From positions 53,950 through 117,949 of IMG/VR virus record IMGVR_UViG_3300028888_000073: 64,000 nt of DNA; one strand, given 5' to 3'. A program made the position numbers and the translations under genes. How positions within the stretch are numbered: position 1 is the stretch's first letter; every line of letters starts with the position of its first letter. The notes under the pieces were generated by a model, which saw nothing but the letters and a program-made list of their open reading frames with translations, made no database searches and had not been told where the DNA came from. Positions 1-64,000 of this stretch are shown in pieces. The DNA comes from a virus. Taxonomy: Duplodnaviria; Caudoviricetes.

Positions 1-1
1 G

Positions 2-85
2 AAATCTGATCTTCCTGATGAACCGGATAAGGAAAGAATTAAAGATTTTCTTATTGATGAAAATTACATATATTTAACTTACTGA
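2..85 (+). CDS. C-terminal fragment of a phage nucleotidyltransferase-like protein (5' part outside window)
   Basis: Frame 2 reads KSDLPDEPDKERIKDFLIDENYIYLTY*. SxLPxxPD is a typical C-terminus of phage pol-beta-family nucleotidyltransferases. It converges on the hairpin at 112-143. Confidence 0.45.
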   Translation, partial: KSDLPDEPDKERIKDFLIDENYIYLTY

Positions 86-111
86 ATATATTGAAAATAC
101 TAATAATTAAA

Positions 112-143
112 AACCCCTTGTGATAATTTCAACACAAGGGGTT
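112..143. terminator. Probable bidirectional intrinsic terminator
   Basis: Perfect 11-bp stem AACCCCTTGTG/CACAAGGGGTT between convergent genes, flanked by A/T tracts. Confidence 0.7.
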
Positions 144-159
144 AGATTTTATTGCTAAT

Positions 160-651
160 TTATGATAAGATATCAATATTTTCCAGTTTAGCTTCAATGA
201 GTTCTCTGATCTTTTCATTAAGCGCGTACATAAACTCTCCGTCATCGAACATCTGATTAACGTCATAATCTGATCCTGAGATGTCTGTAACATTTACAGA
301 AACAGAATACGATCCAATGAATTTTACATGTGCTTCACACTCAAGTTCACGTTCTTCCTCGAACGGAAACCACTCAATAGAACTCTTTCTAAAAAGTTCA
401 TTTTTGTACTTATTAAAGACTTCCGTTGCAAACTGATCAATGTACATATCAAATTCACAACAGAGTCCCACATACCCGCCAGAATCCCACATGGAGAATG
501 AGTCCTCATTGATAGATGCATAGTCACCAAACAGGTTTCTTACGTTATCCTCTGCAATTCTGTAGTATGCTTCCTGAGTTGATTCATCATCATAGTCAAT
601 GTAGTCATCATTTTCGTAATCTTTATAATCCTCATTAATTCGTAATACCAT
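160..651 (-). CDS. Acidic hypothetical protein with N-terminal LRINE leader
   Basis: 163-aa ORF with GAGG RBS and promoter at 699-727. Confidence 0.75.
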   Translation of the reverse strand: MVLRINEDYKDYENDDYIDYDDESTQEAYYRIAEDNVRNLFGDYASINEDSFSMWDSGGYVGLCCEFDMYIDQFATEVFNKYKNELFRKSSIEWFPFEEERELECEAHVKFIGSYSVSVNVTDISGSDYDVNQMFDDGEFMYALNEKIRELIEAKLENIDILS

Positions 652-698
652 TTCAAATCATCCTCTCTAAACAATTAAACGGCTTCACCTACAAATAT

Positions 699-727
699 AG
701 TATAACATATTATGAATAAAAAGTCAA
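699..727 (-). promoter_or_regulatory. Repeated sigmaA-type phage promoter, copy 1
   Basis: TTGACT-N17-TATACT with TGn extended -10, followed by ATATTTGT. Confidence 0.8.
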
Positions 728-758
728 TAGATTTTGAAAATGTTTATTCATTAACTAT

Positions 759-3530
759 TTATTTTCTTTCTAGGAAGCTATTATATGTCATATTAACTGT
801 AGGATTTACATAGACATCGAATCTATATCTTGAAACCTCTGCATGATATTTATTATTCATACTAAATAGTGTTTTTAGTTGTGGTGTGTTTGTAGGAACA
901 ACGTAGTTATTTTTCCTTATCATATAGATTGTCAACGGTTTCTGGTTATTATAGCATTCCTTTATCCAATTGATGAAATCTGCCTTTGTCTTTCCGGCAA
1001 AATAGTGTGAGTAAATATAAATGTCCTGCTGATCACTTGACTGCTCATTAAAACAAATATATTCAAACACAGATGATAGAAATTCTACAGAGATCGCGCT
1101 AGGCTCATTCTCTGTTAAAACCTCTAAGTAATTAGGACTGTTTTTAGTTACGTCAATATGAGGAACTATTGCAATATCGACAACGGAAGAAACATCGTTC
1201 GCAGTCTGCATAACCGCACTGTTTTTATAATTAACAAACATATCATCTTCCAGTTCGCGGCGAGTAAACACGTAATATGTTTCATCAGTTACGTTATAAT
1301 GAATTGGAATTTCAAACCCGTGCGGCTTGTATTCTCTTGTATGATAATCCTGAATCGTGTTACCTTCATCAGGCGCATCTGTAGATATATTTGTTGTCAT
1401 TACTTTGATATTAAAATCTACGCTATTTCCGACTTCTCCTGATACATTAAATGTGATAGAATTAACTGTCTTTCCGCCTATACCTGTTTCATCTGAATTA
1501 TAATCATCATAAATATCGGAAGAACTTTGACTGTCTATATTTATAAAATCTAGGTCTGCTCCGAATTTAAGTGATACAGAAACAGTAGAATCCGGATCAA
1601 TGTCGTTAATAATATATAGGCATCCGTGTCCGTTATTTTGTATAGAATCTGGAATAGTCATTGAATCCATAAGCTGTAAGCTAAGTTCTGAATCCGTTCC
1701 TGTAAGTGTTCCGCTGATATGATAATTTCCAAAACCATCACACGTTATAGATAGTCCATTATCAGTAATTGCGTGGTCAGTATCAACCACATCACTTGAC
1801 GGTAGGATGTTGTATGTTGCATCACCAACTCCGTGAAGTCCTGTAGTTTTTCCAAATACTGTATAATCAAGTATCGGTGTTTCTACGTTATTAACCCCTG
1901 TTGGTTGGTTTAATGAAACAGAGTTACCAAGTCCGGTAATAGTAACTTCTTGTGATGGTTCTCCGGATATTGTTGAATCGCTGATCTCAATTGACGTGCT
2001 AGGTTTGAAATAATTACATAGAACAGAATCATCAGTATTTATATATTTTCCATGAGTGCTGTCTTTAATGCCGATAACCGTAACTCCTGAAGATGTAGTG
2101 TATTCAACAAAATCATCTGGAAAACAATTATACAGGATTCCGTCCTCTTTTCTCATTATGCCACCGGTTTCATCTACAACATATTCAACCTTTGCAACCT
2201 TATAGATTGCTTCACCATTCGCACTACTTAGTGAATCAACATAATCACCTATCTTTGCAAGTGGTTCTTCTAGTTCTATATCATTGAAGATAGGCGCAAT
2301 CATATTGTATTTATTGAGAATTGAATCTGTCGGGTTGAATTTCATAACGATAGGACGTACTACAATATCACCGACATTCTTATAAGCAGTATTAAATTCT
2401 ATAACAATATCTATTTCAGAATTATTAACCATTTGTAATAGATATGATGGTTTACTAGGAGTAGGTAAAAATGTGCCGATATTGTTTGAATCTTTATCAA
2501 AAATGTGCATCTTGTAGAAATAGTTTGTTACAGTGTTATTCGCCGTAGGTCCGCATGGTAATGCATATATGAAATAATTACCTTTATTCAGTTTCAGTTT
2601 ATTCTGATTAAGCCTGTATAGTGTCGGAATGCTAAATTGTAATGATGTAAGATCATCACCGTTACCAGTCCTGTGTATAACAATATCACCATTTAATTTA
2701 GTAATACAGTTGTAGTTATCTGATAGAGTTGTAGTAGTCTCAGATACTATCTTTGGCTTGATAAGATTATTATATTCTGTGCTGATCTGAATATATGATT
2801 TATCAGCTTCACGATAGAACATATCCCTCATACCATGTGAAATCTCAATATCACAAGTTCCGCCAGAGTTTGTTATAATGTCATCTCCTAGCATGAATTC
2901 TATCTTCTTGATCGTTTCATCAACATATACACTGTAATCAAGATTAAATCTTTTAGATCGAACATTGGGGAAATAATATCTGTCAGATTGATATCCTCCG
3001 CATAAACCGCAAGATATTCCATAATTTGAATCATTTTCCCACATCTTTATTATGTGATCATCTCTCAGGTCAGCATTAGTATGTAGTGCATCGCCGCTGT
3101 CAGGATTCTGATAGCTTCCGCATACAATATTGCGTAATTTAATCCTTATAGTTATTCCAGAACACTCTTTATTTAATATCGTAAGTGGCTCACTCATTGG
3201 TAAACTTATACGATAATTAACAATCGCTTTTGATCTGTTCCCAACTGAATTTATCGGATTTTCAAGTAATGGTTGTGTTGCATAATCATATGTTTGTAGA
3301 GTATTACCAATGATAGTATATGATTCTACTGGATCGCCTATTGTTTCTAATCTCATACCATCATTCACGTTGTTTCCATTTATACACTTAACAACAACTG
3401 AACCAGTAGATACTTTCCAACCTCTAATAAAGAACAGTCTATTTTTATTGTACTTATATTTCACACTTCGGTCATTGTGAAATACAAATCCAACCTTTTT
3501 ATCATTTTTAATTATCATTAGTATCACCAC
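759..3530 (-). CDS. Large beta-rich virion/receptor-binding-type protein
   Basis: 923 aa. Shares the EPLAKIGDYxDxL module with 3704..7213 and lies in a tail-like gene cluster. Confidence 0.55.
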   Translation of the reverse strand: MVILMIIKNDKKVGFVFHNDRSVKYKYNKNRLFFIRGWKVSTGSVVVKCINGNNVNDGMRLETIGDPVESYTIIGNTLQTYDYATQPLLENPINSVGNRSKAIVNYRISLPMSEPLTILNKECSGITIRIKLRNIVCGSYQNPDSGDALHTNADLRDDHIIKMWENDSNYGISCGLCGGYQSDRYYFPNVRSKRFNLDYSVYVDETIKKIEFMLGDDIITNSGGTCDIEISHGMRDMFYREADKSYIQISTEYNNLIKPKIVSETTTTLSDNYNCITKLNGDIVIHRTGNGDDLTSLQFSIPTLYRLNQNKLKLNKGNYFIYALPCGPTANNTVTNYFYKMHIFDKDSNNIGTFLPTPSKPSYLLQMVNNSEIDIVIEFNTAYKNVGDIVVRPIVMKFNPTDSILNKYNMIAPIFNDIELEEPLAKIGDYVDSLSSANGEAIYKVAKVEYVVDETGGIMRKEDGILYNCFPDDFVEYTTSSGVTVIGIKDSTHGKYINTDDSVLCNYFKPSTSIEISDSTISGEPSQEVTITGLGNSVSLNQPTGVNNVETPILDYTVFGKTTGLHGVGDATYNILPSSDVVDTDHAITDNGLSITCDGFGNYHISGTLTGTDSELSLQLMDSMTIPDSIQNNGHGCLYIINDIDPDSTVSVSLKFGADLDFINIDSQSSSDIYDDYNSDETGIGGKTVNSITFNVSGEVGNSVDFNIKVMTTNISTDAPDEGNTIQDYHTREYKPHGFEIPIHYNVTDETYYVFTRRELEDDMFVNYKNSAVMQTANDVSSVVDIAIVPHIDVTKNSPNYLEVLTENEPSAISVEFLSSVFEYICFNEQSSDQQDIYIYSHYFAGKTKADFINWIKECYNNQKPLTIYMIRKNNYVVPTNTPQLKTLFSMNNKYHAEVSRYRFDVYVNPTVNMTYNSFLERK

Positions 3531-3667
3531 TATGTAAGTTTCAAATCTTCCAAAGTAGCAATTTAATACTACTGTGGATAAAATAATCTTCCATCATATT
3601 TTTAATTATTCATTTTTTTTATAATCTGAGAATTGTTCCACTCTTATTATTTTTTGTAATGTACGCT

Positions 3668-3703
3668 TCGCGTAAGCCGCCCTAACGGACGGCGATTACG
3701 CGA
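3668..3703 (-). other. GC-rich hairpin immediately after the stop codon (DGR target-recognition hairpin candidate)
   Basis: TCGCGTAA/TTACGCGA outer stem plus GCCGTCC-GTTA-GGGCGGC inner stem on the minus strand, directly 3' of the VR-like region. Confidence 0.65.
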
Positions 3704-3836
3704 TCACTGGATGATGTGAGCGGGGGCGACTCCTAGGTTACGGTCAGCATTGTTGTTGCTCAAAGCACCAGAAGCGTTACAATTTCGGAAATAGTGAGCG
3801 TAAGTCGGGTACGGAGTTCTAAGCCACCAAGAATAA
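3704..3836 (-). other. Putative DGR variable region (VR)
   Basis: Codons TAC, TAC, CAC, TAT, TTC, AAT, AAC, AGC, AAC AAC AAT, GAC, AAC (AAY-derived pattern) and elevated GC, unlike the rest of the gene. Confidence 0.65.
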
Positions 3837-6800
3837 GCAACTCCATTATCAATTCTATGTTTTATTCTATCATCATTTGTATTATGTGTATTATAATAAT
3901 CTAATAATGTTCCAATATTAGGTGTTGCAGATAGACCAACTTCTGTATGTGATAGTAAAAATACTTTATCTGTGTTTATCTTATATTCTGTATTTAGTGT
4001 AAATGTTCTTCCGTCTAATGAAGGATATTCAAATATATTATTTGTTATATGAGTAATTTCAGGTGTTGCTAGTACATTTACAAAATCTTCATTTAATGAT
4101 CTTAAATAACCGTTTATTGATCTGCTTCCATAAGGTCTATCGAATATAGTAGTTGGATGCCACCAGTTATTTTCCGCAAGGTCTGTATTTAGTAATTGTC
4201 TAAGACCGGATTGATAATAATTGTTTGAACCATATCTTGCACGATGAATATGATTTAGTTTACCATATGCACTGTCAGGATCATTATTTGATAGTTTTAT
4301 TGTTCCTAAATCAATTGCTTCCGGTGATTCACCTTCAACCCATTCTGATAACTGTAATGCATTAAATCCAGTTATTGCTGTTGTTTTTGTTTGCGGATTC
4401 GGACCAGCATATGCTGTAACAGTGCTTGGTAGTTGTTGATATGCCCATGACAATGTTATTTGACTATCAACTGGAACGCTTGCAGTTGATGTAAAATAAT
4501 ATGTTTTATTACCGCCATATGCTGTATCATAGTTAGGTATTTTGAATTTATATGTTCCGGGTTGCATTTCAACAGTTGTATATAAAAATGCTTCTGTTGC
4601 GTCAAATTGCCACGGTCCGGATAGATTTAACTGACAAAGCGTCATGCTGTGCGTGTATCCTCGCGCCGTCAGTGATGGATCAAAATGTTTATCATACCCT
4701 ACAACTTGGAATGCTCTTCCTGTTGTTTCATCTTCATTGTCATATAAGATTGTTCCAACTGGGAATTTTGTTTGAGCCAATCCACTTCTAACATCTTCTC
4801 TGATTTTACCCCAATATGTGTACCTTATATGTCCATCAATAGTTACATCGTATGGTGCAAGATCAGTATCAACTGTTATCTTATTCTGTCCTACAGTTGT
4901 TGGAATTTCCGGTGGAGTATAAACTGTAACTGCATATGTACCACCAGTTTCTTCTTTTCCATTCCATTTTGGTATACTTGGATGTTCAGGAGTTGGAGTG
5001 CTAATTTGTGTTAAATATCCTTCTATTTCTCCTGTCATTCCTGTTGGAATTGAGACTGTTTCTGTTTCCGGTTCGGAAAGAACATACCAGACTGTTATCG
5101 GTGTTCCTGCGGCGTATTGAGCGGCAAGGTATTGCCTGAAAGCCGCCACGTCTGTGCAGTCGTCAAGTCGGAATGAAAATGCCGTCGAGCCGACGTAAAA
5201 CTCCCCGTCGATGAGAGTTGCAACGGTTCCGTTTCGCACAAAATGCGATGACGTTCCGTATCCGACCGTTGAGCTGGGCCAACCGTTTCCGCCAATTGAG
5301 AAAGAATAGCTATTTTCCGGAGATGTACGCTTGTTGATACTTATTTCCTCCCCCGTCAATACCAATTTCTTAATCTTCCTAGTAATAACACCAGTAGAAA
5401 GATTCAAAATATCTTTATAATCTCCAATACCGTATAGTGGAGCAGATAAGCCATTAACTTTAATTGTTGTTAGTTCATCTGCATAGTCTCCTATTTTTGC
5501 TAATGGTTCGTTGACGATACCTGTCTGCTCTATATTAAGTGCATACCACAATAGAACACCTGACATTGCAGACTTAAACTCTTCGGCTGTCATTTCTTCA
5601 AATCCTGTTTTGTTAATTGAGATATATGATTGATTGTTGATTGACGCGCACAAAGAGTATGGTGTAGAATTATAATTGTTTGCCGAAACAACTTTGAAAT
5701 GCGAGCAAATAGCCGGTGCGATTTGTGAATTATTGACAACTTTTCCGTTACCTAAATTTGCACCGAAATTACCAGAATTTGTTTTTGTGTAAGTAAGCGT
5801 ACCTAGATCGACACATTTAATTCTTCTTATAGTAGGAACTTCACCTAGATATATAGGAGTTGTTTTATTTAGATATGGAGAATATGGTAATGCTGTACTT
5901 CCGGAATTTAGCATTAAATACGTGCCTAAATTATCAGAAACCACAAAAGTTAAAATGTAATCAGATAGTAATGTTATAGTTATTGTATGAAAAACACCTG
6001 ATTGTGGTCCGATTGCCAATCCATCCCATAATGTATAATAACCTGACGTGTATGTGATTGTATCATCTACGTTTAATTGTATATGGTTCATATCGAATAC
6101 TTGTATAATTGGAAGTTTACCATCAGAAGAAATTGTATATGTTCCCGCTTTCAAAACTATCGCATTGTCTGGATTATATTTTTTATAATCATTTGCATAA
6201 ACATATTTAGGAACACCCTTATCCCACAAATTCTTTCCATTATTATCAAAAGATATTTTATATCCATATGGTTCAAATGGAAGAAGTGACTGCCCTGTAT
6301 TACACATAGCATTTTGAATGGTATCAGGATTTCTAACAGCAACAAAACCGTTAATTGGTGATGCAATATCCCTAAAAGAATCTACAACACGGCTACTATC
6401 GAACGAAATTGAACCGATCACAGGCTCATCTTCAAAGAATGCATATACATAACCATTACCAGTATATTGTATTCCTTGTTCTACTTTTGCTATGTATAAA
6501 TCGAATCCTGATAACGCAGTAATTACACCACTATCAGATATATTAGCACCTTCGATTTTTTTGAAATACAAATTTTCTGTTCTAACACCACAAAATTCCG
6601 GAACAATCGGCGCGTCAGGTGTAGGTGTTCCATTTTGAACGCCATTACCTAAAAGTGATTTTACTTTGACAGGAAGACCATAACCTTTGAATGGTAGAGT
6701 TCCTGTAGTTGTTTGTAGTTCATCTTCTCTTCCCCATATAAGTCTATCTTGATTATCTCTTACTTCCCATCCATTTTGATATCCGTAGGGTTCGTAGGGG

Positions 6801-7213
6801 AGAGCTTTTGAACCGAGGTTGATCATGATACTGTCTTTAATTTCGTTTTCAGTCAATGAGTCATAGCTTGCATGATAGTAGAAAATTACCAAATATGATG
6901 CATCATTTCCTGTTGTTATTGTAATTTTTGTTGCTTCATTGTTTGTTATAACGCCGTAAAAATCCTCACCGATTGCAGGAATAGTTTTCGTGTAAGCAAC
7001 TATAAATCGTTCGCTTTGAATTTTCGATATAGTATATGTAGTGTTTGGCATACACGGTGCATATGTCGTTCTTGTATTAGGACTTGGTGATATTATATTA
7101 CTCACTGATGGATATGCGTTCAAAGATATAATACTTTTGTCAAACAAATTCTTCCCTTTCATAGGAATACTTACAATATCATGTTCAGCACCATTAACAA
7201 TGCTTTTAAGCAT
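3704..7213 (-). CDS. Modular tail-fibre/receptor-binding protein with C-terminal DUF6273/CLec-like DGR target domain
   Basis: Repeated KNLxxK...GSxALPYEPY modules. C-terminus DKVFLLSxxEV...WWLRTP...GVAPA is typical of Firmicute phage DGR targets. Confidence 0.75.
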   Translation of the reverse strand: MLKSIVNGAEHDIVSIPMKGKNLFDKSIISLNAYPSVSNIISPSPNTRTTYAPCMPNTTYTISKIQSERFIVAYTKTIPAIGEDFYGVITNNEATKITITTGNDASYLVIFYYHASYDSLTENEIKDSIMINLGSKALPYEPYGYQNGWEVRDNQDRLIWGREDELQTTTGTLPFKGYGLPVKVKSLLGNGVQNGTPTPDAPIVPEFCGVRTENLYFKKIEGANISDSGVITALSGFDLYIAKVEQGIQYTGNGYVYAFFEDEPVIGSISFDSSRVVDSFRDIASPINGFVAVRNPDTIQNAMCNTGQSLLPFEPYGYKISFDNNGKNLWDKGVPKYVYANDYKKYNPDNAIVLKAGTYTISSDGKLPIIQVFDMNHIQLNVDDTITYTSGYYTLWDGLAIGPQSGVFHTITITLLSDYILTFVVSDNLGTYLMLNSGSTALPYSPYLNKTTPIYLGEVPTIRRIKCVDLGTLTYTKTNSGNFGANLGNGKVVNNSQIAPAICSHFKVVSANNYNSTPYSLCASINNQSYISINKTGFEEMTAEEFKSAMSGVLLWYALNIEQTGIVNEPLAKIGDYADELTTIKVNGLSAPLYGIGDYKDILNLSTGVITRKIKKLVLTGEEISINKRTSPENSYSFSIGGNGWPSSTVGYGTSSHFVRNGTVATLIDGEFYVGSTAFSFRLDDCTDVAAFRQYLAAQYAAGTPITVWYVLSEPETETVSIPTGMTGEIEGYLTQISTPTPEHPSIPKWNGKEETGGTYAVTVYTPPEIPTTVGQNKITVDTDLAPYDVTIDGHIRYTYWGKIREDVRSGLAQTKFPVGTILYDNEDETTGRAFQVVGYDKHFDPSLTARGYTHSMTLCQLNLSGPWQFDATEAFLYTTVEMQPGTYKFKIPNYDTAYGGNKTYYFTSTASVPVDSQITLSWAYQQLPSTVTAYAGPNPQTKTTAITGFNALQLSEWVEGESPEAIDLGTIKLSNNDPDSAYGKLNHIHRARYGSNNYYQSGLRQLLNTDLAENNWWHPTTIFDRPYGSRSINGYLRSLNEDFVNVLATPEITHITNNIFEYPSLDGRTFTLNTEYKINTDKVFLLSHTEVGLSATPNIGTLLDYYNTHNTNDDRIKHRIDNGVAYSWWLRTPYPTYAHYFRNCNASGALSNNNADRNLGVAPAHIIQ

Positions 7214-7231
7214 TATATATTCACCTCTCTT

Positions 7232-8275
7232 TTAATCATATATAAAATATAAAGGTAAATCTTTATTTGTTATTGCATCATACTCAGCTTGTGTTAGTGG
7301 AGTAAATAATCTTGATAATAATGCATTTTGTACAGGTTTTGTAGAATTTGTATCTAATGCTGAATCTGTAACAACTGAAATATCAATAGTTCCACTTGAT
7401 GTTATTGGAGAACCTGTTATTGTAACTGATCCATCTGTACTTGTTACTGCAACATTAGTTACTGTTCCACTTGGTTCATCGCCGGACGGAATTAAAACCC
7501 AAGTTGTGCCATCAGAAATAAAAGTATCTCCGATCTTAGCAGTTTGTTCCGCGTATGTTCCGTCAGTAATTACTTTATAAGTAAATCCTTTATTCTCATT
7601 AGAAGCTGTTGGAAGTGTTGTAATAGTTCCGCCAGTACCAAGACTGCCCTTAAATATCATAGGCTTTGGAAGATTATCTATTTTTGTATTAACTGTATTT
7701 ACATTTCCTTGTACTTCATCAATAGCACTTTGAACATTTGTTGCAGAAATACCAGAAGATGTTCCATCATAAGAAACGTCAGATGCAGTAGGTGTACTTC
7801 CGCCACCACCGCCAGATGTTCCACTACTACTTACGTTAGAATCATCAAACAATATCTTGATTGGAAATGTATCAGTGCTAGACCACAACGCACCGTCTTC
7901 AATTCCATTAGCAATCAATCCATTGTGAGCATCAACAGCATTACGGTCAAACATAGGAGTAACTACTAATTCAAAACTACTAGGAATATTGTATATTGCT
8001 AGACTATATGGTTCAATATTCAAATCTGAATCAGTTTCTTTATTAGTTTCTCTATCAATTGTTTCCATATTTACATTAAAATCCGCATAAACTGTTCCAT
8101 TATATAGGATTGTAAAATTGATGTTTGGAAGTTCAAATAGCATTTGTTTTGTCCAAATTTGTGTAAGAATTAATGACAGCGTTCCACAGTTATTACTTGC
8201 TGTAATATTTGATGTGATCATGCTGTCTGTCTTACTAATAGATGATAGAATTGTTGTCTGTGCCACAAAAATCAA
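7232..8275 (-). CDS. Tail fibre-like structural protein
   Basis: Gly/Ser linker, ASDVSYD...ATNVQSAIDEV and FKGS...TLPTA...GxTYKV fibre motifs. N-terminal domain is paralogous to 8906..9340. Confidence 0.6.
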   Translation of the reverse strand: MIFVAQTTILSSISKTDSMITSNITASNNCGTLSLILTQIWTKQMLFELPNINFTILYNGTVYADFNVNMETIDRETNKETDSDLNIEPYSLAIYNIPSSFELVVTPMFDRNAVDAHNGLIANGIEDGALWSSTDTFPIKILFDDSNVSSSGTSGGGGGSTPTASDVSYDGTSSGISATNVQSAIDEVQGNVNTVNTKIDNLPKPMIFKGSLGTGGTITTLPTASNENKGFTYKVITDGTYAEQTAKIGDTFISDGTTWVLIPSGDEPSGTVTNVAVTSTDGSVTITGSPITSSGTIDISVVTDSALDTNSTKPVQNALLSRLFTPLTQAEYDAITNKDLPLYFIYD

Positions 8276-8279
8276 CTCC

Positions 8280-8900
8280 TTATAATCTTATATGTAGTTT
8301 TCTATAGGATTCTGATTTTTCGGGTGATCCGTCATTTTCGGCTTTTCTAACACCGCGCTTTTCCTGCTTATATAAATCCTCTTGATAATCTTGAATCCTG
8401 TGCATCATTTCATTTGCACAAACAATGAACGTCTTACCAACCATATCAACTGTACGTTCTTTCGGTGTCGGATTTGTCTTGTTTGCATCAATTTCAGGAT
8501 GATCAGTGAATCTGAATTTTACAGCTTTATACAAATCTTCATGCTGTTTATAAAATTCAATACCTTGCCTACTAGACGGTTCAAATGTAACGTATATATA
8601 CATAGACAGCCCGAAGTATGGTGATGGATCAATCTGTATCTCTTTTACGCCGTTAAGTGCAAGAACCTTACTTCTCCAAGCCTTTACAAACTCTTTAATA
8701 TCATTCTTGATTTCTATGATTTTAGGATTCTTAGCATACTCTTTTCTCTTTTCCTTAGTATCTACATACGGTTCTATAAACTGTGTAACATAATTTTTAC
8801 ACTTCTTGATCTTGTCAGTTTTCTTTAGATATTCTAGTAGTGCTTCTGCGAAACATCTTCCACTAAGTTCATATAGCATATCTTCTCTTATCAGTTTCAA
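8280..8900 (-). CDS. Hypothetical protein with N-terminal KLIRE leader
   Basis: ORF track 8280..8909. The GTG at 8909 is part of the GAGGTG RBS, so TTG at 8900 is the likelier start. Confidence 0.7.
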   Translation of the reverse strand: MKLIREDMLYELSGRCFAEALLEYLKKTDKIKKCKNYVTQFIEPYVDTKEKRKEYAKNPKIIEIKNDIKEFVKAWRSKVLALNGVKEIQIDPSPYFGLSMYIYVTFEPSSRQGIEFYKQHEDLYKAVKFRFTDHPEIDANKTNPTPKERTVDMVGKTFIVCANEMMHRIQDYQEDLYKQEKRGVRKAENDGSPEKSESYRKLHIRL

Positions 8901-8905
8901 TATAA

Positions 8906-9340
8906 TCACACCTCTTCAAAACTAATTGTAATCGGGAAAATCTGTGTTTTAGTATCCCAAATACTTCCTTCCTCAATCCCATTTTCAATTAGAGTATTCC
9001 TTGCCGGAACAGCGTTGTTATCAAAAATAGGAGCGACAACAACTGTACATGATGTTGGTATGTTTTTTACAGATGTACATATCTTGACAGTATCTTGTAG
9101 TAGGTACTCATCACCATAAGTTTTAATTAAATACTCAAACACTTTGTATTTACAGTTTGTTCCGTCTTGATCTGTATAAATATTTATTTTGACTGCCGGA
9201 AGTTCGTAAAACATCTGAGATGTCCAGTTTGATATCTCAACAATAAAATATCCAGAACATGATTGAGTTGTTATATCTGCTGATAATTGAGTAGTGTCAT
9301 TTCTATCAATTTCAGTTATAATGGTAGTCATTTTTATCAC
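8906..9340 (-). CDS. Hypothetical structural protein, paralog of the N-terminal domain of 7232..8275
   Basis: Shared WTxQMxxELP and PxFDxNAVxAxNxLIxNGIExGxxW...FPIxIxF motifs. Confidence 0.7.
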   Translation of the reverse strand: MIKMTTIITEIDRNDTTQLSADITTQSCSGYFIVEISNWTSQMFYELPAVKINIYTDQDGTNCKYKVFEYLIKTYGDEYLLQDTVKICTSVKNIPTSCTVVVAPIFDNNAVPARNTLIENGIEEGSIWDTKTQIFPITISFEEV

Positions 9341-9350
9341 CTCTAAAGAA

Positions 9351-9644
9351 TCACATATCTAATTCTTTTCGTATTTTTGCTGTTAAGTTATATAAATAGG
9401 TAAGACATTTATCTTCTGTTGAAAAAATTTGTCTAGGCTCTCGGAAAATAAAATAATTGTCAGCACAGTCCACTACCATCTTTCTAGCAACAATGCAGAC
9501 AGATATAGATATAATCCTTTTTCCGGAAGTGATTGACACAGAAACACATGTATTGTAATCCTCCGTCAATATTATTGATCTATCAAATGCAGAAAGAAGA
9601 TAGTTCCTTACATTGATAACTGTATTACACCTATTAAAAAACAT
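9351..9644 (-). CDS. Hypothetical protein
   Basis: 97-aa ORF packed between neighbours. Confidence 0.55.
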   Translation of the reverse strand: MFFNRCNTVINVRNYLLSAFDRSIILTEDYNTCVSVSITSGKRIISISVCIVARKMVVDCADNYFIFREPRQIFSTEDKCLTYLYNLTAKIRKELDM

Positions 9645-9672
9645 AATACATCACATCTTCACATAAGTATGA

Positions 9673-10053
9673 TTAGTTTGGGGGAGTATCATCATTTTGT
9701 TCAAGATCACCAGTTCCATATATATTTAAGAAATGTGCAAACGGTAGCGGATCATCTACAACATGCTGAAGGAAATACTGTAATACCCACTGCGCTTGCA
9801 ATGCACCACCAATATCACCCTCACAGTCAATGTCACCTCTAAAGAACCAACCGTCATCTGTTGTTTTGTATTCTGTTGATGATCTTACAAAATCTATCAA
9901 TTCATCAATGTTATCGTATCCACCAATAACAATAGCTTCTAGGAATACGGAAAGTAGAATCTGACCATCAAGTGCCTTAATTTCTCCATCACCATCAACG
10001 TCACCTAAAATGCTATACCCGTTGACAACATCAAATCTATATTCACTGCTCAT
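9673..10053 (-). CDS. Two-repeat dockerin type I-like protein without signal peptide
   Basis: GDVDGDGEIKALDGQILL and GDIDCEGDIGGALQAQWVLQYF Ca-loop/helix repeats, with GAGGTG RBS. Confidence 0.7.
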   Translation of the reverse strand: MSSEYRFDVVNGYSILGDVDGDGEIKALDGQILLSVFLEAIVIGGYDNIDELIDFVRSSTEYKTTDDGWFFRGDIDCEGDIGGALQAQWVLQYFLQHVVDDPLPFAHFLNIYGTGDLEQNDDTPPN

Positions 10054-10218
10054 ACATAACACCTCAATCTTTATATATTGTATAGTATAATGTAGTCAAG
10101 TTTTACTGTTTTTGAGATAAAAAATCTTTTCTTATCACATATCATCATTCGCACATATAGCAAAAAAATACACACGCCGAATAATAGCGTGTGCATCTTG
10201 ATATTTATTTTGTTAAAT

Positions 10219-10587
10219 TTATTCTTCTTCGTCATAGCATCCGGTGTTAAATTCATTCATTGCTTTGAAATACGCAATAGGGAGTTGATCATAATACAAT
10301 GTGCCGGAAGCACACTTGAATTCTCCCATCATCGTGTCACAGTCCACTTCATAGTCATCATCATCTCCGATCTTTTTCCGAATATATGCAATATCATTTT
10401 CAGTAAATTCAGGAAGTTTGTCAGATTGATATGCAAGATAAAAATATGTGCCGTTCTTTAGAATTACAAAGTATAACTGCCCAAGATCCATGTCAGTGTC
10501 ATCACACTCACCAATATACACGTAGTTAGGATTTTCATCCATCTTATTCTTGATATACATTACTTCTTTCACAAGTGTATCAAACAT
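10219..10587 (-). CDS. Hypothetical protein
   Basis: ORF track 10219..10605; ATG at 10587 preferred. Confidence 0.7.
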   Translation of the reverse strand: MFDTLVKEVMYIKNKMDENPNYVYIGECDDTDMDLGQLYFVILKNGTYFYLAYQSDKLPEFTENDIAYIRKKIGDDDDYEVDCDTMMGEFKCASGTLYYDQLPIAYFKAMNEFNTGCYDEEE

Positions 10588-10605
10588 GTAAGACCATCCC
10601 TTCAA

Positions 10606-10770
10606 TCAATTCTTCTCAGTTGCAACACAGTTTGCAATTGCATATTCACTTTTCATTAGAATAACTTTGCCGATAGCATCTCGCTCATTTTCGGCTTCAA
10701 CCTCAACCTTAAATCTGTGATTTCCAAACAGGATACAACAGTTATCATACTCAACAATATAAGTTTTCAT
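10606..10770 (-). CDS. Small hypothetical protein (54 aa, below ORF-track cut-off)
   Basis: MKTYIVEYDNCCILFGNHRFKVEVEAENERDAIGK..., with AAGGAG RBS; first gene after promoter copy 2. Confidence 0.65.
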   Translation of the reverse strand: MKTYIVEYDNCCILFGNHRFKVEVEAENERDAIGKVILMKSEYAIANCVATEKN

Positions 10771-10812
10771 AATTAACTCCTTTCAGCATCGACATCACCA
10801 TCTCACAAATAT

Positions 10813-10841
10813 AGTATAACATATTTATGCAGAAATGTCAA
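10813..10841 (-). promoter_or_regulatory. Repeated promoter, copy 2
   Basis: TTGACA-N17-TATACT with TGn. Confidence 0.85.
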
Positions 10842-10907
10842 GTAGTTTCCGGAAAGTTATTGTAGAAGTATTCACATTATCGCATAGATATTTTGTACAA
10901 GATATAT

Positions 10908-10941
10908 AAAAGCCGCTAATCATTATATCGACTAGCGGCTT
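10908..10941 (-). terminator. Intrinsic terminator
   Basis: AGCCGCTA/TAGCGGCT stem followed by a T tract on the minus strand. Confidence 0.6.
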
Positions 10942-10952
10942 CTGATCAAAAC

Positions 10953-11342
10953 TTATTCATCATCGCCGTCAAAGTATCCGGATTCTTCCATTTCATCAAG
11001 AACTTCTGATACTGCCTGTCCAACCAGATAGCATCTGATTGTACAATCCGCGTATTCAGGATCAGTAAGTGCCTTTTTGTAGCTTTCAAGTTCGTCACCA
11101 AAACATTCAAGTGCGTCAACAAGAATGTCAGAATTCATTGCAAGTGCTTCCCGTGCCTTGTATGCATTACAGTAATAAGAACCACTTGCGTTTCCTGTAA
11201 CACTGTCCTCAGTGAAACAATCATCATTCAGTCGTTCTTCCAGACCATCACGATCATCAATCCAATCCTCACGGTCAATGTTGTCCTCGATATACTCCTT
11301 AACGTCAGCTTTAACAGCTTCAAGATAATCATACTTCTGCAT
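10953..11342 (-). CDS. Conserved phage hypothetical protein (SVTGNASGSY motif)
   Basis: 129-aa ORF with strong AAGGAGG RBS; single-gene cassette. Confidence 0.8.
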   Translation of the reverse strand: MQKYDYLEAVKADVKEYIEDNIDREDWIDDRDGLEERLNDDCFTEDSVTGNASGSYYCNAYKAREALAMNSDILVDALECFGDELESYKKALTDPEYADCTIRCYLVGQAVSEVLDEMEESGYFDGDDE

Positions 11343-11398
11343 AATAATTTCCTCCTTTAGTTACGTTTTCACGCTTTTGGAATCTCTCTTACAAATAT

Positions 11399-11427
11399 AG
11401 TATACCATATTTCAAGGCAAATGTCAA
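11399..11427 (-). promoter_or_regulatory. Repeated promoter, copy 3
   Basis: TTGACA-N17-TATACT with TGn; hairpin at 11452-11482 upstream. Confidence 0.85.
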
Positions 11428-11520
11428 GTAGTTTGTAGGAAAATAAAAAAGAAAATCCTACCAAATAATTGATAGGATTTTTGTATATAGTGACAACATG
11501 TTCTTTTTTGAAATGTTTTA

Positions 11521-12465
11521 TTATTTATTCTCTGTATTTTTCTGTGTAAATTTTGGAGTAAATAACTTTTTACCAATATAGATACCATTCATGAAATCAT
11601 TAACAACTTCATCTGTGCATTCAATACCGTCAATAGAACAGAGTGATGTCAGATATTCACCACACGCTTCATTGTATTTAATCTCATTGATAAAATCACA
11701 GAATGCCTGACATTCTTCTCTTGATCTAAATATAATATGCATAAACTTAGGTGTCTTTCTTCCGGAGTAGTATGTTCCGGGTTTAGTTTCAAGTTGAATT
11801 AACTCATTGAAATCTTCTCCGGAGTAATATGTGTGATCAGTAAGTTCGACTCTATCTCCATCTGAACTTGTATCTGTAAAGATTCTTACACCATCACCAA
11901 AGCGATCAACTACCTCATATGTTCCAATCTTTGTTGGTTTATATTGACATACACATTGTTTACATGGGCAGGACTCAGTTAGATGTTTACCTGTAGGGCT
12001 TGTAAATTCGATCTGCCTGTTATTATTACATCTATCACATTTATCAAACATATCGTATACATATTCATTTGTTACAATATAGCCATCTTCAAAGAAGTCT
12101 TTCACAAATCTCTTGAAACTCTTATTCTTTAATGTTTCCATGTTTTCCTTAAACTTTCTTTCAAGGTCTGCAAGCGCGGTCTGATAAGTGTCATACTCAG
12201 CACGGAATTCGCTCAGTTTTCTATTCTCATCCTCTAAGAATTCGACCTTATTTCTGTACTCAGCACGGATGCACTTTTTAAGTGTTTCAACTAATGGCTT
12301 CAATTCTTTTGATCTTAGATACGATGGGTAACAATCCTCATCAAAGAAATCATCAGAATCTTCATCATCATAATCATAGTTATCATCTTCAGGAGTACCT
12401 AATTTATCATAGTCATTTTCAAGCATATGAAACGCCCATGCATCAGCAAGTTCAAAATTATCCAT
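11521..12465 (-). CDS. Hypothetical protein with coiled coil and CxxC...CxC Zn-binding motifs
   Basis: ORF track 11521..12537; GGAGG RBS favours ATG at 12465. Confidence 0.75.
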   Translation of the reverse strand: MDNFELADAWAFHMLENDYDKLGTPEDDNYDYDDEDSDDFFDEDCYPSYLRSKELKPLVETLKKCIRAEYRNKVEFLEDENRKLSEFRAEYDTYQTALADLERKFKENMETLKNKSFKRFVKDFFEDGYIVTNEYVYDMFDKCDRCNNNRQIEFTSPTGKHLTESCPCKQCVCQYKPTKIGTYEVVDRFGDGVRIFTDTSSDGDRVELTDHTYYSGEDFNELIQLETKPGTYYSGRKTPKFMHIIFRSREECQAFCDFINEIKYNEACGEYLTSLCSIDGIECTDEVVNDFMNGIYIGKKLFTPKFTQKNTENK

Positions 12466-12728
12466 TAGTCGCCCCTCCGAACAAAACAGTATACAGGAAC
12501 AGATGTAATATTCTTTGTTTCCGGCGTAATCCACCATGTAGCCAAACTATTACTGCCCTCACAGAATCCAAAATGTGCGAATCTATATTCAGTACAATAT
12601 TCAATATTATCTGTGTTAAGTTCTTTCTTTGCAATCTCCCGTGCTTGCACATTATCAAACTTTCTTGCGTTTACAGCAACAATATCTCTACCTGTTTCAT
12701 CTTCAAACATATCATAAATAAAAGCCAT
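12465..12728 (-). CDS. Hypothetical protein
   Basis: GGAGG RBS; stop overlaps the next start. Confidence 0.7.
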   Translation of the reverse strand: MAFIYDMFEDETGRDIVAVNARKFDNVQAREIAKKELNTDNIEYCTEYRFAHFGFCEGSNSLATWWITPETKNITSVPVYCFVRRGD

Positions 12729-12745
12729 AGTTATTCTTCCTCCAA

Positions 12746-13021
12746 TTAACAATAAAATTCTTCTTCACGGTCAAACTCAGACTTTTCAGTTTTCATGCAG
12801 TTTGGCATGAAGTCTGTAAGTTCTGTCTCAATAGTTCTACCATCTTGCTTTGCAATTCTTTCATTTTCTTTCCATTCACTCTCAGTGTACTGAAACGCCC
12901 ACTCTCTGCCGAATAGCTTAAACATCTTACTACGTGCATCATCATAATCTGTTCCCTCGATAACAACGTAATGACCACCATACTTGTGCGCAACGCCAAA
13001 TGTAAAATAATAACGCTCCAT
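12746..13021 (-). CDS. Conserved phage hypothetical protein (YFTFG...WAFQY)
   Basis: 91-aa ORF with RBS. Confidence 0.75.
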   Translation of the reverse strand: MERYYFTFGVAHKYGGHYVVIEGTDYDDARSKMFKLFGREWAFQYTESEWKENERIAKQDGRTIETELTDFMPNCMKTEKSEFDREEEFYC

Positions 13022-13039
13022 TTATAATTTCCTCCAAGT

Positions 13040-13462
13040 TTATTTTTTATATTTTTTACAATCCTTACATCTAGGAAAGTTATCTGGACAAGCCTGTAAA
13101 TCTGAACAAAGTTTTCTGTAATATATAAATCCATTCTTATGTTTCATAACACTGACAATCCACGGATCATCACTGCACAACCCACCATACGAACTAAGAT
13201 ATCCTCTAGCAATACGCTTATCCCCGATATCTACACAGAATTCATATGGAGTATCAGGTGTCAATGACTTGTAAAAATTTTCAAGTTTATGCCATCCGGC
13301 AGTATTAGACTTAGTAGTGATCTTCTTTGTACTAACTGTAGTATTATGTTTACTTACTTTACTGTTAGTTGATTTCTTTTGTGATTGTGCTGTTTGTTTA
13401 TTTAGTTTCTTTGTGGTATCTGAATTCTTGTTTGAACTTCCAACATCAAATAAAGGTTTCAT
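13040..13462 (-). CDS. Hypothetical protein
   Basis: 140 aa; ATGA overlap with the upstream gene. Confidence 0.7.
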   Translation of the reverse strand: MKPLFDVGSSNKNSDTTKKLNKQTAQSQKKSTNSKVSKHNTTVSTKKITTKSNTAGWHKLENFYKSLTPDTPYEFCVDIGDKRIARGYLSSYGGLCSDDPWIVSVMKHKNGFIYYRKLCSDLQACPDNFPRCKDCKKYKK

Positions 13463-13695
13463 TTCATAATACCTCTCCGTCCGTGTCGTTTATCCTTCTG
13501 CCGCTTTGCGTGAAATTTAGAAATCACATCACTTCTATAGTTGTCATATAGTTGAAAAGTATCCACAACATCATATGATCTATTTCGTTCCTCTACATAC
13601 TTAGCCCATTTCTCACATGATGTAGCACATCCTGCACAACGATCAGCGCATCCAATACCAGTTGACTTGTCAAAGCAAGGAGTTTTCCTATCCAT
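13459..13695 (-). CDS. Small Cys-rich phage protein
   Basis: PC...CxDRxxGCxxSCEKW motif. Confidence 0.7.
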   Translation of the reverse strand: MDRKTPCFDKSTGIGCADRCAGCATSCEKWAKYVEERNRSYDVVDTFQLYDNYRSDVISKFHAKRQKDKRHGRRGIMK

Positions 13696-13704
13696 ATAAG
13701 CACC

Positions 13705-15747
13705 TCAGAACAGAGACTTTCTAGTTTTAGTCTTACTCGGATTTTGTTTTGGTTGTTTATCAATGTCAAGCAAATTAACTAATGATCTAGTTTTTAACAT
13801 ATTCATAAACATTTCCTCAGTTATAATCCTAACATTCAACTCTTTTGCCTTTTTGTTTTTAGCTGAATTACTATTAATGTCATTGTTAATTAAATGTGTT
13901 GTTTCAGAAGAAACAGAACTGCTAACCGTTCCGCCGTTACGTTTGATTGTGTCAATGATTTCATCACGGCTACAAGAAAGTTTACCAGTTATTACAAACT
14001 TCATTCCAGTAAGCAATGAACTCTCTTTCACTGTTTCACTGAAATCAAGAATGTCACACAGTTTCATATATTCTGCTACATTGTCAGCATCAGAAAACCA
14101 ATCATCAAGTGATTTTGCAACGGCATCTCCTAGTCCTTTTATCGTAGAACAAAGAAGATAAAAGTCTACTCCAAGAAGATTATTAGGATTGTTGTCAAGA
14201 TTATTAGCTATGATCTCAGCAACAGACTTACCAATTCCGTCAATATTCAAAGCACCTAGCAATCTACTTAGTGTTGTGTGTTTCGATCTTTCAATAGATT
14301 CTTTAAGTACATCAACAGATTTCTTACCAAATCCGGAAAGACTGCAAAGACTGTCGTAATGTGTGTCAACAAATTTATAGATATCAGAATATTTTTTAAT
14401 ATAATTAAGTCTTACCAATTTATCAATCGTTTTCTCAGATAGACCATCAATATTCATTCCGTGCTTTGATGTAAATGAAGCAAACTTCTTGATCATCTTT
14501 CCAACGCAATGTTCGTTTGTACATTTAAGAACAACAACACCGTCATTTGTAACTAATTCAGTCTCAGATGAACAGTATGGACATTGCTTCGGAACAAACT
14601 GCATATATTCATCTGCATTGGAATGCTTTGTAAGATTATAACGTACCTGCGGAATGATCTCATTCGCTTTATACACTTCAATATAATCATCCTTTGCAAG
14701 ATTAAGCTGTGCAAGAATTGAGATATTATGAACACTTGCTCGTGTAACAGTAGTTCCGTCAATGTCAACCGCATCAAATACTGCCGTAGGAGTAAGTACA
14801 CCAGTTTTACCAATTGTAAAATCAATATCATTTAGTGTTGTATTGTATCCGTCATCATAAAACTTATAGGCAAGTCCATTTCTATAATGATGTGCTGTAC
14901 TTCCTAAAGATTCACCATAAGCAATATCATCATACATTGCAACAATTCCATCAATAGGAACATAATCATTATCAGCTTTCACCTTTAGCATTTGAATAGC
15001 ATCTTTAATACTTTTTAATGCATTTGTTAAATATGGAATATATGTCACAACATTAAATCCGAGTTCTCTTGCGGCTTCAAGACCGGAAGTCATACAACCA
15101 TTAGTCGATATATCGTTTGCATTCCATACAACAAATCTAACAAACCGCTTCGCACATATTCCGCTATTCAACTGTCTAACTGATCCGCTTGCAAGATTTC
15201 TAGGATTCTTATAAGGTTCTTCCAGTGTTGAATTGATGTATACAAAATCATCCTTATGAATAATAGCTTCTCCGGTAATACGTATTGTTCCTTTAACACG
15301 TATCTTAGATGGAACACCTATGAAAGTTCTAGCGTTGTGTGTAATATCTTCTCCAGTATATCCATCGCCGCGAGTCTCCGCACGTACCAGTCTACCATCT
15401 ACATATGTCAACTGACATGTAAGACCGTCTAGCTTGTGCATCAGTACAATGTCTTTACCACGTCTAAACTTTTCAACCGCTTCAATATCCTTTGCTTTAT
15501 CAAGTGAAAGTAACGGTTTATAGTGTTCAACTTTTTCCAAATTACTAAGTACAGTATAACCAACATTCTGTGTCGGAGAATTTGAAAGTATAATTCCTGT
15601 TTCATCTTCAAGACGTTTCAGGTCATCAAATAGCTTATCATACTTTTCATCCGGAATAGGTGAATTGTTTTCAACATAGTAAAAATATCTGCATTTATTC
15701 AGATATTCTACAAGATCATTAATTTGTTGTTGCTTTGTCATATTCAT
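13705..15747 (-). CDS. ligA: NAD-dependent DNA ligase
   Basis: YY...DxxYD, KLDG adenylation motif, TRGDG, NPRNLASG, Zn finger, HhH and BRCT (FVITG...THLI). Start moved from 15891 to ATG at 15747. Confidence 0.95.
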   Translation of the reverse strand: MNMTKQQQINDLVEYLNKCRYFYYVENNSPIPDEKYDKLFDDLKRLEDETGIILSNSPTQNVGYTVLSNLEKVEHYKPLLSLDKAKDIEAVEKFRRGKDIVLMHKLDGLTCQLTYVDGRLVRAETRGDGYTGEDITHNARTFIGVPSKIRVKGTIRITGEAIIHKDDFVYINSTLEEPYKNPRNLASGSVRQLNSGICAKRFVRFVVWNANDISTNGCMTSGLEAARELGFNVVTYIPYLTNALKSIKDAIQMLKVKADNDYVPIDGIVAMYDDIAYGESLGSTAHHYRNGLAYKFYDDGYNTTLNDIDFTIGKTGVLTPTAVFDAVDIDGTTVTRASVHNISILAQLNLAKDDYIEVYKANEIIPQVRYNLTKHSNADEYMQFVPKQCPYCSSETELVTNDGVVVLKCTNEHCVGKMIKKFASFTSKHGMNIDGLSEKTIDKLVRLNYIKKYSDIYKFVDTHYDSLCSLSGFGKKSVDVLKESIERSKHTTLSRLLGALNIDGIGKSVAEIIANNLDNNPNNLLGVDFYLLCSTIKGLGDAVAKSLDDWFSDADNVAEYMKLCDILDFSETVKESSLLTGMKFVITGKLSCSRDEIIDTIKRNGGTVSSSVSSETTHLINNDINSNSAKNKKAKELNVRIITEEMFMNMLKTRSLVNLLDIDKQPKQNPSKTKTRKSLF

Positions 15748-16156
15748 GCTCTCTTTCAAATAATTTCTTATAACATTTAGGTCCGAATCCAACCTCAATA
15801 GAAGTTTCATCAATAAGCTGTCTGCCGCAGTGAGCACAGCGCCCAGTATGCATAATACGATACTCGTCACTGTCTCTGTTGCGGATAGCATCTAATATTG
15901 TCTGAATCTGAATATCAGTTTCATTGATGCCGTACTTATCATTATGCTTGTATGTAAGAACATTACCACGAATCTTAAAGTATCCACAGTAAATATTCTT
16001 ATTCTCTTTCTTGATGTAAAGCTGATATATTTTGTTATTATCAACTCCGTTATCTTTCCTGAAAATCTTGTATGCAAATCTTACAAAGTCAGTTTCAATT
16101 ATGAACGTGCAATTTCCGGCAAACATAAATCTGATTTTATTCCTAATGATCCCCAA
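15719..16156 (-). CDS. DUF6011-like Zn-ribbon protein
   Basis: GRCAHCGRQLIDETSIEVGFGPKC; GGAGGTG RBS favours TTG at 16156. Confidence 0.7.
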   Translation of the reverse strand: MGIIRNKIRFMFAGNCTFIIETDFVRFAYKIFRKDNGVDNNKIYQLYIKKENKNIYCGYFKIRGNVLTYKHNDKYGINETDIQIQTILDAIRNRDSDEYRIMHTGRCAHCGRQLIDETSIEVGFGPKCYKKLFEREHEYDKATTN

Positions 16157-16192
16157 ATAAAACACCTCCTGACAATGCAATCTTACAATTAT

Positions 16193-16221
16193 AGTATAAC
16201 ATATTTGTAAGAAATTGTCAA
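16193..16221 (-). promoter_or_regulatory. Repeated promoter, copy 4
   Basis: TTGACA-N17-TATACT with TGn. Confidence 0.85.
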
Positions 16222-16244
16222 GAGGGTTTTCAAATTTTCATATT

Positions 16245-16520
16245 TTAACTATTTGTATTATCTTCATATGTTCCGTCAAGCTGTGCCTTAATTCCATTCA
16301 CAATATCGTCAGTGTCATAATTATCAAAATCACTCTTATCAATTGTTGCGTATGAATCATCACCGTCTGTAATAAAAACAGTTTTATCTGAATCATCATC
16401 ACACCAATACTTAATACCATCTTCACTGCCGCTAAACTTATAGTTTCCGTTATCAAATTGATCTTTGCAGTATGCAACTATATTGTTTATATTATCACCA
16501 ATAGATTCAAACAGTCTCAT
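16245..16520 (-). CDS. Acidic hypothetical protein with MRLFES leader
   Basis: AGGTGG RBS before ATG at 16520. Confidence 0.7.
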   Translation of the reverse strand: MRLFESIGDNINNIVAYCKDQFDNGNYKFSGSEDGIKYWCDDDSDKTVFITDGDDSYATIDKSDFDNYDTDDIVNGIKAQLDGTYEDNTNS

Positions 16521-16533
16521 ATTAACCACCTTT

Positions 16534-16863
16534 TCAATAATCTTCTTCACCGTAATCACAAATCGGACAGCTTCCAGAATCATCTAGCGTAGTGTCACAC
16601 TCCGGACACGTATCAATTTCTGTACGCTCAATATCATCAAAATCCTGTTCCCCATCCATATCAATTATAAAATCATCAAATATAAGTATATCACTTCTAT
16701 TCATATTGAGGTCGTTTGCGATCCGGTGTCGGAAGTTGTTACGCGCCTGACTTAAAGATACTGCAAGTGTTTCATATGGTGGGTTCAAATCTCTAAGTAA
16801 ACCGTTATCAATACCGAACTTATCAAGTCTGTATCTATGTCTGTTATCCTCTAGTATGATCAT
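16534..16863 (-). CDS. Zn-ribbon protein with MIILED leader
   Basis: C-terminal CPEC...CPIC; GAGGTG RBS. Confidence 0.7.
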   Translation of the reverse strand: MIILEDNRHRYRLDKFGIDNGLLRDLNPPYETLAVSLSQARNNFRHRIANDLNMNRSDILIFDDFIIDMDGEQDFDDIERTEIDTCPECDTTLDDSGSCPICDYGEEDY

Positions 16864-16875
16864 ATGAAGCACCTC

Positions 16876-17424
16876 TTAGAATTTCAGATATGTAAGTGTC
16901 GGAGGAATTGAATCAAGTTCATCTTCTAATTCTCGTTTCTTAGACTCTAGTCTATCTTGCTTGATCTGAACCTTGTCAGCATCAGCTAATAGTCGTTCAC
17001 GTTCTTCTTCTGTAATGTCATCAAATTTTGTATTAAAATCTTCCCAATATGCATCAATTTTTAATAGCATGTCATCTATGGTATCAATTTCTGACTTCTT
17101 GCGAGAATACTCAGGATTGTCAATAGTATATGTTATTCTGTCGTAAAACTTAGTTCCCTCATCTGTAGTATATCCAACATGTATGGGAGTATTCGGAAAA
17201 TCTTTGTCAAGAGATTTAAGCAATTCCGTTGCTATGCCTTGTCTTTTATATTCCGGAAGAACCGTTGTCATTTGAATATATGGTTCATCTTCGTAAATAG
17301 AATATTCTAACTTTCCAACAACCTTATCATCAACAATATAATCTTTGTTCATATCGACCTGACCGCTGTAAGCACCTACAGAGTATGTTGATATTCTTCC
17401 ATCAAGTTCTTCTAATATGATCAT
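16876..17424 (-). CDS. GNAT-family acetyltransferase with MIILEE leader and C-terminal coiled coil
   Basis: Acetyl-CoA motif A VLPEYKRQGIATELL followed by TDEGTKFY. Confidence 0.75.
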   Translation of the reverse strand: MIILEELDGRISTYSVGAYSGQVDMNKDYIVDDKVVGKLEYSIYEDEPYIQMTTVLPEYKRQGIATELLKSLDKDFPNTPIHVGYTTDEGTKFYDRITYTIDNPEYSRKKSEIDTIDDMLLKIDAYWEDFNTKFDDITEEERERLLADADKVQIKQDRLESKKRELEDELDSIPPTLTYLKF

Positions 17425-17434
17425 ATACAAAACC

Positions 17435-17938
17435 TCACTGTCTACCTGCAACATCTAATAGCTTATCAATATCATAAAAAGATTCAACGCCGCGATCTAA
17501 ATATTTCTGGATAACTTTTCTATTCTTTTCAATGCCGAACTTCTTTATCAGTCTAGGCATATCAGAAAGCCTGTAATGAAAACTTTCATCATTTAGAATC
17601 CATGTATCAATAAACACAATATCATTTGCTTTTACATCTTCATAAACACCGTATTCAGTATCATTTAATTCTACATAGTTGTCATTGTGTTTATTCTTAA
17701 ATGCAACCGTACAGCCACCATAGCCGCTTCCTCCGCCGTTTGTAACACACCATATGAAGTTACCCTCATACTCCAATTGACGCGCCTTGTCAATACGTAG
17801 ACCGTGCTTAGAAATAGAATCTACATTTTCATATTGAGTATTATGGTATAGCATATCAGGAGTATTGTATTGTGGATATTCGTACTTATCAAGAAGATAT
17901 GTAAAATCATATATTCCAACATTTTCTAGTATGATCAT
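17435..17938 (-). CDS. ADP-ribosyltransferase-fold (ART/Tpt1-like) protein with MIILEN leader
   Basis: LYHNT...SISKHGL strand-1 motif, YG, and a distal EY.V...V. Confidence 0.55.
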   Translation of the reverse strand: MIILENVGIYDFTYLLDKYEYPQYNTPDMLYHNTQYENVDSISKHGLRIDKARQLEYEGNFIWCVTNGGGSGYGGCTVAFKNKHNDNYVELNDTEYGVYEDVKANDIVFIDTWILNDESFHYRLSDMPRLIKKFGIEKNRKVIQKYLDRGVESFYDIDKLLDVAGRQ

Positions 17939-17953
17939 TTTACAACACCTACA

Positions 17954-18745
17954 TCATTTCTCAATCTTTACAGGCTCTAACCACTTACGAGGTTTACCTT
18001 TGAAAGACCGTTCTTTGCGCTCTTGTGCTAAGAATTTATTAGCATCTGACGTAACACGTTTTACCGCATTAACACGTTTTACTAATTCATCTGCAACATC
18101 TACAGTATACATATAGTTGTTCCGAACCTGCACCATAGTTTGTTCAAGACTTCTTAATTTATTTAACAAAGCAGTAATATGTTTATTATATTGATCTTTC
18201 TTTCCCGGATTGGTTGCCCAATCTCCCATTTCATCAATCAGAGTTTTAATTGTGTCGTACCCATTCTGAACATCCTTAATATATTCAGGAAGTTTATTCT
18301 GCTGTAATACTTTCACATAATAATCTCTGTTTACTTGTGGATCATAGTTTTTGCTATAAACATAATTTGTTGATGCCGGAAGATTCTCTTTGTCCTTTGT
18401 TGATATCATTCCTGTAAGATCATCCATTCGCTGTCTACGTCTACTTGTAACGCTAACACCACCCGATTCTATTTCATACACATCATACATTTCAAAGTCT
18501 TTAAGTTTCAGCTTCTTTGGGTTGTATTCAAACTTTCCTCGTGTGTAATATGCAATAACATCTGAACCGTCAGCAACAAGAAAACTACTATCTCTAGCTG
18601 TTCTTGGATTGAACGTGTCAATCTTGTGTAATTCAGAATCTTGAAGATTGATTGTTTTGTTTATTTTATCTATAACATCCCGTGAAACACTAAGACCAAT
18701 CTTTCTGATATCAGAAATAACATTTTCATTAACTAAGCTAATCAT
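17954..18745 (-). CDS. Hypothetical protein with MISLVNE leader
   Basis: GAGGTG RBS at 18755-18760 favours ATG at 18745. Confidence 0.75.
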   Translation of the reverse strand: MISLVNENVISDIRKIGLSVSRDVIDKINKTINLQDSELHKIDTFNPRTARDSSFLVADGSDVIAYYTRGKFEYNPKKLKLKDFEMYDVYEIESGGVSVTSRRRQRMDDLTGMISTKDKENLPASTNYVYSKNYDPQVNRDYYVKVLQQNKLPEYIKDVQNGYDTIKTLIDEMGDWATNPGKKDQYNKHITALLNKLRSLEQTMVQVRNNYMYTVDVADELVKRVNAVKRVTSDANKFLAQERKERSFKGKPRKWLEPVKIEK

Positions 18746-18747
18746 AT

Positions 18748-18825
18748 AAAAATTCACCTCTACAAAATATAAAAGTTACAACATATAATGTCTATTTTAC
18801 TATATTTTGTAAAAGGTGAATTTTT
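18748..18825 (-). promoter_or_regulatory. Long inverted repeat that occludes the RBS of 17954..18745
   Basis: Arms AAAAATTCACCTCTACAAAATATA and TATATTTTGTAAAAGGTGAATTTTT are near-perfectly complementary. Confidence 0.6.
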
Positions 18826-18841
18826 TAGTTTTTGTGAGTGT

Positions 18842-19485
18842 TTAATAGTATTGTGATTCAGCAACGCGCTTCGATTCTTCGTAGATTTCTTCAACTATAT
18901 GTTTATTATCTATGTAGTAACTCTCAGTATGTGTCGGCTGATCAAACCAACTCATATAATATTTAATCGCTCTGCTCTGCTTATTTGATTTATTTATCCT
19001 GCCGCTTTGAAAGATTGAAGTATATGTTCTGCTTATAATATTCTTACCAGATATATCATATTCCGTTCTAACTACAAGTTTAATTAACTCTCTGTGTACA
19101 TTGTTAATAAGTATCACCATCTGATCTGTATTTAATTAGAATATTATAAAAGCAGTTCAAATAATTGTAGATTTCTTCATCATCTGTTGCTATATACTTT
19201 TCCATAAGTTTATTAAACGTCTTTGCATCATTATTATCTGCGGTATATTTATTGATAATATCCCGATAGTTGTCTGCAAGCTGTTTAACCTTGTCTACTC
19301 TTTCCATAATTATAACCTCTCTCGACAAAGGAATTAGGATCAAGTATGATGCTCTGTCTCCTTAGTGCATATCTGCAAATTCTATAGATTCCAGACTGTT
19401 CGATATTGTCTTTGCATTCATCACAAATATATCCGACATCAATACATTTAGCACAATAGATACAAAACTTAGTCACACAAATCAC
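18842..19485 (-). CDS. Three small hypothetical genes (18842..19120, 19104..19343, 19285..19485)
   Basis: Overlapping co-oriented ORFs; exact starts uncertain. Confidence 0.5.
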
Positions 19486-19841
19486 TCCTTTTGTGTAGGT
19501 TTAATTTCTTTTCTTTTTACAATTTTACAGCCACTCCAATTAAACGTCATACCCTGTTCAAGATTCAACTTGACATCGGAATTATTGTCTTTATAGTTGC
19601 TCAGTGTGAATCTATCATTTTCAAATACGACTTCTGCCGTATTCTTAAACTCAACCGGATCTGAAAGACCATAAACTGAACAACTGTAGTCAGTAAATTC
19701 AACCGTGTCACCTGTGTAGATTGCGCTACCGTCCTTATCACTTCTGCCAAAGTAGACTCCGCAAGCGGGATCATACTTAGAAATAAAATGCCAGAATCCG
19801 AGTTCATCAATCACTCTAAAGCAAAACAATTCACCGCTCAT
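19482..19841 (-). CDS. YopX-like phage protein
   Basis: GxxDKDGxxIYxGDxV motif. Confidence 0.6.
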   Translation of the reverse strand: MSGELFCFRVIDELGFWHFISKYDPACGVYFGRSDKDGSAIYTGDTVEFTDYSCSVYGLSDPVEFKNTAEVVFENDRFTLSNYKDNNSDVKLNLEQGMTFNWSGCKIVKRKEIKPTQKE

Positions 19842-20368
19842 CAGTAATATACCTCTTTCCCGTTAATAATTCCAAACTTCCACATATCTGTAAAGATATT
19901 ATATTCATCTCCATCACAAACAACAAACATATCATCGTTTGTAAGAAAATCTCTGATTTTGTCTTTATCTGTGAGATTGATTATGCATTCATCAACACCG
20001 CCGATGCCATAATCATATCTTTCATCTTTATGATCAACTGTGAACCCGTTAAAGTTCGGATAAAACTCTCTGATAATTTCAGCAACGGGTTCAAGTTCCT
20101 CATAAAAATCTTCCTTAGTTGTACCATACCCGCACTTAATTGCAACATAATACAGAATCTTTTCAGTAAATGTTGTAAGGACTGTAAACGGTGATCTTCC
20201 GTAACAAGTACGCTCATTAGAAAGATTCCATCTGTCCGTATTATCCAGTCTTGCTTTGATATCTTCTGTAATGGCTTCGCGGTCAATATGCGGAGTTCCG
20301 GTCTTTACGCAAATAGAATGCGAACTAGAACTATTCGTTTCAAATACACTACTTCTAATAGAAATCAT
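19841..20368 (-). CDS. Conserved phage protein with IRxxVFETNSSSSHS N-terminus
   Basis: Characteristic N-terminal motif; same operon as the radical SAM gene. Confidence 0.75.
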   Translation of the reverse strand: MISIRSSVFETNSSSSHSICVKTGTPHIDREAITEDIKARLDNTDRWNLSNERTCYGRSPFTVLTTFTEKILYYVAIKCGYGTTKEDFYEELEPVAEIIREFYPNFNGFTVDHKDERYDYGIGGVDECIINLTDKDKIRDFLTNDDMFVVCDGDEYNIFTDMWKFGIINGKEVYY

Positions 20369-20377
20369 AATATCACC

Positions 20378-21055
20378 TCATTCTTTACATTCAGAAAGAA
20401 TCCGTTCAATCATATCAATATTTGCAATTGCATCTCTATTGATAATACCTTCTCTCAGCATCTTACTGAAAATATTATCCTGCCCATTTCTACCTTCGAT
20501 ATACATAATTCCGTAGTTTGGATTGAACATGAATTCGCCGATAGAAATTCCAAGTTCCGAAATCTGATCTGTAATTCCGCCAAGTAATCCGGTTGCAGGT
20601 GCGCTGTAATATTTCTTAGATTCATCTGTCTTTTCCGGATATTCGCGCTTGATACCTCTATCTGTCCATTCATCAAACGGATCATATTTAACAGTATCAC
20701 AGCCAATATAATCTTTGATCTCACGCTCCATGACTTCAATCACCGGAAGAACATCTTCCTCAGTTGCAAACTGTACAAACTTTTTAATATGAGCACTAAG
20801 CAGTGTATTGTATACGATTGACATCTTATGTCCGGTAGTATACTTACTGTAATAGCAGAACGGGATAGCCGGATTCGGTTGCAAGAAAACACAAAGCGGA
20901 CCTCTTACAAATGAATTATAATTATCCTTAATTAAATTCTTAGTTGTTTTCCATTCTCCGTCTTTTATCCACTCATTATAAAACATATCCTCATAAAGTT
21001 TCTGCTTGTCAAACTCTGTCTTATCTTTACGCTCGATAACTATAAACTTCCGCAT
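20378..21055 (-). CDS. Hypothetical protein
   Basis: 225 aa; start overlaps the stop of the radical SAM C-half. Confidence 0.75.
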   Translation of the reverse strand: MRKFIVIERKDKTEFDKQKLYEDMFYNEWIKDGEWKTTKNLIKDNYNSFVRGPLCVFLQPNPAIPFCYYSKYTTGHKMSIVYNTLLSAHIKKFVQFATEEDVLPVIEVMEREIKDYIGCDTVKYDPFDEWTDRGIKREYPEKTDESKKYYSAPATGLLGGITDQISELGISIGEFMFNPNYGIMYIEGRNGQDNIFSKMLREGIINRDAIANIDMIERILSECKE

Positions 21056-21894
21056 TAAGCATTCCTCCTAACCTTTGCAAACATTTCTTCAATGGTTTCA
21101 TCCGTATAACTGTATCGCTCTGTAGATACTGAACTAACAGCGTATTCCTGTTTTACTGTATCAACATACATTGTGAACTGTCCGTCATCACCCATATAGA
21201 AGTGATTGAAATCTTCCGCAGACATGATGTTTCTAACTTCAAGCTGTTTAATTGCAAGATTGTCAAATGATACTGTATCAAAGTGATTGATGATATCACC
21301 GATATTATCATGCATCCAATTCTTTCTTGCATCAATAAGAGTTCCTGTATCACCAGTGTGATATGTATTACCTCTTCGGAATTCCTTGTATCCAAGAATC
21401 AAGATTTTAAGACCTTTATCGTACAGTGATTGAAGTGTATTTCTATCAACAATTCCATTGATGATATGAATAACAGCATTTGGAATCTCTCTGATCATAT
21501 TAATGAATTCCGAAGTAGGATTAACAAGCGATACGCCCAGACCATAGATGAATTTATTACTCACAAGATTCTTAATACGCGCAAACTCTTTTTCAAAGTG
21601 AACCTGATTTACTGTCATGTTCACAATAAGTTTACGATCTTTACAATACGCAAGAAAATCTTCAAGTTGCGGATGCTCAAGAGGATTTCCGCCGCCAATT
21701 GCAAGTTCTGTATACGGATGCAGACTTTCAATGAACGGGACATTCATAATATTACCGTGCTTGCCATCCGGCTTAGAATTCTCGTGGCAATTATGGACTA
21801 GCACACCATTTGCAAAATAGTTATGATATTCAGCAACCTCTATATTATACACATATCCGTCATATTGTGTTTTTTCAATTTTTGAAATCCTCAT
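21055..21894 (-). CDS. Split-intein C-part (35 aa, 21790-21894) fused to radical SAM C-extein
   Basis: VYNIEVAEYHNYFANGVLVHN|C (intein blocks F/G), then CHENS...ELAIGGGNPLEHP (radical SAM GGE-like motif) and NMTVN. Confidence 0.9.
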   Translation of the reverse strand: MRISKIEKTQYDGYVYNIEVAEYHNYFANGVLVHNCHENSKPDGKHGNIMNVPFIESLHPYTELAIGGGNPLEHPQLEDFLAYCKDRKLIVNMTVNQVHFEKEFARIKNLVSNKFIYGLGVSLVNPTSEFINMIREIPNAVIHIINGIVDRNTLQSLYDKGLKILILGYKEFRRGNTYHTGDTGTLIDARKNWMHDNIGDIINHFDTVSFDNLAIKQLEVRNIMSAEDFNHFYMGDDGQFTMYVDTVKQEYAVSSVSTERYSYTDETIEEMFAKVRRNA

Positions 21895-22919
21895 TTCTTC
21901 TCTCCCTTTTTCAAAGATTCTTTGTGGAAATGTATGTCAACCTCATCATGACAATCTGTACATAATACAATACCTATATCATTATTGTTATGATACTCAA
22001 CTACACGCTCTTCTAATATGTTGTACTCATCTGATCTAAATTGTAAGTTATGTATGTCAATGTTTAATTCATGTGCAATGTTTTCAACTATCTCCGAAAA
22101 TGACTCTTTGTGGTGAATATGAAGAGTTCCGCCAATTTTACCACACCTAGTACACGTATAATTTGCATCAGATAGCATTTTCTTTCTCCACGGCTTCAAA
22201 GAAATCCTAATATAATTTTTTATTGATCTGGATGTACCGCCCTTCCAGTTTTTTCTATCACTTCCTCTTTTGTAGGTAAGTTCACCGGACGCTACACGGG
22301 CTTTTATTGTTTCTTTCATTTTCTTAACAGTTTCACTATTTCGCATTGGGTTATTTGCTTTCATCCTCTCGGATGTCGCCGTTCTAAATTCAGCCATTCG
22401 TTCTTCTCTGTGTGAATCTTTATATAACTTATCTTCTTGTTCAATTCTCTTTTTCTCCGTGTATTCTTCATCAGTTAGTGATACACCAAAATAAGAAGGA
22501 TTATTTAATTTCATCCTGTGCGAGAACTCTAACCATGTATTGCGCTTACAATCCTCACATGTCGTTTCCTTAGATTCGTATAATGGCGACTTGCTTATAT
22601 TTTTTATACGTGTGCCTAAAACTTTACCACACTTCCTACACACTATCTTCTGCTCGAATTTCTTAAAGTTATAGTGTTTAGGTCTTACACAATCCGGACA
22701 CTTTTCCTTACTTTGTTTATCAGTTGCATAGTATGTTTTTCCACATTCTATACAAACACACTCTTTACGTCTTACAGAATATCTGTATTTATTGTACTTA
22801 TCTCTGCACTCTTTTTCATTACAAACTATTACTCTATGATCTCTTGGAATAAAATCTTTTCCACAAAATTTACATTTTATTGGAAACTTTTCTTTAGGCT
22901 TTGTCATATAGGTCATCAT
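21891..22919 (-). mobile_element. Free-standing HNH homing endonuclease with N-terminal Zn ribbons and NUMOD-like repeats
   Basis: CTRCG...LHIHH...GIVLCTDCH; several CxxC pairs; RMKxNNP repeats; overlaps both split-gene halves. Confidence 0.85.
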
Positions 22920-23343
22920 CTTCTTTCAGGTCACATGCGCTTACCCAACCACGATTTGTTGTATAAAATTTATGGTTCGGTGTGCAATTAATTATTTTTC
23001 CGTTTTCAAGCGTTATGTGAATAATTTCTCCGGTATGCCAGTGTTTATACATATTAGTAACAGTAGAATTTGTGATTGTGTTCGATTTGTCATCAAACGC
23101 TATCACATTATCTCCAATAGAAATTTTTTCAATTGCGGTTTCTCCGTTATTTGTAGAAACCATAGTTCCGTCAACAAAACAAAATTTACAGTTCATATCG
23201 CATTTGTTAGTTACCTTAACGTCTATGCTCTCTGCAAAAGCCGGAATCATCTTACCATCTTTGCATGACCTGATCTTAGTTCCATCACTAAGCATAGCAA
23301 CATTATAATTTCCGTTTGTATATACACCAATTACTGATCTCAT
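22894..23343 (-). CDS. Radical SAM N-extein (54 aa) fused to split-intein N-part (95 aa, 22897-23181)
   Basis: IDVKVTNKCDMNCKF|CFVDGTMV (block A)...CTPNHKF (block B TxxH)...GWVSAxDL. Confidence 0.9.
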   Translation of the reverse strand: MRSVIGVYTNGNYNVAMLSDGTKIRSCKDGKMIPAFAESIDVKVTNKCDMNCKFCFVDGTMVSTNNGETAIEKISIGDNVIAFDDKSNTITNSTVTNMYKHWHTGEIIHITLENGKIINCTPNHKFYTTNRGWVSACDLKEDDDLYDKA

Positions 23344-23367
23344 TTTTTTTTATCCTCCAGTTATATG

Positions 23368-23820
23368 TTAATCTATGTAAACACACTCATGATAATATTT
23401 TCTAGGTATGTCAACATCATCATGATATCTGTGTAGTGGCGGTTCATCAGATTCTTCATCAAATGTAAATGTTCCGTTTCTATCATCAACAGCATAATCG
23501 AATTCCATTGTTACAAGAGATACATCAGTACATCTTGATTTTACTTCAATTCTTGCATTAGTTGACACATTAAATGATACTTCGTCTGTTCCATGATACA
23601 TATCACCATCATGTTCAATGTTACGACCAATATGTTCATCAAGATTGTCTAACAGTTTCTTTTCATAATGTCCCGTGTGAAGTGACGGATCAATGATTGC
23701 AAAGTCAAACGGCGATTCTGCACGGCTAGTATCTTCAACAACTACAGTAATATCCCTCATACAAACTGGTAAATCTTTATCATAATACTTTAATCGCTCC
23801 ATAAGTTCACCTACAGTCAT
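23368..23820 (-). CDS. Hypothetical protein (MTVxELxxxL N-terminus)
   Basis: 150 aa with AAGGAG RBS. Confidence 0.7.
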   Translation of the reverse strand: MTVGELMERLKYYDKDLPVCMRDITVVVEDTSRAESPFDFAIIDPSLHTGHYEKKLLDNLDEHIGRNIEHDGDMYHGTDEVSFNVSTNARIEVKSRCTDVSLVTMEFDYAVDDRNGTFTFDEESDEPPLHRYHDDVDIPRKYYHECVYID

Positions 23821-23826
23821 TATATA

Positions 23827-24045
23827 TTACTCCTTACTGTCAAAGAATGTATGTGTATATGCGCTGACGGCTCTAGGATTCAAACATCTGTTTTCCATAA
23901 AATCCTTAAAGTCATCATCATCAATTACCCATCCTACTGAACCACCTACATTTGTAGCTTTCAAATCTCCGCTTTTAATCCACTTTGTAATAGTTGCTCC
24001 ACACACATCAACGGCTCTTGCATAATAAGACTTTTTGTGAATCAT
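23827..24045 (-). CDS. Excisionase/MerR-like helix-turn-helix protein
   Basis: VxxxTITKWIKSGDLKA...WVI motif. Confidence 0.65.
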   Translation of the reverse strand: MIHKKSYYARAVDVCGATITKWIKSGDLKATNVGGSVGWVIDDDDFKDFMENRCLNPRAVSAYTHTFFDSKE

Positions 24046-24062
24046 ATAATTTTAACCCCCTA

Positions 24063-24692
24063 TCAAACTTCTCCGACAATATTAAATCCAAAATACCTTG
24101 TAAGAATCGGACGCATCCATTCCCACATATCAGGATATAATACAGAAGATATAGGTTTCACAAAGCGAGAAAATTTTCCACGATTATGTGTATAGTAAAA
24201 CTCAACACCATTATCATCAGTAACGTATCCTAGATAAATAGCATCATTTGATTGATCATACTCAGGAACATGATCACGATAATAACATTTCAATCTATAG
24301 ATTGTCATATCAATATTGATATGCTTTGCGTACTGTTCCGCATCGAACCTATTCTCAAAGATTGAAATATTGTGCGCAATATCGTATATGTCGCTTCCGT
24401 CAATATATGACGTATCGACATCATCATCACATACAATGATAGGATTCTTGTATGATGTTTTATCATCTGTAATCCAAATACTGTAAAACTTGTCTAAATC
24501 TTTCGGTATCCATAACGTGAAATCCCTATCTTCTGTATCTTCATTAGCTGTCTGCTCAATAGTGTCCGTGTCACAATCAGTCTGCGAATTCTTACTGATT
24601 GTCTTTTTAATGTCAATGAGTTCATTTTGCAGATTATTCAGCAACTCTGTCTGCTGTGCAAGAATTTTAGTAATCTCATCCATACGTTCCAT
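24063..24692 (-). CDS. Hypothetical protein
   Basis: 209 aa with N-terminal coiled coil and RBS. Confidence 0.7.
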   Translation of the reverse strand: MERMDEITKILAQQTELLNNLQNELIDIKKTISKNSQTDCDTDTIEQTANEDTEDRDFTLWIPKDLDKFYSIWITDDKTSYKNPIIVCDDDVDTSYIDGSDIYDIAHNISIFENRFDAEQYAKHINIDMTIYRLKCYYRDHVPEYDQSNDAIYLGYVTDDNGVEFYYTHNRGKFSRFVKPISSVLYPDMWEWMRPILTRYFGFNIVGEV

Positions 24693-24700
24693 AATAAAGT

Positions 24701-25090
24701 TTACCTCGCTTTAATAATAATTTTATTAATGATCTTCGATTGCAGGACATCTCTAATAGCATCTTCACACTCATATGTTTCATGTGTCAGCATAATTTTA
24801 TATACTTCTAATGCAATGTCAACTACGTAACCAATAGTAGTTATATTCATTTCAGTGTCGAAAACAACCTCTGCATCATCGCCGCTATCAACAACGATAA
24901 GTTTTCCGTTAAGAGTAGAGTCGTTCGGATGCATCAAACTTTTCAGCGTAATAGTATAGTCATTCTTGTTAATAGATTCAACAATGATATCTGCAATGTC
25001 ATTTTTAATAGTCGTGATTTTGGATTTAAGGTTATCCATTCTCTGATCCATGATCATAAGTTTTGTATTCAGCGAACTATTCATAATCAT
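24701..25090 (-). CDS. Hypothetical protein
   Basis: 129-aa ORF. Confidence 0.65.
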   Translation of the reverse strand: MIMNSSLNTKLMIMDQRMDNLKSKITTIKNDIADIIVESINKNDYTITLKSLMHPNDSTLNGKLIVVDSGDDAEVVFDTEMNITTIGYVVDIALEVYKIMLTHETYECEDAIRDVLQSKIINKIIIKAR

Positions 25091-25093
25091 ACC

Positions 25094-25381
25094 TCACATT
25101 CTAAAACGTGGTCGGAAGTATTCGATAATGTCAATCTCTTTACCGTCTTTATAGAATGTAAAATTTACAGAGTTGAAAGTACGATTTTCATCTTCAAGGT
25201 AAATTTCAGTGCTGAATCCACCGATCTCAATCTTCGTCACACGGTATTCATGTTCACTGTCAACTTCCAGACCGATTGAATTTGTAAATTTCTTCAAACC
25301 ATTATCCGGATTAGTCATCTTAGCAGTAATGTTCTCATCTGTAATATCGCCATAAAACAGAGTCATTAATAAACACCTCAC
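25094..25381 (-). CDS. Hypothetical phage protein (FNSVNF motif)
   Basis: First ORF after promoter copy 5. Confidence 0.65.
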   Translation of the reverse strand: MRCLLMTLFYGDITDENITAKMTNPDNGLKKFTNSIGLEVDSEHEYRVTKIEIGGFSTEIYLEDENRTFNSVNFTFYKDGKEIDIIEYFRPRFRM

Positions 25382-25420
25382 TTCATATTGGAAACATTAT
25401 GCCGTTCCCTTTGTAAATAT

Positions 25421-25449
25421 AGTATAGCACATTTCAAGGAAATTGTCAA
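25421..25449 (-). promoter_or_regulatory. Repeated promoter, copy 5
   Basis: TTGACA-N17-TATACT with TGn; ATATGCACAGAAAT inverted repeat at 25465-25514. Confidence 0.85.
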
Positions 25450-25533
25450 GTAGTTTTTAGAAAAATATGCACAGAAATATTAACAACATTTTACGTTAAT
25501 TTCTGTGCATATTTACTTATTGTAATCAATTAT

Positions 25534-25839
25534 TTAAGTTTCTTTATTGGAAATAAAGTCCTTATATCCGGATACATCATTGCTGTTATTCTCTACAAGA
25601 GATTCAGCATAATATGATAGAAGCATCTGAGCATCAAGTGCTGTAATTTTTCCGTCACTGTCATGATCAAGTGCTTGATACGTTTCAAGTTCACCATGTA
25701 GATTGTTAATCTGTCCTTCAAGGTCGTGGATATACTGCCATATTTCTGGTTCAAGTGCGGTAACAGTTTCAGTATTAAAAGTTAGACAATTAACACTAAT
25801 AATAGCAGAGCATACAAAAGCGAAAAACTTCTTTTTCAT
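25534..25839 (-). CDS. Secreted protein with coiled coil and a single dockerin-like repeat
   Basis: MKKK plus hydrophobic signal peptide (VTA cleavage); DHDSDGKITALDAQMLLSYY. Confidence 0.7.
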   Translation of the reverse strand: MKKKFFAFVCSAIISVNCLTFNTETVTALEPEIWQYIHDLEGQINNLHGELETYQALDHDSDGKITALDAQMLLSYYAESLVENNSNDVSGYKDFISNKET

Positions 25840-25856
25840 TTTGTTACACCTCTATG

Positions 25857-26759
25857 TTAAAATGTAAAATTAACTGCATCATCTCTGTTAATGAAGAAGT
25901 GAATACCTCTTGCACATTCTTCAAATCTATTCTCACAGAAATTAGGTTCAGTTACGATCTGCCATTTCCGATATTTGAATTTAGAATCCCACATACTTTC
26001 AACAACCTTATCAACAGAGTTCCCGTCAAGGTCTTGAATATCTTCAACATATGCCTTGTCAGCGCGACACTTACTCCTACCTGCATTTGACCGCCGTGCA
26101 TCTTCCGGAATCCTAAGTTTTACAATATAATACTCATCATCATCACATTTATCATGACTGATCTTAGCTTTTTTCCATCCAATAAAACTACCTGTATCCG
26201 GAACATGGCTTGAAACATTTAGATTTGTCTCAACAAAAGCGGCTCTTGTAAAATCACAATTTTCTTGACAATCTATATCAAACTCACAGTTTGAAAATGT
26301 GGAAGACTGGAATGTTGAATTATAGAGTCTGAAATATTCAAAATTCGTATATGCACAGTTAATGTTGTTCAAATTTACAAAATCAAACCAACCACAATCA
26401 AATTGACAGTATGCAAAATTACTATTATGTAAATCAGTATACGTGAAACTAGGACTTGTAAATTTACAGTTAGTGAACATCATATAAGACATTCCACACA
26501 TAATGAATTCACAAGTGTAGAACTCGATGTCCTCAAATTCACGGCTTTCAAATACACAGCCCTTGAATGAAATATATTTAAGTTCTTCCGGAAAGACAAT
26601 ATCCGATGGAATGAAATAACCACAAATATAAATTAGTGAATCATTTAATGCACCTTCATTATCTTTTATAAGATTATCAAACTCATCCTGTGTTATAGTC
26701 TTATATTTTAAGCTAGTTGTGTACTTAGCGTCATCATTGATCATATACAATACCTCCAA
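25857..26759 (-). CDS. Pentapeptide-repeat protein with C-terminal DUF5758-like domain
   Basis: FxxCxF periodicity; GWKK...LRIPEDA...KCRAD...GIHFF. Confidence 0.8.
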   Translation of the reverse strand: MEVLYMINDDAKYTTSLKYKTITQDEFDNLIKDNEGALNDSLIYICGYFIPSDIVFPEELKYISFKGCVFESREFEDIEFYTCEFIMCGMSYMMFTNCKFTSPSFTYTDLHNSNFAYCQFDCGWFDFVNLNNINCAYTNFEYFRLYNSTFQSSTFSNCEFDIDCQENCDFTRAAFVETNLNVSSHVPDTGSFIGWKKAKISHDKCDDDEYYIVKLRIPEDARRSNAGRSKCRADKAYVEDIQDLDGNSVDKVVESMWDSKFKYRKWQIVTEPNFCENRFEECARGIHFFINRDDAVNFTF

Positions 26760-26771
26760 TTAAAATATAGT

Positions 26772-27797
26772 TCAATATGTCGGTCTAAAAGTCGGCTCGA
26801 TATCATGAATCGTATCATCATCTTTATATCTACTATTCTTCACTTCATAGCTATCCAAAATAAACGCTTTTCTGCATCTGATCTTGCCATATCCAACCAT
26901 AATAATATCATCAAGACAGATTTTTGCAGTTAAGAAAACAGAACTTGCGGCAGATTCATTTCTTATCCAATAATTAGCGTGTGAGAAATGAAGTCCGCTC
27001 GCACACGGCTTATCAGATTCATCACAATCATTAACAACTGCATACTCACCAACACAATACTTGAAATTTTTATCATAGAAAGAGGTCATGTCTTTTTGTA
27101 CTTGTTTATATGCAATTACATAATACTTTCCGTCAGCTTCTTTGAACGGGATTAGTCCAGTTTGAAGTCTAATTGATTCAAGAATATCTTTAGACATATC
27201 GGTACAGGATAGAACAACTGTTTTTTCTAGTTTTACACATCCTTTAACAACGCCGTAAACATCAGATTGGCATATACGGATACAGTCATCACAGTTTCCA
27301 TCTACCGAAGCATCTTTAATGTCAGAACGAGTAATATACGCATTTGATACATCAGACCTAATAATATCAGATGTGTCTATCATACATGTATTTCGTAGAT
27401 CACTATTACAAATAGCTGAATCTGAAATCGTACCATGACAAATAATTAATGATTCTTTTATTGCAGTATCACCTCTAATTGATAGATATCTGTCAAGTTC
27501 TGGTGCATCTGTATTGTCAATAGTTGATGATAGTACAACTGCATTACCTAAAATTACAACTCTTCCAAGTACAACAGAATTTTTATCAATCCAACACCCT
27601 TTACCGTCACCAGAATCATGAAGAATATTACCATATTCTACATACCCACCAAGATCACCCTCATCAACAATTCCTACTCTGGTTGCAAAAGTTTTCTTTG
27701 CACGGATTCTGTATACCCGAACACCATGAATAACTTTACTGTCATCCGGAAGAATCTCATACTTGCTACCATTATAAACAGGAACATTATCACTCAT
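26772..27797 (-). CDS. Beta-helix repeat protein with GDLGGYVE N-domain and a related C-terminal domain
   Basis: YRIRA...GDLGGYVE...CW, solenoid repeats, then FKY.VG...CASGLHF...KIRC. Confidence 0.65.
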   Translation of the reverse strand: MSDNVPVYNGSKYEILPDDSKVIHGVRVYRIRAKKTFATRVGIVDEGDLGGYVEYGNILHDSGDGKGCWIDKNSVVLGRVVILGNAVVLSSTIDNTDAPELDRYLSIRGDTAIKESLIICHGTISDSAICNSDLRNTCMIDTSDIIRSDVSNAYITRSDIKDASVDGNCDDCIRICQSDVYGVVKGCVKLEKTVVLSCTDMSKDILESIRLQTGLIPFKEADGKYYVIAYKQVQKDMTSFYDKNFKYCVGEYAVVNDCDESDKPCASGLHFSHANYWIRNESAASSVFLTAKICLDDIIMVGYGKIRCRKAFILDSYEVKNSRYKDDDTIHDIEPTFRPTY

Positions 27798-27800
27798 AAA

Positions 27801-28125
27801 TCAATCCTCCTTATTCAAATCAACTTTCTTATCGTCATCATCATCTTTATTCTCAGGCATACTGCGTGTATTACTATCATACCTAAGTGCTACAAAAAGT
27901 GATATAGTTACTACAGCACATACAACACAAATACCAATTGCAATCAAACTAAAATCAATCATAATAAACCACCTACATATTGATATAATTATCTTGATCA
28001 CGTCTATTCTTTCTACGCATATTCCATGTACATATGTTACATCGTCCGGAAGTGATTAGAAACACATATACGATCACTCCGATATTTATTCCAACATATA
28101 CTAGAACTGTTTTAATGTCAAGCAT
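27801..28125 (-). CDS. Two small membrane proteins (27801..27962 and 27973..28125)
   Basis: Each has one hydrophobic helix. The second, MLDIKTVLVYVG..., was read by hand. Confidence 0.5.
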
Positions 28126-28133
28126 ACCGTGTA

Positions 28134-28847
28134 TTACCTTTTCATATATAACGGTTCTTTAAGTCCTGTAGCATATTCATTGAATGAATTACAGATTTCA
28201 AGTGCTAGTGGTTTAAGTTCCGGATACCTTGAAGTTCCGACTGATTCTGCAAGATAACCAAGTTTATTTTCTTCAATGAGTAGAATTGTACAGTCAGCAT
28301 AGTCATATTGAGAAAAATAAATTTTTCTATATTCATCATATTCCCACTTTACTACAAAATATTTATCTTTATATGTAACACGTACACCAACACTTAGAAG
28401 ATTGTTTGCATCAAATTCGTACTTGAATTCAACCAAAGATGCATCAAATTCTACATCTCCGTTTTTATACTTCGGGATCATTCCAAATTCATACAACATT
28501 TCAGGATATTTTAACGCCGCAGACTTAACTGCATGTGAAACAATATTACAGAATTGGCTATCAACAATTCGTAAATATTTAGGTTTCTTACTGCACTCGG
28601 ACTGTTCTACAAGTGGCGTGATCTTCAAATCCCATTCATTGATATATTCCGGTGTAACTTCCAATATCATGTCAATGCATTGATGAAAATCGTTTTCGCA
28701 ACAAACGAAAAATCTAGCTTTACCACCCACATAACCAACGAAAATACCATTAACACCTTCTTGAATAATCCTATCTTTGATAATCTCTCCGCGACAACGC
28801 TTATCTGTTTTTATGTAATAGGCATTACCGATCTTATAATCATTCAT
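28134..28847 (-). CDS. Hypothetical protein
   Basis: 237 aa with GAGGTG RBS. Confidence 0.7.
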   Translation of the reverse strand: MNDYKIGNAYYIKTDKRCRGEIIKDRIIQEGVNGIFVGYVGGKARFFVCCENDFHQCIDMILEVTPEYINEWDLKITPLVEQSECSKKPKYLRIVDSQFCNIVSHAVKSAALKYPEMLYEFGMIPKYKNGDVEFDASLVEFKYEFDANNLLSVGVRVTYKDKYFVVKWEYDEYRKIYFSQYDYADCTILLIEENKLGYLAESVGTSRYPELKPLALEICNSFNEYATGLKEPLYMKR

Positions 28848-28856
28848 ATAAACACC

Positions 28857-29948
28857 TCACTCATTATTACATTTGATTTCTGTTTTCTGGACTATTACAA
28901 AACAAAGTAAATTAACAATCTCACGATCTTTGTCAACTGCCAGACATGGTTTCAACACATAGTTGTCTAATTCACTTATACTGTAATATAAATCTGAATA
29001 CCATGTATGTACTGGATAGAATGAGCACTGATCATATGCATTACCACCGGGAAAATCACTCATTGAAATCTTAGTAACAATTCCAAGCCAGTGGTGCGGT
29101 TGTGCCATAGCATCTATACGTGTATAGCTATTATGCGGCATGTCATGTGCCAAGATGATTGGATACCCAGTGCTTTTCAATGTAGTGTTTAATAAAGATT
29201 CAGGATCATTGAACTGATCTACATACCATTTGAAAAACTTCTCTCGCAGTTCCGGAGACATTTCAAGATGAATATTTTCAAGAGTGTTTAATCCGTTGTG
29301 GTTTATTGAACACATAGACAACCGCTCCCACCGAAATCTGCAATAATGTAAAATTCATCATAGTAGTCTGTCCTGTATACAGTACCGTAGTCATATCCTG
29401 TCTTGTCATTATTAGTTTTGACAATAGAGATTTCGGCATCTCCGTATTTATCAAGATAGTATTCAAGTTCATCACGCAACTCTGAAACAGTCATTTACTC
29501 ATCTCCCGCATATAACATTAGGTACAATGATTCTTTATGCACTCAATACAGTCAAGACAGCATCCGTCATCATCCCATTCCATTAAACTCTGAATGCAAA
29601 GATTTGAATCATTACATTCTTCTTTGTACCATTTTGCAATAGCTATCAGTGCGTCACATTCTCCATGTTTATATCCTTTTTTGTATTCAGTTGTTGCAAA
29701 CTTTTCTAAGAACGCTAGCACATCATCTTTACAAGTATCCATAATAGTATTTCCTTTCATTCAGTGTCATCATACTGTCTTTCGCAGTGTGCCGTTACCC
29801 AACAAGTAGTAAGACCGCAACCGTTCCCGTTAATGTTTTCAGGACATCCAGAACAGTTGTGCTCATTGTCAGTATTATACATGAAGTCAATGTACTTGTT
29901 TCTGTATTCAGCGTATTCCTCATTTGTCATATCATGAACACTTTTCAT
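28857..29948 (-). CDS. Four small hypothetical genes (28857..29321, 29303..29494, 29518..29760, 29757..29948)
   Basis: Tightly packed ORFs downstream of promoter copy 6. Confidence 0.6.
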
Positions 29949-30001
29949 TTAATCTTCCTCCATATACATCATAGCACATATAACACGTTCTTTACAAATA
30001 T

Positions 30002-30030
30002 AGTATAGCATATTCATTGAAAAATGTCAA
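30002..30030 (-). promoter_or_regulatory. Repeated promoter, copy 6
   Basis: TTGACA-N17-TATACT with TGn; hairpin AAAAACCTTAC/GTAAGGTTTTT at about 30053-30084. Confidence 0.85.
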
Positions 30031-30107
30031 GTAGTTTCTTGAAAATAAAAAGAAAAACCTTACCCAAATATGAGTAAGGTTTTTGTATATATTGCATAAG
30101 TAATAAA

Positions 30108-30758
30108 TCAGCATTCAAATTCATCAAGGTCAGTTGCTTCTAGTGCGTTGTACTGATCAAGCAAGTCTTTTCTCCATGTTCCCTTTTTAATTACCTTATC
30201 ACAAATACCATATTTCTTACACTCTTTCGCAGTAAGATAAACATCTTCACCGCTATTGATAGCCTTAATAACAGACTTCGGTAGCGTCGTATTCTTCTTG
30301 ATGTATTTAATGACACGCTCATTCATTATGTCAAATCTAGTTGCATCTGTCTTAATATCATTCAGTTTTCCGAATGATCCGGCAGATAGTTGATGTAGCA
30401 TAATCTGTGAGTGCTTATACATATATCTGATATGACCGGACATAAAGATTACAGCGGCGGCAGACATACAATAACCAGAACAGTATGTAATGATTGGTGT
30501 AACACTTGCTTCGATGATATCAACCAATGACCACATATCAACAATAACTCCGCCAAAGGATTGAATGTGAAGTTGAATCGGTTTGATTTCATAACTTCTA
30601 AACTTTTCAAGACATTGACGGTCAAACTCATTAATCTGTAAAATCTGTTTACAGACATCTGAGATATTGTTACCCTCTACGTCACCGGAAAGATACAGAA
30701 TACGATCTCCGGTTGCAGATGTGTCAGAACCATTCCCAAGTAATAATTCCATGCTCAT
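30108..30758 (-). CDS. clpP: ClpP-family protease subunit
   Basis: IQSFGG, CMSAAA (catalytic Ser), MLHQ (His), DVYLTAxExxxYGxxD (Asp). Confidence 0.85.
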   Translation of the reverse strand: MSMELLLGNGSDTSATGDRILYLSGDVEGNNISDVCKQILQINEFDRQCLEKFRSYEIKPIQLHIQSFGGVIVDMWSLVDIIEASVTPIITYCSGYCMSAAAVIFMSGHIRYMYKHSQIMLHQLSAGSFGKLNDIKTDATRFDIMNERVIKYIKKNTTLPKSVIKAINSGEDVYLTAKECKKYGICDKVIKKGTWRKDLLDQYNALEATDLDEFEC

Positions 30759-30777
30759 AGTATTTGCCCTCCATTAG

Positions 30778-31035
30778 TTAGAATATTTTTTCAACTGTTT
30801 CCGGTATTACTACAGAAACAACATTTGAATTTGTAAATGTTGTTGACTCTAATACCGTAACAGGCTGTAAACCTGATTCAATCCTAAGTGCTGTAGGAAC
30901 TTTAGTGTTTATCTTTTTACCGACATATTTATATACACTAACAGATAGTAAATCTTCACTACCATACCATAAATAGTCAATTGGAGTAGATAGAAAGTTA
31001 TAATATCTTCTAATTAGTTCTATTCTAGGATTCAT
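30778..31035 (-). CDS. Small protein ending in a single BspA-like leucine-rich repeat
   Basis: TFTNSNVVSVVIPETVEKI. Confidence 0.45.
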   Translation of the reverse strand: MNPRIELIRRYYNFLSTPIDYLWYGSEDLLSVSVYKYVGKKINTKVPTALRIESGLQPVTVLESTTFTNSNVVSVVIPETVEKIF

Positions 31036-31038
31036 ATA

Positions 31039-32223
31039 TTATTCACCGCCTAGTGACAATGCATACCCCGCAACAATAGCACATACAGAAAATCCATCAT
31101 GGAAAAATAGAATATGGATAATATTCTTATCTGAAATATCATAATCCGGATTAAGAATATTTATTTTTGTACTTCCGCTTGCAGTGAAGTTTGTACAAAG
31201 TGCGGTTGCAGAATCTACAGTGCTATCCTTAATCATCTTAACTAATGAATGATATCCACTACCACTTTGATCAAGATTAACCGGAGTGCTTGCAACTGCG
31301 CCGCTAGCATCAATACAATGTGTTTTAGTTATATCAGTTATAGTAATGGATGATATCGGTGTAGTCTTACTGATTATTGTTTCAGCACCATTAGGGAATA
31401 ACACAGATGCAGTATATGTAGATGTTGAAACATTAAGATCATAATTGATCGTATCTAGCGGAACACCTAGCGGAGATACAAAATTACCAGAACCATATAA
31501 ACCGAAATTTCCTGCCATATTGATTCCATTATTATATGTCTTAAATGCATCAGATTGCGTTGTAACGCCACCTGATTCCTGCCCGTTACCTATGACCACT
31601 ACAGCATCAGTCGGGCTTGTGGGTGAAGCAGGTACGCTCGTAGCGTTGTTTTCACCGAGTATTCCAGATGCAGTATACTTATTATTTCTTACTACAATAG
31701 TTCTGTTATCTTCACTATTTACAGTAGACCATACATTGTTATTACTTACAATTGTAGTTCCGTCAGGTTGAATATTTACTTTTAGTTTTCCATCATCAAT
31801 TATGATTGTATTTCCATCAGGCGGAATAGCTTCTTGTCCACCGTTTCCACCACACGTAACAAATGAATTACTTGATACATCATAACATACAATACTATAT
31901 GAATTAATCCATGAACCTTCTTTTCTATTTTTATAAATGTATAACTTATTAGGAACTTTGAACTTTTCCGGAATTGTGAAACCGGGATCAGAAATATCAT
32001 AATCATTTCCTAGTTCAGAAGTAATGTCAAGAAGATCAGTAACTTTACCGTCACCCATATACATAGAAATAAGTTTAGATTGTTCATATGTTTGTTCTTT
32101 AACAAAATATATATTATTTGATACGTGAGACATATCATCATATGTACTGCGGTCAGTTAGAAAAATAGATGATTGTACATCATCATTCGCATCAACTGTA
32201 TTCGTGATAAGTTCATCAGACAT
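31039..32223 (-). CDS. Fibre-like virion protein
   Basis: Three DGxTI-type shaft repeats and VIGNG...SDAF motif; GAGGGAG RBS favours ATG at 32223. Confidence 0.55.
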   Translation of the reverse strand: MSDELITNTVDANDDVQSSIFLTDRSTYDDMSHVSNNIYFVKEQTYEQSKLISMYMGDGKVTDLLDITSELGNDYDISDPGFTIPEKFKVPNKLYIYKNRKEGSWINSYSIVCYDVSSNSFVTCGGNGGQEAIPPDGNTIIIDDGKLKVNIQPDGTTIVSNNNVWSTVNSEDNRTIVVRNNKYTASGILGENNATSVPASPTSPTDAVVVIGNGQESGGVTTQSDAFKTYNNGINMAGNFGLYGSGNFVSPLGVPLDTINYDLNVSTSTYTASVLFPNGAETIISKTTPISSITITDITKTHCIDASGAVASTPVNLDQSGSGYHSLVKMIKDSTVDSATALCTNFTASGSTKINILNPDYDISDKNIIHILFFHDGFSVCAIVAGYALSLGGE

Positions 32224-32248
32224 AGTTTTCAACTCCCTCGCTATAAAC

Positions 32249-32300
32249 AAAAAATCTACTGAAACTATATACTATATTGTATCGGTATCAGTAGATTTTT
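32249..32300 (-). terminator. Hairpin/terminator upstream of the fibre-like gene
   Basis: AAAAATCTACTGA/TCAGTAGATTTTT inverted repeat. Confidence 0.6.
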
Positions 32301-32320
32301 AATTTATTATATTGTAAGTT

Positions 32321-32749
32321 TTATATTTCATAAGAGATCGACATGCACTTCCAACCTAACACACCTAGTACAATCATGCCGATTATGGAAAATATTCCTG
32401 TCGGAAGTGCGTATGTATCTTGTACAAACTCTGCTCCTAACTCTTTTTCCATACTATCTAACCATAATATAGCACCAACATAAACAACAAATATCGCGCA
32501 GAAAAACAGTATTGATAGTACAAACATGAATGCCTGTAGAAACTTTCCTTTTTTAGTTAATCTAGTATTCATGTCCATAAAGAATTTACAGTTGCAGTCG
32601 TTGCAAGTATATAGAGATTTCGTCAAATGTCTTTCAACATTTGTACTATAACATTCCGGGCACACAGCAACGATATTTGAAATAGGTTCAACATACGACT
32701 GTCCATGCTTATAAACATCATACTTAGGTACGGTTTCACGAAGTTTCAT
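32321..32749 (-). CDS. Zn-ribbon membrane protein
   Basis: CPEC...CNDC followed by two transmembrane helices. Confidence 0.7.
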   Translation of the reverse strand: MKLRETVPKYDVYKHGQSYVEPISNIVAVCPECYSTNVERHLTKSLYTCNDCNCKFFMDMNTRLTKKGKFLQAFMFVLSILFFCAIFVVYVGAILWLDSMEKELGAEFVQDTYALPTGIFSIIGMIVLGVLGWKCMSISYEI

Positions 32750-32767
32750 TTGTAATTAACACCTCTT

Positions 32768-33070
32768 TTAACCTACAGGCGGATTTGGAAGCGGCATCCA
32801 GTGTGTAACATCTTTCATAGCGGGATAGAATTCACCATCACTAAATTCCCAACAAAGACCGTCACCTTGTATATGTGCTACCTGAATAGGATTATCTTCC
32901 CACCGAGCATAATAAATCAAAACATTTTTATATACTTCCGGAATACGCTCACTGCACGGAATCCAATTACCACTAATTGATTTATCTGGTTTCCAATAAC
33001 CGCAATTAACTTCTCCAACAGGCGGCATAAACCTACAAACTTCCCTCGCACAATTCTCACAGTTTTTCAT
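32768..33070 (-). CDS. DUF551-family protein
   Basis: WIPCSERIP...VTHWMPLP. Confidence 0.8.
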   Translation of the reverse strand: MKNCENCAREVCRFMPPVGEVNCGYWKPDKSISGNWIPCSERIPEVYKNVLIYYARWEDNPIQVAHIQGDGLCWEFSDGEFYPAMKDVTHWMPLPNPPVG

Positions 33071-33164
33071 TCAGATCATCCCGTTCATATAGTTCATCAA
33101 TACTGCTAAACATTGCATCACGGAATACAATGTCTCTATGATCCATTATATCAGTTTCCTCACT

Positions 33165-33458
33165 TCAAAGGTCTTCACATTTAATCATCAATTCGTTAAT
33201 ACATTCATTAATATATGCTCGATCATCGTATGTAAGATTTCCGTCACGCACAGTTATACGACACCTAATCTCACATATAAGTCCAATGGCACATCGTAAG
33301 CATTTTTCCAAATTATCTTTACAGTGAAGAATTGTAGGTTGCTGATCAATCATTTCCATAACCTTACAACCATCCTAATAACTAATTGTAGGCTTTCCGT
33401 ATTGGTTACACTCTGCCTTTATTTCAGCCTTAAATTTATCTGCATCAATTGGACGCAT
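33165..33458 (-). pseudogene. MRxIDAD...QPT-family gene interrupted by an in-frame TAG at 33375-33377
   Basis: AAGGAGTG RBS, then MRPIDADKFK...PTISY*DGCKVMEMIDQQPT in one frame with ORF 33165..33359. Confidence 0.65.
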
Positions 33459-33481
33459 AATTAATCACTCCTTATAACATA

Positions 33482-34315
33482 TCACACAATGGTTTTTGAA
33501 AAGTTTATTTTTTTTTTACAATATGCTTCTTTTATTGCAAGACTATAGATCGGCATCTCTTTTATGAATTTTTTAATAGCCGCATCCTTACGTTGTTCAA
33601 GTCTTTCAATTGACGGATCATGTCTTTTATCGGTGACGTTATACGCATAGAATGGATCGTTTTCAATAAACTTATCAAACTGTTCAACTAACCAATAATC
33701 AATATATTCACCCTCAACACATGCAATATCACCAACAAGGCGAACTTTAGGATACATACAATCAGATAGATCGGTTGTTACATAACAATATTTAGAATCG
33801 TAGTTGTATTTTCCAGTTATCATAAATTCAATTGAATCTCTAACAACTCTACGTGACCTTAGTTCCTCAAGTGTATCATTAAACTCCTTGCTTGTATATG
33901 GATAATCATAATATACCATAGATGCAATTACATTACAATAAAGTTTAGCATCCGGATTTGTTGGATGTGGTTTAGGAATATACTGCTTCATAAGGTCTGC
34001 AAGTTCATCAAATTTCTTTTGGTATAACAGTCTTTGAACATCAGGTATCATATCACGAACATTTTCATCACAGTTAGCACGGGCAACTACTTTAATAATA
34101 TGTGCTCTCTTTCTATGCTTACTGATACTATCAAAGAATCTTTGAAGAAATCTCTCATTATCAAATACGATCTTCCTAGAACCGTACTTACCAAATGAAT
34201 ACACTGCTTCATATGATCCTGCATTAGCGCACACTCCGCCGCTACTCTGTTTGAAACTGTGCAGAGGATATCCGGGAATTTCCTTGAACTTTTCTTCCCA
34301 CTCTTTAGCTGTCAT
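33482..34315 (-). CDS. Hypothetical protein
   Basis: 277-aa ORF. Confidence 0.75.
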   Translation of the reverse strand: MTAKEWEEKFKEIPGYPLHSFKQSSGGVCANAGSYEAVYSFGKYGSRKIVFDNERFLQRFFDSISKHRKRAHIIKVVARANCDENVRDMIPDVQRLLYQKKFDELADLMKQYIPKPHPTNPDAKLYCNVIASMVYYDYPYTSKEFNDTLEELRSRRVVRDSIEFMITGKYNYDSKYCYVTTDLSDCMYPKVRLVGDIACVEGEYIDYWLVEQFDKFIENDPFYAYNVTDKRHDPSIERLEQRKDAAIKKFIKEMPIYSLAIKEAYCKKKINFSKTIV

Positions 34316-34873
34316 CTTTACACCTATCCTTAATCACATCAAGTTTAATAGTGTCCGAATCCGCTTTAGACACATGTGACGATGGAATAACACTTGAAAT
34401 ACTGTGATTAATTAAATCGGATACTGTGACATCATCAAATTTACTAATATCACAATATTGAATTGCATCCGGCTTACGTGGTATCTCAAAATGAATATTT
34501 TTCGCAAGTTCAATAAGTTCATCACAAATGGAACTCATCGTATCAGTTTCGTTAATCATACTTAATTACTCCTTTCATGCTCGATCATAAGAGATTCATA
34601 ATCCATATCAAGAGTATCATCAGATTCCGGAATAAGTCTGTGAATTGTATACCTATGAATGTGCTCTATCTTAATCGTGCCTTGCCGTCCATCTCTAGTA
34701 TTTACAAACATAGTCGTACCGTCATCTGAATAATCATGCACACATCCATATACTGTGGTAACTTCATCTGGATTCTTTACATCGAATCTTATGAACGTGC
34801 CGCGAGGTGCCCAACTCTCATCGAAGTATTTAACGGTTACAGTCTTTTCTTTTGTGATCGGCATTATAAACAA
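34305..34873 (-). CDS. Two hypothetical genes (34305..34559, 34562..34873)
   Basis: Co-oriented ORFs after promoter copy 7. Confidence 0.6.
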
Positions 34874-34889
34874 CTCACTTCATAAACAT

Positions 34890-34918
34890 AGTATAACACA
34901 TTTCATAATGTTTGTCAA
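34890..34918 (-). promoter_or_regulatory. Repeated promoter, copy 7
   Basis: TTGACA-N17-TATACT with TGn. Confidence 0.8.
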
Positions 34919-34952
34919 TAGGTTTTTGAAAATTTCAAAGTGTAAACTTTTA

Positions 34953-35795
34953 TTACTCAAATACAATTCTCTGGTTGACGTATTCACGATCCTGAGTAAA
35001 GATTGGAATTTCTGTATCAATCTTAAAACCTCTAGCATCTTCAACATCAAGCGGCTTTACAGAACAAGAACCTCTCTTTACAACAGTCGGAAGATCATTC
35101 CAGTTAATACCTTTATCAGTAAACAGCATATCCTCTGCTTCTTTATACTTCACACCATTGAGTGCGCTCTGAGAATAATACTGCTGTGCAAGTGTCATTA
35201 CAGAGTTCTTAGTTGCGTCCTGCTGTCTCCAAACGAAATAGTTATTGACTTCCTCTTTTGGGATTGAAAACGCTCTAGCATCAAAGAATGCGCCGCCCAT
35301 AAGTTTCCGGTAAATCTTTTCTGACTTGTTGATCGCCTGTTCCTCTGTAAGTGACTGAGACTCTACGTTGTAATCCGGAATGTTATTATACTTTTCAAGT
35401 CTCTCTGTAAGCATTGCATAGAAGTCTCTCATAGAATCCAGAAACTTAAATGTCGCCATTGCCGCAGAAACAGAAACCATCTTCTGAATATTATAATCAA
35501 ACCATGCGGCAGTATCAAGTTTCTGATAGTCACACAGAAGTAAAGAAATTTCATCAGACTGAGTATAACCAAGAACACAACCCTGAATATTATTACAGAG
35601 ATAATTCATAGTTTCCTGCATTGATCGAACAATACACTTATCAAACGGTTTATCAAAACCTCTTGTAAATGTGTGAAACGCCTTACCGTCAAGTCTAATG
35701 ATGACGGGAGTTCTTCTTGTAAGTTTATTGCGAGTAATATTCTCATAATACTCTTTCATACGATCACCGAGCGTGATATTAGTTGACATATACAA
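34953..35795 (-). CDS. tRNA(His) guanylyltransferase / Thg1-like 3'-5' polymerase
   Basis: RLDGKAFHTFT, GYTQSDEIS, FDAR and WRQQDATKNS motifs. Confidence 0.92.
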   Translation of the reverse strand: MYMSTNITLGDRMKEYYENITRNKLTRRTPVIIRLDGKAFHTFTRGFDKPFDKCIVRSMQETMNYLCNNIQGCVLGYTQSDEISLLLCDYQKLDTAAWFDYNIQKMVSVSAAMATFKFLDSMRDFYAMLTERLEKYNNIPDYNVESQSLTEEQAINKSEKIYRKLMGGAFFDARAFSIPKEEVNNYFVWRQQDATKNSVMTLAQQYYSQSALNGVKYKEAEDMLFTDKGINWNDLPTVVKRGSCSVKPLDVEDARGFKIDTEIPIFTQDREYVNQRIVFE

Positions 35796-35814
35796 ACATC
35801 TCCTTTATATTTAA

Positions 35815-36642
35815 TTAGAAAACGTAATTGACTGCATCATCACGGCTGAGAAAGAAATGAATTCCTTTTCCGCATTCTACTTGAGGATTATCGTCAAAGT
35901 TATATACTTCAATAAATCCAGTATGATACTTGAACAGCGGGTCCCAAAAACTGTGTACAATTGTATCGTCTGGAAGTTTTTCACCACCAAGCGTTTCAAA
36001 CCCTAACACTTCAACTTTGTCTGCTCTGCACTTGTTGTTTGCACAGAATCGCTTTGCATCTTCCGGAATACGTAGCTTAATGATAACAGCTTCATCAACC
36101 GAGTCTGCCTTTTTCCATGCAATGAATGAACCATCTGACGGAACATGACGCGGAAAGATAATATTAGAATTAATAGCAGAACATTTATCCATTTCACACG
36201 AATAGAACTGAGTGTATCTTCCGTCTACATCGTCAAACACAGTGAAAGAGAGGTCTGAGCACATAAAGTTTACATCAGACATAGAACATTTAATAATAGC
36301 AGAACCACTAATGTCACATAAATTAAAGTCTGTTCCGACAAATTTACAACCTATAAAAGACTTGATCTTCAGTTTACAGCAGTTAAAACTGCAATAACGC
36401 AATGTGCAATTTGTAAGATTAAATAAGCTATAATCAACATAGATAAATTTAACACTTATAAAATTGATACCGTTGAGTGGACGTTCAAATCTACAATGAA
36501 TAAATACTTGATTTGAAATCTCTTCAGGAAATGTGATGCCTTTACCGATAATATATCCGTCAAAGTTTTTATCCGGATCATTAAGTATAGAATTGAATAC
36601 CTCTTGCGTAATCTTTTCAAGCATATATGTATCCTCCCTCAC
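35815..36642 (-). CDS. Pentapeptide-repeat plus DUF5758-like protein
   Basis: Same architecture as 25857..26759. Confidence 0.8.
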   Translation of the reverse strand: MREDTYMLEKITQEVFNSILNDPDKNFDGYIIGKGITFPEEISNQVFIHCRFERPLNGINFISVKFIYVDYSLFNLTNCTLRYCSFNCCKLKIKSFIGCKFVGTDFNLCDISGSAIIKCSMSDVNFMCSDLSFTVFDDVDGRYTQFYSCEMDKCSAINSNIIFPRHVPSDGSFIAWKKADSVDEAVIIKLRIPEDAKRFCANNKCRADKVEVLGFETLGGEKLPDDTIVHSFWDPLFKYHTGFIEVYNFDDNPQVECGKGIHFFLSRDDAVNYVF

Positions 36643-37478
36643 GTAAACTTATAATTAATAGCGTCTGTTTTATTTAGAAAGAAGTGAATACCCTCACCGC
36701 ATACTATAGTTGGTTTATCACAAAACGAGTCAGACTTAACAACTCCGATTTTATAATGAAAATCTTTATCATACCAACTACGAACATCAGTATCGTCCGG
36801 AAGTTTCTCACCAGACAGTGTTTCAAATCCCAAAACCTCTACTCTGTCCGCACGGCATTTATTAGTAATACCGACACGCTGTGCATCTTCTGGAATACGC
36901 AACTTAACAATTACATTTGGTGTATAATATCCGTCATAATTGTAATTAACTGCCTTTTTCCAAGCGATGAACGATCCTTCAGCCGGAACAGTTTGTGGAA
37001 TGTCAATATTTGAATCAAAGATAGTACATCTACTCAGATCACAATAATCAAATAATAAACCATTAGATGTCATGTCATCAATTTTTATACCTCTAAGATC
37101 ACTACATCTAATACGCAAATTATTAATGTCACATTTAATAAATTCTGAGTCAGTGAATGAACAAAAATAAAAATGTGAATTAATAAACGAGCAATTGTGA
37201 AACGACCCTGACTGTGTGTCACAGTGCGTGAACTCTGTTTCATAAAACTTACAACTGCTGAAAATTGTTTTGTTCTTAATATAAAGAGTGTTATATGCTA
37301 GCCATTCAACTTTGTCAAAATAACAAAAACGGAATTCGACATTTTCTATTGATGTTTCAAATAAACAGTTTGAAAATTTAACGTCAACAAGTTTCTTTGG
37401 AAACGATAATTCATTTCCGATAATACAATTCTCTATAATTTCAGCATTATCCAGTTCACTCTGAGTGAGTCTACGCAT
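36639..37478 (-). CDS. Pentapeptide-repeat plus DUF5758-like protein
   Basis: AWKKA...LRIPEDA...KCRAD...GIHFF. Confidence 0.8.
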   Translation of the reverse strand: MRRLTQSELDNAEIIENCIIGNELSFPKKLVDVKFSNCLFETSIENVEFRFCYFDKVEWLAYNTLYIKNKTIFSSCKFYETEFTHCDTQSGSFHNCSFINSHFYFCSFTDSEFIKCDINNLRIRCSDLRGIKIDDMTSNGLLFDYCDLSRCTIFDSNIDIPQTVPAEGSFIAWKKAVNYNYDGYYTPNVIVKLRIPEDAQRVGITNKCRADRVEVLGFETLSGEKLPDDTDVRSWYDKDFHYKIGVVKSDSFCDKPTIVCGEGIHFFLNKTDAINYKFT

Positions 37479-37499
37479 CGTTTATCATCCAATCATTTC

Positions 37500-38264
37500 T
37501 TAAAATACATAATTTACGGCATCATCCCGATTAAGGAAGAAATGAATTCCTTCACTGCACTCACACTGCGGATCATGGTCATATTCACCACTATCAATCA
37601 TTCCAGTATGATACACAAATTCTGAATTGAAGAAACTGTGTACATAGATATTATCGGGAAGTTTTTCACCATCTAAAGTCTCATACTGAATAACTTCAAC
37701 CTTATCAGCACGGCATTTGTGATTTGCACCGCATCGTTCAGCATCGTCCGGGATTCTGAGTTTTACGATTACCTCATGATCTCCATCATGTTTAAGCATG
37801 AGTGCTTTCTTCCACGCAATAAATGAGCCTTCTGATGGAACATGTTGTGGAAATACAATGTTAGAATTTGTTTTTTCACAATTATCCATATCACAGCTTA
37901 GGAAAGTTACTCTATGTGCATTAGCATTATTGAAACTAGCCCATCGAACATCGGAACACCAGAAACCAGTATCTGAGATATTACAATTACTGAATATTGC
38001 AGAACCAAGTTGGCAAAATGAAAATTTCGTATGACCGAAAGTACATCCACTAAAATCACGATTATAAAATTCACAATTCTTAAAACGAACCAATAAAAAC
38101 TCAATATTGGTAACTGCTGTATCAAACTTACAATGATCAAATACAATACGTTTAATTTGTTTTGGAAGTACAATATCATCACCAATAACACAATCGTATA
38201 GTACATTTCTAATTCTGTTATTGGTGCATACTTCATCAAATTCTTCCTGAGTAATTTTTCTCAT
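37500..38264 (-). CDS. Pentapeptide-repeat plus DUF5758-like protein
   Basis: AWKKA...LRIPDDA...KCRAD...GIHFF. Confidence 0.8.
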   Translation of the reverse strand: MRKITQEEFDEVCTNNRIRNVLYDCVIGDDIVLPKQIKRIVFDHCKFDTAVTNIEFLLVRFKNCEFYNRDFSGCTFGHTKFSFCQLGSAIFSNCNISDTGFWCSDVRWASFNNANAHRVTFLSCDMDNCEKTNSNIVFPQHVPSEGSFIAWKKALMLKHDGDHEVIVKLRIPDDAERCGANHKCRADKVEVIQYETLDGEKLPDNIYVHSFFNSEFVYHTGMIDSGEYDHDPQCECSEGIHFFLNRDDAVNYVF

Positions 38265-38312
38265 TACTGATCATCCTTTCATTCATAATAACTGCGGTTA
38301 CTCTACAAACAT

Positions 38313-38341
38313 AGTATAACATATTCTGAGAATAAAGTCAA
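38313..38341 (-). promoter_or_regulatory. Repeated promoter, copy 8
   Basis: TTGACT-N17-TATACT with TGn. Confidence 0.8.
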
Positions 38342-38414
38342 GCACTTCTTGTAATTGTTTGTAGAGAACCACGCCAAAAATTTTATGTTGTTTTTGTATA
38401 TAATGCATACACAA

Positions 38415-39065
38415 TTATTTGTCAAGTCTTCCGTCATGTCCGACAATTGATACCGGAAGATCAGTACCATCTTTATCAAATCGGAGAATAGTGACATCGT
38501 TAAACTTAGTCTCATGGTATGCAGATGTTGATACCGTATACAGCATATCAGAAGTGACGAACATCTTATTTTCAAAAGTTTCAATACAGAGATATTTTAC
38601 ATCGTTTCCTGCTACATCTTTAGTAATGAAGATATCTCCTGCTCGAACTTGTGAAAGTGTTGTATGACCAATTTCATTAGCCGCGAGATAATCACTAAGA
38701 CATTTCGGAATACGTGAATTCTTGCCAGAAACATACTTATAGAATGCAATCGCAATACCAAAATACGGAATGAACTCCTTATCAGTTTCACGATTGAATC
38801 TAGCAATGCCACTCTTGCCGTTCTTTGTATTAGTGACAGTTACAGTCTTATTCTTTGCATCAATATATCCGATGAATGTTACATTCTCGTATGTGACGAA
38901 TTGAATGACAGCACTCTTTTTACAGTTCGTTGCTGAGTTAGCTGTATAGATCATACCCAATGACGCGATTGCATTCCCTGTAAAGAATCCAGTCTGTTTC
39001 AGAATACGGTCACATGCAGTCTTTGCCAATCCCATATTTTTGTTTTCAAAACGCTTTCTAGCCAT
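38415..39065 (-). CDS. Hypothetical protein sharing a GxAxxNxxxD.F....GxAIA domain with 42614..43063
   Basis: 216 aa with AAGGAG RBS. Confidence 0.75.
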   Translation of the reverse strand: MARKRFENKNMGLAKTACDRILKQTGFFTGNAIASLGMIYTANSATNCKKSAVIQFVTYENVTFIGYIDAKNKTVTVTNTKNGKSGIARFNRETDKEFIPYFGIAIAFYKYVSGKNSRIPKCLSDYLAANEIGHTTLSQVRAGDIFITKDVAGNDVKYLCIETFENKMFVTSDMLYTVSTSAYHETKFNDVTILRFDKDGTDLPVSIVGHDGRLDK

Positions 39066-39085
39066 TTGTAAAACTCCTTTACATA

Positions 39086-39394
39086 TTATCTTTCATGTGC
39101 TTCAATGCATCCTTTTTTAATGATTGATGAAACCATCCAATCATAGCCGCAGAAACCTTTTGATGCTTTACGGCATTTGTTTGCAGTGTTTGAATCTACC
39201 TTGCGTACTGAAACACATGCAGTCCAACCATCATTCCACCTATAGAAAAAGTTCTCTGTTTCCAGAATCTCTTTGAGCATCTGTTTATCTTTGATAGTGC
39301 TGTTAGGTCTTACAATATAATGTTTAACATCTTCTTGTGACCATGCATTGTTCCATGATCCTCTGTTTGGCATTGTTAGTTCAAATACAAGCAT
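39086..39394 (-). CDS. Conserved phage hypothetical protein (MPNxGSWN...GYDWM)
   Basis: 102 aa with RBS. Confidence 0.75.
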   Translation of the reverse strand: MLVFELTMPNRGSWNNAWSQEDVKHYIVRPNSTIKDKQMLKEILETENFFYRWNDGWTACVSVRKVDSNTANKCRKASKGFCGYDWMVSSIIKKGCIEAHER

Positions 39395-39456
39395 TTATAT
39401 ATTACACCTCTTTCTCGAAATCAATATATGCAATGTAAAATAGTTTTAATTTATAC

Positions 39457-39774
39457 TTAATACCACACGCGCCCAATCTCTTTGATATACTCGTGACCAT
39501 TTACTGTGTTCATAATATTATATCTTATATCGTCAGGAATTTCAATAACTTTTAGATTTGATAATTCTCCACTACACCACTTTGACCCATATCTCTCAAT
39601 AAGGTCGATCAGTTCTGGGCTTGTTCGGAAATATTCTTCCGTCCTGCCGTCATCCCAATAATAATCACGATTACCTTTTACAGTATCAGTGTCACATATA
39701 ATAGCACCTAGTTCCCTTGCACATTGAATAGAAAACTCAAATGCATTTGACTTTGAATCAATAACTACTTTCAT
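39457..39774 (-). CDS. Conserved phage hypothetical protein
   Basis: 105 aa with GGAGG RBS. Confidence 0.7.
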   Translation of the reverse strand: MKVVIDSKSNAFEFSIQCARELGAIICDTDTVKGNRDYYWDDGRTEEYFRTSPELIDLIERYGSKWCSGELSNLKVIEIPDDIRYNIMNTVNGHEYIKEIGRVWY

Positions 39775-39833
39775 TTTATATATCCTCCAGTATAGTCTAA
39801 ATGCAAATACACATCTTGTGAGACACCGGAAAC

Positions 39834-41033
39834 TTATGCAGTTTCCAGTGCCTTTACCTTTACTCTAGTAAGTTCAGTCTGCTTAACTCCGTTAAATTCA
39901 GTGTGTCCCTTAATTGTGCCAGTGATCTCAAACCTGTCAGTGACATAATCGCTAGTGTAAAAGTTACCAGATGTCTTCCAAGTGAAGATGTTTCCGTCAG
40001 CATCAGTAAACTTATACATTCTAACAAATGCGCCGTAGTCATTAGTCCAAGATGTAATCAGTTCACATACAGCATTTACTGTGATCTTCTGTCCGACAGT
40101 TCCTACGAACTTTGTCTTTTCAGCTTCTTCATTTTTCTTGTTGTCAGCGTCAATGCGTTCATTGATCTTCTTATAGAGAACATAAGCATAAGCAACGATT
40201 CCATCAGCATAGGTAATTACCTGTGCGCCTTCAAGTCTCAGCTTTGTGTTCCATACGAAGTTGTCAACATACTTGTCATCCAGTTCCTTGAAGAACTTGA
40301 TTACTGTCTTAGCAGTCTCAATGTACTTATCTTCAATAGGAGCGTTTTTGCGATAACCATTGTCAGCAACTTCCTTTGTCGGGTTCTTTCCGTCAGCCTT
40401 TGCATATCCATAAGTCTCAATAGCCTTAATGCAGTATGCCAGATACTTTTCAACGTCATAGCAAGCAGTGTACTTACCGAAATCAGCTTCCATGATGAAC
40501 GGTTCTTTGTTGTCAATCAGAATGTCATAAACATCCTTGTATCCGGCAATCGTGGTTGCCAGTTCATATCCGATATAATCTTTCAGGCAAGTAGTTCCTA
40601 CCATCTTTTCTTCACCAGTGACATTATCCGTAAGGACAACACACTTTGCTCTGCGATGCTTAGTTCCGCAGTGGTCACACCGCAGGTCAGCATGACGATA
40701 CTTAGCAAGGAGTTCTTCATCAATCTTGTCACAGAACGGATAAACGCTGTTGACAGGTTCACCCTTTTCATTGGTAGCCGCTTTGAGAACAGCGGTCAGA
40801 CGGAAGTCGCCAACCTTGTAGTCATCAAAGTCAATGTCATACTCTACACATTCAACTCTCTCAGTTCCGATCTTGACCTGACACTTGTTAATCTCATCAA
40901 CGCCGTACACGTTGACTTCCTGAACGAACTCACGAACAACTTCAAATTTCTTATTACCAGTGATCTTCTTGAACAGTCTCTTGATCTTCTTTTCCAGTTC
41001 TTCAAACTTGACCTTCGTTGTTGTGTATCTCAT
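39834..41033 (-). CDS. Phage protein with Zn-binding motif and C-terminal OB-fold
   Basis: CDHC...VGTTC; C-terminal FVGTVG...WKTS...GTIKGH.EF.GVKQTELTR; strongly biased codons. Confidence 0.75.
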   Translation of the reverse strand: MRYTTTKVKFEELEKKIKRLFKKITGNKKFEVVREFVQEVNVYGVDEINKCQVKIGTERVECVEYDIDFDDYKVGDFRLTAVLKAATNEKGEPVNSVYPFCDKIDEELLAKYRHADLRCDHCGTKHRRAKCVVLTDNVTGEEKMVGTTCLKDYIGYELATTIAGYKDVYDILIDNKEPFIMEADFGKYTACYDVEKYLAYCIKAIETYGYAKADGKNPTKEVADNGYRKNAPIEDKYIETAKTVIKFFKELDDKYVDNFVWNTKLRLEGAQVITYADGIVAYAYVLYKKINERIDADNKKNEEAEKTKFVGTVGQKITVNAVCELITSWTNDYGAFVRMYKFTDADGNIFTWKTSGNFYTSDYVTDRFEITGTIKGHTEFNGVKQTELTRVKVKALETA

Positions 41034-41078
41034 ATTGTACCTCACTTTCGTACATACCATACTCTCCCTTACAAATAT

Positions 41079-41107
41079 AGTATAGCATATTTTGAGGAAA
41101 ATGTCAA
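41079..41107 (-). promoter_or_regulatory. Repeated promoter, copy 9
   Basis: TTGACA-N17-TATACT with TGn. Confidence 0.85.
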
Positions 41108-41130
41108 GTAGTTTCTGGAAAATTGTTTAG

Positions 41131-41172
41131 AAAAAGTTGCACAAACTATGCAGTGATAATCTGTGCAACTTT
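41131..41172. repeat. Hairpin nearly identical to 45451-45492
   Basis: AAAAAGTTGCACAAACTAT...ATAATCTGTGCAACTTT present in both copies. Confidence 0.8.
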
Positions 41173-41182
41173 GTGTACTGTA

Positions 41183-42208
41183 TTACTTAACCTTTTCAAT
41201 GATTTTTGTTCTCAACATAAACCGGAATACATCCTTACGAATTGTTTCAGTCTTATTAATGTCTTTTTCGGAGATATAATAACCGTAAATAAGTTCAGTG
41301 AGTGGATTTTTAACACTGTACGGTTTAACTTTAACGTAATTTTCGGATACCTCAATAATCTCAAGTGAGATGTAGTTATAGTCACCGCATTTATACAGAT
41401 CACCGACTTTGAATTCTTCCTCATTGTAAGATTTACTGTATTTAGTGTCAGATGTATCTTTCGGTGTTTCAGGTGTTTTGGTTGTTTCCGGCTCACGCAC
41501 ACTCTCTGAATACTCAGGTTTACTGTCACCGATAAATCTTCGATACTCATTCATATCAGTGCTTGCAAGGTCAGACAGAAAGTGTGAAGCAATCTCTGAT
41601 CTAACTTCTCTAGGAATTCCGTTATATGTTGTCATGATTTCATCATAGGTTGCTTCCTTAAAGAATTCAATAACAATCTCCGGTGTAACTTCCATCTTAA
41701 TATTCATGTTCTTCTCAATAATCATATTCGCGTTCCTCCGAATTATCTGAAATATTATATAATTTATCAAACAGGCTTTGATCAATCATGAAATCATCAC
41801 TATCAACATTTTTCATATCAGGAGCATCTTCATCATGAATGTTCAAGCATTGTCTGTATAGACTAAGTTCTAATAGCCACATAAGTAACTGTTCGTGATC
41901 ATTCCGGCATTCCTCACATCCAAAGTTATCTTTGGCAAGTAGTTCCTTTAGATGATCAATGCCATCTTGAAGTTTCAAAATAAACCACCTCAATCATTCA
42001 AATATAACGAAGCCATAAACATACATGAAGCCGCACACACTGCATTGAATCCCCATGATTCTTCTGCGTCCATAGAAATAATCATAAGGACTAGGTTGAT
42101 TGCTCCGCCCGTAAGATTTGCAATGATACACTTGCTAGATTCATCCAAATGATTCATTGAATAAAGCAGTAGTGCAACTGTAACAATAAGACTAATAATA
42201 GTTAGCAT
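41183..42208 (-). CDS. Three hypothetical genes (41183..41725, 41715..41993, membrane protein 41990..42208)
   Basis: Packed ORFs with RBSs. Confidence 0.6.
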
Positions 42209-42221
42209 ATTAAATTACCTC

Positions 42222-42614
42222 TCAATCCCACAATGAACAGTAATACTTCCAGAATAGTTGCAGTGATTCATCAAACTGCTCCTGAACTGTATCAAGTTCT
42301 TTGCGATTCAATACCCTCCATTCACGTTTCATATATGCATAGAATCCGTCTATGATCTTGTTCAGAACATCAATCCATGCATCATATGATTCAAGACTTG
42401 TCGGGTATCCAGTACAGTTGTCGCGGAAGTATACAAGTCTTGGAAGAATAAATGCAAGAATACTTATATCAAGATTAAAGATATCTTGATAATTGAACCC
42501 ATGCTTATAAAAAAACCTATCAGACTTTTCTACATACTCTTTTTTACTGCACAGTCTTCTGACGTTCACTGTACACTTCCTTGCAACTTCTTCTGCTTGA
42601 CGTTGTGTAATCAT
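42222..42614 (-). CDS. Conserved phage hypothetical protein (D..NLD...ILPRL..F...GYP)
   Basis: 130-aa ORF. Confidence 0.7.
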   Translation of the reverse strand: MITQRQAEEVARKCTVNVRRLCSKKEYVEKSDRFFYKHGFNYQDIFNLDISILAFILPRLVYFRDNCTGYPTSLESYDAWIDVLNKIIDGFYAYMKREWRVLNRKELDTVQEQFDESLQLFWKYYCSLWD

Positions 42615-43063
42615 TAATCCACCAACTTCCTGAATGTAATGCCTATATAGGTCTTAACAGTTTTAGTAATAGTTGTAGTACCGACACGCGCAAACTGGTG
42701 TTCTCCGCGATAGTAACCGCAGTAAGTATACACATCATCGAACATCACAGTATCACCGATCTTGATACCATTGACATCGACTTCCTCTGTGATTCTAGGA
42801 ATCGGAAGATTCATATATCTCTGGTAAGCAATAGCTACACCAACTTCATATACAAACTCGTCAGTCTTTGGATTGCATTTTGCAGTTCCGACTCTTCCTG
42901 TGTTTGCATTGAGGATATAGTAAACGTGCTTCTTTGCCCGGTCGTTAAGTACGTAGTTTGCAACAATGTAATCATTTTCCGTAATGAATTTTAGTGCTTT
43001 CGCATAAGTAGTCTTAACCCAATTATCCCATCCTTTTTTAGTCATATAAATTTTCATAATCAT
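42614..43063 (-). CDS. Hypothetical protein with a domain paralogous to 38415..39065
   Basis: GTAKCNPKTDEFVYEVGVAIA. Confidence 0.7.
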   Translation of the reverse strand: MIMKIYMTKKGWDNWVKTTYAKALKFITENDYIVANYVLNDRAKKHVYYILNANTGRVGTAKCNPKTDEFVYEVGVAIAYQRYMNLPIPRITEEVDVNGIKIGDTVMFDDVYTYCGYYRGEHQFARVGTTTITKTVKTYIGITFRKLVD

Positions 43064-43143
43064 GTACCTCCATTCATCACTTTACAACTCTATAAGTTGT
43101 ATCTTCCATTTCGTGTATTACAGGATTGATTCCCTGTATATAT

Positions 43144-43172
43144 AGTATAACATATTTAGTGGTAAATGTCAA
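43144..43172 (-). promoter_or_regulatory. Repeated promoter, copy 10
   Basis: TTGACA-N17-TATACT with TGn. Confidence 0.85.
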
Positions 43173-43248
43173 GCGTTTTCAGAAACTTTATGAAACAAAA
43201 AACAGCACAAATAATTGCACTGTTTTTGTATATTATGTATATAAGGTA

Positions 43249-43506
43249 TTACCACAAATCTTCCGAGTATAATTCAGGTTTATTACAAGATATCTGACCG
43301 CATTCAAATGCATGGTCTGCGGCGGAACTACGATCAAGAAATTCTCCATCATCAGTAAGAAATCCATCAGTACAATATTCCATATCAATATATTGATTCA
43401 TCTCTTTAAGAATATCATACATACGATCATACACATTCATATGTCTTTCTTTATCATTACCGACATAAACAGTATCTTTATACTTAATAGCAACTCTATC
43501 AATCAT
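43249..43506 (-). CDS. Conserved phage protein (GFLT..GEFLDR...LYSEDLW)
   Basis: Recognisable small phage family motif. Confidence 0.75.
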   Translation of the reverse strand: MIDRVAIKYKDTVYVGNDKERHMNVYDRMYDILKEMNQYIDMEYCTDGFLTDDGEFLDRSSAADHAFECGQISCNKPELYSEDLW

Positions 43507-43519
43507 ATAAAATAACCTC

Positions 43520-44329
43520 TTAGTGTTTTATGTAATTATTTACAATATCATATGCGAATGAAGAAATAACATCACATGCTCTCATAAATGCAATTCCTCT
43601 TTTCTTATGTAGTGTATCAGCAACACCATCATATATAGGAGTACATTCAACATTCTTACCATTAACAGTTATACTGATCTCAACATCCGGAACATCAATA
43701 GATTTAATTTTGAACTTTGGCGTGGTAGCACCACCGATAAAAGAAAAATCATCACCGATCTTCTTTTTTAATTGATTCTGAACAGTAAGTAAAGATGCTT
43801 GATTATTATCATACTCAAACAATTCTTCACTCTCTTTAAGAACTCTGTAATCATCTATTACATTGTTCATTAACTTGTTATACAGTTCCGGAACATTGTT
43901 TTTCAAGAAATCTTTACCATGAATATCTTTCGTAAATACTGATCCAGTTTCAAGAGGATATTCAGCACCTTTATATTCAACTGTAATATAATCATCACCA
44001 AATTTACCAAACTTAGATGTAATAGAACTAACAGGTAAAAAGATAAAATTGATTGCTTCCTGTCTCTCAAACTCACTAACAGTCATTTTATGCTGTTTCA
44101 GATATGACTGTAGATTCGGCAACCATCCTGCTTTGAGTGCTTTCTCAATGATCTCCATATGAACGGTATTCATTGCATCTCCAATGACATAAAGATCATC
44201 TTGTGGAATATACACAACTCTATACGCTTTTGGCTTATTCAGAAACAGATTAAGCACATCTCCGGCATAATCTGTTATAATGATATCATCTAATTTCTTG
44301 AACGATTCTAATATCTTAATTTCTATCAT
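43520..44329 (-). CDS. Hypothetical protein with IKILES leader and internal LKESEELFE
   Basis: ORF track 43520..44341; ATG at 44329 preferred. Confidence 0.7.
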   Translation of the reverse strand: MIEIKILESFKKLDDIIITDYAGDVLNLFLNKPKAYRVVYIPQDDLYVIGDAMNTVHMEIIEKALKAGWLPNLQSYLKQHKMTVSEFERQEAINFIFLPVSSITSKFGKFGDDYITVEYKGAEYPLETGSVFTKDIHGKDFLKNNVPELYNKLMNNVIDDYRVLKESEELFEYDNNQASLLTVQNQLKKKIGDDFSFIGGATTPKFKIKSIDVPDVEISITVNGKNVECTPIYDGVADTLHKKRGIAFMRACDVISSFAYDIVNNYIKH

Positions 44330-44476
44330 ACACAACAACAACCTTTCAAAACATTGGTGTTATACTATAAAGTTACAATATGATTACATGAGAATAGTGT
44401 GTTGTAGTATTTATTTCATATAGTATAATTATATACATTATGTTTGTATATTTGTACTATATAGTTTATTGTAAAT

Positions 44477-44512
44477 AAATAGTGGTTGACAGTGAAATGT
44501 CACCCACTATTT
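44477..44512. terminator. Hairpin in AT-rich intergenic region
   Basis: AAATAGTGG-TGACA...TGTCA-CCACTATTT. Confidence 0.5.
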
Positions 44513-44636
44513 GTTATTTATTTTGTATTCTTGTCATAGTATTTTTTGTATTATTTATTGTTTCGTTTATGCATTATGCCGAATTTAATGAAAACTGTGT
44601 ATTTTTCTAAAATTTTACTGAATTAATGTAGGATTC

Positions 44637-45338
44637 TTATGCCACTTCCGGAACAACTCTACGCTTTTTCATCAATTCCGGATCACATACATACTGTTTC
44701 TTACCCCATGTACCAACCTCTACATGGCTATAGAAGTTAGTGCAGAAGTAGTCGATCATTCCGTCAGAGTCATCATACCGATAGCTGTTTACTGCTTCCT
44801 GTACATCTCTCATAATTCTCTGAATGTCTTCTGTATAACATGTTCTCATGAATCTTTCTTTATCCTGATCTGTTGTTGTGTGTCCATACTGATAGTTATA
44901 AGACCATGTGTTGTCATAGAGTTCTTTATCTGTCAGTTCTTCAAATGTCTTACACAGTCTGTACGGTCCTTTTACCAGTGTTACACTGATAGAAGAACCA
45001 CCAGAAAATGTGCTGAATGTTACAGAGAATTTACACTCCGGAAATACTTCCTTTACATACTTTCTGATCAGTGCTGTGATTTCTTTTGTTGTGAGATCAC
45101 TGTCATAGTTTCTTCCGCACCATCCGTTCTGTGTATAGAACTGTCTACGGAATCCTGCCGCTGTTTCTTCTGCTTCCTTTTTTGTTTTAGGAAGAATCTT
45201 GAACATGATATCGAACTCATTATTGAGTTCTTTCATCACTTCTACATCCCCACCGAGGTCAGGATGATACTTACGGGCAAGCTGTCTGTAAATCTTTTTC
45301 AGTTCTTCAACGCTCTTTACATTCTTGAAATACTTCAT
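44637..45338 (-). CDS. J-domain (HPD) protein fused to an LPD29-like domain
   Basis: YRQLARKYHPDLGG; KFSV...GGSSI.V...YDDSDGMIDYF. Confidence 0.8.
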   Translation of the reverse strand: MKYFKNVKSVEELKKIYRQLARKYHPDLGGDVEVMKELNNEFDIMFKILPKTKKEAEETAAGFRRQFYTQNGWCGRNYDSDLTTKEITALIRKYVKEVFPECKFSVTFSTFSGGSSISVTLVKGPYRLCKTFEELTDKELYDNTWSYNYQYGHTTTDQDKERFMRTCYTEDIQRIMRDVQEAVNSYRYDDSDGMIDYFCTNFYSHVEVGTWGKKQYVCDPELMKKRRVVPEVA

Positions 45339-45388
45339 AATGAATACCTCACTTTCAGAACTCTTGATAAACTCTCTCTTACAAATAT

Positions 45389-45417
45389 AGTATATCATAT
45401 TTTAAGATAAATGTCAA
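45389..45417 (-). promoter_or_regulatory. Repeated promoter, copy 11
   Basis: TTGACA-N17-TATACT with TGn. Confidence 0.85.
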
Positions 45418-45513
45418 GTAGTTTGAGGAAAATTCTTAGAAAAATGTAAGAAAAAGTTGCACAAACTATTTCTTAATAATCTGTGCAACTTTACATAAAC
45501 ACTGTGTTAGTTA

Positions 45514-45996
45514 TTAATCCAGTCTATGTGCAATGAATAATACGTTATACTGTTTCTCAATATCTTCAAGAAGTTCTGTCATGATATTCCAGTCTCCACC
45601 TGCAAGACCACATCCAAACTTATACGGGATTGCGATTTGGATTTGTGCATCATCTGGAATACGCTGTGATTTTCTGTATTCTGGAATAAAATCTTCAAAT
45701 GCTGTTCGTACTGCATTGTAGTCTGTCATACAAGAATTACAACTAACATCTTCCTGACCGAAGATATTAATGATCATATGATTACATACTACAGAATAAC
45801 ATGAAGTTCCTAAAGGTGATTTCTGATTATTGTTATTCTTATAACTTTCAATATAATCTCTGTATTCATTATACACACAACGCCACTTTCCTTTGATCTG
45901 TCTCGCTACGCCGCCGCCCATAATACCAAGACAGTTTACTTGATGTGCAATCAAATACACATCTGTTTCCAAAAGATTCCCATATACTGTATTCAT
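45514..45996 (-). CDS. Macro-domain (ADP-ribose processing) protein
   Basis: GNLL...IAHQVNCLGIMGGGVA...PYKFGCGLAGGDW. Confidence 0.9.
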   Translation of the reverse strand: MNTVYGNLLETDVYLIAHQVNCLGIMGGGVARQIKGKWRCVYNEYRDYIESYKNNNNQKSPLGTSCYSVVCNHMIINIFGQEDVSCNSCMTDYNAVRTAFEDFIPEYRKSQRIPDDAQIQIAIPYKFGCGLAGGDWNIMTELLEDIEKQYNVLFIAHRLD

Positions 45997-46017
45997 AAAT
46001 TATTCTCCTTGTTGGTT

Positions 46018-46751
46018 TTATGAGAAATCCCAATCATGATCAGGTTCTCCCCATCTTTTTCTATCATAACTAAATACATAGAATGTCGGGTATTTGTGAG
46101 GAATGTTGTGTTTCTTTCTATGCGCTATGCACCACTCACTGTTACATCCAAAGTGCATACCTGCTGTAGTGCATTGCCATGTTTTATTTGGTGTAATATC
46201 TCCAAAATGATAATAATTATCAACTACACACTCTGATATAATATCAATTTGATACATTCCGTCCTTTTCCTTGAAAATAAGTTTATCATGTTTTGGGTAG
46301 TATTTTTCATACAGCCTAATCATATCACGCATTTCTTGTTCTGATAATCTTCCAACTCTCAATTTGATAAATTGCTGTGCGTGAGGTGAAGCCTGATTTA
46401 CTATTAGTGTGAGACTTTCTGAATAGTTCATCCAGTCAATAACTTTAACAGCTACGCAATTTAGGTCAAGGACTCCGCGACTTACCCAATAATCCCTGTG
46501 TTTGTTTTCACCTTTCATATTCGTACATAGACCTTTCTAAGTTATTCATATAGCACTTATACATTATTCTCCTTAATATACTTAGACATCCACCGATATG
46601 ATTCTTGTTTAAGCCACTCTGTAGTACCATCTTGACAATTCTTTTCAACACAAGATTCGTCACAGTATGTACAAGTTGCACAATCAACTCTAAGTAGAAA
46701 CTCTCCGAGTTCTTCAACTGTCATTTGCTTGACCACATCAAAGTTCGTCAT
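46018..46751 (-). CDS. Two hypothetical genes (46018..46518, 46557..46751)
   Basis: Second gene has the common phage MTNFDxxKxMTxEEL...WL motif. Confidence 0.6.
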
Positions 46752-47898
46752 AATAACCTGCTCCTTCCTCTTTGATCAGTTTTGCGTATGTTTCATTCAC
46801 TTCACACATTACAGGGATTCTGTTCATTGATCTTGCTACACGTCCGAATGTTCCGGAACCTGCAAATGGATCAAGAACCACATCACCTTCAAAGGAGTAA
46901 TATTTCAATATTCTTCTACATAGTTCGTCAGGAAAAACTGCCGGATGATTTTTATCTGATTTCGGTGCGATATACCAACAGTTAGAGGTGTTGATTTCCT
47001 CATCCTCAAATTTGTCGAAATCACTGTAGTCACTGACGTTTTTGTCTAACAGAAACGGACAGCTTTTCCGGTATACCATAATGCTTTCGGTTATACAGTT
47101 CGGTTTATAAGAAAGTGCCTTTCTGGTCTGGATATATCCGCCGATTCTGTTTGGCACGGAAGGTTCCGGTTTAATCCATACAATTTCGTCTATAAAATAA
47201 AAACCTGTTTCTTCCAATAACTTATGAAAATCGTAAGGAATTGGATAGCGGATACTTTCAAATTCCCTTCCCGGTCGTTTTGTTATAACCGGAGAGATAT
47301 TTACAATCATAAAGCGTCCATCTTCTATAACTCTGTTACAAGCCTTAAATATGATCTTCATTTTGTTCAGGTAATCATGATATGAATGATAATCTGAATA
47401 CTCCCTTGCATTATAGTAGGGCGGCGATGTGAAGACAAGCTGTACAGAGCCTTCCGGAAGATTTTGTAAAGTTTTTTCTGAATCTCCGACAAGAAGCATT
47501 GGAGAACTGATATTGTTTGTCACTTCTTTACGTTTATGTCTTTCTTGACGGTATGTAAAAAAGCGGTACATTTTTTCAATTACTTCATTTTGGTAATAAG
47601 TGCGAATTCGTCCGCCAAGTTTTGCAAAACGTACATCATTTTTGCTCTTGTACAGACAAGTGCGGTACATCTGATAAACAAGTTCCATCGGATGACCGTG
47701 AAATGCATTCTCATTCAAAAAATGCAGTATTGCATCATATTCATTCTGTCTGCCAATTGAGGATACTATCTCCCGCTTGATTTCAATATCATAATCTTCA
47801 TGGAAAAGCCGGAACAGCTTTTCAAGAGTTTCAGGTGATCTGTTCTGCTTATTGCCAAGAGTCTTGATATACTGTACAGTAATTTGTTTGTTACCCAT
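46738..47898 (-). CDS. Amino (N4-C/N6-A) DNA methyltransferase, beta class, with helical N-terminal domain
   Basis: FTSPPY catalytic motif precedes HPAVFP and VLDPFAGSGT SAM-binding motif. Confidence 0.9.
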   Translation of the reverse strand: MGNKQITVQYIKTLGNKQNRSPETLEKLFRLFHEDYDIEIKREIVSSIGRQNEYDAILHFLNENAFHGHPMELVYQMYRTCLYKSKNDVRFAKLGGRIRTYYQNEVIEKMYRFFTYRQERHKRKEVTNNISSPMLLVGDSEKTLQNLPEGSVQLVFTSPPYYNAREYSDYHSYHDYLNKMKIIFKACNRVIEDGRFMIVNISPVITKRPGREFESIRYPIPYDFHKLLEETGFYFIDEIVWIKPEPSVPNRIGGYIQTRKALSYKPNCITESIMVYRKSCPFLLDKNVSDYSDFDKFEDEEINTSNCWYIAPKSDKNHPAVFPDELCRRILKYYSFEGDVVLDPFAGSGTFGRVARSMNRIPVMCEVNETYAKLIKEEGAGYYDEL

Positions 47899-47941
47899 AG
47901 ATTTTCCTCTCTACATAATACTGTATTTAACTATTACTGAT

Positions 47942-49424
47942 TTAATCTGTATCAGCAGTCCAAATGTTTCCAGTAATATCACACACTCTCACATCCAAGT
48001 CATACTTACGCTTAAAAGTGTCTTGTACAAATTCATAAAACTTGTCAGTCAGTTTCAGAATAGTTGCAGATTCAATAAACGAATCTAAAATGCGTAATTT
48101 ACCTCTATTGCAAACTGTAAACCCATCAGGATCAGAATAGAAGTCATATCTGATATTACTTCCTGTCATTTCCAGTTCCTTATTAAAGTCTTTAATAATT
48201 TCTTCTGTAATATACTTCATAATTAATCCCATCCCCAACATCCGCAATAATACTCATCGTGTTCTTTTTTAGGTTGATGCTTAAAGAACGGAAGTGTCCA
48301 CTTTGACGGTGTTTCACTTCCGCATCCGCCGTAACAGCATTTTGCTGTTCGTCCTTCAAGTCCGTATGATTCAGATACTTCCTTTTCTACATCCATACAC
48401 ATACAAATAACACAGCATGGACTTCCATCTTCCGCAGTGGCATTTGCAACATGCCCACATTTCATTAACTTCAATTCGATCACTCCTTATAATTTCTTTA
48501 CTGTTCCATTATACAGTTTTGCACATTTCTGTGCATCTCTGTAATTATTAAATATCAACGCCTTGCTCTTACGATCCCATGTGCTCATATTTCCGAACAT
48601 GCTTTCTGATATTCCTGCAAAGTACAATGTACGTTCATGACGTTTACCGTCAACGCTCATATTGGCTTCTGTGATATGTTTCATAGTTACAACGTACTTA
48701 GCCATTTTAAGCACCTCACTCGTATTCGATAAACTCAATCTCCCACTTGAAATGATCTTTTACCCATTTCTGAGTTTTTCCGTAGGTTTCTGCAATCCCT
48801 TTAATGTCACGCTTTACATATTCCTGCGCTTCCCGTTTAGTATTAAACTCTTCCTGAAAGTCTCCATCACAGTATACAGCCCACATATAATCACCTCATT
48901 CAATCTGGATATCATCGCCGTCAAGATCAAGTTTGAGTCGTTCATTATCGTCAGTATCATACGTAATTTCAACATGACCAATGAATTTGTTTCTGAATGC
49001 TCTGTTAAGATTATTCAGAAGATCAATGAATTGCTGTTCTGTAAACGAATCGAAAATTGTGAATGTTGCATCATTTGGATTAAAACTTACATCACAGTTA
49101 AACTCAATCTGTTTTCCGAGCAATGTTGTAATAATGTATGAAGTTGTTTTCTGCATCATATCGCCGCCGGATACAAGTTTTACATTGCGAACATCAGGCA
49201 TCTATATCACCTCACTTTTTAACTGCAATATCTACATGAGTATTTCCTTCAACATCATAGATGTAGAAATGAGATACTTCATAGTTTTCATACTTTTCAG
49301 GAATTGAAAATGTTTCATGCGCACCCAAATTGGACAGAAATTGAACACCATCTGTATCTGTATAAATCAGATGAACAAGTTCAACGATATTATCCATTGC
49401 GCTAATAAGTTCTTTAACTTTCAT
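47942..49424 (-). CDS. Six small hypothetical genes (47942..48247, 48223..48483, 48487..48705, 48716..48886, 48896..49201, 49212..49424)
   Basis: Packed ORFs with GAGGTG/AGGAG RBSs; 48716..48886 read by hand. Confidence 0.6.
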
Positions 49425-49439
49425 AATATCACCTCTTTC

Positions 49440-49943
49440 TTAGTGCTGAGCATCAAAGAACATCATCGCTTTTGCAATGTCTCCTACCGATCTTACATGA
49501 ACCGTTGTCTCATAAGCATTTTCGGCTTCAAAGCACTGACCGTTTCTACCACAGCACCCACCATAGTACCAAAGCTGTTTTCCGTTCTTTTCCATAATGA
49601 GTTCTGTCTTATCTCCGGTATTATTACGTGCGTTGTTAAAGATTTCAATAGCCTTTTTCATATAAGGCTTTGCGGCATCCGACATCACATCATAGTCATA
49701 TTCAACAAAGATGTAAAGGTTTGCGCCTTCAAGGATTTCTCCGGTGTATTCGTCATACCGAATGGATTCATACTTGTCAGCAATCTTGATAATTTCTTTG
49801 TCAGGAATAGTTACATCCTTAATTGTGATTCTGATAGAATCAGAGTACCCACATCCTCTTGTAACAACGGAAATCTTTTTGGAATTATATCCGATAGCCT
49901 TCAGGTCTTCACGAATCTTCTTAGCAATTCCCTTTGCGTACAT
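49440..49943 (-). CDS. LPD29-like domain protein
   Basis: IRxDLK...ISV...YSDSIRITIK...YESIRYDEYTGEILEG.N. Confidence 0.6.
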   Translation of the reverse strand: MYAKGIAKKIREDLKAIGYNSKKISVVTRGCGYSDSIRITIKDVTIPDKEIIKIADKYESIRYDEYTGEILEGANLYIFVEYDYDVMSDAAKPYMKKAIEIFNNARNNTGDKTELIMEKNGKQLWYYGGCCGRNGQCFEAENAYETTVHVRSVGDIAKAMMFFDAQH

Positions 49944-49982
49944 AGCACATACTCCTTTCACAGTAGACAGGTGTATATTATC

Positions 49983-50156
49983 TCATTTTGTCATAGTTTC
50001 TATTGCTATAACAGCCATCGTAAGCGTTTCGTTAAACGCTTTTTCATCCGCCCACTCGATCTTTTTCTGATTAAATTCGGCAGTCAGTTCGGGAAAGAGT
50101 ACGTACATTCTGAGACATTCTGTAATCACCTTAACAGCATCAAGTTCATTTTTCAT
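49983..50156 (-). CDS. Small hypothetical protein
   Basis: GAAAGTGAGG RBS before ATG at 50156. Confidence 0.55.
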   Translation of the reverse strand: MKNELDAVKVITECLRMYVLFPELTAEFNQKKIEWADEKAFNETLTMAVIAIETMTK

Positions 50157-50203
50157 GATTGATACCTCACTTTCTAACCACTCATCATCTCTCTTACAAA
50201 TAT

Positions 50204-50232
50204 AGTATAACATATTTTGAGAAGAATGTCAA
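50204..50232 (-). promoter_or_regulatory. Repeated promoter, copy 12
   Basis: TTGACA-N17-TATACT with TGn; hairpin AAAATTCCGCA/TGCGGAATTTT upstream. Confidence 0.85.
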
Positions 50233-50305
50233 GTGTTTTTGAGAATATAAAAATAAAATTCCGCACAAACATTATGCGGAATTTTTATGCAGTATTCACA
50301 AATCA

Positions 50306-51094
50306 TTAGTGTAAACCATTCTGCTTCATAAATGTATCAAAGTCTACATCGTAATCAGTATCATCAAATTCGTCAAAATCAGTATCGTCAGTAAACTCAG
50401 ATTCTCCGGTAAAGTCAGTAACTCTGTAACCACACACATCATCATCTTTATATCCGCCTGTAGGAAATCCCATAAATGTATCAATATATGCGTGTACTAT
50501 CCCATTATCTAGTATAACCTTTACTGTAAGATCATATCCGCTTGTCCACGCTTCCTGTTCAAATAACTCTGCATAATCATCTGCAAGTGTTTCCTCAGTT
50601 GTTTCTCCATACAGTGCTTCGTGTACATTATCATTTATATCTCTGTATTCTTTCCAACCAAAAAAGTTTACAAGTTTATTCCAAGCTATTTTACGGTTTT
50701 CTGCTTCTTGATCATCGACAGTAATAACAAGTACCGGAAATTTTGTATCCCATCCGAAAGCGTTTCCTGCCGACATCATTCTATGAAGTCCCTCTTGCTG
50801 TCGGTCTGCATAGTTGATATAGCACATCGGAAATTTATCACCGTTGATCATATCCTCAGTGTATTTCTTTGAATGTTTATCATCTCTGCTATCTTTTAAG
50901 TCAGCAAGACTATTATTAAAAATTTTATCAGCACATTCTTTGAAATATTCATTCGGGGACATTTGAACTACTTCACCAATACGGTTATCATTGCTTTCAG
51001 ATGATCCTGTTTTTAGGATTCTATCATAATATGGTATTTTAGTTTTATCTAAAAATGGATTAATATCCACGCTTTCATCTATGCGTAATTTCAC
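50306..51094 (-). CDS. ParB/Srx-like N-domain protein with KLRIDES leader and acidic tail
   Basis: MSPNEY...GDKFP...QEGLHRMM.A...PV motif. Confidence 0.6.
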   Translation of the reverse strand: MKLRIDESVDINPFLDKTKIPYYDRILKTGSSESNDNRIGEVVQMSPNEYFKECADKIFNNSLADLKDSRDDKHSKKYTEDMINGDKFPMCYINYADRQQEGLHRMMSAGNAFGWDTKFPVLVITVDDQEAENRKIAWNKLVNFFGWKEYRDINDNVHEALYGETTEETLADDYAELFEQEAWTSGYDLTVKVILDNGIVHAYIDTFMGFPTGGYKDDDVCGYRVTDFTGESEFTDDTDFDEFDDTDYDVDFDTFMKQNGLH

Positions 51095-51192
51095 CGATCA
51101 TCAACTCCAATATAAATTATTGTGATTACATATTATAGTGTTTACATTTCATTGTATCAAGTGTACTGTAATAATTTAGTTTGGCTATACTG

Positions 51193-51510
51193 TTACTCAG
51201 GTTTTATCTTTCCGTCCTTATACAGCGTTTCCTTATATCGTCTATGCTCACTCATTGCCTTTGTATGTGCATCCTTATCATAATAATCTTTCCAGTGATT
51301 CTTAATATGTTCATCATTCTTCTGCTTGCTTACAGGGTTTACTGTAATAAGAATCAGCTTTTTAGACACTCCATACTCTTTAGCAAGTCCATTAAGACTG
51401 TAGAATCCTGTTTCATATTTCTTACGAATTTCAGCTTTCTTATCTTCGGTCAGCTTTACACGGCGATCATACATTTCCGGAAGTTTAATAGCTTCACTCT
51501 TTCTAGGCAT
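51193..51510 (-). CDS. Helix-turn-helix DNA-binding protein
   Basis: KLTEDxxxEIR...SLNGLAKEYGVSKKLI. Confidence 0.75.
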   Translation of the reverse strand: MPRKSEAIKLPEMYDRRVKLTEDKKAEIRKKYETGFYSLNGLAKEYGVSKKLILITVNPVSKQKNDEHIKNHWKDYYDKDAHTKAMSEHRRYKETLYKDGKIKPE

Positions 51511-51559
51511 ATGTGTTACCCCCTTATACAAAAACTACTTGACAAGTTCCTACAAATAT

Positions 51560-51588
51560 AGTATATCACATTTGTAAGAAAATGTCAA
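51560..51588 (-). promoter_or_regulatory. Repeated promoter, copy 13
   Basis: TTGACA-N17-TATACT with TGn. Confidence 0.85.
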
Positions 51589-51615
51589 GCAGAATTAGAA
51601 AATATCTATATTTAA

Positions 51616-52044
51616 TTAATTAGTTCCAGTGCTACCAAAACCGCCGCGATCAACGCCATCAAGAGATTCAACTTGTTCAAACTCTACAGGCGGCTGAATT
51701 TTATTTAATCTGAATTGACAAATTCTGTCATTCTTTTTAATCTCTGTATTACGTGTAGCATATACAGGAAGAAACCATTGATCGTTATCACCGCTGTAAG
51801 AATTATCAATAACAGCAAATGAATTAGTCTGAACAATTCCATAATGCTTAAATGTACTTGATCTAGGAACAATGTTAGCTTCATACCCATCAGGAAGTTG
51901 CATTGCAACTCCTAGCGGGATTAGAGTAGACTCTCCTTTGTACAGCTTTACATCTTCTGCACATCGCAAGTCAATCCAATCACCATTTGTGATAGGTGCA
52001 ATCTTATCAATATCGGTAAAGTATTTGATTTTAATTTTATTCAT
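51616..52044 (-). CDS. dut: Trimeric dUTPase
   Basis: [21 protein letters not shown] and RGGFGSTG motifs. Confidence 0.95.
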
Positions 52045-52049
52045 AGCCG

Positions 52050-52988
52050 TTACTCCTTAATAGAATTTAGATAATCCATTGCAGATACAACTGCATTTGC
52101 ACCGTCTGCTGAAGCTGTAACACACTGTCGAAGTCTCTTAGTTCTAGCATCTCCGGCAACAAAGAAACCTTTACTTGACGTTGTTCCAGTCTCATGACCA
52201 ACAATAAATCCTGCATTATCTCTTACAAGATCATATACATACATGTCAACATCTACAGGCTTCATACCAATAGCTACGAACACTCCATCCGTCATGATAG
52301 CATCATTAACATTAGGAGAACTCTTATCAGTACAGATGAGTTCTATGAATTTTCCGGTTTCATTTCTGATAGAACCAATCGGGAAATTTTTTACAATTGT
52401 AATATTCTCTCTGTGCTTAACTCTCTCGACCTCAATAGCATCGGCGGTAATATTTTCGTCACACATAACAATCAGTACATTCCTACATGTATTTGATAAA
52501 TGCAACGCTTCTGTAAATGCAGAGTTTCCACCGCCGACAACTACAACGTCCTTTCCATTGTACAGATAGCCGTCACACGTTGCGCAATAGTGTATGTGTA
52601 TGTTATCACCTATGTCTGCATTAAGATGCCTGTGTGTGCATCCTAGTGCATATATGACGGATTTAGCATAGTATTTATTGTGTTCTCCGGTTATTTCAAA
52701 TACAGGATATTTGTACTTATCGTCAATGTATTTATAGATCGTAATTACTTCATCTTCAACAACTTCAATAGATAGTTCTCTGAGATGGTCTGCAAACTTA
52801 CTGCCTAGTTCAAATCCTGAAATGAACGGAAATCCTAGATAATTTTCAATTGATATTGCATTATCTACCTGACCATGTACATCTTCATCAATGCCGATTA
52901 AAGTAAAATCAAGTCCTGCTCTTTTAGCATAAACTGCCGCAGTCATACCTGCAATACCGTTACCGAGAATAATAAGGTCTTTCATCAT
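52050..52988 (-). CDS. trxB: Thioredoxin reductase
   Basis: GxGxAG, ENYLG, redox CATCD, GGGNSA and AGD motifs. Confidence 0.9.
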
Positions 52989-53497
52989 GAAGTCACCTCA
53001 TCTATAGTAGTACAGAGGTCATAAAGATCATAATCAATATCGTCAATTTGAATAACACTAAAACCACAATCAAGCAATCCACCTACATCCTCTTTGTAAT
53101 GTTCTTTTGCTCGATAGTAAGCGCGTCTGTCTTTGTCAAGACCACTTTCATTATATCTAGTTTTCAGTTTCAATAACCAATCGGATTCAATTTCAAGTGA
53201 TGGGCATACAACAATTACCGGAATATCCGGATTACTTACATTCATCTTCAACGCCATGACAACATCATAATGAGAACTTACAAACACATTGTAATCCTGT
53301 GAAGCTAAATCTTCTGCAACTTGTGCATAAAAACAGTACCATTTTTCAGGTTCTCTTCCGTCATGGAAATTAGAACTTTCCAAGTCAATAAACTTGTGCT
53401 CTGTGTTATGCGAACATAGTGTTGATTTTCCAACTCCCGGATATCCAATAATAATTTTACCTGACATAACAAATCCTCCATGTTTTATTATATGCAT
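52985..53497 (-). CDS. P-loop kinase-like protein
   Basis: GYPGVGKS...IDLESS. Confidence 0.75.
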   Translation of the reverse strand: MHIIKHGGFVMSGKIIIGYPGVGKSTLCSHNTEHKFIDLESSNFHDGREPEKWYCFYAQVAEDLASQDYNVFVSSHYDVVMALKMNVSNPDIPVIVVCPSLEIESDWLLKLKTRYNESGLDKDRRAYYRAKEHYKEDVGGLLDCGFSVIQIDDIDYDLYDLCTTIDEVTS

Positions 53498-53504
53498 ATT
53501 AACA

Positions 53505-53541
53505 ACATTCTCCTAAAACATTGTGTATTTTAGGAGAATGT
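53505..53541 (-). terminator. Hairpin after nrdG
   Basis: ACATTCTCCTAAAA/TTTTAGGAGAATGT perfect inverted repeat. Confidence 0.65.
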
Positions 53542-53560
53542 GTCGTTTATAGGAGATATA

Positions 53561-54058
53561 TTAGGATATAATCTTTGCGTACTGATTATCAGATGAAAGA
53601 TATACTCCCAACACATCATCAAAGTGCTTTTTCTGATCCGGAATAAATCTACCAAATTTGATTATGATGTTTTCAAATTCTTTAATGGAATCTAATCTTG
53701 ATTTACTGAATCCTGATTCAGTGAGTTCTGTTTCAGTATATCCAGTATATATGATGATTTCATCTTTAATGTCATACTTATTCCGCGCAGTATCTATAAA
53801 ACTATACAGTTCATCGAACGTGTCAAACGGCTCTAGTCCACCGATAACAATTGATTCAGTAATATCATTATCAATGTACCGCTTGCATATATCATCATCA
53901 CTGATAGAAATATTTGTGGCATTTGCAAGTTCTGAATTCTGGCACACACATTTTCCACATTCAGCATCACACTTAAATGAGCACTTTGAAGTTGCAATGA
54001 ACATGCTTGCTTTTCTGTAATTTACAAAATCTTCATCAATTATTCCTTTTACATTCAA
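53561..54058 (-). CDS. nrdG: Anaerobic ribonucleotide reductase activase
   Basis: Cys cluster CSFKC...CQN, GGLEPF, IYTGY and SxNQ motifs; overlaps nrdD. Confidence 0.85.
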   Translation of the reverse strand: MNVKGIIDEDFVNYRKASMFIATSKCSFKCDAECGKCVCQNSELANATNISISDDDICKRYIDNDITESIVIGGLEPFDTFDELYSFIDTARNKYDIKDEIIIYTGYTETELTESGFSKSRLDSIKEFENIIIKFGRFIPDQKKHFDDVLGVYLSSDNQYAKIIS

Positions 54059-56949
54059 ACCAAGTCACCCTTGCTCTCGGCAAACGCATACCATCTTCTA
54101 GCGGTAAACTCCTTAAACCTATCCTTAGAGTATGATTTACTAGGTGTTAAGAATCCAACAATTCTTTGATATGTGTCAAACACAGGCTCTCCACACTCAG
54201 GACACGTAGTAGTGCCAACAAAGCCGTGATGGTTCTTACAAACATTGATCTTAGTATTAAATGCAAAATACATTACGCCGGACTTAGCAATCTTATTGAG
54301 CATCTTCCATGCAACTTCTGTATTCGGGAAATTGCTTTCAAGATTAATATGTGCGATTGCTCCGCCGCCGCAACGCTTATCAAGAATTGAAGATAGTCTA
54401 AGTTTTTCCTGAATAGTACATTTTGCAGTAAGCGGTATCCATTGATTTGAATAAATAAATTTATCAGAATCAGGATTGAACAGCTTATTATCCTTTTGAC
54501 AGAGAACAACTGCGGCTCTTTCGGCAGGAACAGATTCAATGTTGAATGAATATTTATCCGTAAAGTTATCCTTTACATCGTTAATCGTATCAAATATTCT
54601 ATTTGCAAAATCAACGCCTTTATCTGTGTAATACACGTTACCAAACTCATCTGTTCTAGTATATCCCATAGCTTCAATCACTTCAAACAGACCAAGAATA
54701 CCAACTGTGCAATACTGTTTTGCAAGTTCGATACCGCCGTCCTGATAGTTAGGTAGCCATCCCTTTTCAATATTTCTTGAAATGATATGACGTACTCTAT
54801 CAAGAACTTTACAACAAAGTGTTGTGCGATCTTTGAGCAGTTCAAGGTACGATTCCTCTGAATCTGTTTCATAAAAGATTCTCATAAGGTTTATCGTATT
54901 CACCTTTACTGATCCAATTGACAGCGCAGTTCCCCCGATTGAGTTGATAAATGCGTCTAATTTTGTTGTATCAGAAAGAAGTCGGCAGTTGTGAGAAATG
55001 ATACCGTTAGGAAGTGTGAAGTATGGCTCATCCTCATTGCTCATTTCAAAACAATACACATATACATCATTATAATGTTCAATTGGTTCAACAGATACAA
55101 CCTTAACCGGGAATGTACCTTTTTTGTTCTTATGATTATTATTAATTAAACGTATAGAATACATAGTGTGATCTTCTTCTTTTTTACCAACTGTATTAAT
55201 TTTACTGGTCTTTCCGAGTGATGTGATCAAGCATTCAATCTGACGTACCAATTTTGATGATGTTGTATGTACGACTTTTGAATCGTTCCAATCAACTGTA
55301 TAAAATCCATTAAGAATTCCATTTCTGAAATCTGCACTTTGTAGCAAGCAATCAATATTAAGTTCTCTATCATAGCAATAGTTGCCAGAAACCCACTTGC
55401 TGATAAAATCAAATACATCATTACTTACAATACTTGCAGTATAAGCGAAACTGCACGATGTATCAATTACACATTCTGCATCGGTATCAATCGACTTAAT
55501 AGCGTCTTTTATTGTTTCAATAGCTGATTTATAATTTTTCGGATTAAGTGAAATTCTTACAACTTGTCTGTCTACATCAAAATTTCCTGATTCAATGCAC
55601 ATTCCTACAAGGAAACCTTGTGCATACGTCAAACCGGAATCACACTCACTTACTGATTCAAGAACATCGCAGTTAGAGATTAGATAATCCTCTGTTGTAA
55701 TATCACTTACTTTTTTATCTCCACTCAATGTAGGGAAAATGTGGTTATCTGTAACATACAACTCTTTTTTATTTGATGTGACAATCTTGTACATCTTTCT
55801 TTTAGGAAGTCTAATAATCCTTCCGTCAACCCAATGTCCTTTATGGAAAATCTTGAAATAATCTTTCTTAGATTCATACAACTCTTCAAACGACATATAA
55901 TTAACGCCGTTAGATGATTTTGTCAAACACATCTGTTTACCGGAGAAACAACAATTACTGAGGACTCCTACATTATCACTAATAAAGAAATTACTATCAT
56001 TCCATTTTACATTGTGATCTGAACACCATCTAGCAAAATCTTCATCAACAAATTTACCGTCCTTGTACAGTAAGCTATATGTTAAAACAGGGTGTGTGAA
56101 CATATTACTGCTTCTGATAGCTGACACAACTTCCATGAATACCTTTTCAACTTCAATAATTTCATCTACGTAATCAATTGCAAAAGTACCATCAGGAAAT
56201 TCAACGCCGCCGAACAGTTCTTCAATATAGCATCTGTCAAAGATTGATATGTTAGTGAACGAACTCTGATCTACTCTTAGGAATGGTTGATTTAGTCTGT
56301 ATATAAGTTTTTGTAGGCATTGACGTAAGTAATAATCTTTATCCTTTATATAATAACCAGTTTCACAATCTGATTTCCAGAAATAGAAACTCCAAATAAG
56401 GATATTCGGAAGCCCTACTGCGCCGCTTGATCTATTGCACATGAACGAAACATATTCAATAACATCATCAAGGAATGTCGTAAGATGCTTTGGAGGTTCA
56501 TTGTTATAATTAGCCAAAAAGAATAAACCCTCTTTAGCCAATCTTGTAAGGTCATATGCATAACAATACGGGACTTGTGAAGAAGACGGAGCATCGTGAA
56601 GATAGAATGCGCCGGTGTATTCGCAAGTTATCCATTCGTTAGCAACTTGATATCCATACTTCTTGTGAAGTTCATAGAATATTTTATTAAATGATGAAAG
56701 TTTATCATGTGGTTTGTACTTTTCATTCTTAATTGTTGCAATGTCTTTATGACTTACGGATGCATTCGGATCAATTGTAACATCACCGATTTTCTTATTA
56801 GTGTCGCGCTCCATTGCATTCAGGAAATCTGAAAAGTTCATTTGAGAATCATGGAATCCGTTCAATATTTGAAAATCCTCTCCGTAATTCTCTTTTAATG
56901 CATTCAACGATCTTGTAAAACTTAAACCTGTTTCAATATTAACATTCAT
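54055..56949 (-). CDS. nrdD: Class III ribonucleotide reductase with a cis-intein
   Basis: YLHD, YC, SPFTN-like SSFTN, PAE, GGxxxH, Zn site and glycyl-radical RIVGF motif. Confidence 0.95.
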   Translation of the reverse strand: MNVNIETGLSFTRSLNALKENYGEDFQILNGFHDSQMNFSDFLNAMERDTNKKIGDVTIDPNASVSHKDIATIKNEKYKPHDKLSSFNKIFYELHKKYGYQVANEWITCEYTGAFYLHDAPSSSQVPYCYAYDLTRLAKEGLFFLANYNNEPPKHLTTFLDDVIEYVSFMCNRSSGAVGLPNILIWSFYFWKSDCETGYYIKDKDYYLRQCLQKLIYRLNQPFLRVDQSSFTNISIFDRCYIEELFGGVEFPDGTFAIDYVDEIIEVEKVFMEVVSAIRSSNMFTHPVLTYSLLYKDGKFVDEDFARWCSDHNVKWNDSNFFISDNVGVLSNCCFSGKQMCLTKSSNGVNYMSFEELYESKKDYFKIFHKGHWVDGRIIRLPKRKMYKIVTSNKKELYVTDNHIFPTLSGDKKVSDITTEDYLISNCDVLESVSECDSGLTYAQGFLVGMCIESGNFDVDRQVVRISLNPKNYKSAIETIKDAIKSIDTDAECVIDTSCSFAYTASIVSNDVFDFISKWVSGNYCYDRELNIDCLLQSADFRNGILNGFYTVDWNDSKVVHTTSSKLVRQIECLITSLGKTSKINTVGKKEEDHTMYSIRLINNNHKNKKGTFPVKVVSVEPIEHYNDVYVYCFEMSNEDEPYFTLPNGIISHNCRLLSDTTKLDAFINSIGGTALSIGSVKVNTINLMRIFYETDSEESYLELLKDRTTLCCKVLDRVRHIISRNIEKGWLPNYQDGGIELAKQYCTVGILGLFEVIEAMGYTRTDEFGNVYYTDKGVDFANRIFDTINDVKDNFTDKYSFNIESVPAERAAVVLCQKDNKLFNPDSDKFIYSNQWIPLTAKCTIQEKLRLSSILDKRCGGGAIAHINLESNFPNTEVAWKMLNKIAKSGVMYFAFNTKINVCKNHHGFVGTTTCPECGEPVFDTYQRIVGFLTPSKSYSKDRFKEFTARRWYAFAESKGDLV
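54988..55950 (-). mobile_element. 321-aa intein in NrdD with degenerate LAGLIDADG domain
   Basis: SNC|CFSG...VTDNH...VYCFEM...FTLPNGIISHN|CRL. Confidence 0.9.
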
Positions 56950-56968
56950 AAAAAATCACCCACGTCAT

Positions 56969-57199
56969 TTAATTTTCAATATATTTATTTACATATTTTA
57001 CTGCATCCTTATAGGTAAGATAGTTAATTGATCCGCCGTAAATCGAAAGTACCGGAACTTCACTAAATCCTAGACTTTTGATTTTTTCAACATCATTGCA
57101 AATCTCATATGATAATGTAGACTTTTCAAGTTTCTTAGCAAGTACCTGACACTTTGGACAGCCTGTGCTATAAAGAACAGCATCGACCATATTACACAA
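56969..57199 (-). CDS. Glutaredoxin/NrdH-like redoxin
   Basis: LYSTGCPKC...VPVL; immediately upstream of nrdD. Confidence 0.8.
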   Translation of the reverse strand: MCNMVDAVLYSTGCPKCQVLAKKLEKSTLSYEICNDVEKIKSLGFSEVPVLSIYGGSINYLTYKDAVKYVNKYIEN

Positions 57200-57205
57200 C
57201 CCCTT

Positions 57206-57787
57206 TTAATTATTTTTATTTTCAGAAGCATCACGCATAATATCTGATACCTCTTTCACAACAATGTCCATATCTCTATTCGCGTTTATTGTGATCATCT
57301 CAATATCACATTCCTCATTATGACAATAATTCCATACAATCTTATGTACGCAGTTTTCAAGGTCTGATTCTTCATCTTTGTAAATTTTATTGAGTATTGT
57401 TGTATCACAATCTCCACGCTTACGCATATTGTCTATACGTGTGCGTATATTCGCTCCGAAATATATAACTATAATCTGTATTGATCTACCTAGTGTACTG
57501 ACAACATCCTCTAATCCTTTTCCGTCCATAACGAATATATCAGAGGATTCTAGCTGATCTATAGTCGTACAATACCTATAATCACCGATAACTGTTTCTG
57601 CCAATTTATTAGGCATGTCGGCATAATTTGGATCGGATACGAAAATATGAGATTCATCAATGTCATCTTTTCTAGGTTTTGTTGTGTATGATCTTGCTAC
57701 ACTATATCCGCCGACTGTTTCTAGTATGTTAGCCACAGCACACTTCCCAGATCCGGAATATCCGGTGAAAATGTATAACCTATTCAA
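57206..57787 (-). CDS. Guanylate kinase-like protein
   Basis: GYSGSGK, SYTTKPR, HIFV and RGD motifs. Confidence 0.8.
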   Translation of the reverse strand: MNRLYIFTGYSGSGKCAVANILETVGGYSVARSYTTKPRKDDIDESHIFVSDPNYADMPNKLAETVIGDYRYCTTIDQLESSDIFVMDGKGLEDVVSTLGRSIQIIVIYFGANIRTRIDNMRKRGDCDTTILNKIYKDEESDLENCVHKIVWNYCHNEECDIEMITINANRDMDIVVKEVSDIMRDASENKNN

Positions 57788-57997
57788 ATAATCACTCCCT
57801 CATATTCATGTGGTAAACCTTAATGTTGATAACAATAGATTATATATCATATCGAATTTCTATTTATTTTCAACAAACACATCGAATTGTTAATTACAAC
57901 AAATATCTGTTGAAATGTTTATGTAAGTTTTTTACAAACAATTAAAGAATTTACACCATATTGTTCGGAAACATAAACCGATACACAATATATTGTG

Positions 57998-58150
57998 TTA
58001 TGAAATATCTCCGCTGTCATCATCACTGTCATCATCGTATCTTTTATTGTTCTTAGAATTGCATTGTATATACACACTAACTGTATCAAGTATAAATTTT
58101 GAAACTATAACAATTGATATTGCTGTTACAAGAAATCTCCAAAAATCCAT
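57998..58150 (-). CDS. Small membrane protein
   Basis: AAGGAG RBS, one TM helix and acidic tail; resembles 27801..27962. Confidence 0.55.
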   Translation of the reverse strand: MDFWRFLVTAISIVIVSKFILDTVSVYIQCNSKNNKRYDDDSDDDSGDIS

Positions 58151-58183
58151 AATGGCAACACTCTCCTTATATGTGTTATATAT

Positions 58184-58212
58184 AGTATAGCACATTTATT
58201 TGTAGATGTCAA
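58184..58212 (-). promoter_or_regulatory. Repeated promoter, copy 14
   Basis: TTGACA-N17-TATACT with TGn; hairpin at 58228-58253. Confidence 0.8.
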
Positions 58213-58284
58213 TAGGATATACAGAAAAAGTGGTAACAAGATTATTACCACTTATTTCAGTATATTTATTCATTGCCTATAGCA

Positions 58285-59043
58285 TCAATCACTGTTTTGA
58301 ATAATTTCATCCCATGCTGTCGGTGTATCAAGTACCGTATTATACAGGAAGTATGTAAGAATATACTGTGCATCAACGGAATTGATTTCACCGTTATTGT
58401 CAATATCGGCTGACGGAGTATTACTAACTCTTTCAAGTTCTGCTTCTAGTTCAGCAATACGTGCATCCTTGTCAATAGGCGGATCACCAAATGGAATTGT
58501 AATTTCTGTACCGAAAATTGTTATTGACTGATCAGTATCCAAATAAGGTTCTTTTACATACAAGTCAAATGACATTATTGTACTACCAAGTGCTGAATCT
58601 GCGCTATGCGGAGTAATAACAGAGTAAACAGTGTGATTATTTGTATACGATACTGTGTATTTAGAATTAAAACGAGTGGTGAAGCTAGACCGTCCATAAG
58701 CCGCACACTCACCGACACTGGCGATCATCAAATCATCAAAAACAATATCACCAATTGATCCAATCGTCATGTTTCGTTTTGAGTCAATACATTGAATATC
58801 AATATGTATCTTACCACTATTGAACGCAACGATATTAGTACAAAGTGTGCATATAGCTCCAACATCGTTATTAGTTCCGACATCGTTATATATAGATGTT
58901 CTATATATACGTGTCTCTGGTTCTTCATATGAATATTTAGTAATATTGCTTGCATAACTCTTTGTATACACTCGATGCAATGTAGCAAAACTCAAAGCCA
59001 TCACACACGCACAAAGTCCGGCTGTAAATTTCATGAATTTCAT
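58285..59043 (-). CDS. Secreted beta-rich protein with coiled coil and C-terminal dockerin-like repeat
   Basis: N-terminal signal peptide; KDARIAELEAEL; ADIDNNGEINSVDAQYILTYF...WDEII. Confidence 0.75.
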   Translation of the reverse strand: MKFMKFTAGLCACVMALSFATLHRVYTKSYASNITKYSYEEPETRIYRTSIYNDVGTNNDVGAICTLCTNIVAFNSGKIHIDIQCIDSKRNMTIGSIGDIVFDDLMIASVGECAAYGRSSFTTRFNSKYTVSYTNNHTVYSVITPHSADSALGSTIMSFDLYVKEPYLDTDQSITIFGTEITIPFGDPPIDKDARIAELEAELERVSNTPSADIDNNGEINSVDAQYILTYFLYNTVLDTPTAWDEIIQNSD

Positions 59044-59072
59044 AAATAACTCTCCTTTATACGCATTTTTAA

Positions 59073-59360
59073 TTATTCCATGTAGTTTTCAAGGAAATCC
59101 GTAACCTCTTCATCAAGTTCATTGAAAAACTTATAAGGGTCTTCTTCAAAGTCAACACCTATTATAAAATCATATGTCGCAACCTCGCCGCCGCATTCAT
59201 ATTCAACATAAACATTAACATAACCTTTAACTATGTCTACAGTGACGAATGCATCATATAAATCTGATAACTTTACAAATTTCTCGTAAGTATTACATCG
59301 CTCCAACGTGAAACCGTTTTCTGTCAATATATTTGGATTACTTCTAGCTAAAATCCCCAT
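59073..59360 (-). CDS. Hypothetical protein
   Basis: AAGGAG RBS before ATG at 59360. Confidence 0.65.
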   Translation of the reverse strand: MGILARSNPNILTENGFTLERCNTYEKFVKLSDLYDAFVTVDIVKGYVNVYVEYECGGEVATYDFIIGVDFEEDPYKFFNELDEEVTDFLENYME

Positions 59361-59538
59361 AGCAAATACTCCTTTGCCACTTATCACAGTAATTAGTCAT
59401 GCACTGTAAATATCCTATATAATGATCATCAATATTACAATAACATTCAATGCGATTATTTTATGAACGTCTTATATTATGAGCACATGAACAGCACACG
59501 ATTTCAGAATCTTCATCTTCCTGATACTTCAATTCCAT
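59344..59538 (-). pseudogene. Cys-rich small gene interrupted by an in-frame TAA at 59461-59463
   Basis: MELKYQ...CCSCAHNIRRS*NNRIECYCNIDDHYIGYLQC...CDKW continues in frame; GAGG RBS. Confidence 0.5.
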
Positions 59539-59550
59539 ACCGTTGTAACC

Positions 59551-60125
59551 TCACTTACGAATAATCTTTGCAAACATGATGTATTCCTCAATATTATCTG
59601 CAAGATCATATTTATAATCGTCAGATTCATCTCGTGCTTTTTCAAAGATAGCTTCCGCCGCTTCTTCGCAAAGTCCCGGAATCTCCTGTCTAATATATGC
59701 ATAAATTTTCTTAGTTGCTTCATCAAGCATAATAGTGCGATAACGTCTTACGTCTTCACAAGCCTTATCATACTTAGAATTATGCTCCTTGCACTTTTCT
59801 CTATTCCACTTTACCGTTTCATTTTCATCAAATATATGATCAGCGCGCACTCTAGTGAAATCCGGAAGTATCGGCATATTAATTGCATTTACATATTCAT
59901 TCACAACACCGTTAATATTCATATTAACACCTCTCCTTAATTGTTCTTTTGTGCTGTCAAAGCCTTTAATATTAAATTTTTATTACATCCACCGCAAACA
60001 TCATCAAAAAGCGGACAATATGTGCCTAAAGAATCGTCATAACACGCCGCAGTAAGTCTATCCAGAAATTCTGCAAGCTGTTCGTCCGACATATTTCTAA
60101 TTTCATCACCTTTTGTCATAGGCAC
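59551..60125 (-). CDS. Two hypothetical genes (59551..59922, 59937..60125)
   Basis: Packed ORFs; second has the IRNMSDEQLAEFL phage motif. Confidence 0.65.
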
Positions 60126-60559
60126 ACATCACTTTCTGGCGGTTTTGGCATAGGCATCCAATGTGTAACTCCATGCACTTCATACCACTCTGTTATAGTA
60201 TATCCAAGTTCATCTTTATATTCATCAGTATGTCCAAACTGACGTAATTCAGTGTCATATTCAGCTATTTCATAATGATCAGTGTATACTAGGTATTCTC
60301 CATCAGTATCCGGTAAAGAATCATCGACAGGAATCAAGCTGTTTGACGCTGGAGTGTGTCGAATATCAACTCGCCTGTTCCAGTCTCTATATACAAGTTC
60401 TTTCAGTTCTTCCGGCGGTGTTGCTCCAGTTAGAATTGCCGTACCTGCACCGCAATCTTCACAAAACACACAATGTCCTGTTCCATTGCCATAGAAGTTA
60501 TCAGTATATGATGCTTTTCCGTCACAGAACGGACAGTTACGCAATTTCGCTTCATTCAT
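60116..60559 (-). CDS. Lar-family restriction-alleviation Zn finger fused to a DUF551-like domain
   Basis: LRNCPFC...VFCEDCGA...WNRR followed by VTHWMPMP. Confidence 0.7.
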   Translation of the reverse strand: MNEAKLRNCPFCDGKASYTDNFYGNGTGHCVFCEDCGAGTAILTGATPPEELKELVYRDWNRRVDIRHTPASNSLIPVDDSLPDTDGEYLVYTDHYEIAEYDTELRQFGHTDEYKDELGYTITEWYEVHGVTHWMPMPKPPESDVCL

Positions 60560-62544
60560 TGTAATTGCATCCTTCCCACGTTCTCCCACAAAGCGGGCAT
60601 GTGTTTCCGTCCTGCTTAATCGGAGTGTACCCGCAAGCCGCACAGCAACGACCATTCGGCGCATCAATCAGGTGAGATGTTTTTGCAGTACCTCGCGGAA
60701 GATAGTTAGCACACCAGTTATGCACGGTGGTTCTTACATCGTCCTGAAAGTCGTAATAACACGTTGGTACTTCATCATACACGTTATAGAATCGACATGT
60801 TCCACATGTATTGCCTATTCGTTGCTTTCGCTTCTTTCTCGCGCTCATTCTAATTACCTTCTTTTATAATCAGTATCAGTCACACACATCTCTGTTCCGC
60901 AGTTCTTACAGTTCTGTTCATCCATTGTCAAGCACCTCTAATCGTAAACACCGCCCATATGCATATAAGTGCGGACACACCCGCGCACAATAAAAATACA
61001 ATAGTTAAAGCATCAAGCAATGATGATACAATCCTATTGTCGGAATCTTCTGAAAAATCCCAAAAAAGAAATGTAAGGAAAAGAGACAAAACTAATAATA
61101 AGATAGAAACAATAATTTTAATCATTTTCATCACCTCTGTAATTTGAAATAATTGTATTGTATTATGTCTATTACCAGTCATGCTTAATGTCATGGATAC
61201 AGGCTTCAACGAATGCCGGATTAGGCTCTGTTTCAATTTCTTGATATGTATCAAAAAGAACAGTATGTCCAAACTTATTAGCCCATTCAGTCAATCTTGC
61301 CTTTGTTGCTTTCGTTCCTTCCTGATTGCATTCTCCCCATGTCTTATATTCTGTACCATTTTTATCTACATAATTAACATGATATGTACGCATTATTACT
61401 CACTCCTTTTAGTAAACATCTGTGTTTATCAAATCCATTCGTGCTCCGCAGTACCAACAATACGGAATTTTCATATTTACGCCATGTTCATCCGTATGAT
61501 AGCACTGATTGCACATCGTAATTACATTTCCGTTTTCATCTGGCTCTGTTTCTTCAATCCACCACCCATGCCGCACTTCCGGCTCGATTGTTGTCTGTTT
61601 CAATGCATCAATAGCAATGTCAATAGCTTGACATATTGAAGAATCTTCTCGCGTATAGTCATCTCTGAAAAGTTCAAGTGTTTCAATAGCTTCCTGCTCA
61701 GTCATCTGTTTTTGCATTTTCACTTACCTCTTCGTTAAAATGTACTCCACATTCCGCACAGAACGAATCATCATCAAAGCATAATGCACCACATTCAGAA
61801 CATAATCTGTTATAGATCGGCATTCTCCAACCTACAGCTTTCATAGCTTCTTCCGCAGATAATTCAATCTTTCTCGGCATATTCATTCACCACCAATCAT
61901 GTAAGAACCGCAATTTCCACAAAATTTGTTAAGCAGTGCTTTGTGGAATTCGTCTATATCACATTCAGCACCGCAATACGTGCAATGATATTCACCGAAA
62001 TCATTTGGCTCCCAATATGCGTGTTGCTGTTCCGGCTTTATTGTTGGTTGTGCTTCTATCCACCCATACACACGGCTTCTATCGTCACCGTCTATAAACT
62101 CCTGATTGTGTAAAAATCCAATCAATGAATTTGCGTCAATTGGTCTTACTTCCGGCATCTTCAGTCACCACCTCATTGTTCCGACAAATACGCTTAATTG
62201 ATTTCAGCGATATAGACACAAACTCTCCATCACAATAATCATAAATCGGACACTGCATAGAGCACTTATTGTGTTGAATACACTCAAACGCTACATTGCT
62301 GAGAAATTTTTCAAAATCATCTTTGGTTTCAATGATCACTATCGTCACAACCTTTCTCATTGCTGTTAAACTTTTCGATCTCAATACGTTTATCAAAATC
62401 AAAGTATTCAGGTTTAATACCTCTATCTCTTGCAAGGCAAGACATAAAATACAGTTCCTTCTCCTTAGTAGTTGTGAATGTCTTATTGTCAATGTCATTT
62501 TCAATAGCATTTTTAATCATAATTCTGATTTCTTCGACTGTCAT
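60552..62544 (-). CDS. Cluster of small Zn-ribbon and hypothetical genes (60552..60848, 60928.., 61172..61393, 61409.., 61698..61886, 61883..62158, 62136.., 62329..62544)
   Basis: Multiple CxxC...CxxCG families typical of Firmicute phages. Confidence 0.6.
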
Positions 62545-62585
62545 ATTAAACACTCCTTCCGCTACACAAAAACATTTCAGTTTTC

Positions 62586-62798
62586 TCAAACAGGATAAAT
62601 CGGAATTACGTTGCATTTCAACGCAACAAACGGCTTTCCGTTTTCCGGAGTCTATCCGACAATGTTATAATAATAATACTCATTGCCGTTTGCTTTGTCA
62701 AGGGCTTCACCGATGATCTCAACCATGTCCCCCATAACTGTGTAACCATTAATGGGTTTGTCGTACTTCTTCTCGACCAGTTCATAGAATTCTTTCAT
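62586..62798 (-). pseudogene. First gene after promoter copy 15, with TAG at 62652-62654 followed by a 21-codon in-frame extension
   Basis: MKEFYE...YNIVG*TPENGKPFVALKCNVIPIYPV* fills the gap to the next gene. Confidence 0.45.
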
Positions 62799-62845
62799 CC
62801 TAAATACCCTCACTTTCAGTCTCACCGAATCTATCTTACAAATAT

Positions 62846-62874
62846 AGTATAGCATATTTAAGATGAAATGTCAA
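62846..62874 (-). promoter_or_regulatory. Repeated promoter, copy 15
   Basis: TTGACA-N17-TATACT with TGn; hairpin AAAAACTCCT/AGGAGTTTTT at 62898-62929. Confidence 0.85.
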
Positions 62875-62936
62875 TAGATTTTTGAGAAATTGCAAAGAAA
62901 AACTCCTACAAACATTTGCAGGAGTTTTTGTTAATA

Positions 62937-64000
62937 TTATACAAGTCGTGTCTGTGCTTTCAGCGGTCCGAAGTAGCAAGGTTCTTTGCATGTAATGTTT
63001 CCGCACTTCATGATCAGCTTACCATCTTTTATATGTCGTTCAAGCTGTGAAATTGTGAATGGTGATTTTGTCCATGACCTCGCAAATTTGAGTAGATTTT
63101 GTGTAATTGTATCCATTGTCTCAAGCTGTACTCTGCCGCAAAGACGTTCATCACACTTCAACATAAAATACTGAATGAGTCCGGTTTCAACAATATCTAC
63201 CTTTGTAGCAACAGGATATGTATCTTTGATAGAATCAAGATCACGTTTCCACATTTCAGTAAGTTTTGCATCGTATGCAATAATCTTCGGCACATACCAA
63301 TCAAATTTATCACCATCATAGCACATATAATATCTAATAGTTCTATGTCGCTGTTCCTGTGCAAGATCAGCAAAAGAAGCCTTATACTTAATCAAATACG
63401 CATCATCATAAGATTCAGTAGCATCGCATACATTAAATCGTACCTGATTAGCAAGAAAATCAAAACTTCTATCCTTATTATCAACAAGTACATCAGAAAT
63501 AATTTCGTCTGGAATTAAATCATGTAGCTTTCTAACACAATCACATACAAGATTATCAAATTCGGTATCTCGTTTGCACGTAAGTACATAATCCTTACAC
63601 CATTCTTTGATATATGCGAACTGCCGCAGAGATGTTGTGTATCCCATAGTTACACATGGCTCAAACACACTAAGCATATATCGTGCATTCTCTTGTGCAA
63701 GTTTTGTTCTCAGCTTATCATCAAACTTATCCATATCCGGATACTCTTTGTCGATACGATCTTTGAAGATTTCAAGCCACTTATCATACAACTCTTTGTT
63801 TTTACCAGACGCGCTCATGATTGTATATCGTGCGCTCTTTTCTGATGTTGTATAGAATCCAAGACTGTTTAAGATCATAGCCATCATTTTGGGAATTCCC
63901 TCAAACAATAATGTAATGTGGGCGTGATCCGCAAAGCTAGTATGTCCTGTAGGAACTACCTTGTGATACCTTTTATATGCTTTGTCCGGATCAGACACGT
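62937..64000 (-). CDS. thyX: Flavin-dependent thymidylate synthase, tandem-domain form (5' end outside window)
   Basis: GHTSxxxH, EKSARYT, ENARY, QEQRHR and ERLCxRxQLE motifs. Confidence 0.88.
   Translation of the reverse strand, partial: VSDPDKAYKRYHKVVPTGHTSFADHAHITLLFEGIPKMMAMILNSLGFYTTSEKSARYTIMSASGKNKELYDKWLEIFKDRIDKEYPDMDKFDDKLRTKLAQENARYMLSVFEPCVTMGYTTSLRQFAYIKEWCKDYVLTCKRDTEFDNLVCDCVRKLHDLIPDEIISDVLVDNKDRSFDFLANQVRFNVCDATESYDDAYLIKYKASFADLAQEQRHRTIRYYMCYDGDKFDWYVPKIIAYDAKLTEMWKRDLDSIKDTYPVATKVDIVETGLIQYFMLKCDERLCGRVQLETMDTITQNLLKFARSWTKSPFTISQLERHIKDGKLIMKCGNITCKEPCYFGPLKAQTRLV

Follow-up and report, generated by a model that had tools for sequence, protein, structure and literature searches.

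Single-repeat dockerin modules of a large rumen phage may dock on the cellulosome anchoring sites of Ruminococcus

Introduction

Which function could dockerin-like proteins have in a phage? This question is raised by three open reading frames in a window of 64,000 nt (positions 53,950 to 117,949 of the IMG/VR record IMGVR_UViG_3300028888_000073). The record, a fragment, covers about 52% of a contractile-tailed rumen phage of ~217 kb.

Half-dockerins are not new as such: The group-2 dockerins of R. flavefaciens FD-1 are naturally truncated, functional single-repeat modules, in which a single Ca loop is combined with a helix that binds the cohesin and an additional helix at the C-terminus (PMC12270676; for the groups, see PMC2930009). 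Their partner is the cohesin of ScaE, a scaffoldin anchored to the wall, and they direct proteins to the cell surface. Two copies sit antiparallel on one ScaE cohesin (PMC12270676). Until now, single-repeat dockerins were regarded as peculiar to one R. flavefaciens strain, with five such proteins (PMC12270676). In literature searches, phage-encoded dockerins were only found mentioned in passing, for viruses of alkane-oxidising cultures (PMC13452462), and no report on Ruminococcus phages was found. The window analysed here extends the single-repeat module, which is usually located behind a coiled coil, to a family that comprises about 45 protein clusters, several of which are present on phage contigs. 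One jumbo phage encodes two different versions under control of host-type promoters. From the sequences we propose that this phage probably inserts proteins of its own at the sites where the host cellulosome is anchored.

Three genes with a dockerin-like calcium loop

A six-frame scan with a strict Ca-loop pattern yielded only three matches, both in the window and in the whole 117,949-b record. They belong to protein A (9673..10053; 126 aa, pI 4.05), protein B (25534..25839; 101 aa) and protein C (58285..59043; 252 aa). In residue shuffles, 0.013 matches on average (maximum 1) were obtained by chance. The three repeat-bearing ORFs of the original prediction were thus recovered, and the motif occurs in them alone. 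All three are genuine ORFs on the minus strand with good ribosome sites, those of B and C being strong. Translation of A starts at the ATG at 10053, which is preceded by GAGGTG; the GTG at 10062 falls within this ribosome site, and eight of eight A homologues start at the ATG.

Signal peptides were assessed from the sequence and with a hydropathy script. Predicted signal peptides are present in B and C, where a basic N-terminus precedes a hydrophobic core of ~17 residues and positions -3/-1 are occupied by small residues, but not in A. Together with the pattern scan, these readings agree with the earlier description of B and C as single-repeat proteins with a signal peptide, and of A as a protein lacking an export signal. 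When the Pfam model Dockerin_1 (PF00404; curated cut-off 22.9 bits) was used as suggested, it recognized B (30.4 bits) and left A (15.0 bits) and C (16.2 bits) below the cut-off. None of the three proteins has a family in PHROGs, and a megablast search of deposited phages with 11 kb of the window gave no match.

Protein C and its family

Protein C starts with a signal peptide or signal anchor (residues 1-31; 58951..59043, minus strand), which has a basic N-terminus and a hydrophobic core with a hydropathy of 2.04; this type of N-terminus is seen in nearly all family members. It is followed by the N-domain (residues 40-193; 58465..58926), a predicted beta-sandwich of a small unnamed family, and a putative coiled-coil linker with 3-4 hydrophobic spacing (residues 190-207; 58423..58476). 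The C-terminal end is a single-repeat dockerin with Ca loop, helix and a putative short C-terminal helix (58288..58407), whose loop (58372..58407) was identified by the pattern match. The coiled coil has only two heptads in this phage; in the relatives, it is longer and differs in length, and these proteins often match coiled-coil Pfam families. According to BLASTP, C shares 37% identity over 202 aa (E 3e-32) with P0032 of R. flavefaciens FD-1 (GCA_000174895.1, ACOK01000094.1), a protein that shows the whole architecture of C including a single-repeat dockerin.

The family was assembled in two alignments (A1 and A5) and a profile of the N-domain (A4). This profile found just 45 clusters among 1.84 billion representatives. 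Dockerin_1 matches were present in 19 of 37 N-domain family members (E<=0.01; best 2.9e-14). In most members, a single repeat is combined with a coiled coil; in some, a complete dockerin with two repeats occupies this place. IMG/VR contains the C family on one further contig; a pattern search of genome contigs and a search of deposited phages found no member.

A cohesin was considered as identity of the N-domain and rejected on sequence grounds: Neither in the record (E<=1) nor in the 37 family members did Pfam Cohesin (PF00963) match, and hhalign against ten cohesins, eight of them from FD-1, gave a probability of 0.4-0.5%. Weak leads towards a cohesin came from structural and language-model comparisons. 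The AF2 model of C is moderate, with a pLDDT of about 60-85 for the strands of the N-domain. In the dockerin part, helices were modelled at 222-237 and 244-247 at a low pLDDT of about 55-68. Among the best 50 VIA rows for the N-domain, ~13 are cohesins (Z 5.2-6.4), interspersed with other sandwiches; none of them reaches the noise guide of Z 8, and the query model was of low confidence. Foldseek with the AF2 model of C found nothing in the PDB at E<=0.001.

The beta-sandwich might be the working part of C, adhesin-like or ligand-binding, and the dockerin just its anchor. In this case, B and C would be host-derived accessory genes that alter adhesion of the infected cell and play no role in phage exclusion. 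This explanation, which we regard as unlikely, would agree with the FD-1 chromosome, where the same architecture is encoded beside other dockerin-bearing surface proteins, with some family clusters on contigs of at least 400 kb that are probably bacterial, and with the weak structural neighbours of the N-domain, i.e. adhesins, pilins and cohesins (Z 5-6.7). Against it stands the distribution of the N-domain: It was found in only one of 161 genomes of the genus of FD-1 (the genome group around FD-1, G403) and in none of 399 evenly sampled Clostridia, while several homologues are located on phage-like contigs. Furthermore, B has no cargo domain, yet is maintained with 79-96% identity in related phages.

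Protein B is the dockerin module alone

Protein B (minus strand) comprises a predicted signal peptide (residues 1-28), a coiled coil with clean 3-4 hydrophobic spacing (30-57) and a single-repeat dockerin with tail (58-101), and no further domain. Its Ca-binding loop was located by the pattern match at 25633..25668. Loop, helix and tail are invariant across all six members of the B family, and the coiled coil varies. In hhalign, B matched the C-terminal module of the C family with a probability of 96.8% (E 2.3e-10). In addition, BLASTP revealed 35% identity to P0047 over 57 aa (E 4e-11). As judged from these comparisons, B is the C-terminal module of the C family standing alone. B is connected to the group-2 dockerins of R. 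flavefaciens only via the C family: Its own narrow profile found only calmodulin-type proteins in the PDB at E>0.1, none of them significant.

By sequence, the modules resemble group-2 dockerins

The best solved-structure matches of the C-family profile are R. flavefaciens dockerins that bind ScaE: the ScaH dockerin (8AJY_B, E 3.3e-12), a group-2 dockerin (9GVB_B, E 4e-7) and the CttA X-dockerin (4IU2, E 1e-5). Calmodulin was matched at E 0.19 or worse. As originally supposed, the motifs are therefore of the dockerin type and not generic EF-hands. The single loops provide the expected ligands at N, N+2, N+4, N+6 and N+11: D58, D60, D62, K64 (backbone) and D69 in B, and D213, D215, N217, E219 (backbone) and D224 in C. 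Thus, both proteins have Asp or Asn at positions 1, 3, 5 and 12, and they retain the contact residues Ile (position 8), Leu (17) and Tyr/Phe (20). In EF-hands, position 12 is usually Glu, whereas dockerins have Asp.

Alternatively, B and C could be secreted coiled-coil proteins whose calcium-binding loop is dockerin-like in appearance only; they would then exert another extracellular or membrane role without binding a cohesin. The insignificant EF-hand matches of the B profile, the scores of A and C below the Pfam cut-off and a recognition pair unlike that of known ScaE binders (see below) would be in line with such proteins. By contrast, the Asp at loop position 12 is dockerin-like, complete dockerins with two repeats take the place of the module in family members, and B scores only 13.6 bits on Pfam EF-hand_6 (cut-off 25) and 11.6 bits on EF-hand_5 (cut-off 25.9). 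We consider a function unrelated to cohesins quite unlikely and interpret the modules as dockerins.

Both B and C have one Ca loop, a C-terminal module and a predicted signal peptide as found in group 2. At loop positions 10/11, B has A-L and C has S-V. P0032, P0034, P0050 and P0055 have G-R, the pair typical of the group-2 and group-4 dockerins of FD-1. In the solved complex, Arg41 forms the only salt bridge in the interaction Table 2, and its mutation lowered affinity (PMC12270676). The absence of the Gly-Arg pair counts against ScaE binding by B and C and makes their modules, as judged by sequence, group-2-like dockerins rather than strict members of the group.

With RfDoc2 in the complex with ScaE (9GVB), B and C share Ca loop, helix and the location at the C-terminus of a presumably secreted protein; a short C-terminal helix is predicted as well, in C with low model confidence. 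Unlike the FD-1 group-2 dockerins, they are phage-encoded, and in B the module stands alone behind signal peptide and coiled coil. The group-4 X-dockerins of ScaB, CttA and ScaH (4IU2, 8AJY) have the same sequence type of helix and tail and presumably the same target cohesin. Unlike B and C, they possess two repeats and often an X module, and are structural parts of the host that anchor the cellulosome to ScaE. The phage proteins would be their competitors. In size and layout, C resembles adaptor scaffoldins such as ScaC (signal peptide, cohesin, dockerin); unlike these, it has no cohesin match (profile-profile probability 0.5%), and has a coiled coil and one repeat instead.

The original prediction was that the half-dockerins could dimerise through the coiled coil to form a complete dockerin. 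A lone repeat is not automatically functional, since the isolated C-terminal half of the ScaH dockerin gave no binding (Duarte et al.). Group-2 single repeats are functional and occupy one cohesin in pairs. Consequently, pairing is plausible, but it is not required for a working module (PMC12270676).

B and C are probably made from host-type promoters

The promoter sequence TTGACA, spacer, TG-n-TATAMT occurs in 13 perfect copies over 10813..62874, all on the minus strand (0.03 expected). One copy (62846..62874) heads the unit that ends with C, another one (30002..30030) the unit that ends with B, and the next copy follows B at 25421..25449. B and C are thus the last genes of their promoter-headed units. 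A terminator-like hairpin is located directly 3' of C (58228..58253, minus strand), and a second one (10165..10199, minus strand) closes the last early unit just upstream of A. This arrangement suggests that B and C are probably made early from host-type promoters.

The host is likely to belong to the genus of R. flavefaciens

Matches to the dockerin part are present in all 161 genomes of the FD-1 genus compared to 9 of 399 Clostridia. Independently, the phage endolysin was found at E<=1e-60 in about 72 of the 161 genus genomes and in none of the 399 Clostridia, with FD-1 as best match of all. Both signals, from the endolysin and from the dockerin type, suggest a host from the genus of R. flavefaciens, in agreement with the proposal that the motifs indicate the host. 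Candidate hosts possess the relevant cohesin, since the ScaE type is present in 139 of the 161 genomes. Through these data, an uncultured phage of ~217 kb gains a testable host assignment. The suggested CRISPR-spacer comparison did not contribute: Window positions 1-20000 had only short, noisy matches in the 161 Ruminococcus genomes and gave no CRISPR or prophage match; the four matches that were inspected lie outside CRISPR arrays. A host assignment via the TnpB of the relative L008 failed as well, as no close copy was found (best 43% identity, in a rumen Erysipelotrichaceae MAG).

A possible role at the host cell surface

Our preferred interpretation, for which we see about even chances, is that B and C are exported half-dockerins that dock on a ScaE-type cohesin and alter the surface of the infected cell. 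From gene structure, homology, family architecture, promoter context and the lineage signal of the host, we infer export, calcium binding, cohesin binding, pairing and purpose. After transcription from the host-type, probably early promoters, B and C would leave the cell by the Sec pathway. Outside, the module would take up calcium and then dock on the wall-anchored ScaE-type cohesin of the infected Ruminococcus. By analogy with the solved complex, two modules might occupy one cohesin, with the preceding coiled coil supplying the pair. B without a cargo domain would plainly occupy anchoring sites, while C would put its beta-sandwich domain on show there. The likely net effect would be competition with the ScaE ligands of the host, the X-dockerins of ScaB, CttA and ScaH, resulting in a different make-up of the infected cell's surface. 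As for the use, the least certain step, we favour that a surface site is blocked against further phage or against loss of progeny. The T5 lipoprotein Llp is a phage receptor-masking protein that blocks FhuA. B and C might act in an analogous manner, as early, small, exported proteins that occupy a host surface site; a sequence relation to Llp does not exist.

If the ScaE-type anchor is bound, phages could disturb the grip of the rumen's main fibre degrader on its cellulosome and substrate. Mature B (73 residues) would then be a natural minimal cohesin ligand that can be used as probe or affinity tag.

Protein A is a separate case

A has to be considered apart from B and C: It is acidic and cytoplasmic, belongs to the late proteins and carries one dockerin-like repeat. 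It had been described as a two-repeat protein that borders the tail module. The first repeat, a good F-hand loop at 9967..10002, holds and fits a canonical two-repeat type I dockerin. The second, at about 9772..9837 and separated from it by ~35 residues, is degenerate: Its loop has 13 residues, one too many, and a Gln, invariant in the family, at the position of the bidentate Asp. The tail neighbourhood holds loosely. A is the first gene past the hairpin at 10165..10199, has its own promoter-like site and heads the late structural block. The genes just downstream encode no more than a borderline tail-tip domain and an Ig/DUF6273 fibre-like protein, and endolysin, head protease, major head protein and tail sheath follow further downstream in the record.

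Independently of the interpretation of B and C, A was proposed to be displayed on the virion for attachment to a host cohesin. Apart from its location, this would be compatible with an Atlas search, in which Dockerin_1 clusters account for 22 of 30 feature neighbours and a dockerin protein was found by structure with a TM of 0.67. The family profile found only dockerins in the PDB, but solely with the first repeat and at a best E of 1.4e-3. The Pfam score below the cut-off, the degenerate second repeat, the loss of first-loop ligands in one homologue, the unusable AF2 model (pLDDT 44) and the lack of any Ruminococcus dockerin match at E<=1e-5 in the 161 genomes argue against display, and nothing links A to the particle. 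We conclude that the dockerin status of A is weak and that virion display, as suggested originally, has little chance of being correct.

Highly improbable, in our opinion, is a complete cohesin-targeting kit, in which particle-borne late A would attach the virion to the cellulosome anchor and early B and C would cap ScaE-type cohesins in pairs. Such a kit would exclude later phages, prevent progeny from adhering to debris and weaken the attachment between the infected cell and its cellulosome. IMG/VR contains no further member of the A family. In the relative L008, a TnpB gene is inserted upstream of the A homologue.

The three dockerin-like proteins

Protein A (126 aa, 9673..10053 (-)), protein B (101 aa, 25534..25839 (-)) and protein C (252 aa, 58285..59043 (-)) were originally read as dockerin-like proteins of a possible phage system for hijacking the cellulosome or masking a receptor. 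All three ORFs are real and have good ribosome sites, and A starts at the predicted ATG at 10053. A strict pattern for the calcium-loop repeats, applied to six frames, matches exactly these three places in the window and in the whole record, with 0.013 matches expected from residue shuffles. As claimed, the N-termini of B and C resemble signal peptides, and both proteins contain heptad stretches; A shows neither feature. Mature B would comprise residues 29-101, and the tail of C covers residues ~190-252. Comparison with the Dockerin_1 HMM had a divided outcome: B passes the cut-off with a score of 30.4 bits, whereas C (16.2 bits) and A (15.0 bits) stay under it.

The single-repeat dockerin module of B and C

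A profile built from C and eight relatives was run against all solved structures. The top matches are Ruminococcus flavefaciens dockerins: the ScaH dockerin (E 3.3e-12), the 'group 2 dockerin' 9GVB (E 4e-7) and the CttA X-dockerin (E 1e-5). Next come dockerins from other species, at about E 3e-3, and calmodulin follows at E 0.19 or worse. Five group-2 dockerins are known from R. flavefaciens FD-1. Each is built from just one Ca loop and one helix that binds the cohesin, with a further helix at the C-terminus (Duarte et al. 2025, PMC12270676). They bind the cohesin carried by ScaE, a sortase-anchored scaffoldin, and so bring their own proteins to the cell surface; in the crystal, one cohesin bears two antiparallel dockerin copies (PMC12270676). 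According to the authors, they are the sole functional, naturally truncated dockerins known (PMC12270676). The module of B and C is of a known kind. B aligns with the coiled coil, repeat and tail of the C family (hhalign probability 96.8%, E 2.3e-10) and is 35% identical to one family member over 57 residues; it is the C-terminal module of this family by itself. In relatives of B (79-96% identity), loop, helix and tail are constant and the coiled coil varies.

Contact positions 8, 17 and 20 of the FD-1 modules are retained in B and C. By contrast, loop positions 10/11, which form the recognition pair, are G-R in FD-1 group-2 and group-4 dockerins, A-L in B and S-V in C. Since ScaE-type cohesins, which 139 of 161 genomes in the FD-1 genus contain, share only 29-60% identity between species, the differing pair may reflect a fit to the cohesin of another species.

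The C family and its N-terminal domain

A profile of the N-domain of C alone found just 45 clusters among 1.84 billion representatives. Almost all members of this family start with a signal peptide, and typically the N-domain is followed by a coiled coil and one repeat. Among 37 members scanned, 19 match Dockerin_1, many match coiled-coil families and none matches Cohesin (Pfam). In nine members, a complete two-repeat dockerin takes the place of the single repeat; two have the coiled coil alone. Several homologues come from phage-like contigs or from a contig in IMG/VR, others from contigs >400 kb that are probably bacterial. The N-domain is found in one of the 161 genus genomes, FD-1 itself, and in none of 399 evenly sampled Clostridia.

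The FD-1 homologue, P0032 (ACOK01000094.1), is 37% identical to C over 202 residues (E 3e-32). Encoded next to it are a 906-aa protein that bears a group-4 dockerin and a Big_2 protein whose dockerin is of another type. This small cluster of dockerin-bearing surface proteins (L043, a stretch of ACOK01000094.1, 8001-13782) adjoins serine resolvase, NERD and Uma2 genes and may therefore be located on a mobile element. P0032 is presumably the group-2 protein to which the literature ascribes a 'cohesin-like module'. Profile comparison of the N-domain of C with ten cohesins, of which FD-1 contributes eight, detected no similarity (probability 0.5%), and structurally the domain resembles cohesins no more than noise would (Z 5-6).

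Protein A

Members of the A family are of equal length, 58-97% identical, acidic and helix-rich, and have no signal peptide. Repeat 1 of A is a good F-hand, the ligands of which are missing in one homologue. Repeat 2 exceeds the expected length by one residue, and its bidentate position is invariably occupied by Gln. Against solved structures, the A profile matches dockerins only, weakly and with the first repeat only (E 1.4e-3). In the ESM Atlas, A falls among Dockerin_1 clusters; no match was found in the 161 Ruminococcus genomes at E<=1e-5. A is treated here as dockerin-like. Its display on the virion is possible but unsupported.

IS607-like insertions are present in related jumbo-phage contigs (L008 8068-9853; L004 854-2167): a resolvase and TnpB immediately upstream of the A homologue, and a lone TnpB elsewhere. 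Upstream of A, the window carries no insertion.

Host and phage

The motifs had been proposed to indicate the host, and they do point to one genus: With the dockerin part of the C profile, matches were obtained in 161/161 genus genomes vs 9/399 sampled Clostridia. Each genus genome yields dozens of matches with a typical best E of 1e-9 to 1e-12; the best E in the class-wide sample of 399 is 7e-6. A second, independent line comes from the endolysin (record positions 50277-51701, minus strand; 10277-11701 of record segment L073), which has GH25, CHAP and PG_binding_1 domains. Its best match among all searched is in FD-1 (58% identity in the GH25 part, E 8e-74), and at E<=1e-60 it matches about 72/161 genus genomes vs 0/399 Clostridia. 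Both lines point to a host in the genus of R. flavefaciens. This host is inferred, as window positions 1-20000 gave no CRISPR or prophage match in the 161 Ruminococcus genomes (four fetched matches lay outside CRISPR arrays).

The window is the final 64 kb of a 117,949-b IMG/VR virus record of ~52% completeness (CheckV). Identical or near-identical A, B and C are carried by contigs of 158.6, 216.8 and 218.5 kb from rumen metagenomes, which puts the phage at ~217 kb; the full 217-kb contigs are ERZ27257205 and ERZ28653755. Genes lie almost exclusively on the minus strand, and the GC content is 34.9%. The remainder of the record encodes a tail sheath, major head protein, head protease and the endolysin. 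The virus is a jumbo phage with a contractile tail that infects a Gram-positive host. For the DNA ligase, the closest isolate is Clostridium phage c-st (41% identity). A 421-aa late-region protein (record 46908-48173, L073:6908-8173 (-)) contains a PemK/MazF-like toxin domain (31.9 bits, above cut-off). The anaerobic ribonucleotide reductase NrdD (964 aa, 54055..56949 (-)) is apparently split by an intein: At its position in neighbouring contigs, a 964-aa gene shows the Pfam order NRDD, Intein_splicing (weak), NRDD. Two ~400-aa ORFs on opposite strands, 39834..41060 (-) and 39903..41111 (+), overlap almost completely; neither has a Pfam match.

Promoters and timing

A promoter motif composed of TTGACA, a T-rich spacer ending in AAATrTG, and TATACT (search form TTGACA, spacer, TG-n-TATAMT) occurs in 13 perfect copies vs 0.03 expected. 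All are on the minus strand within 10813..62874, e.g. at 10813-10841, 25421-25449, 58184-58212 and 62846-62874. Because of their consensus form, the 13 promoters look like an early regulon read by the host polymerase. B is the final gene of the unit beginning at 30030. C is the final gene of the unit beginning at 62874; downstream of C lie a terminator-like hairpin and then the next promoter. Below 10813, in the late structural block, the motif is absent, and A is preceded by a terminator-like hairpin and a different promoter-like site. Therefore, A is the head of the late block.

Upstream of B, 25857..26759 (-) and 26772..27797 (-) encode a pentapeptide-repeat + DUF5758 protein and a DUF5758/DUF7666-like protein; the synteny of both genes is preserved in the related 158.6-kb contig.

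Proposed role

In the most likely reading, to which we give about an even chance, B and C undergo export and attach through their single-repeat dockerins to anchoring cohesins of the ScaE type on the infected Ruminococcus cell, possibly as coiled-coil pairs. Such paired delivery would mirror the two-per-cohesin crystal complex. Both proteins would thereby occupy or decorate sites to which the cellulosome and CttA are normally attached. This could serve exclusion, progeny protection, detachment or the display of the C domain. As far as the searched literature shows, the phage location, the cargo-free B and the wider family combining a coiled coil with a half-dockerin are new.

The ESM Atlas also contains an all-viral cluster of stand-alone dockerin/EF-hand proteins (~91 aa, 71 members) and clusters in which N-acetylmuramoyl-L-alanine amidase is fused to a dockerin. 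Hence, phage dockerins may be commoner than the literature suggests.
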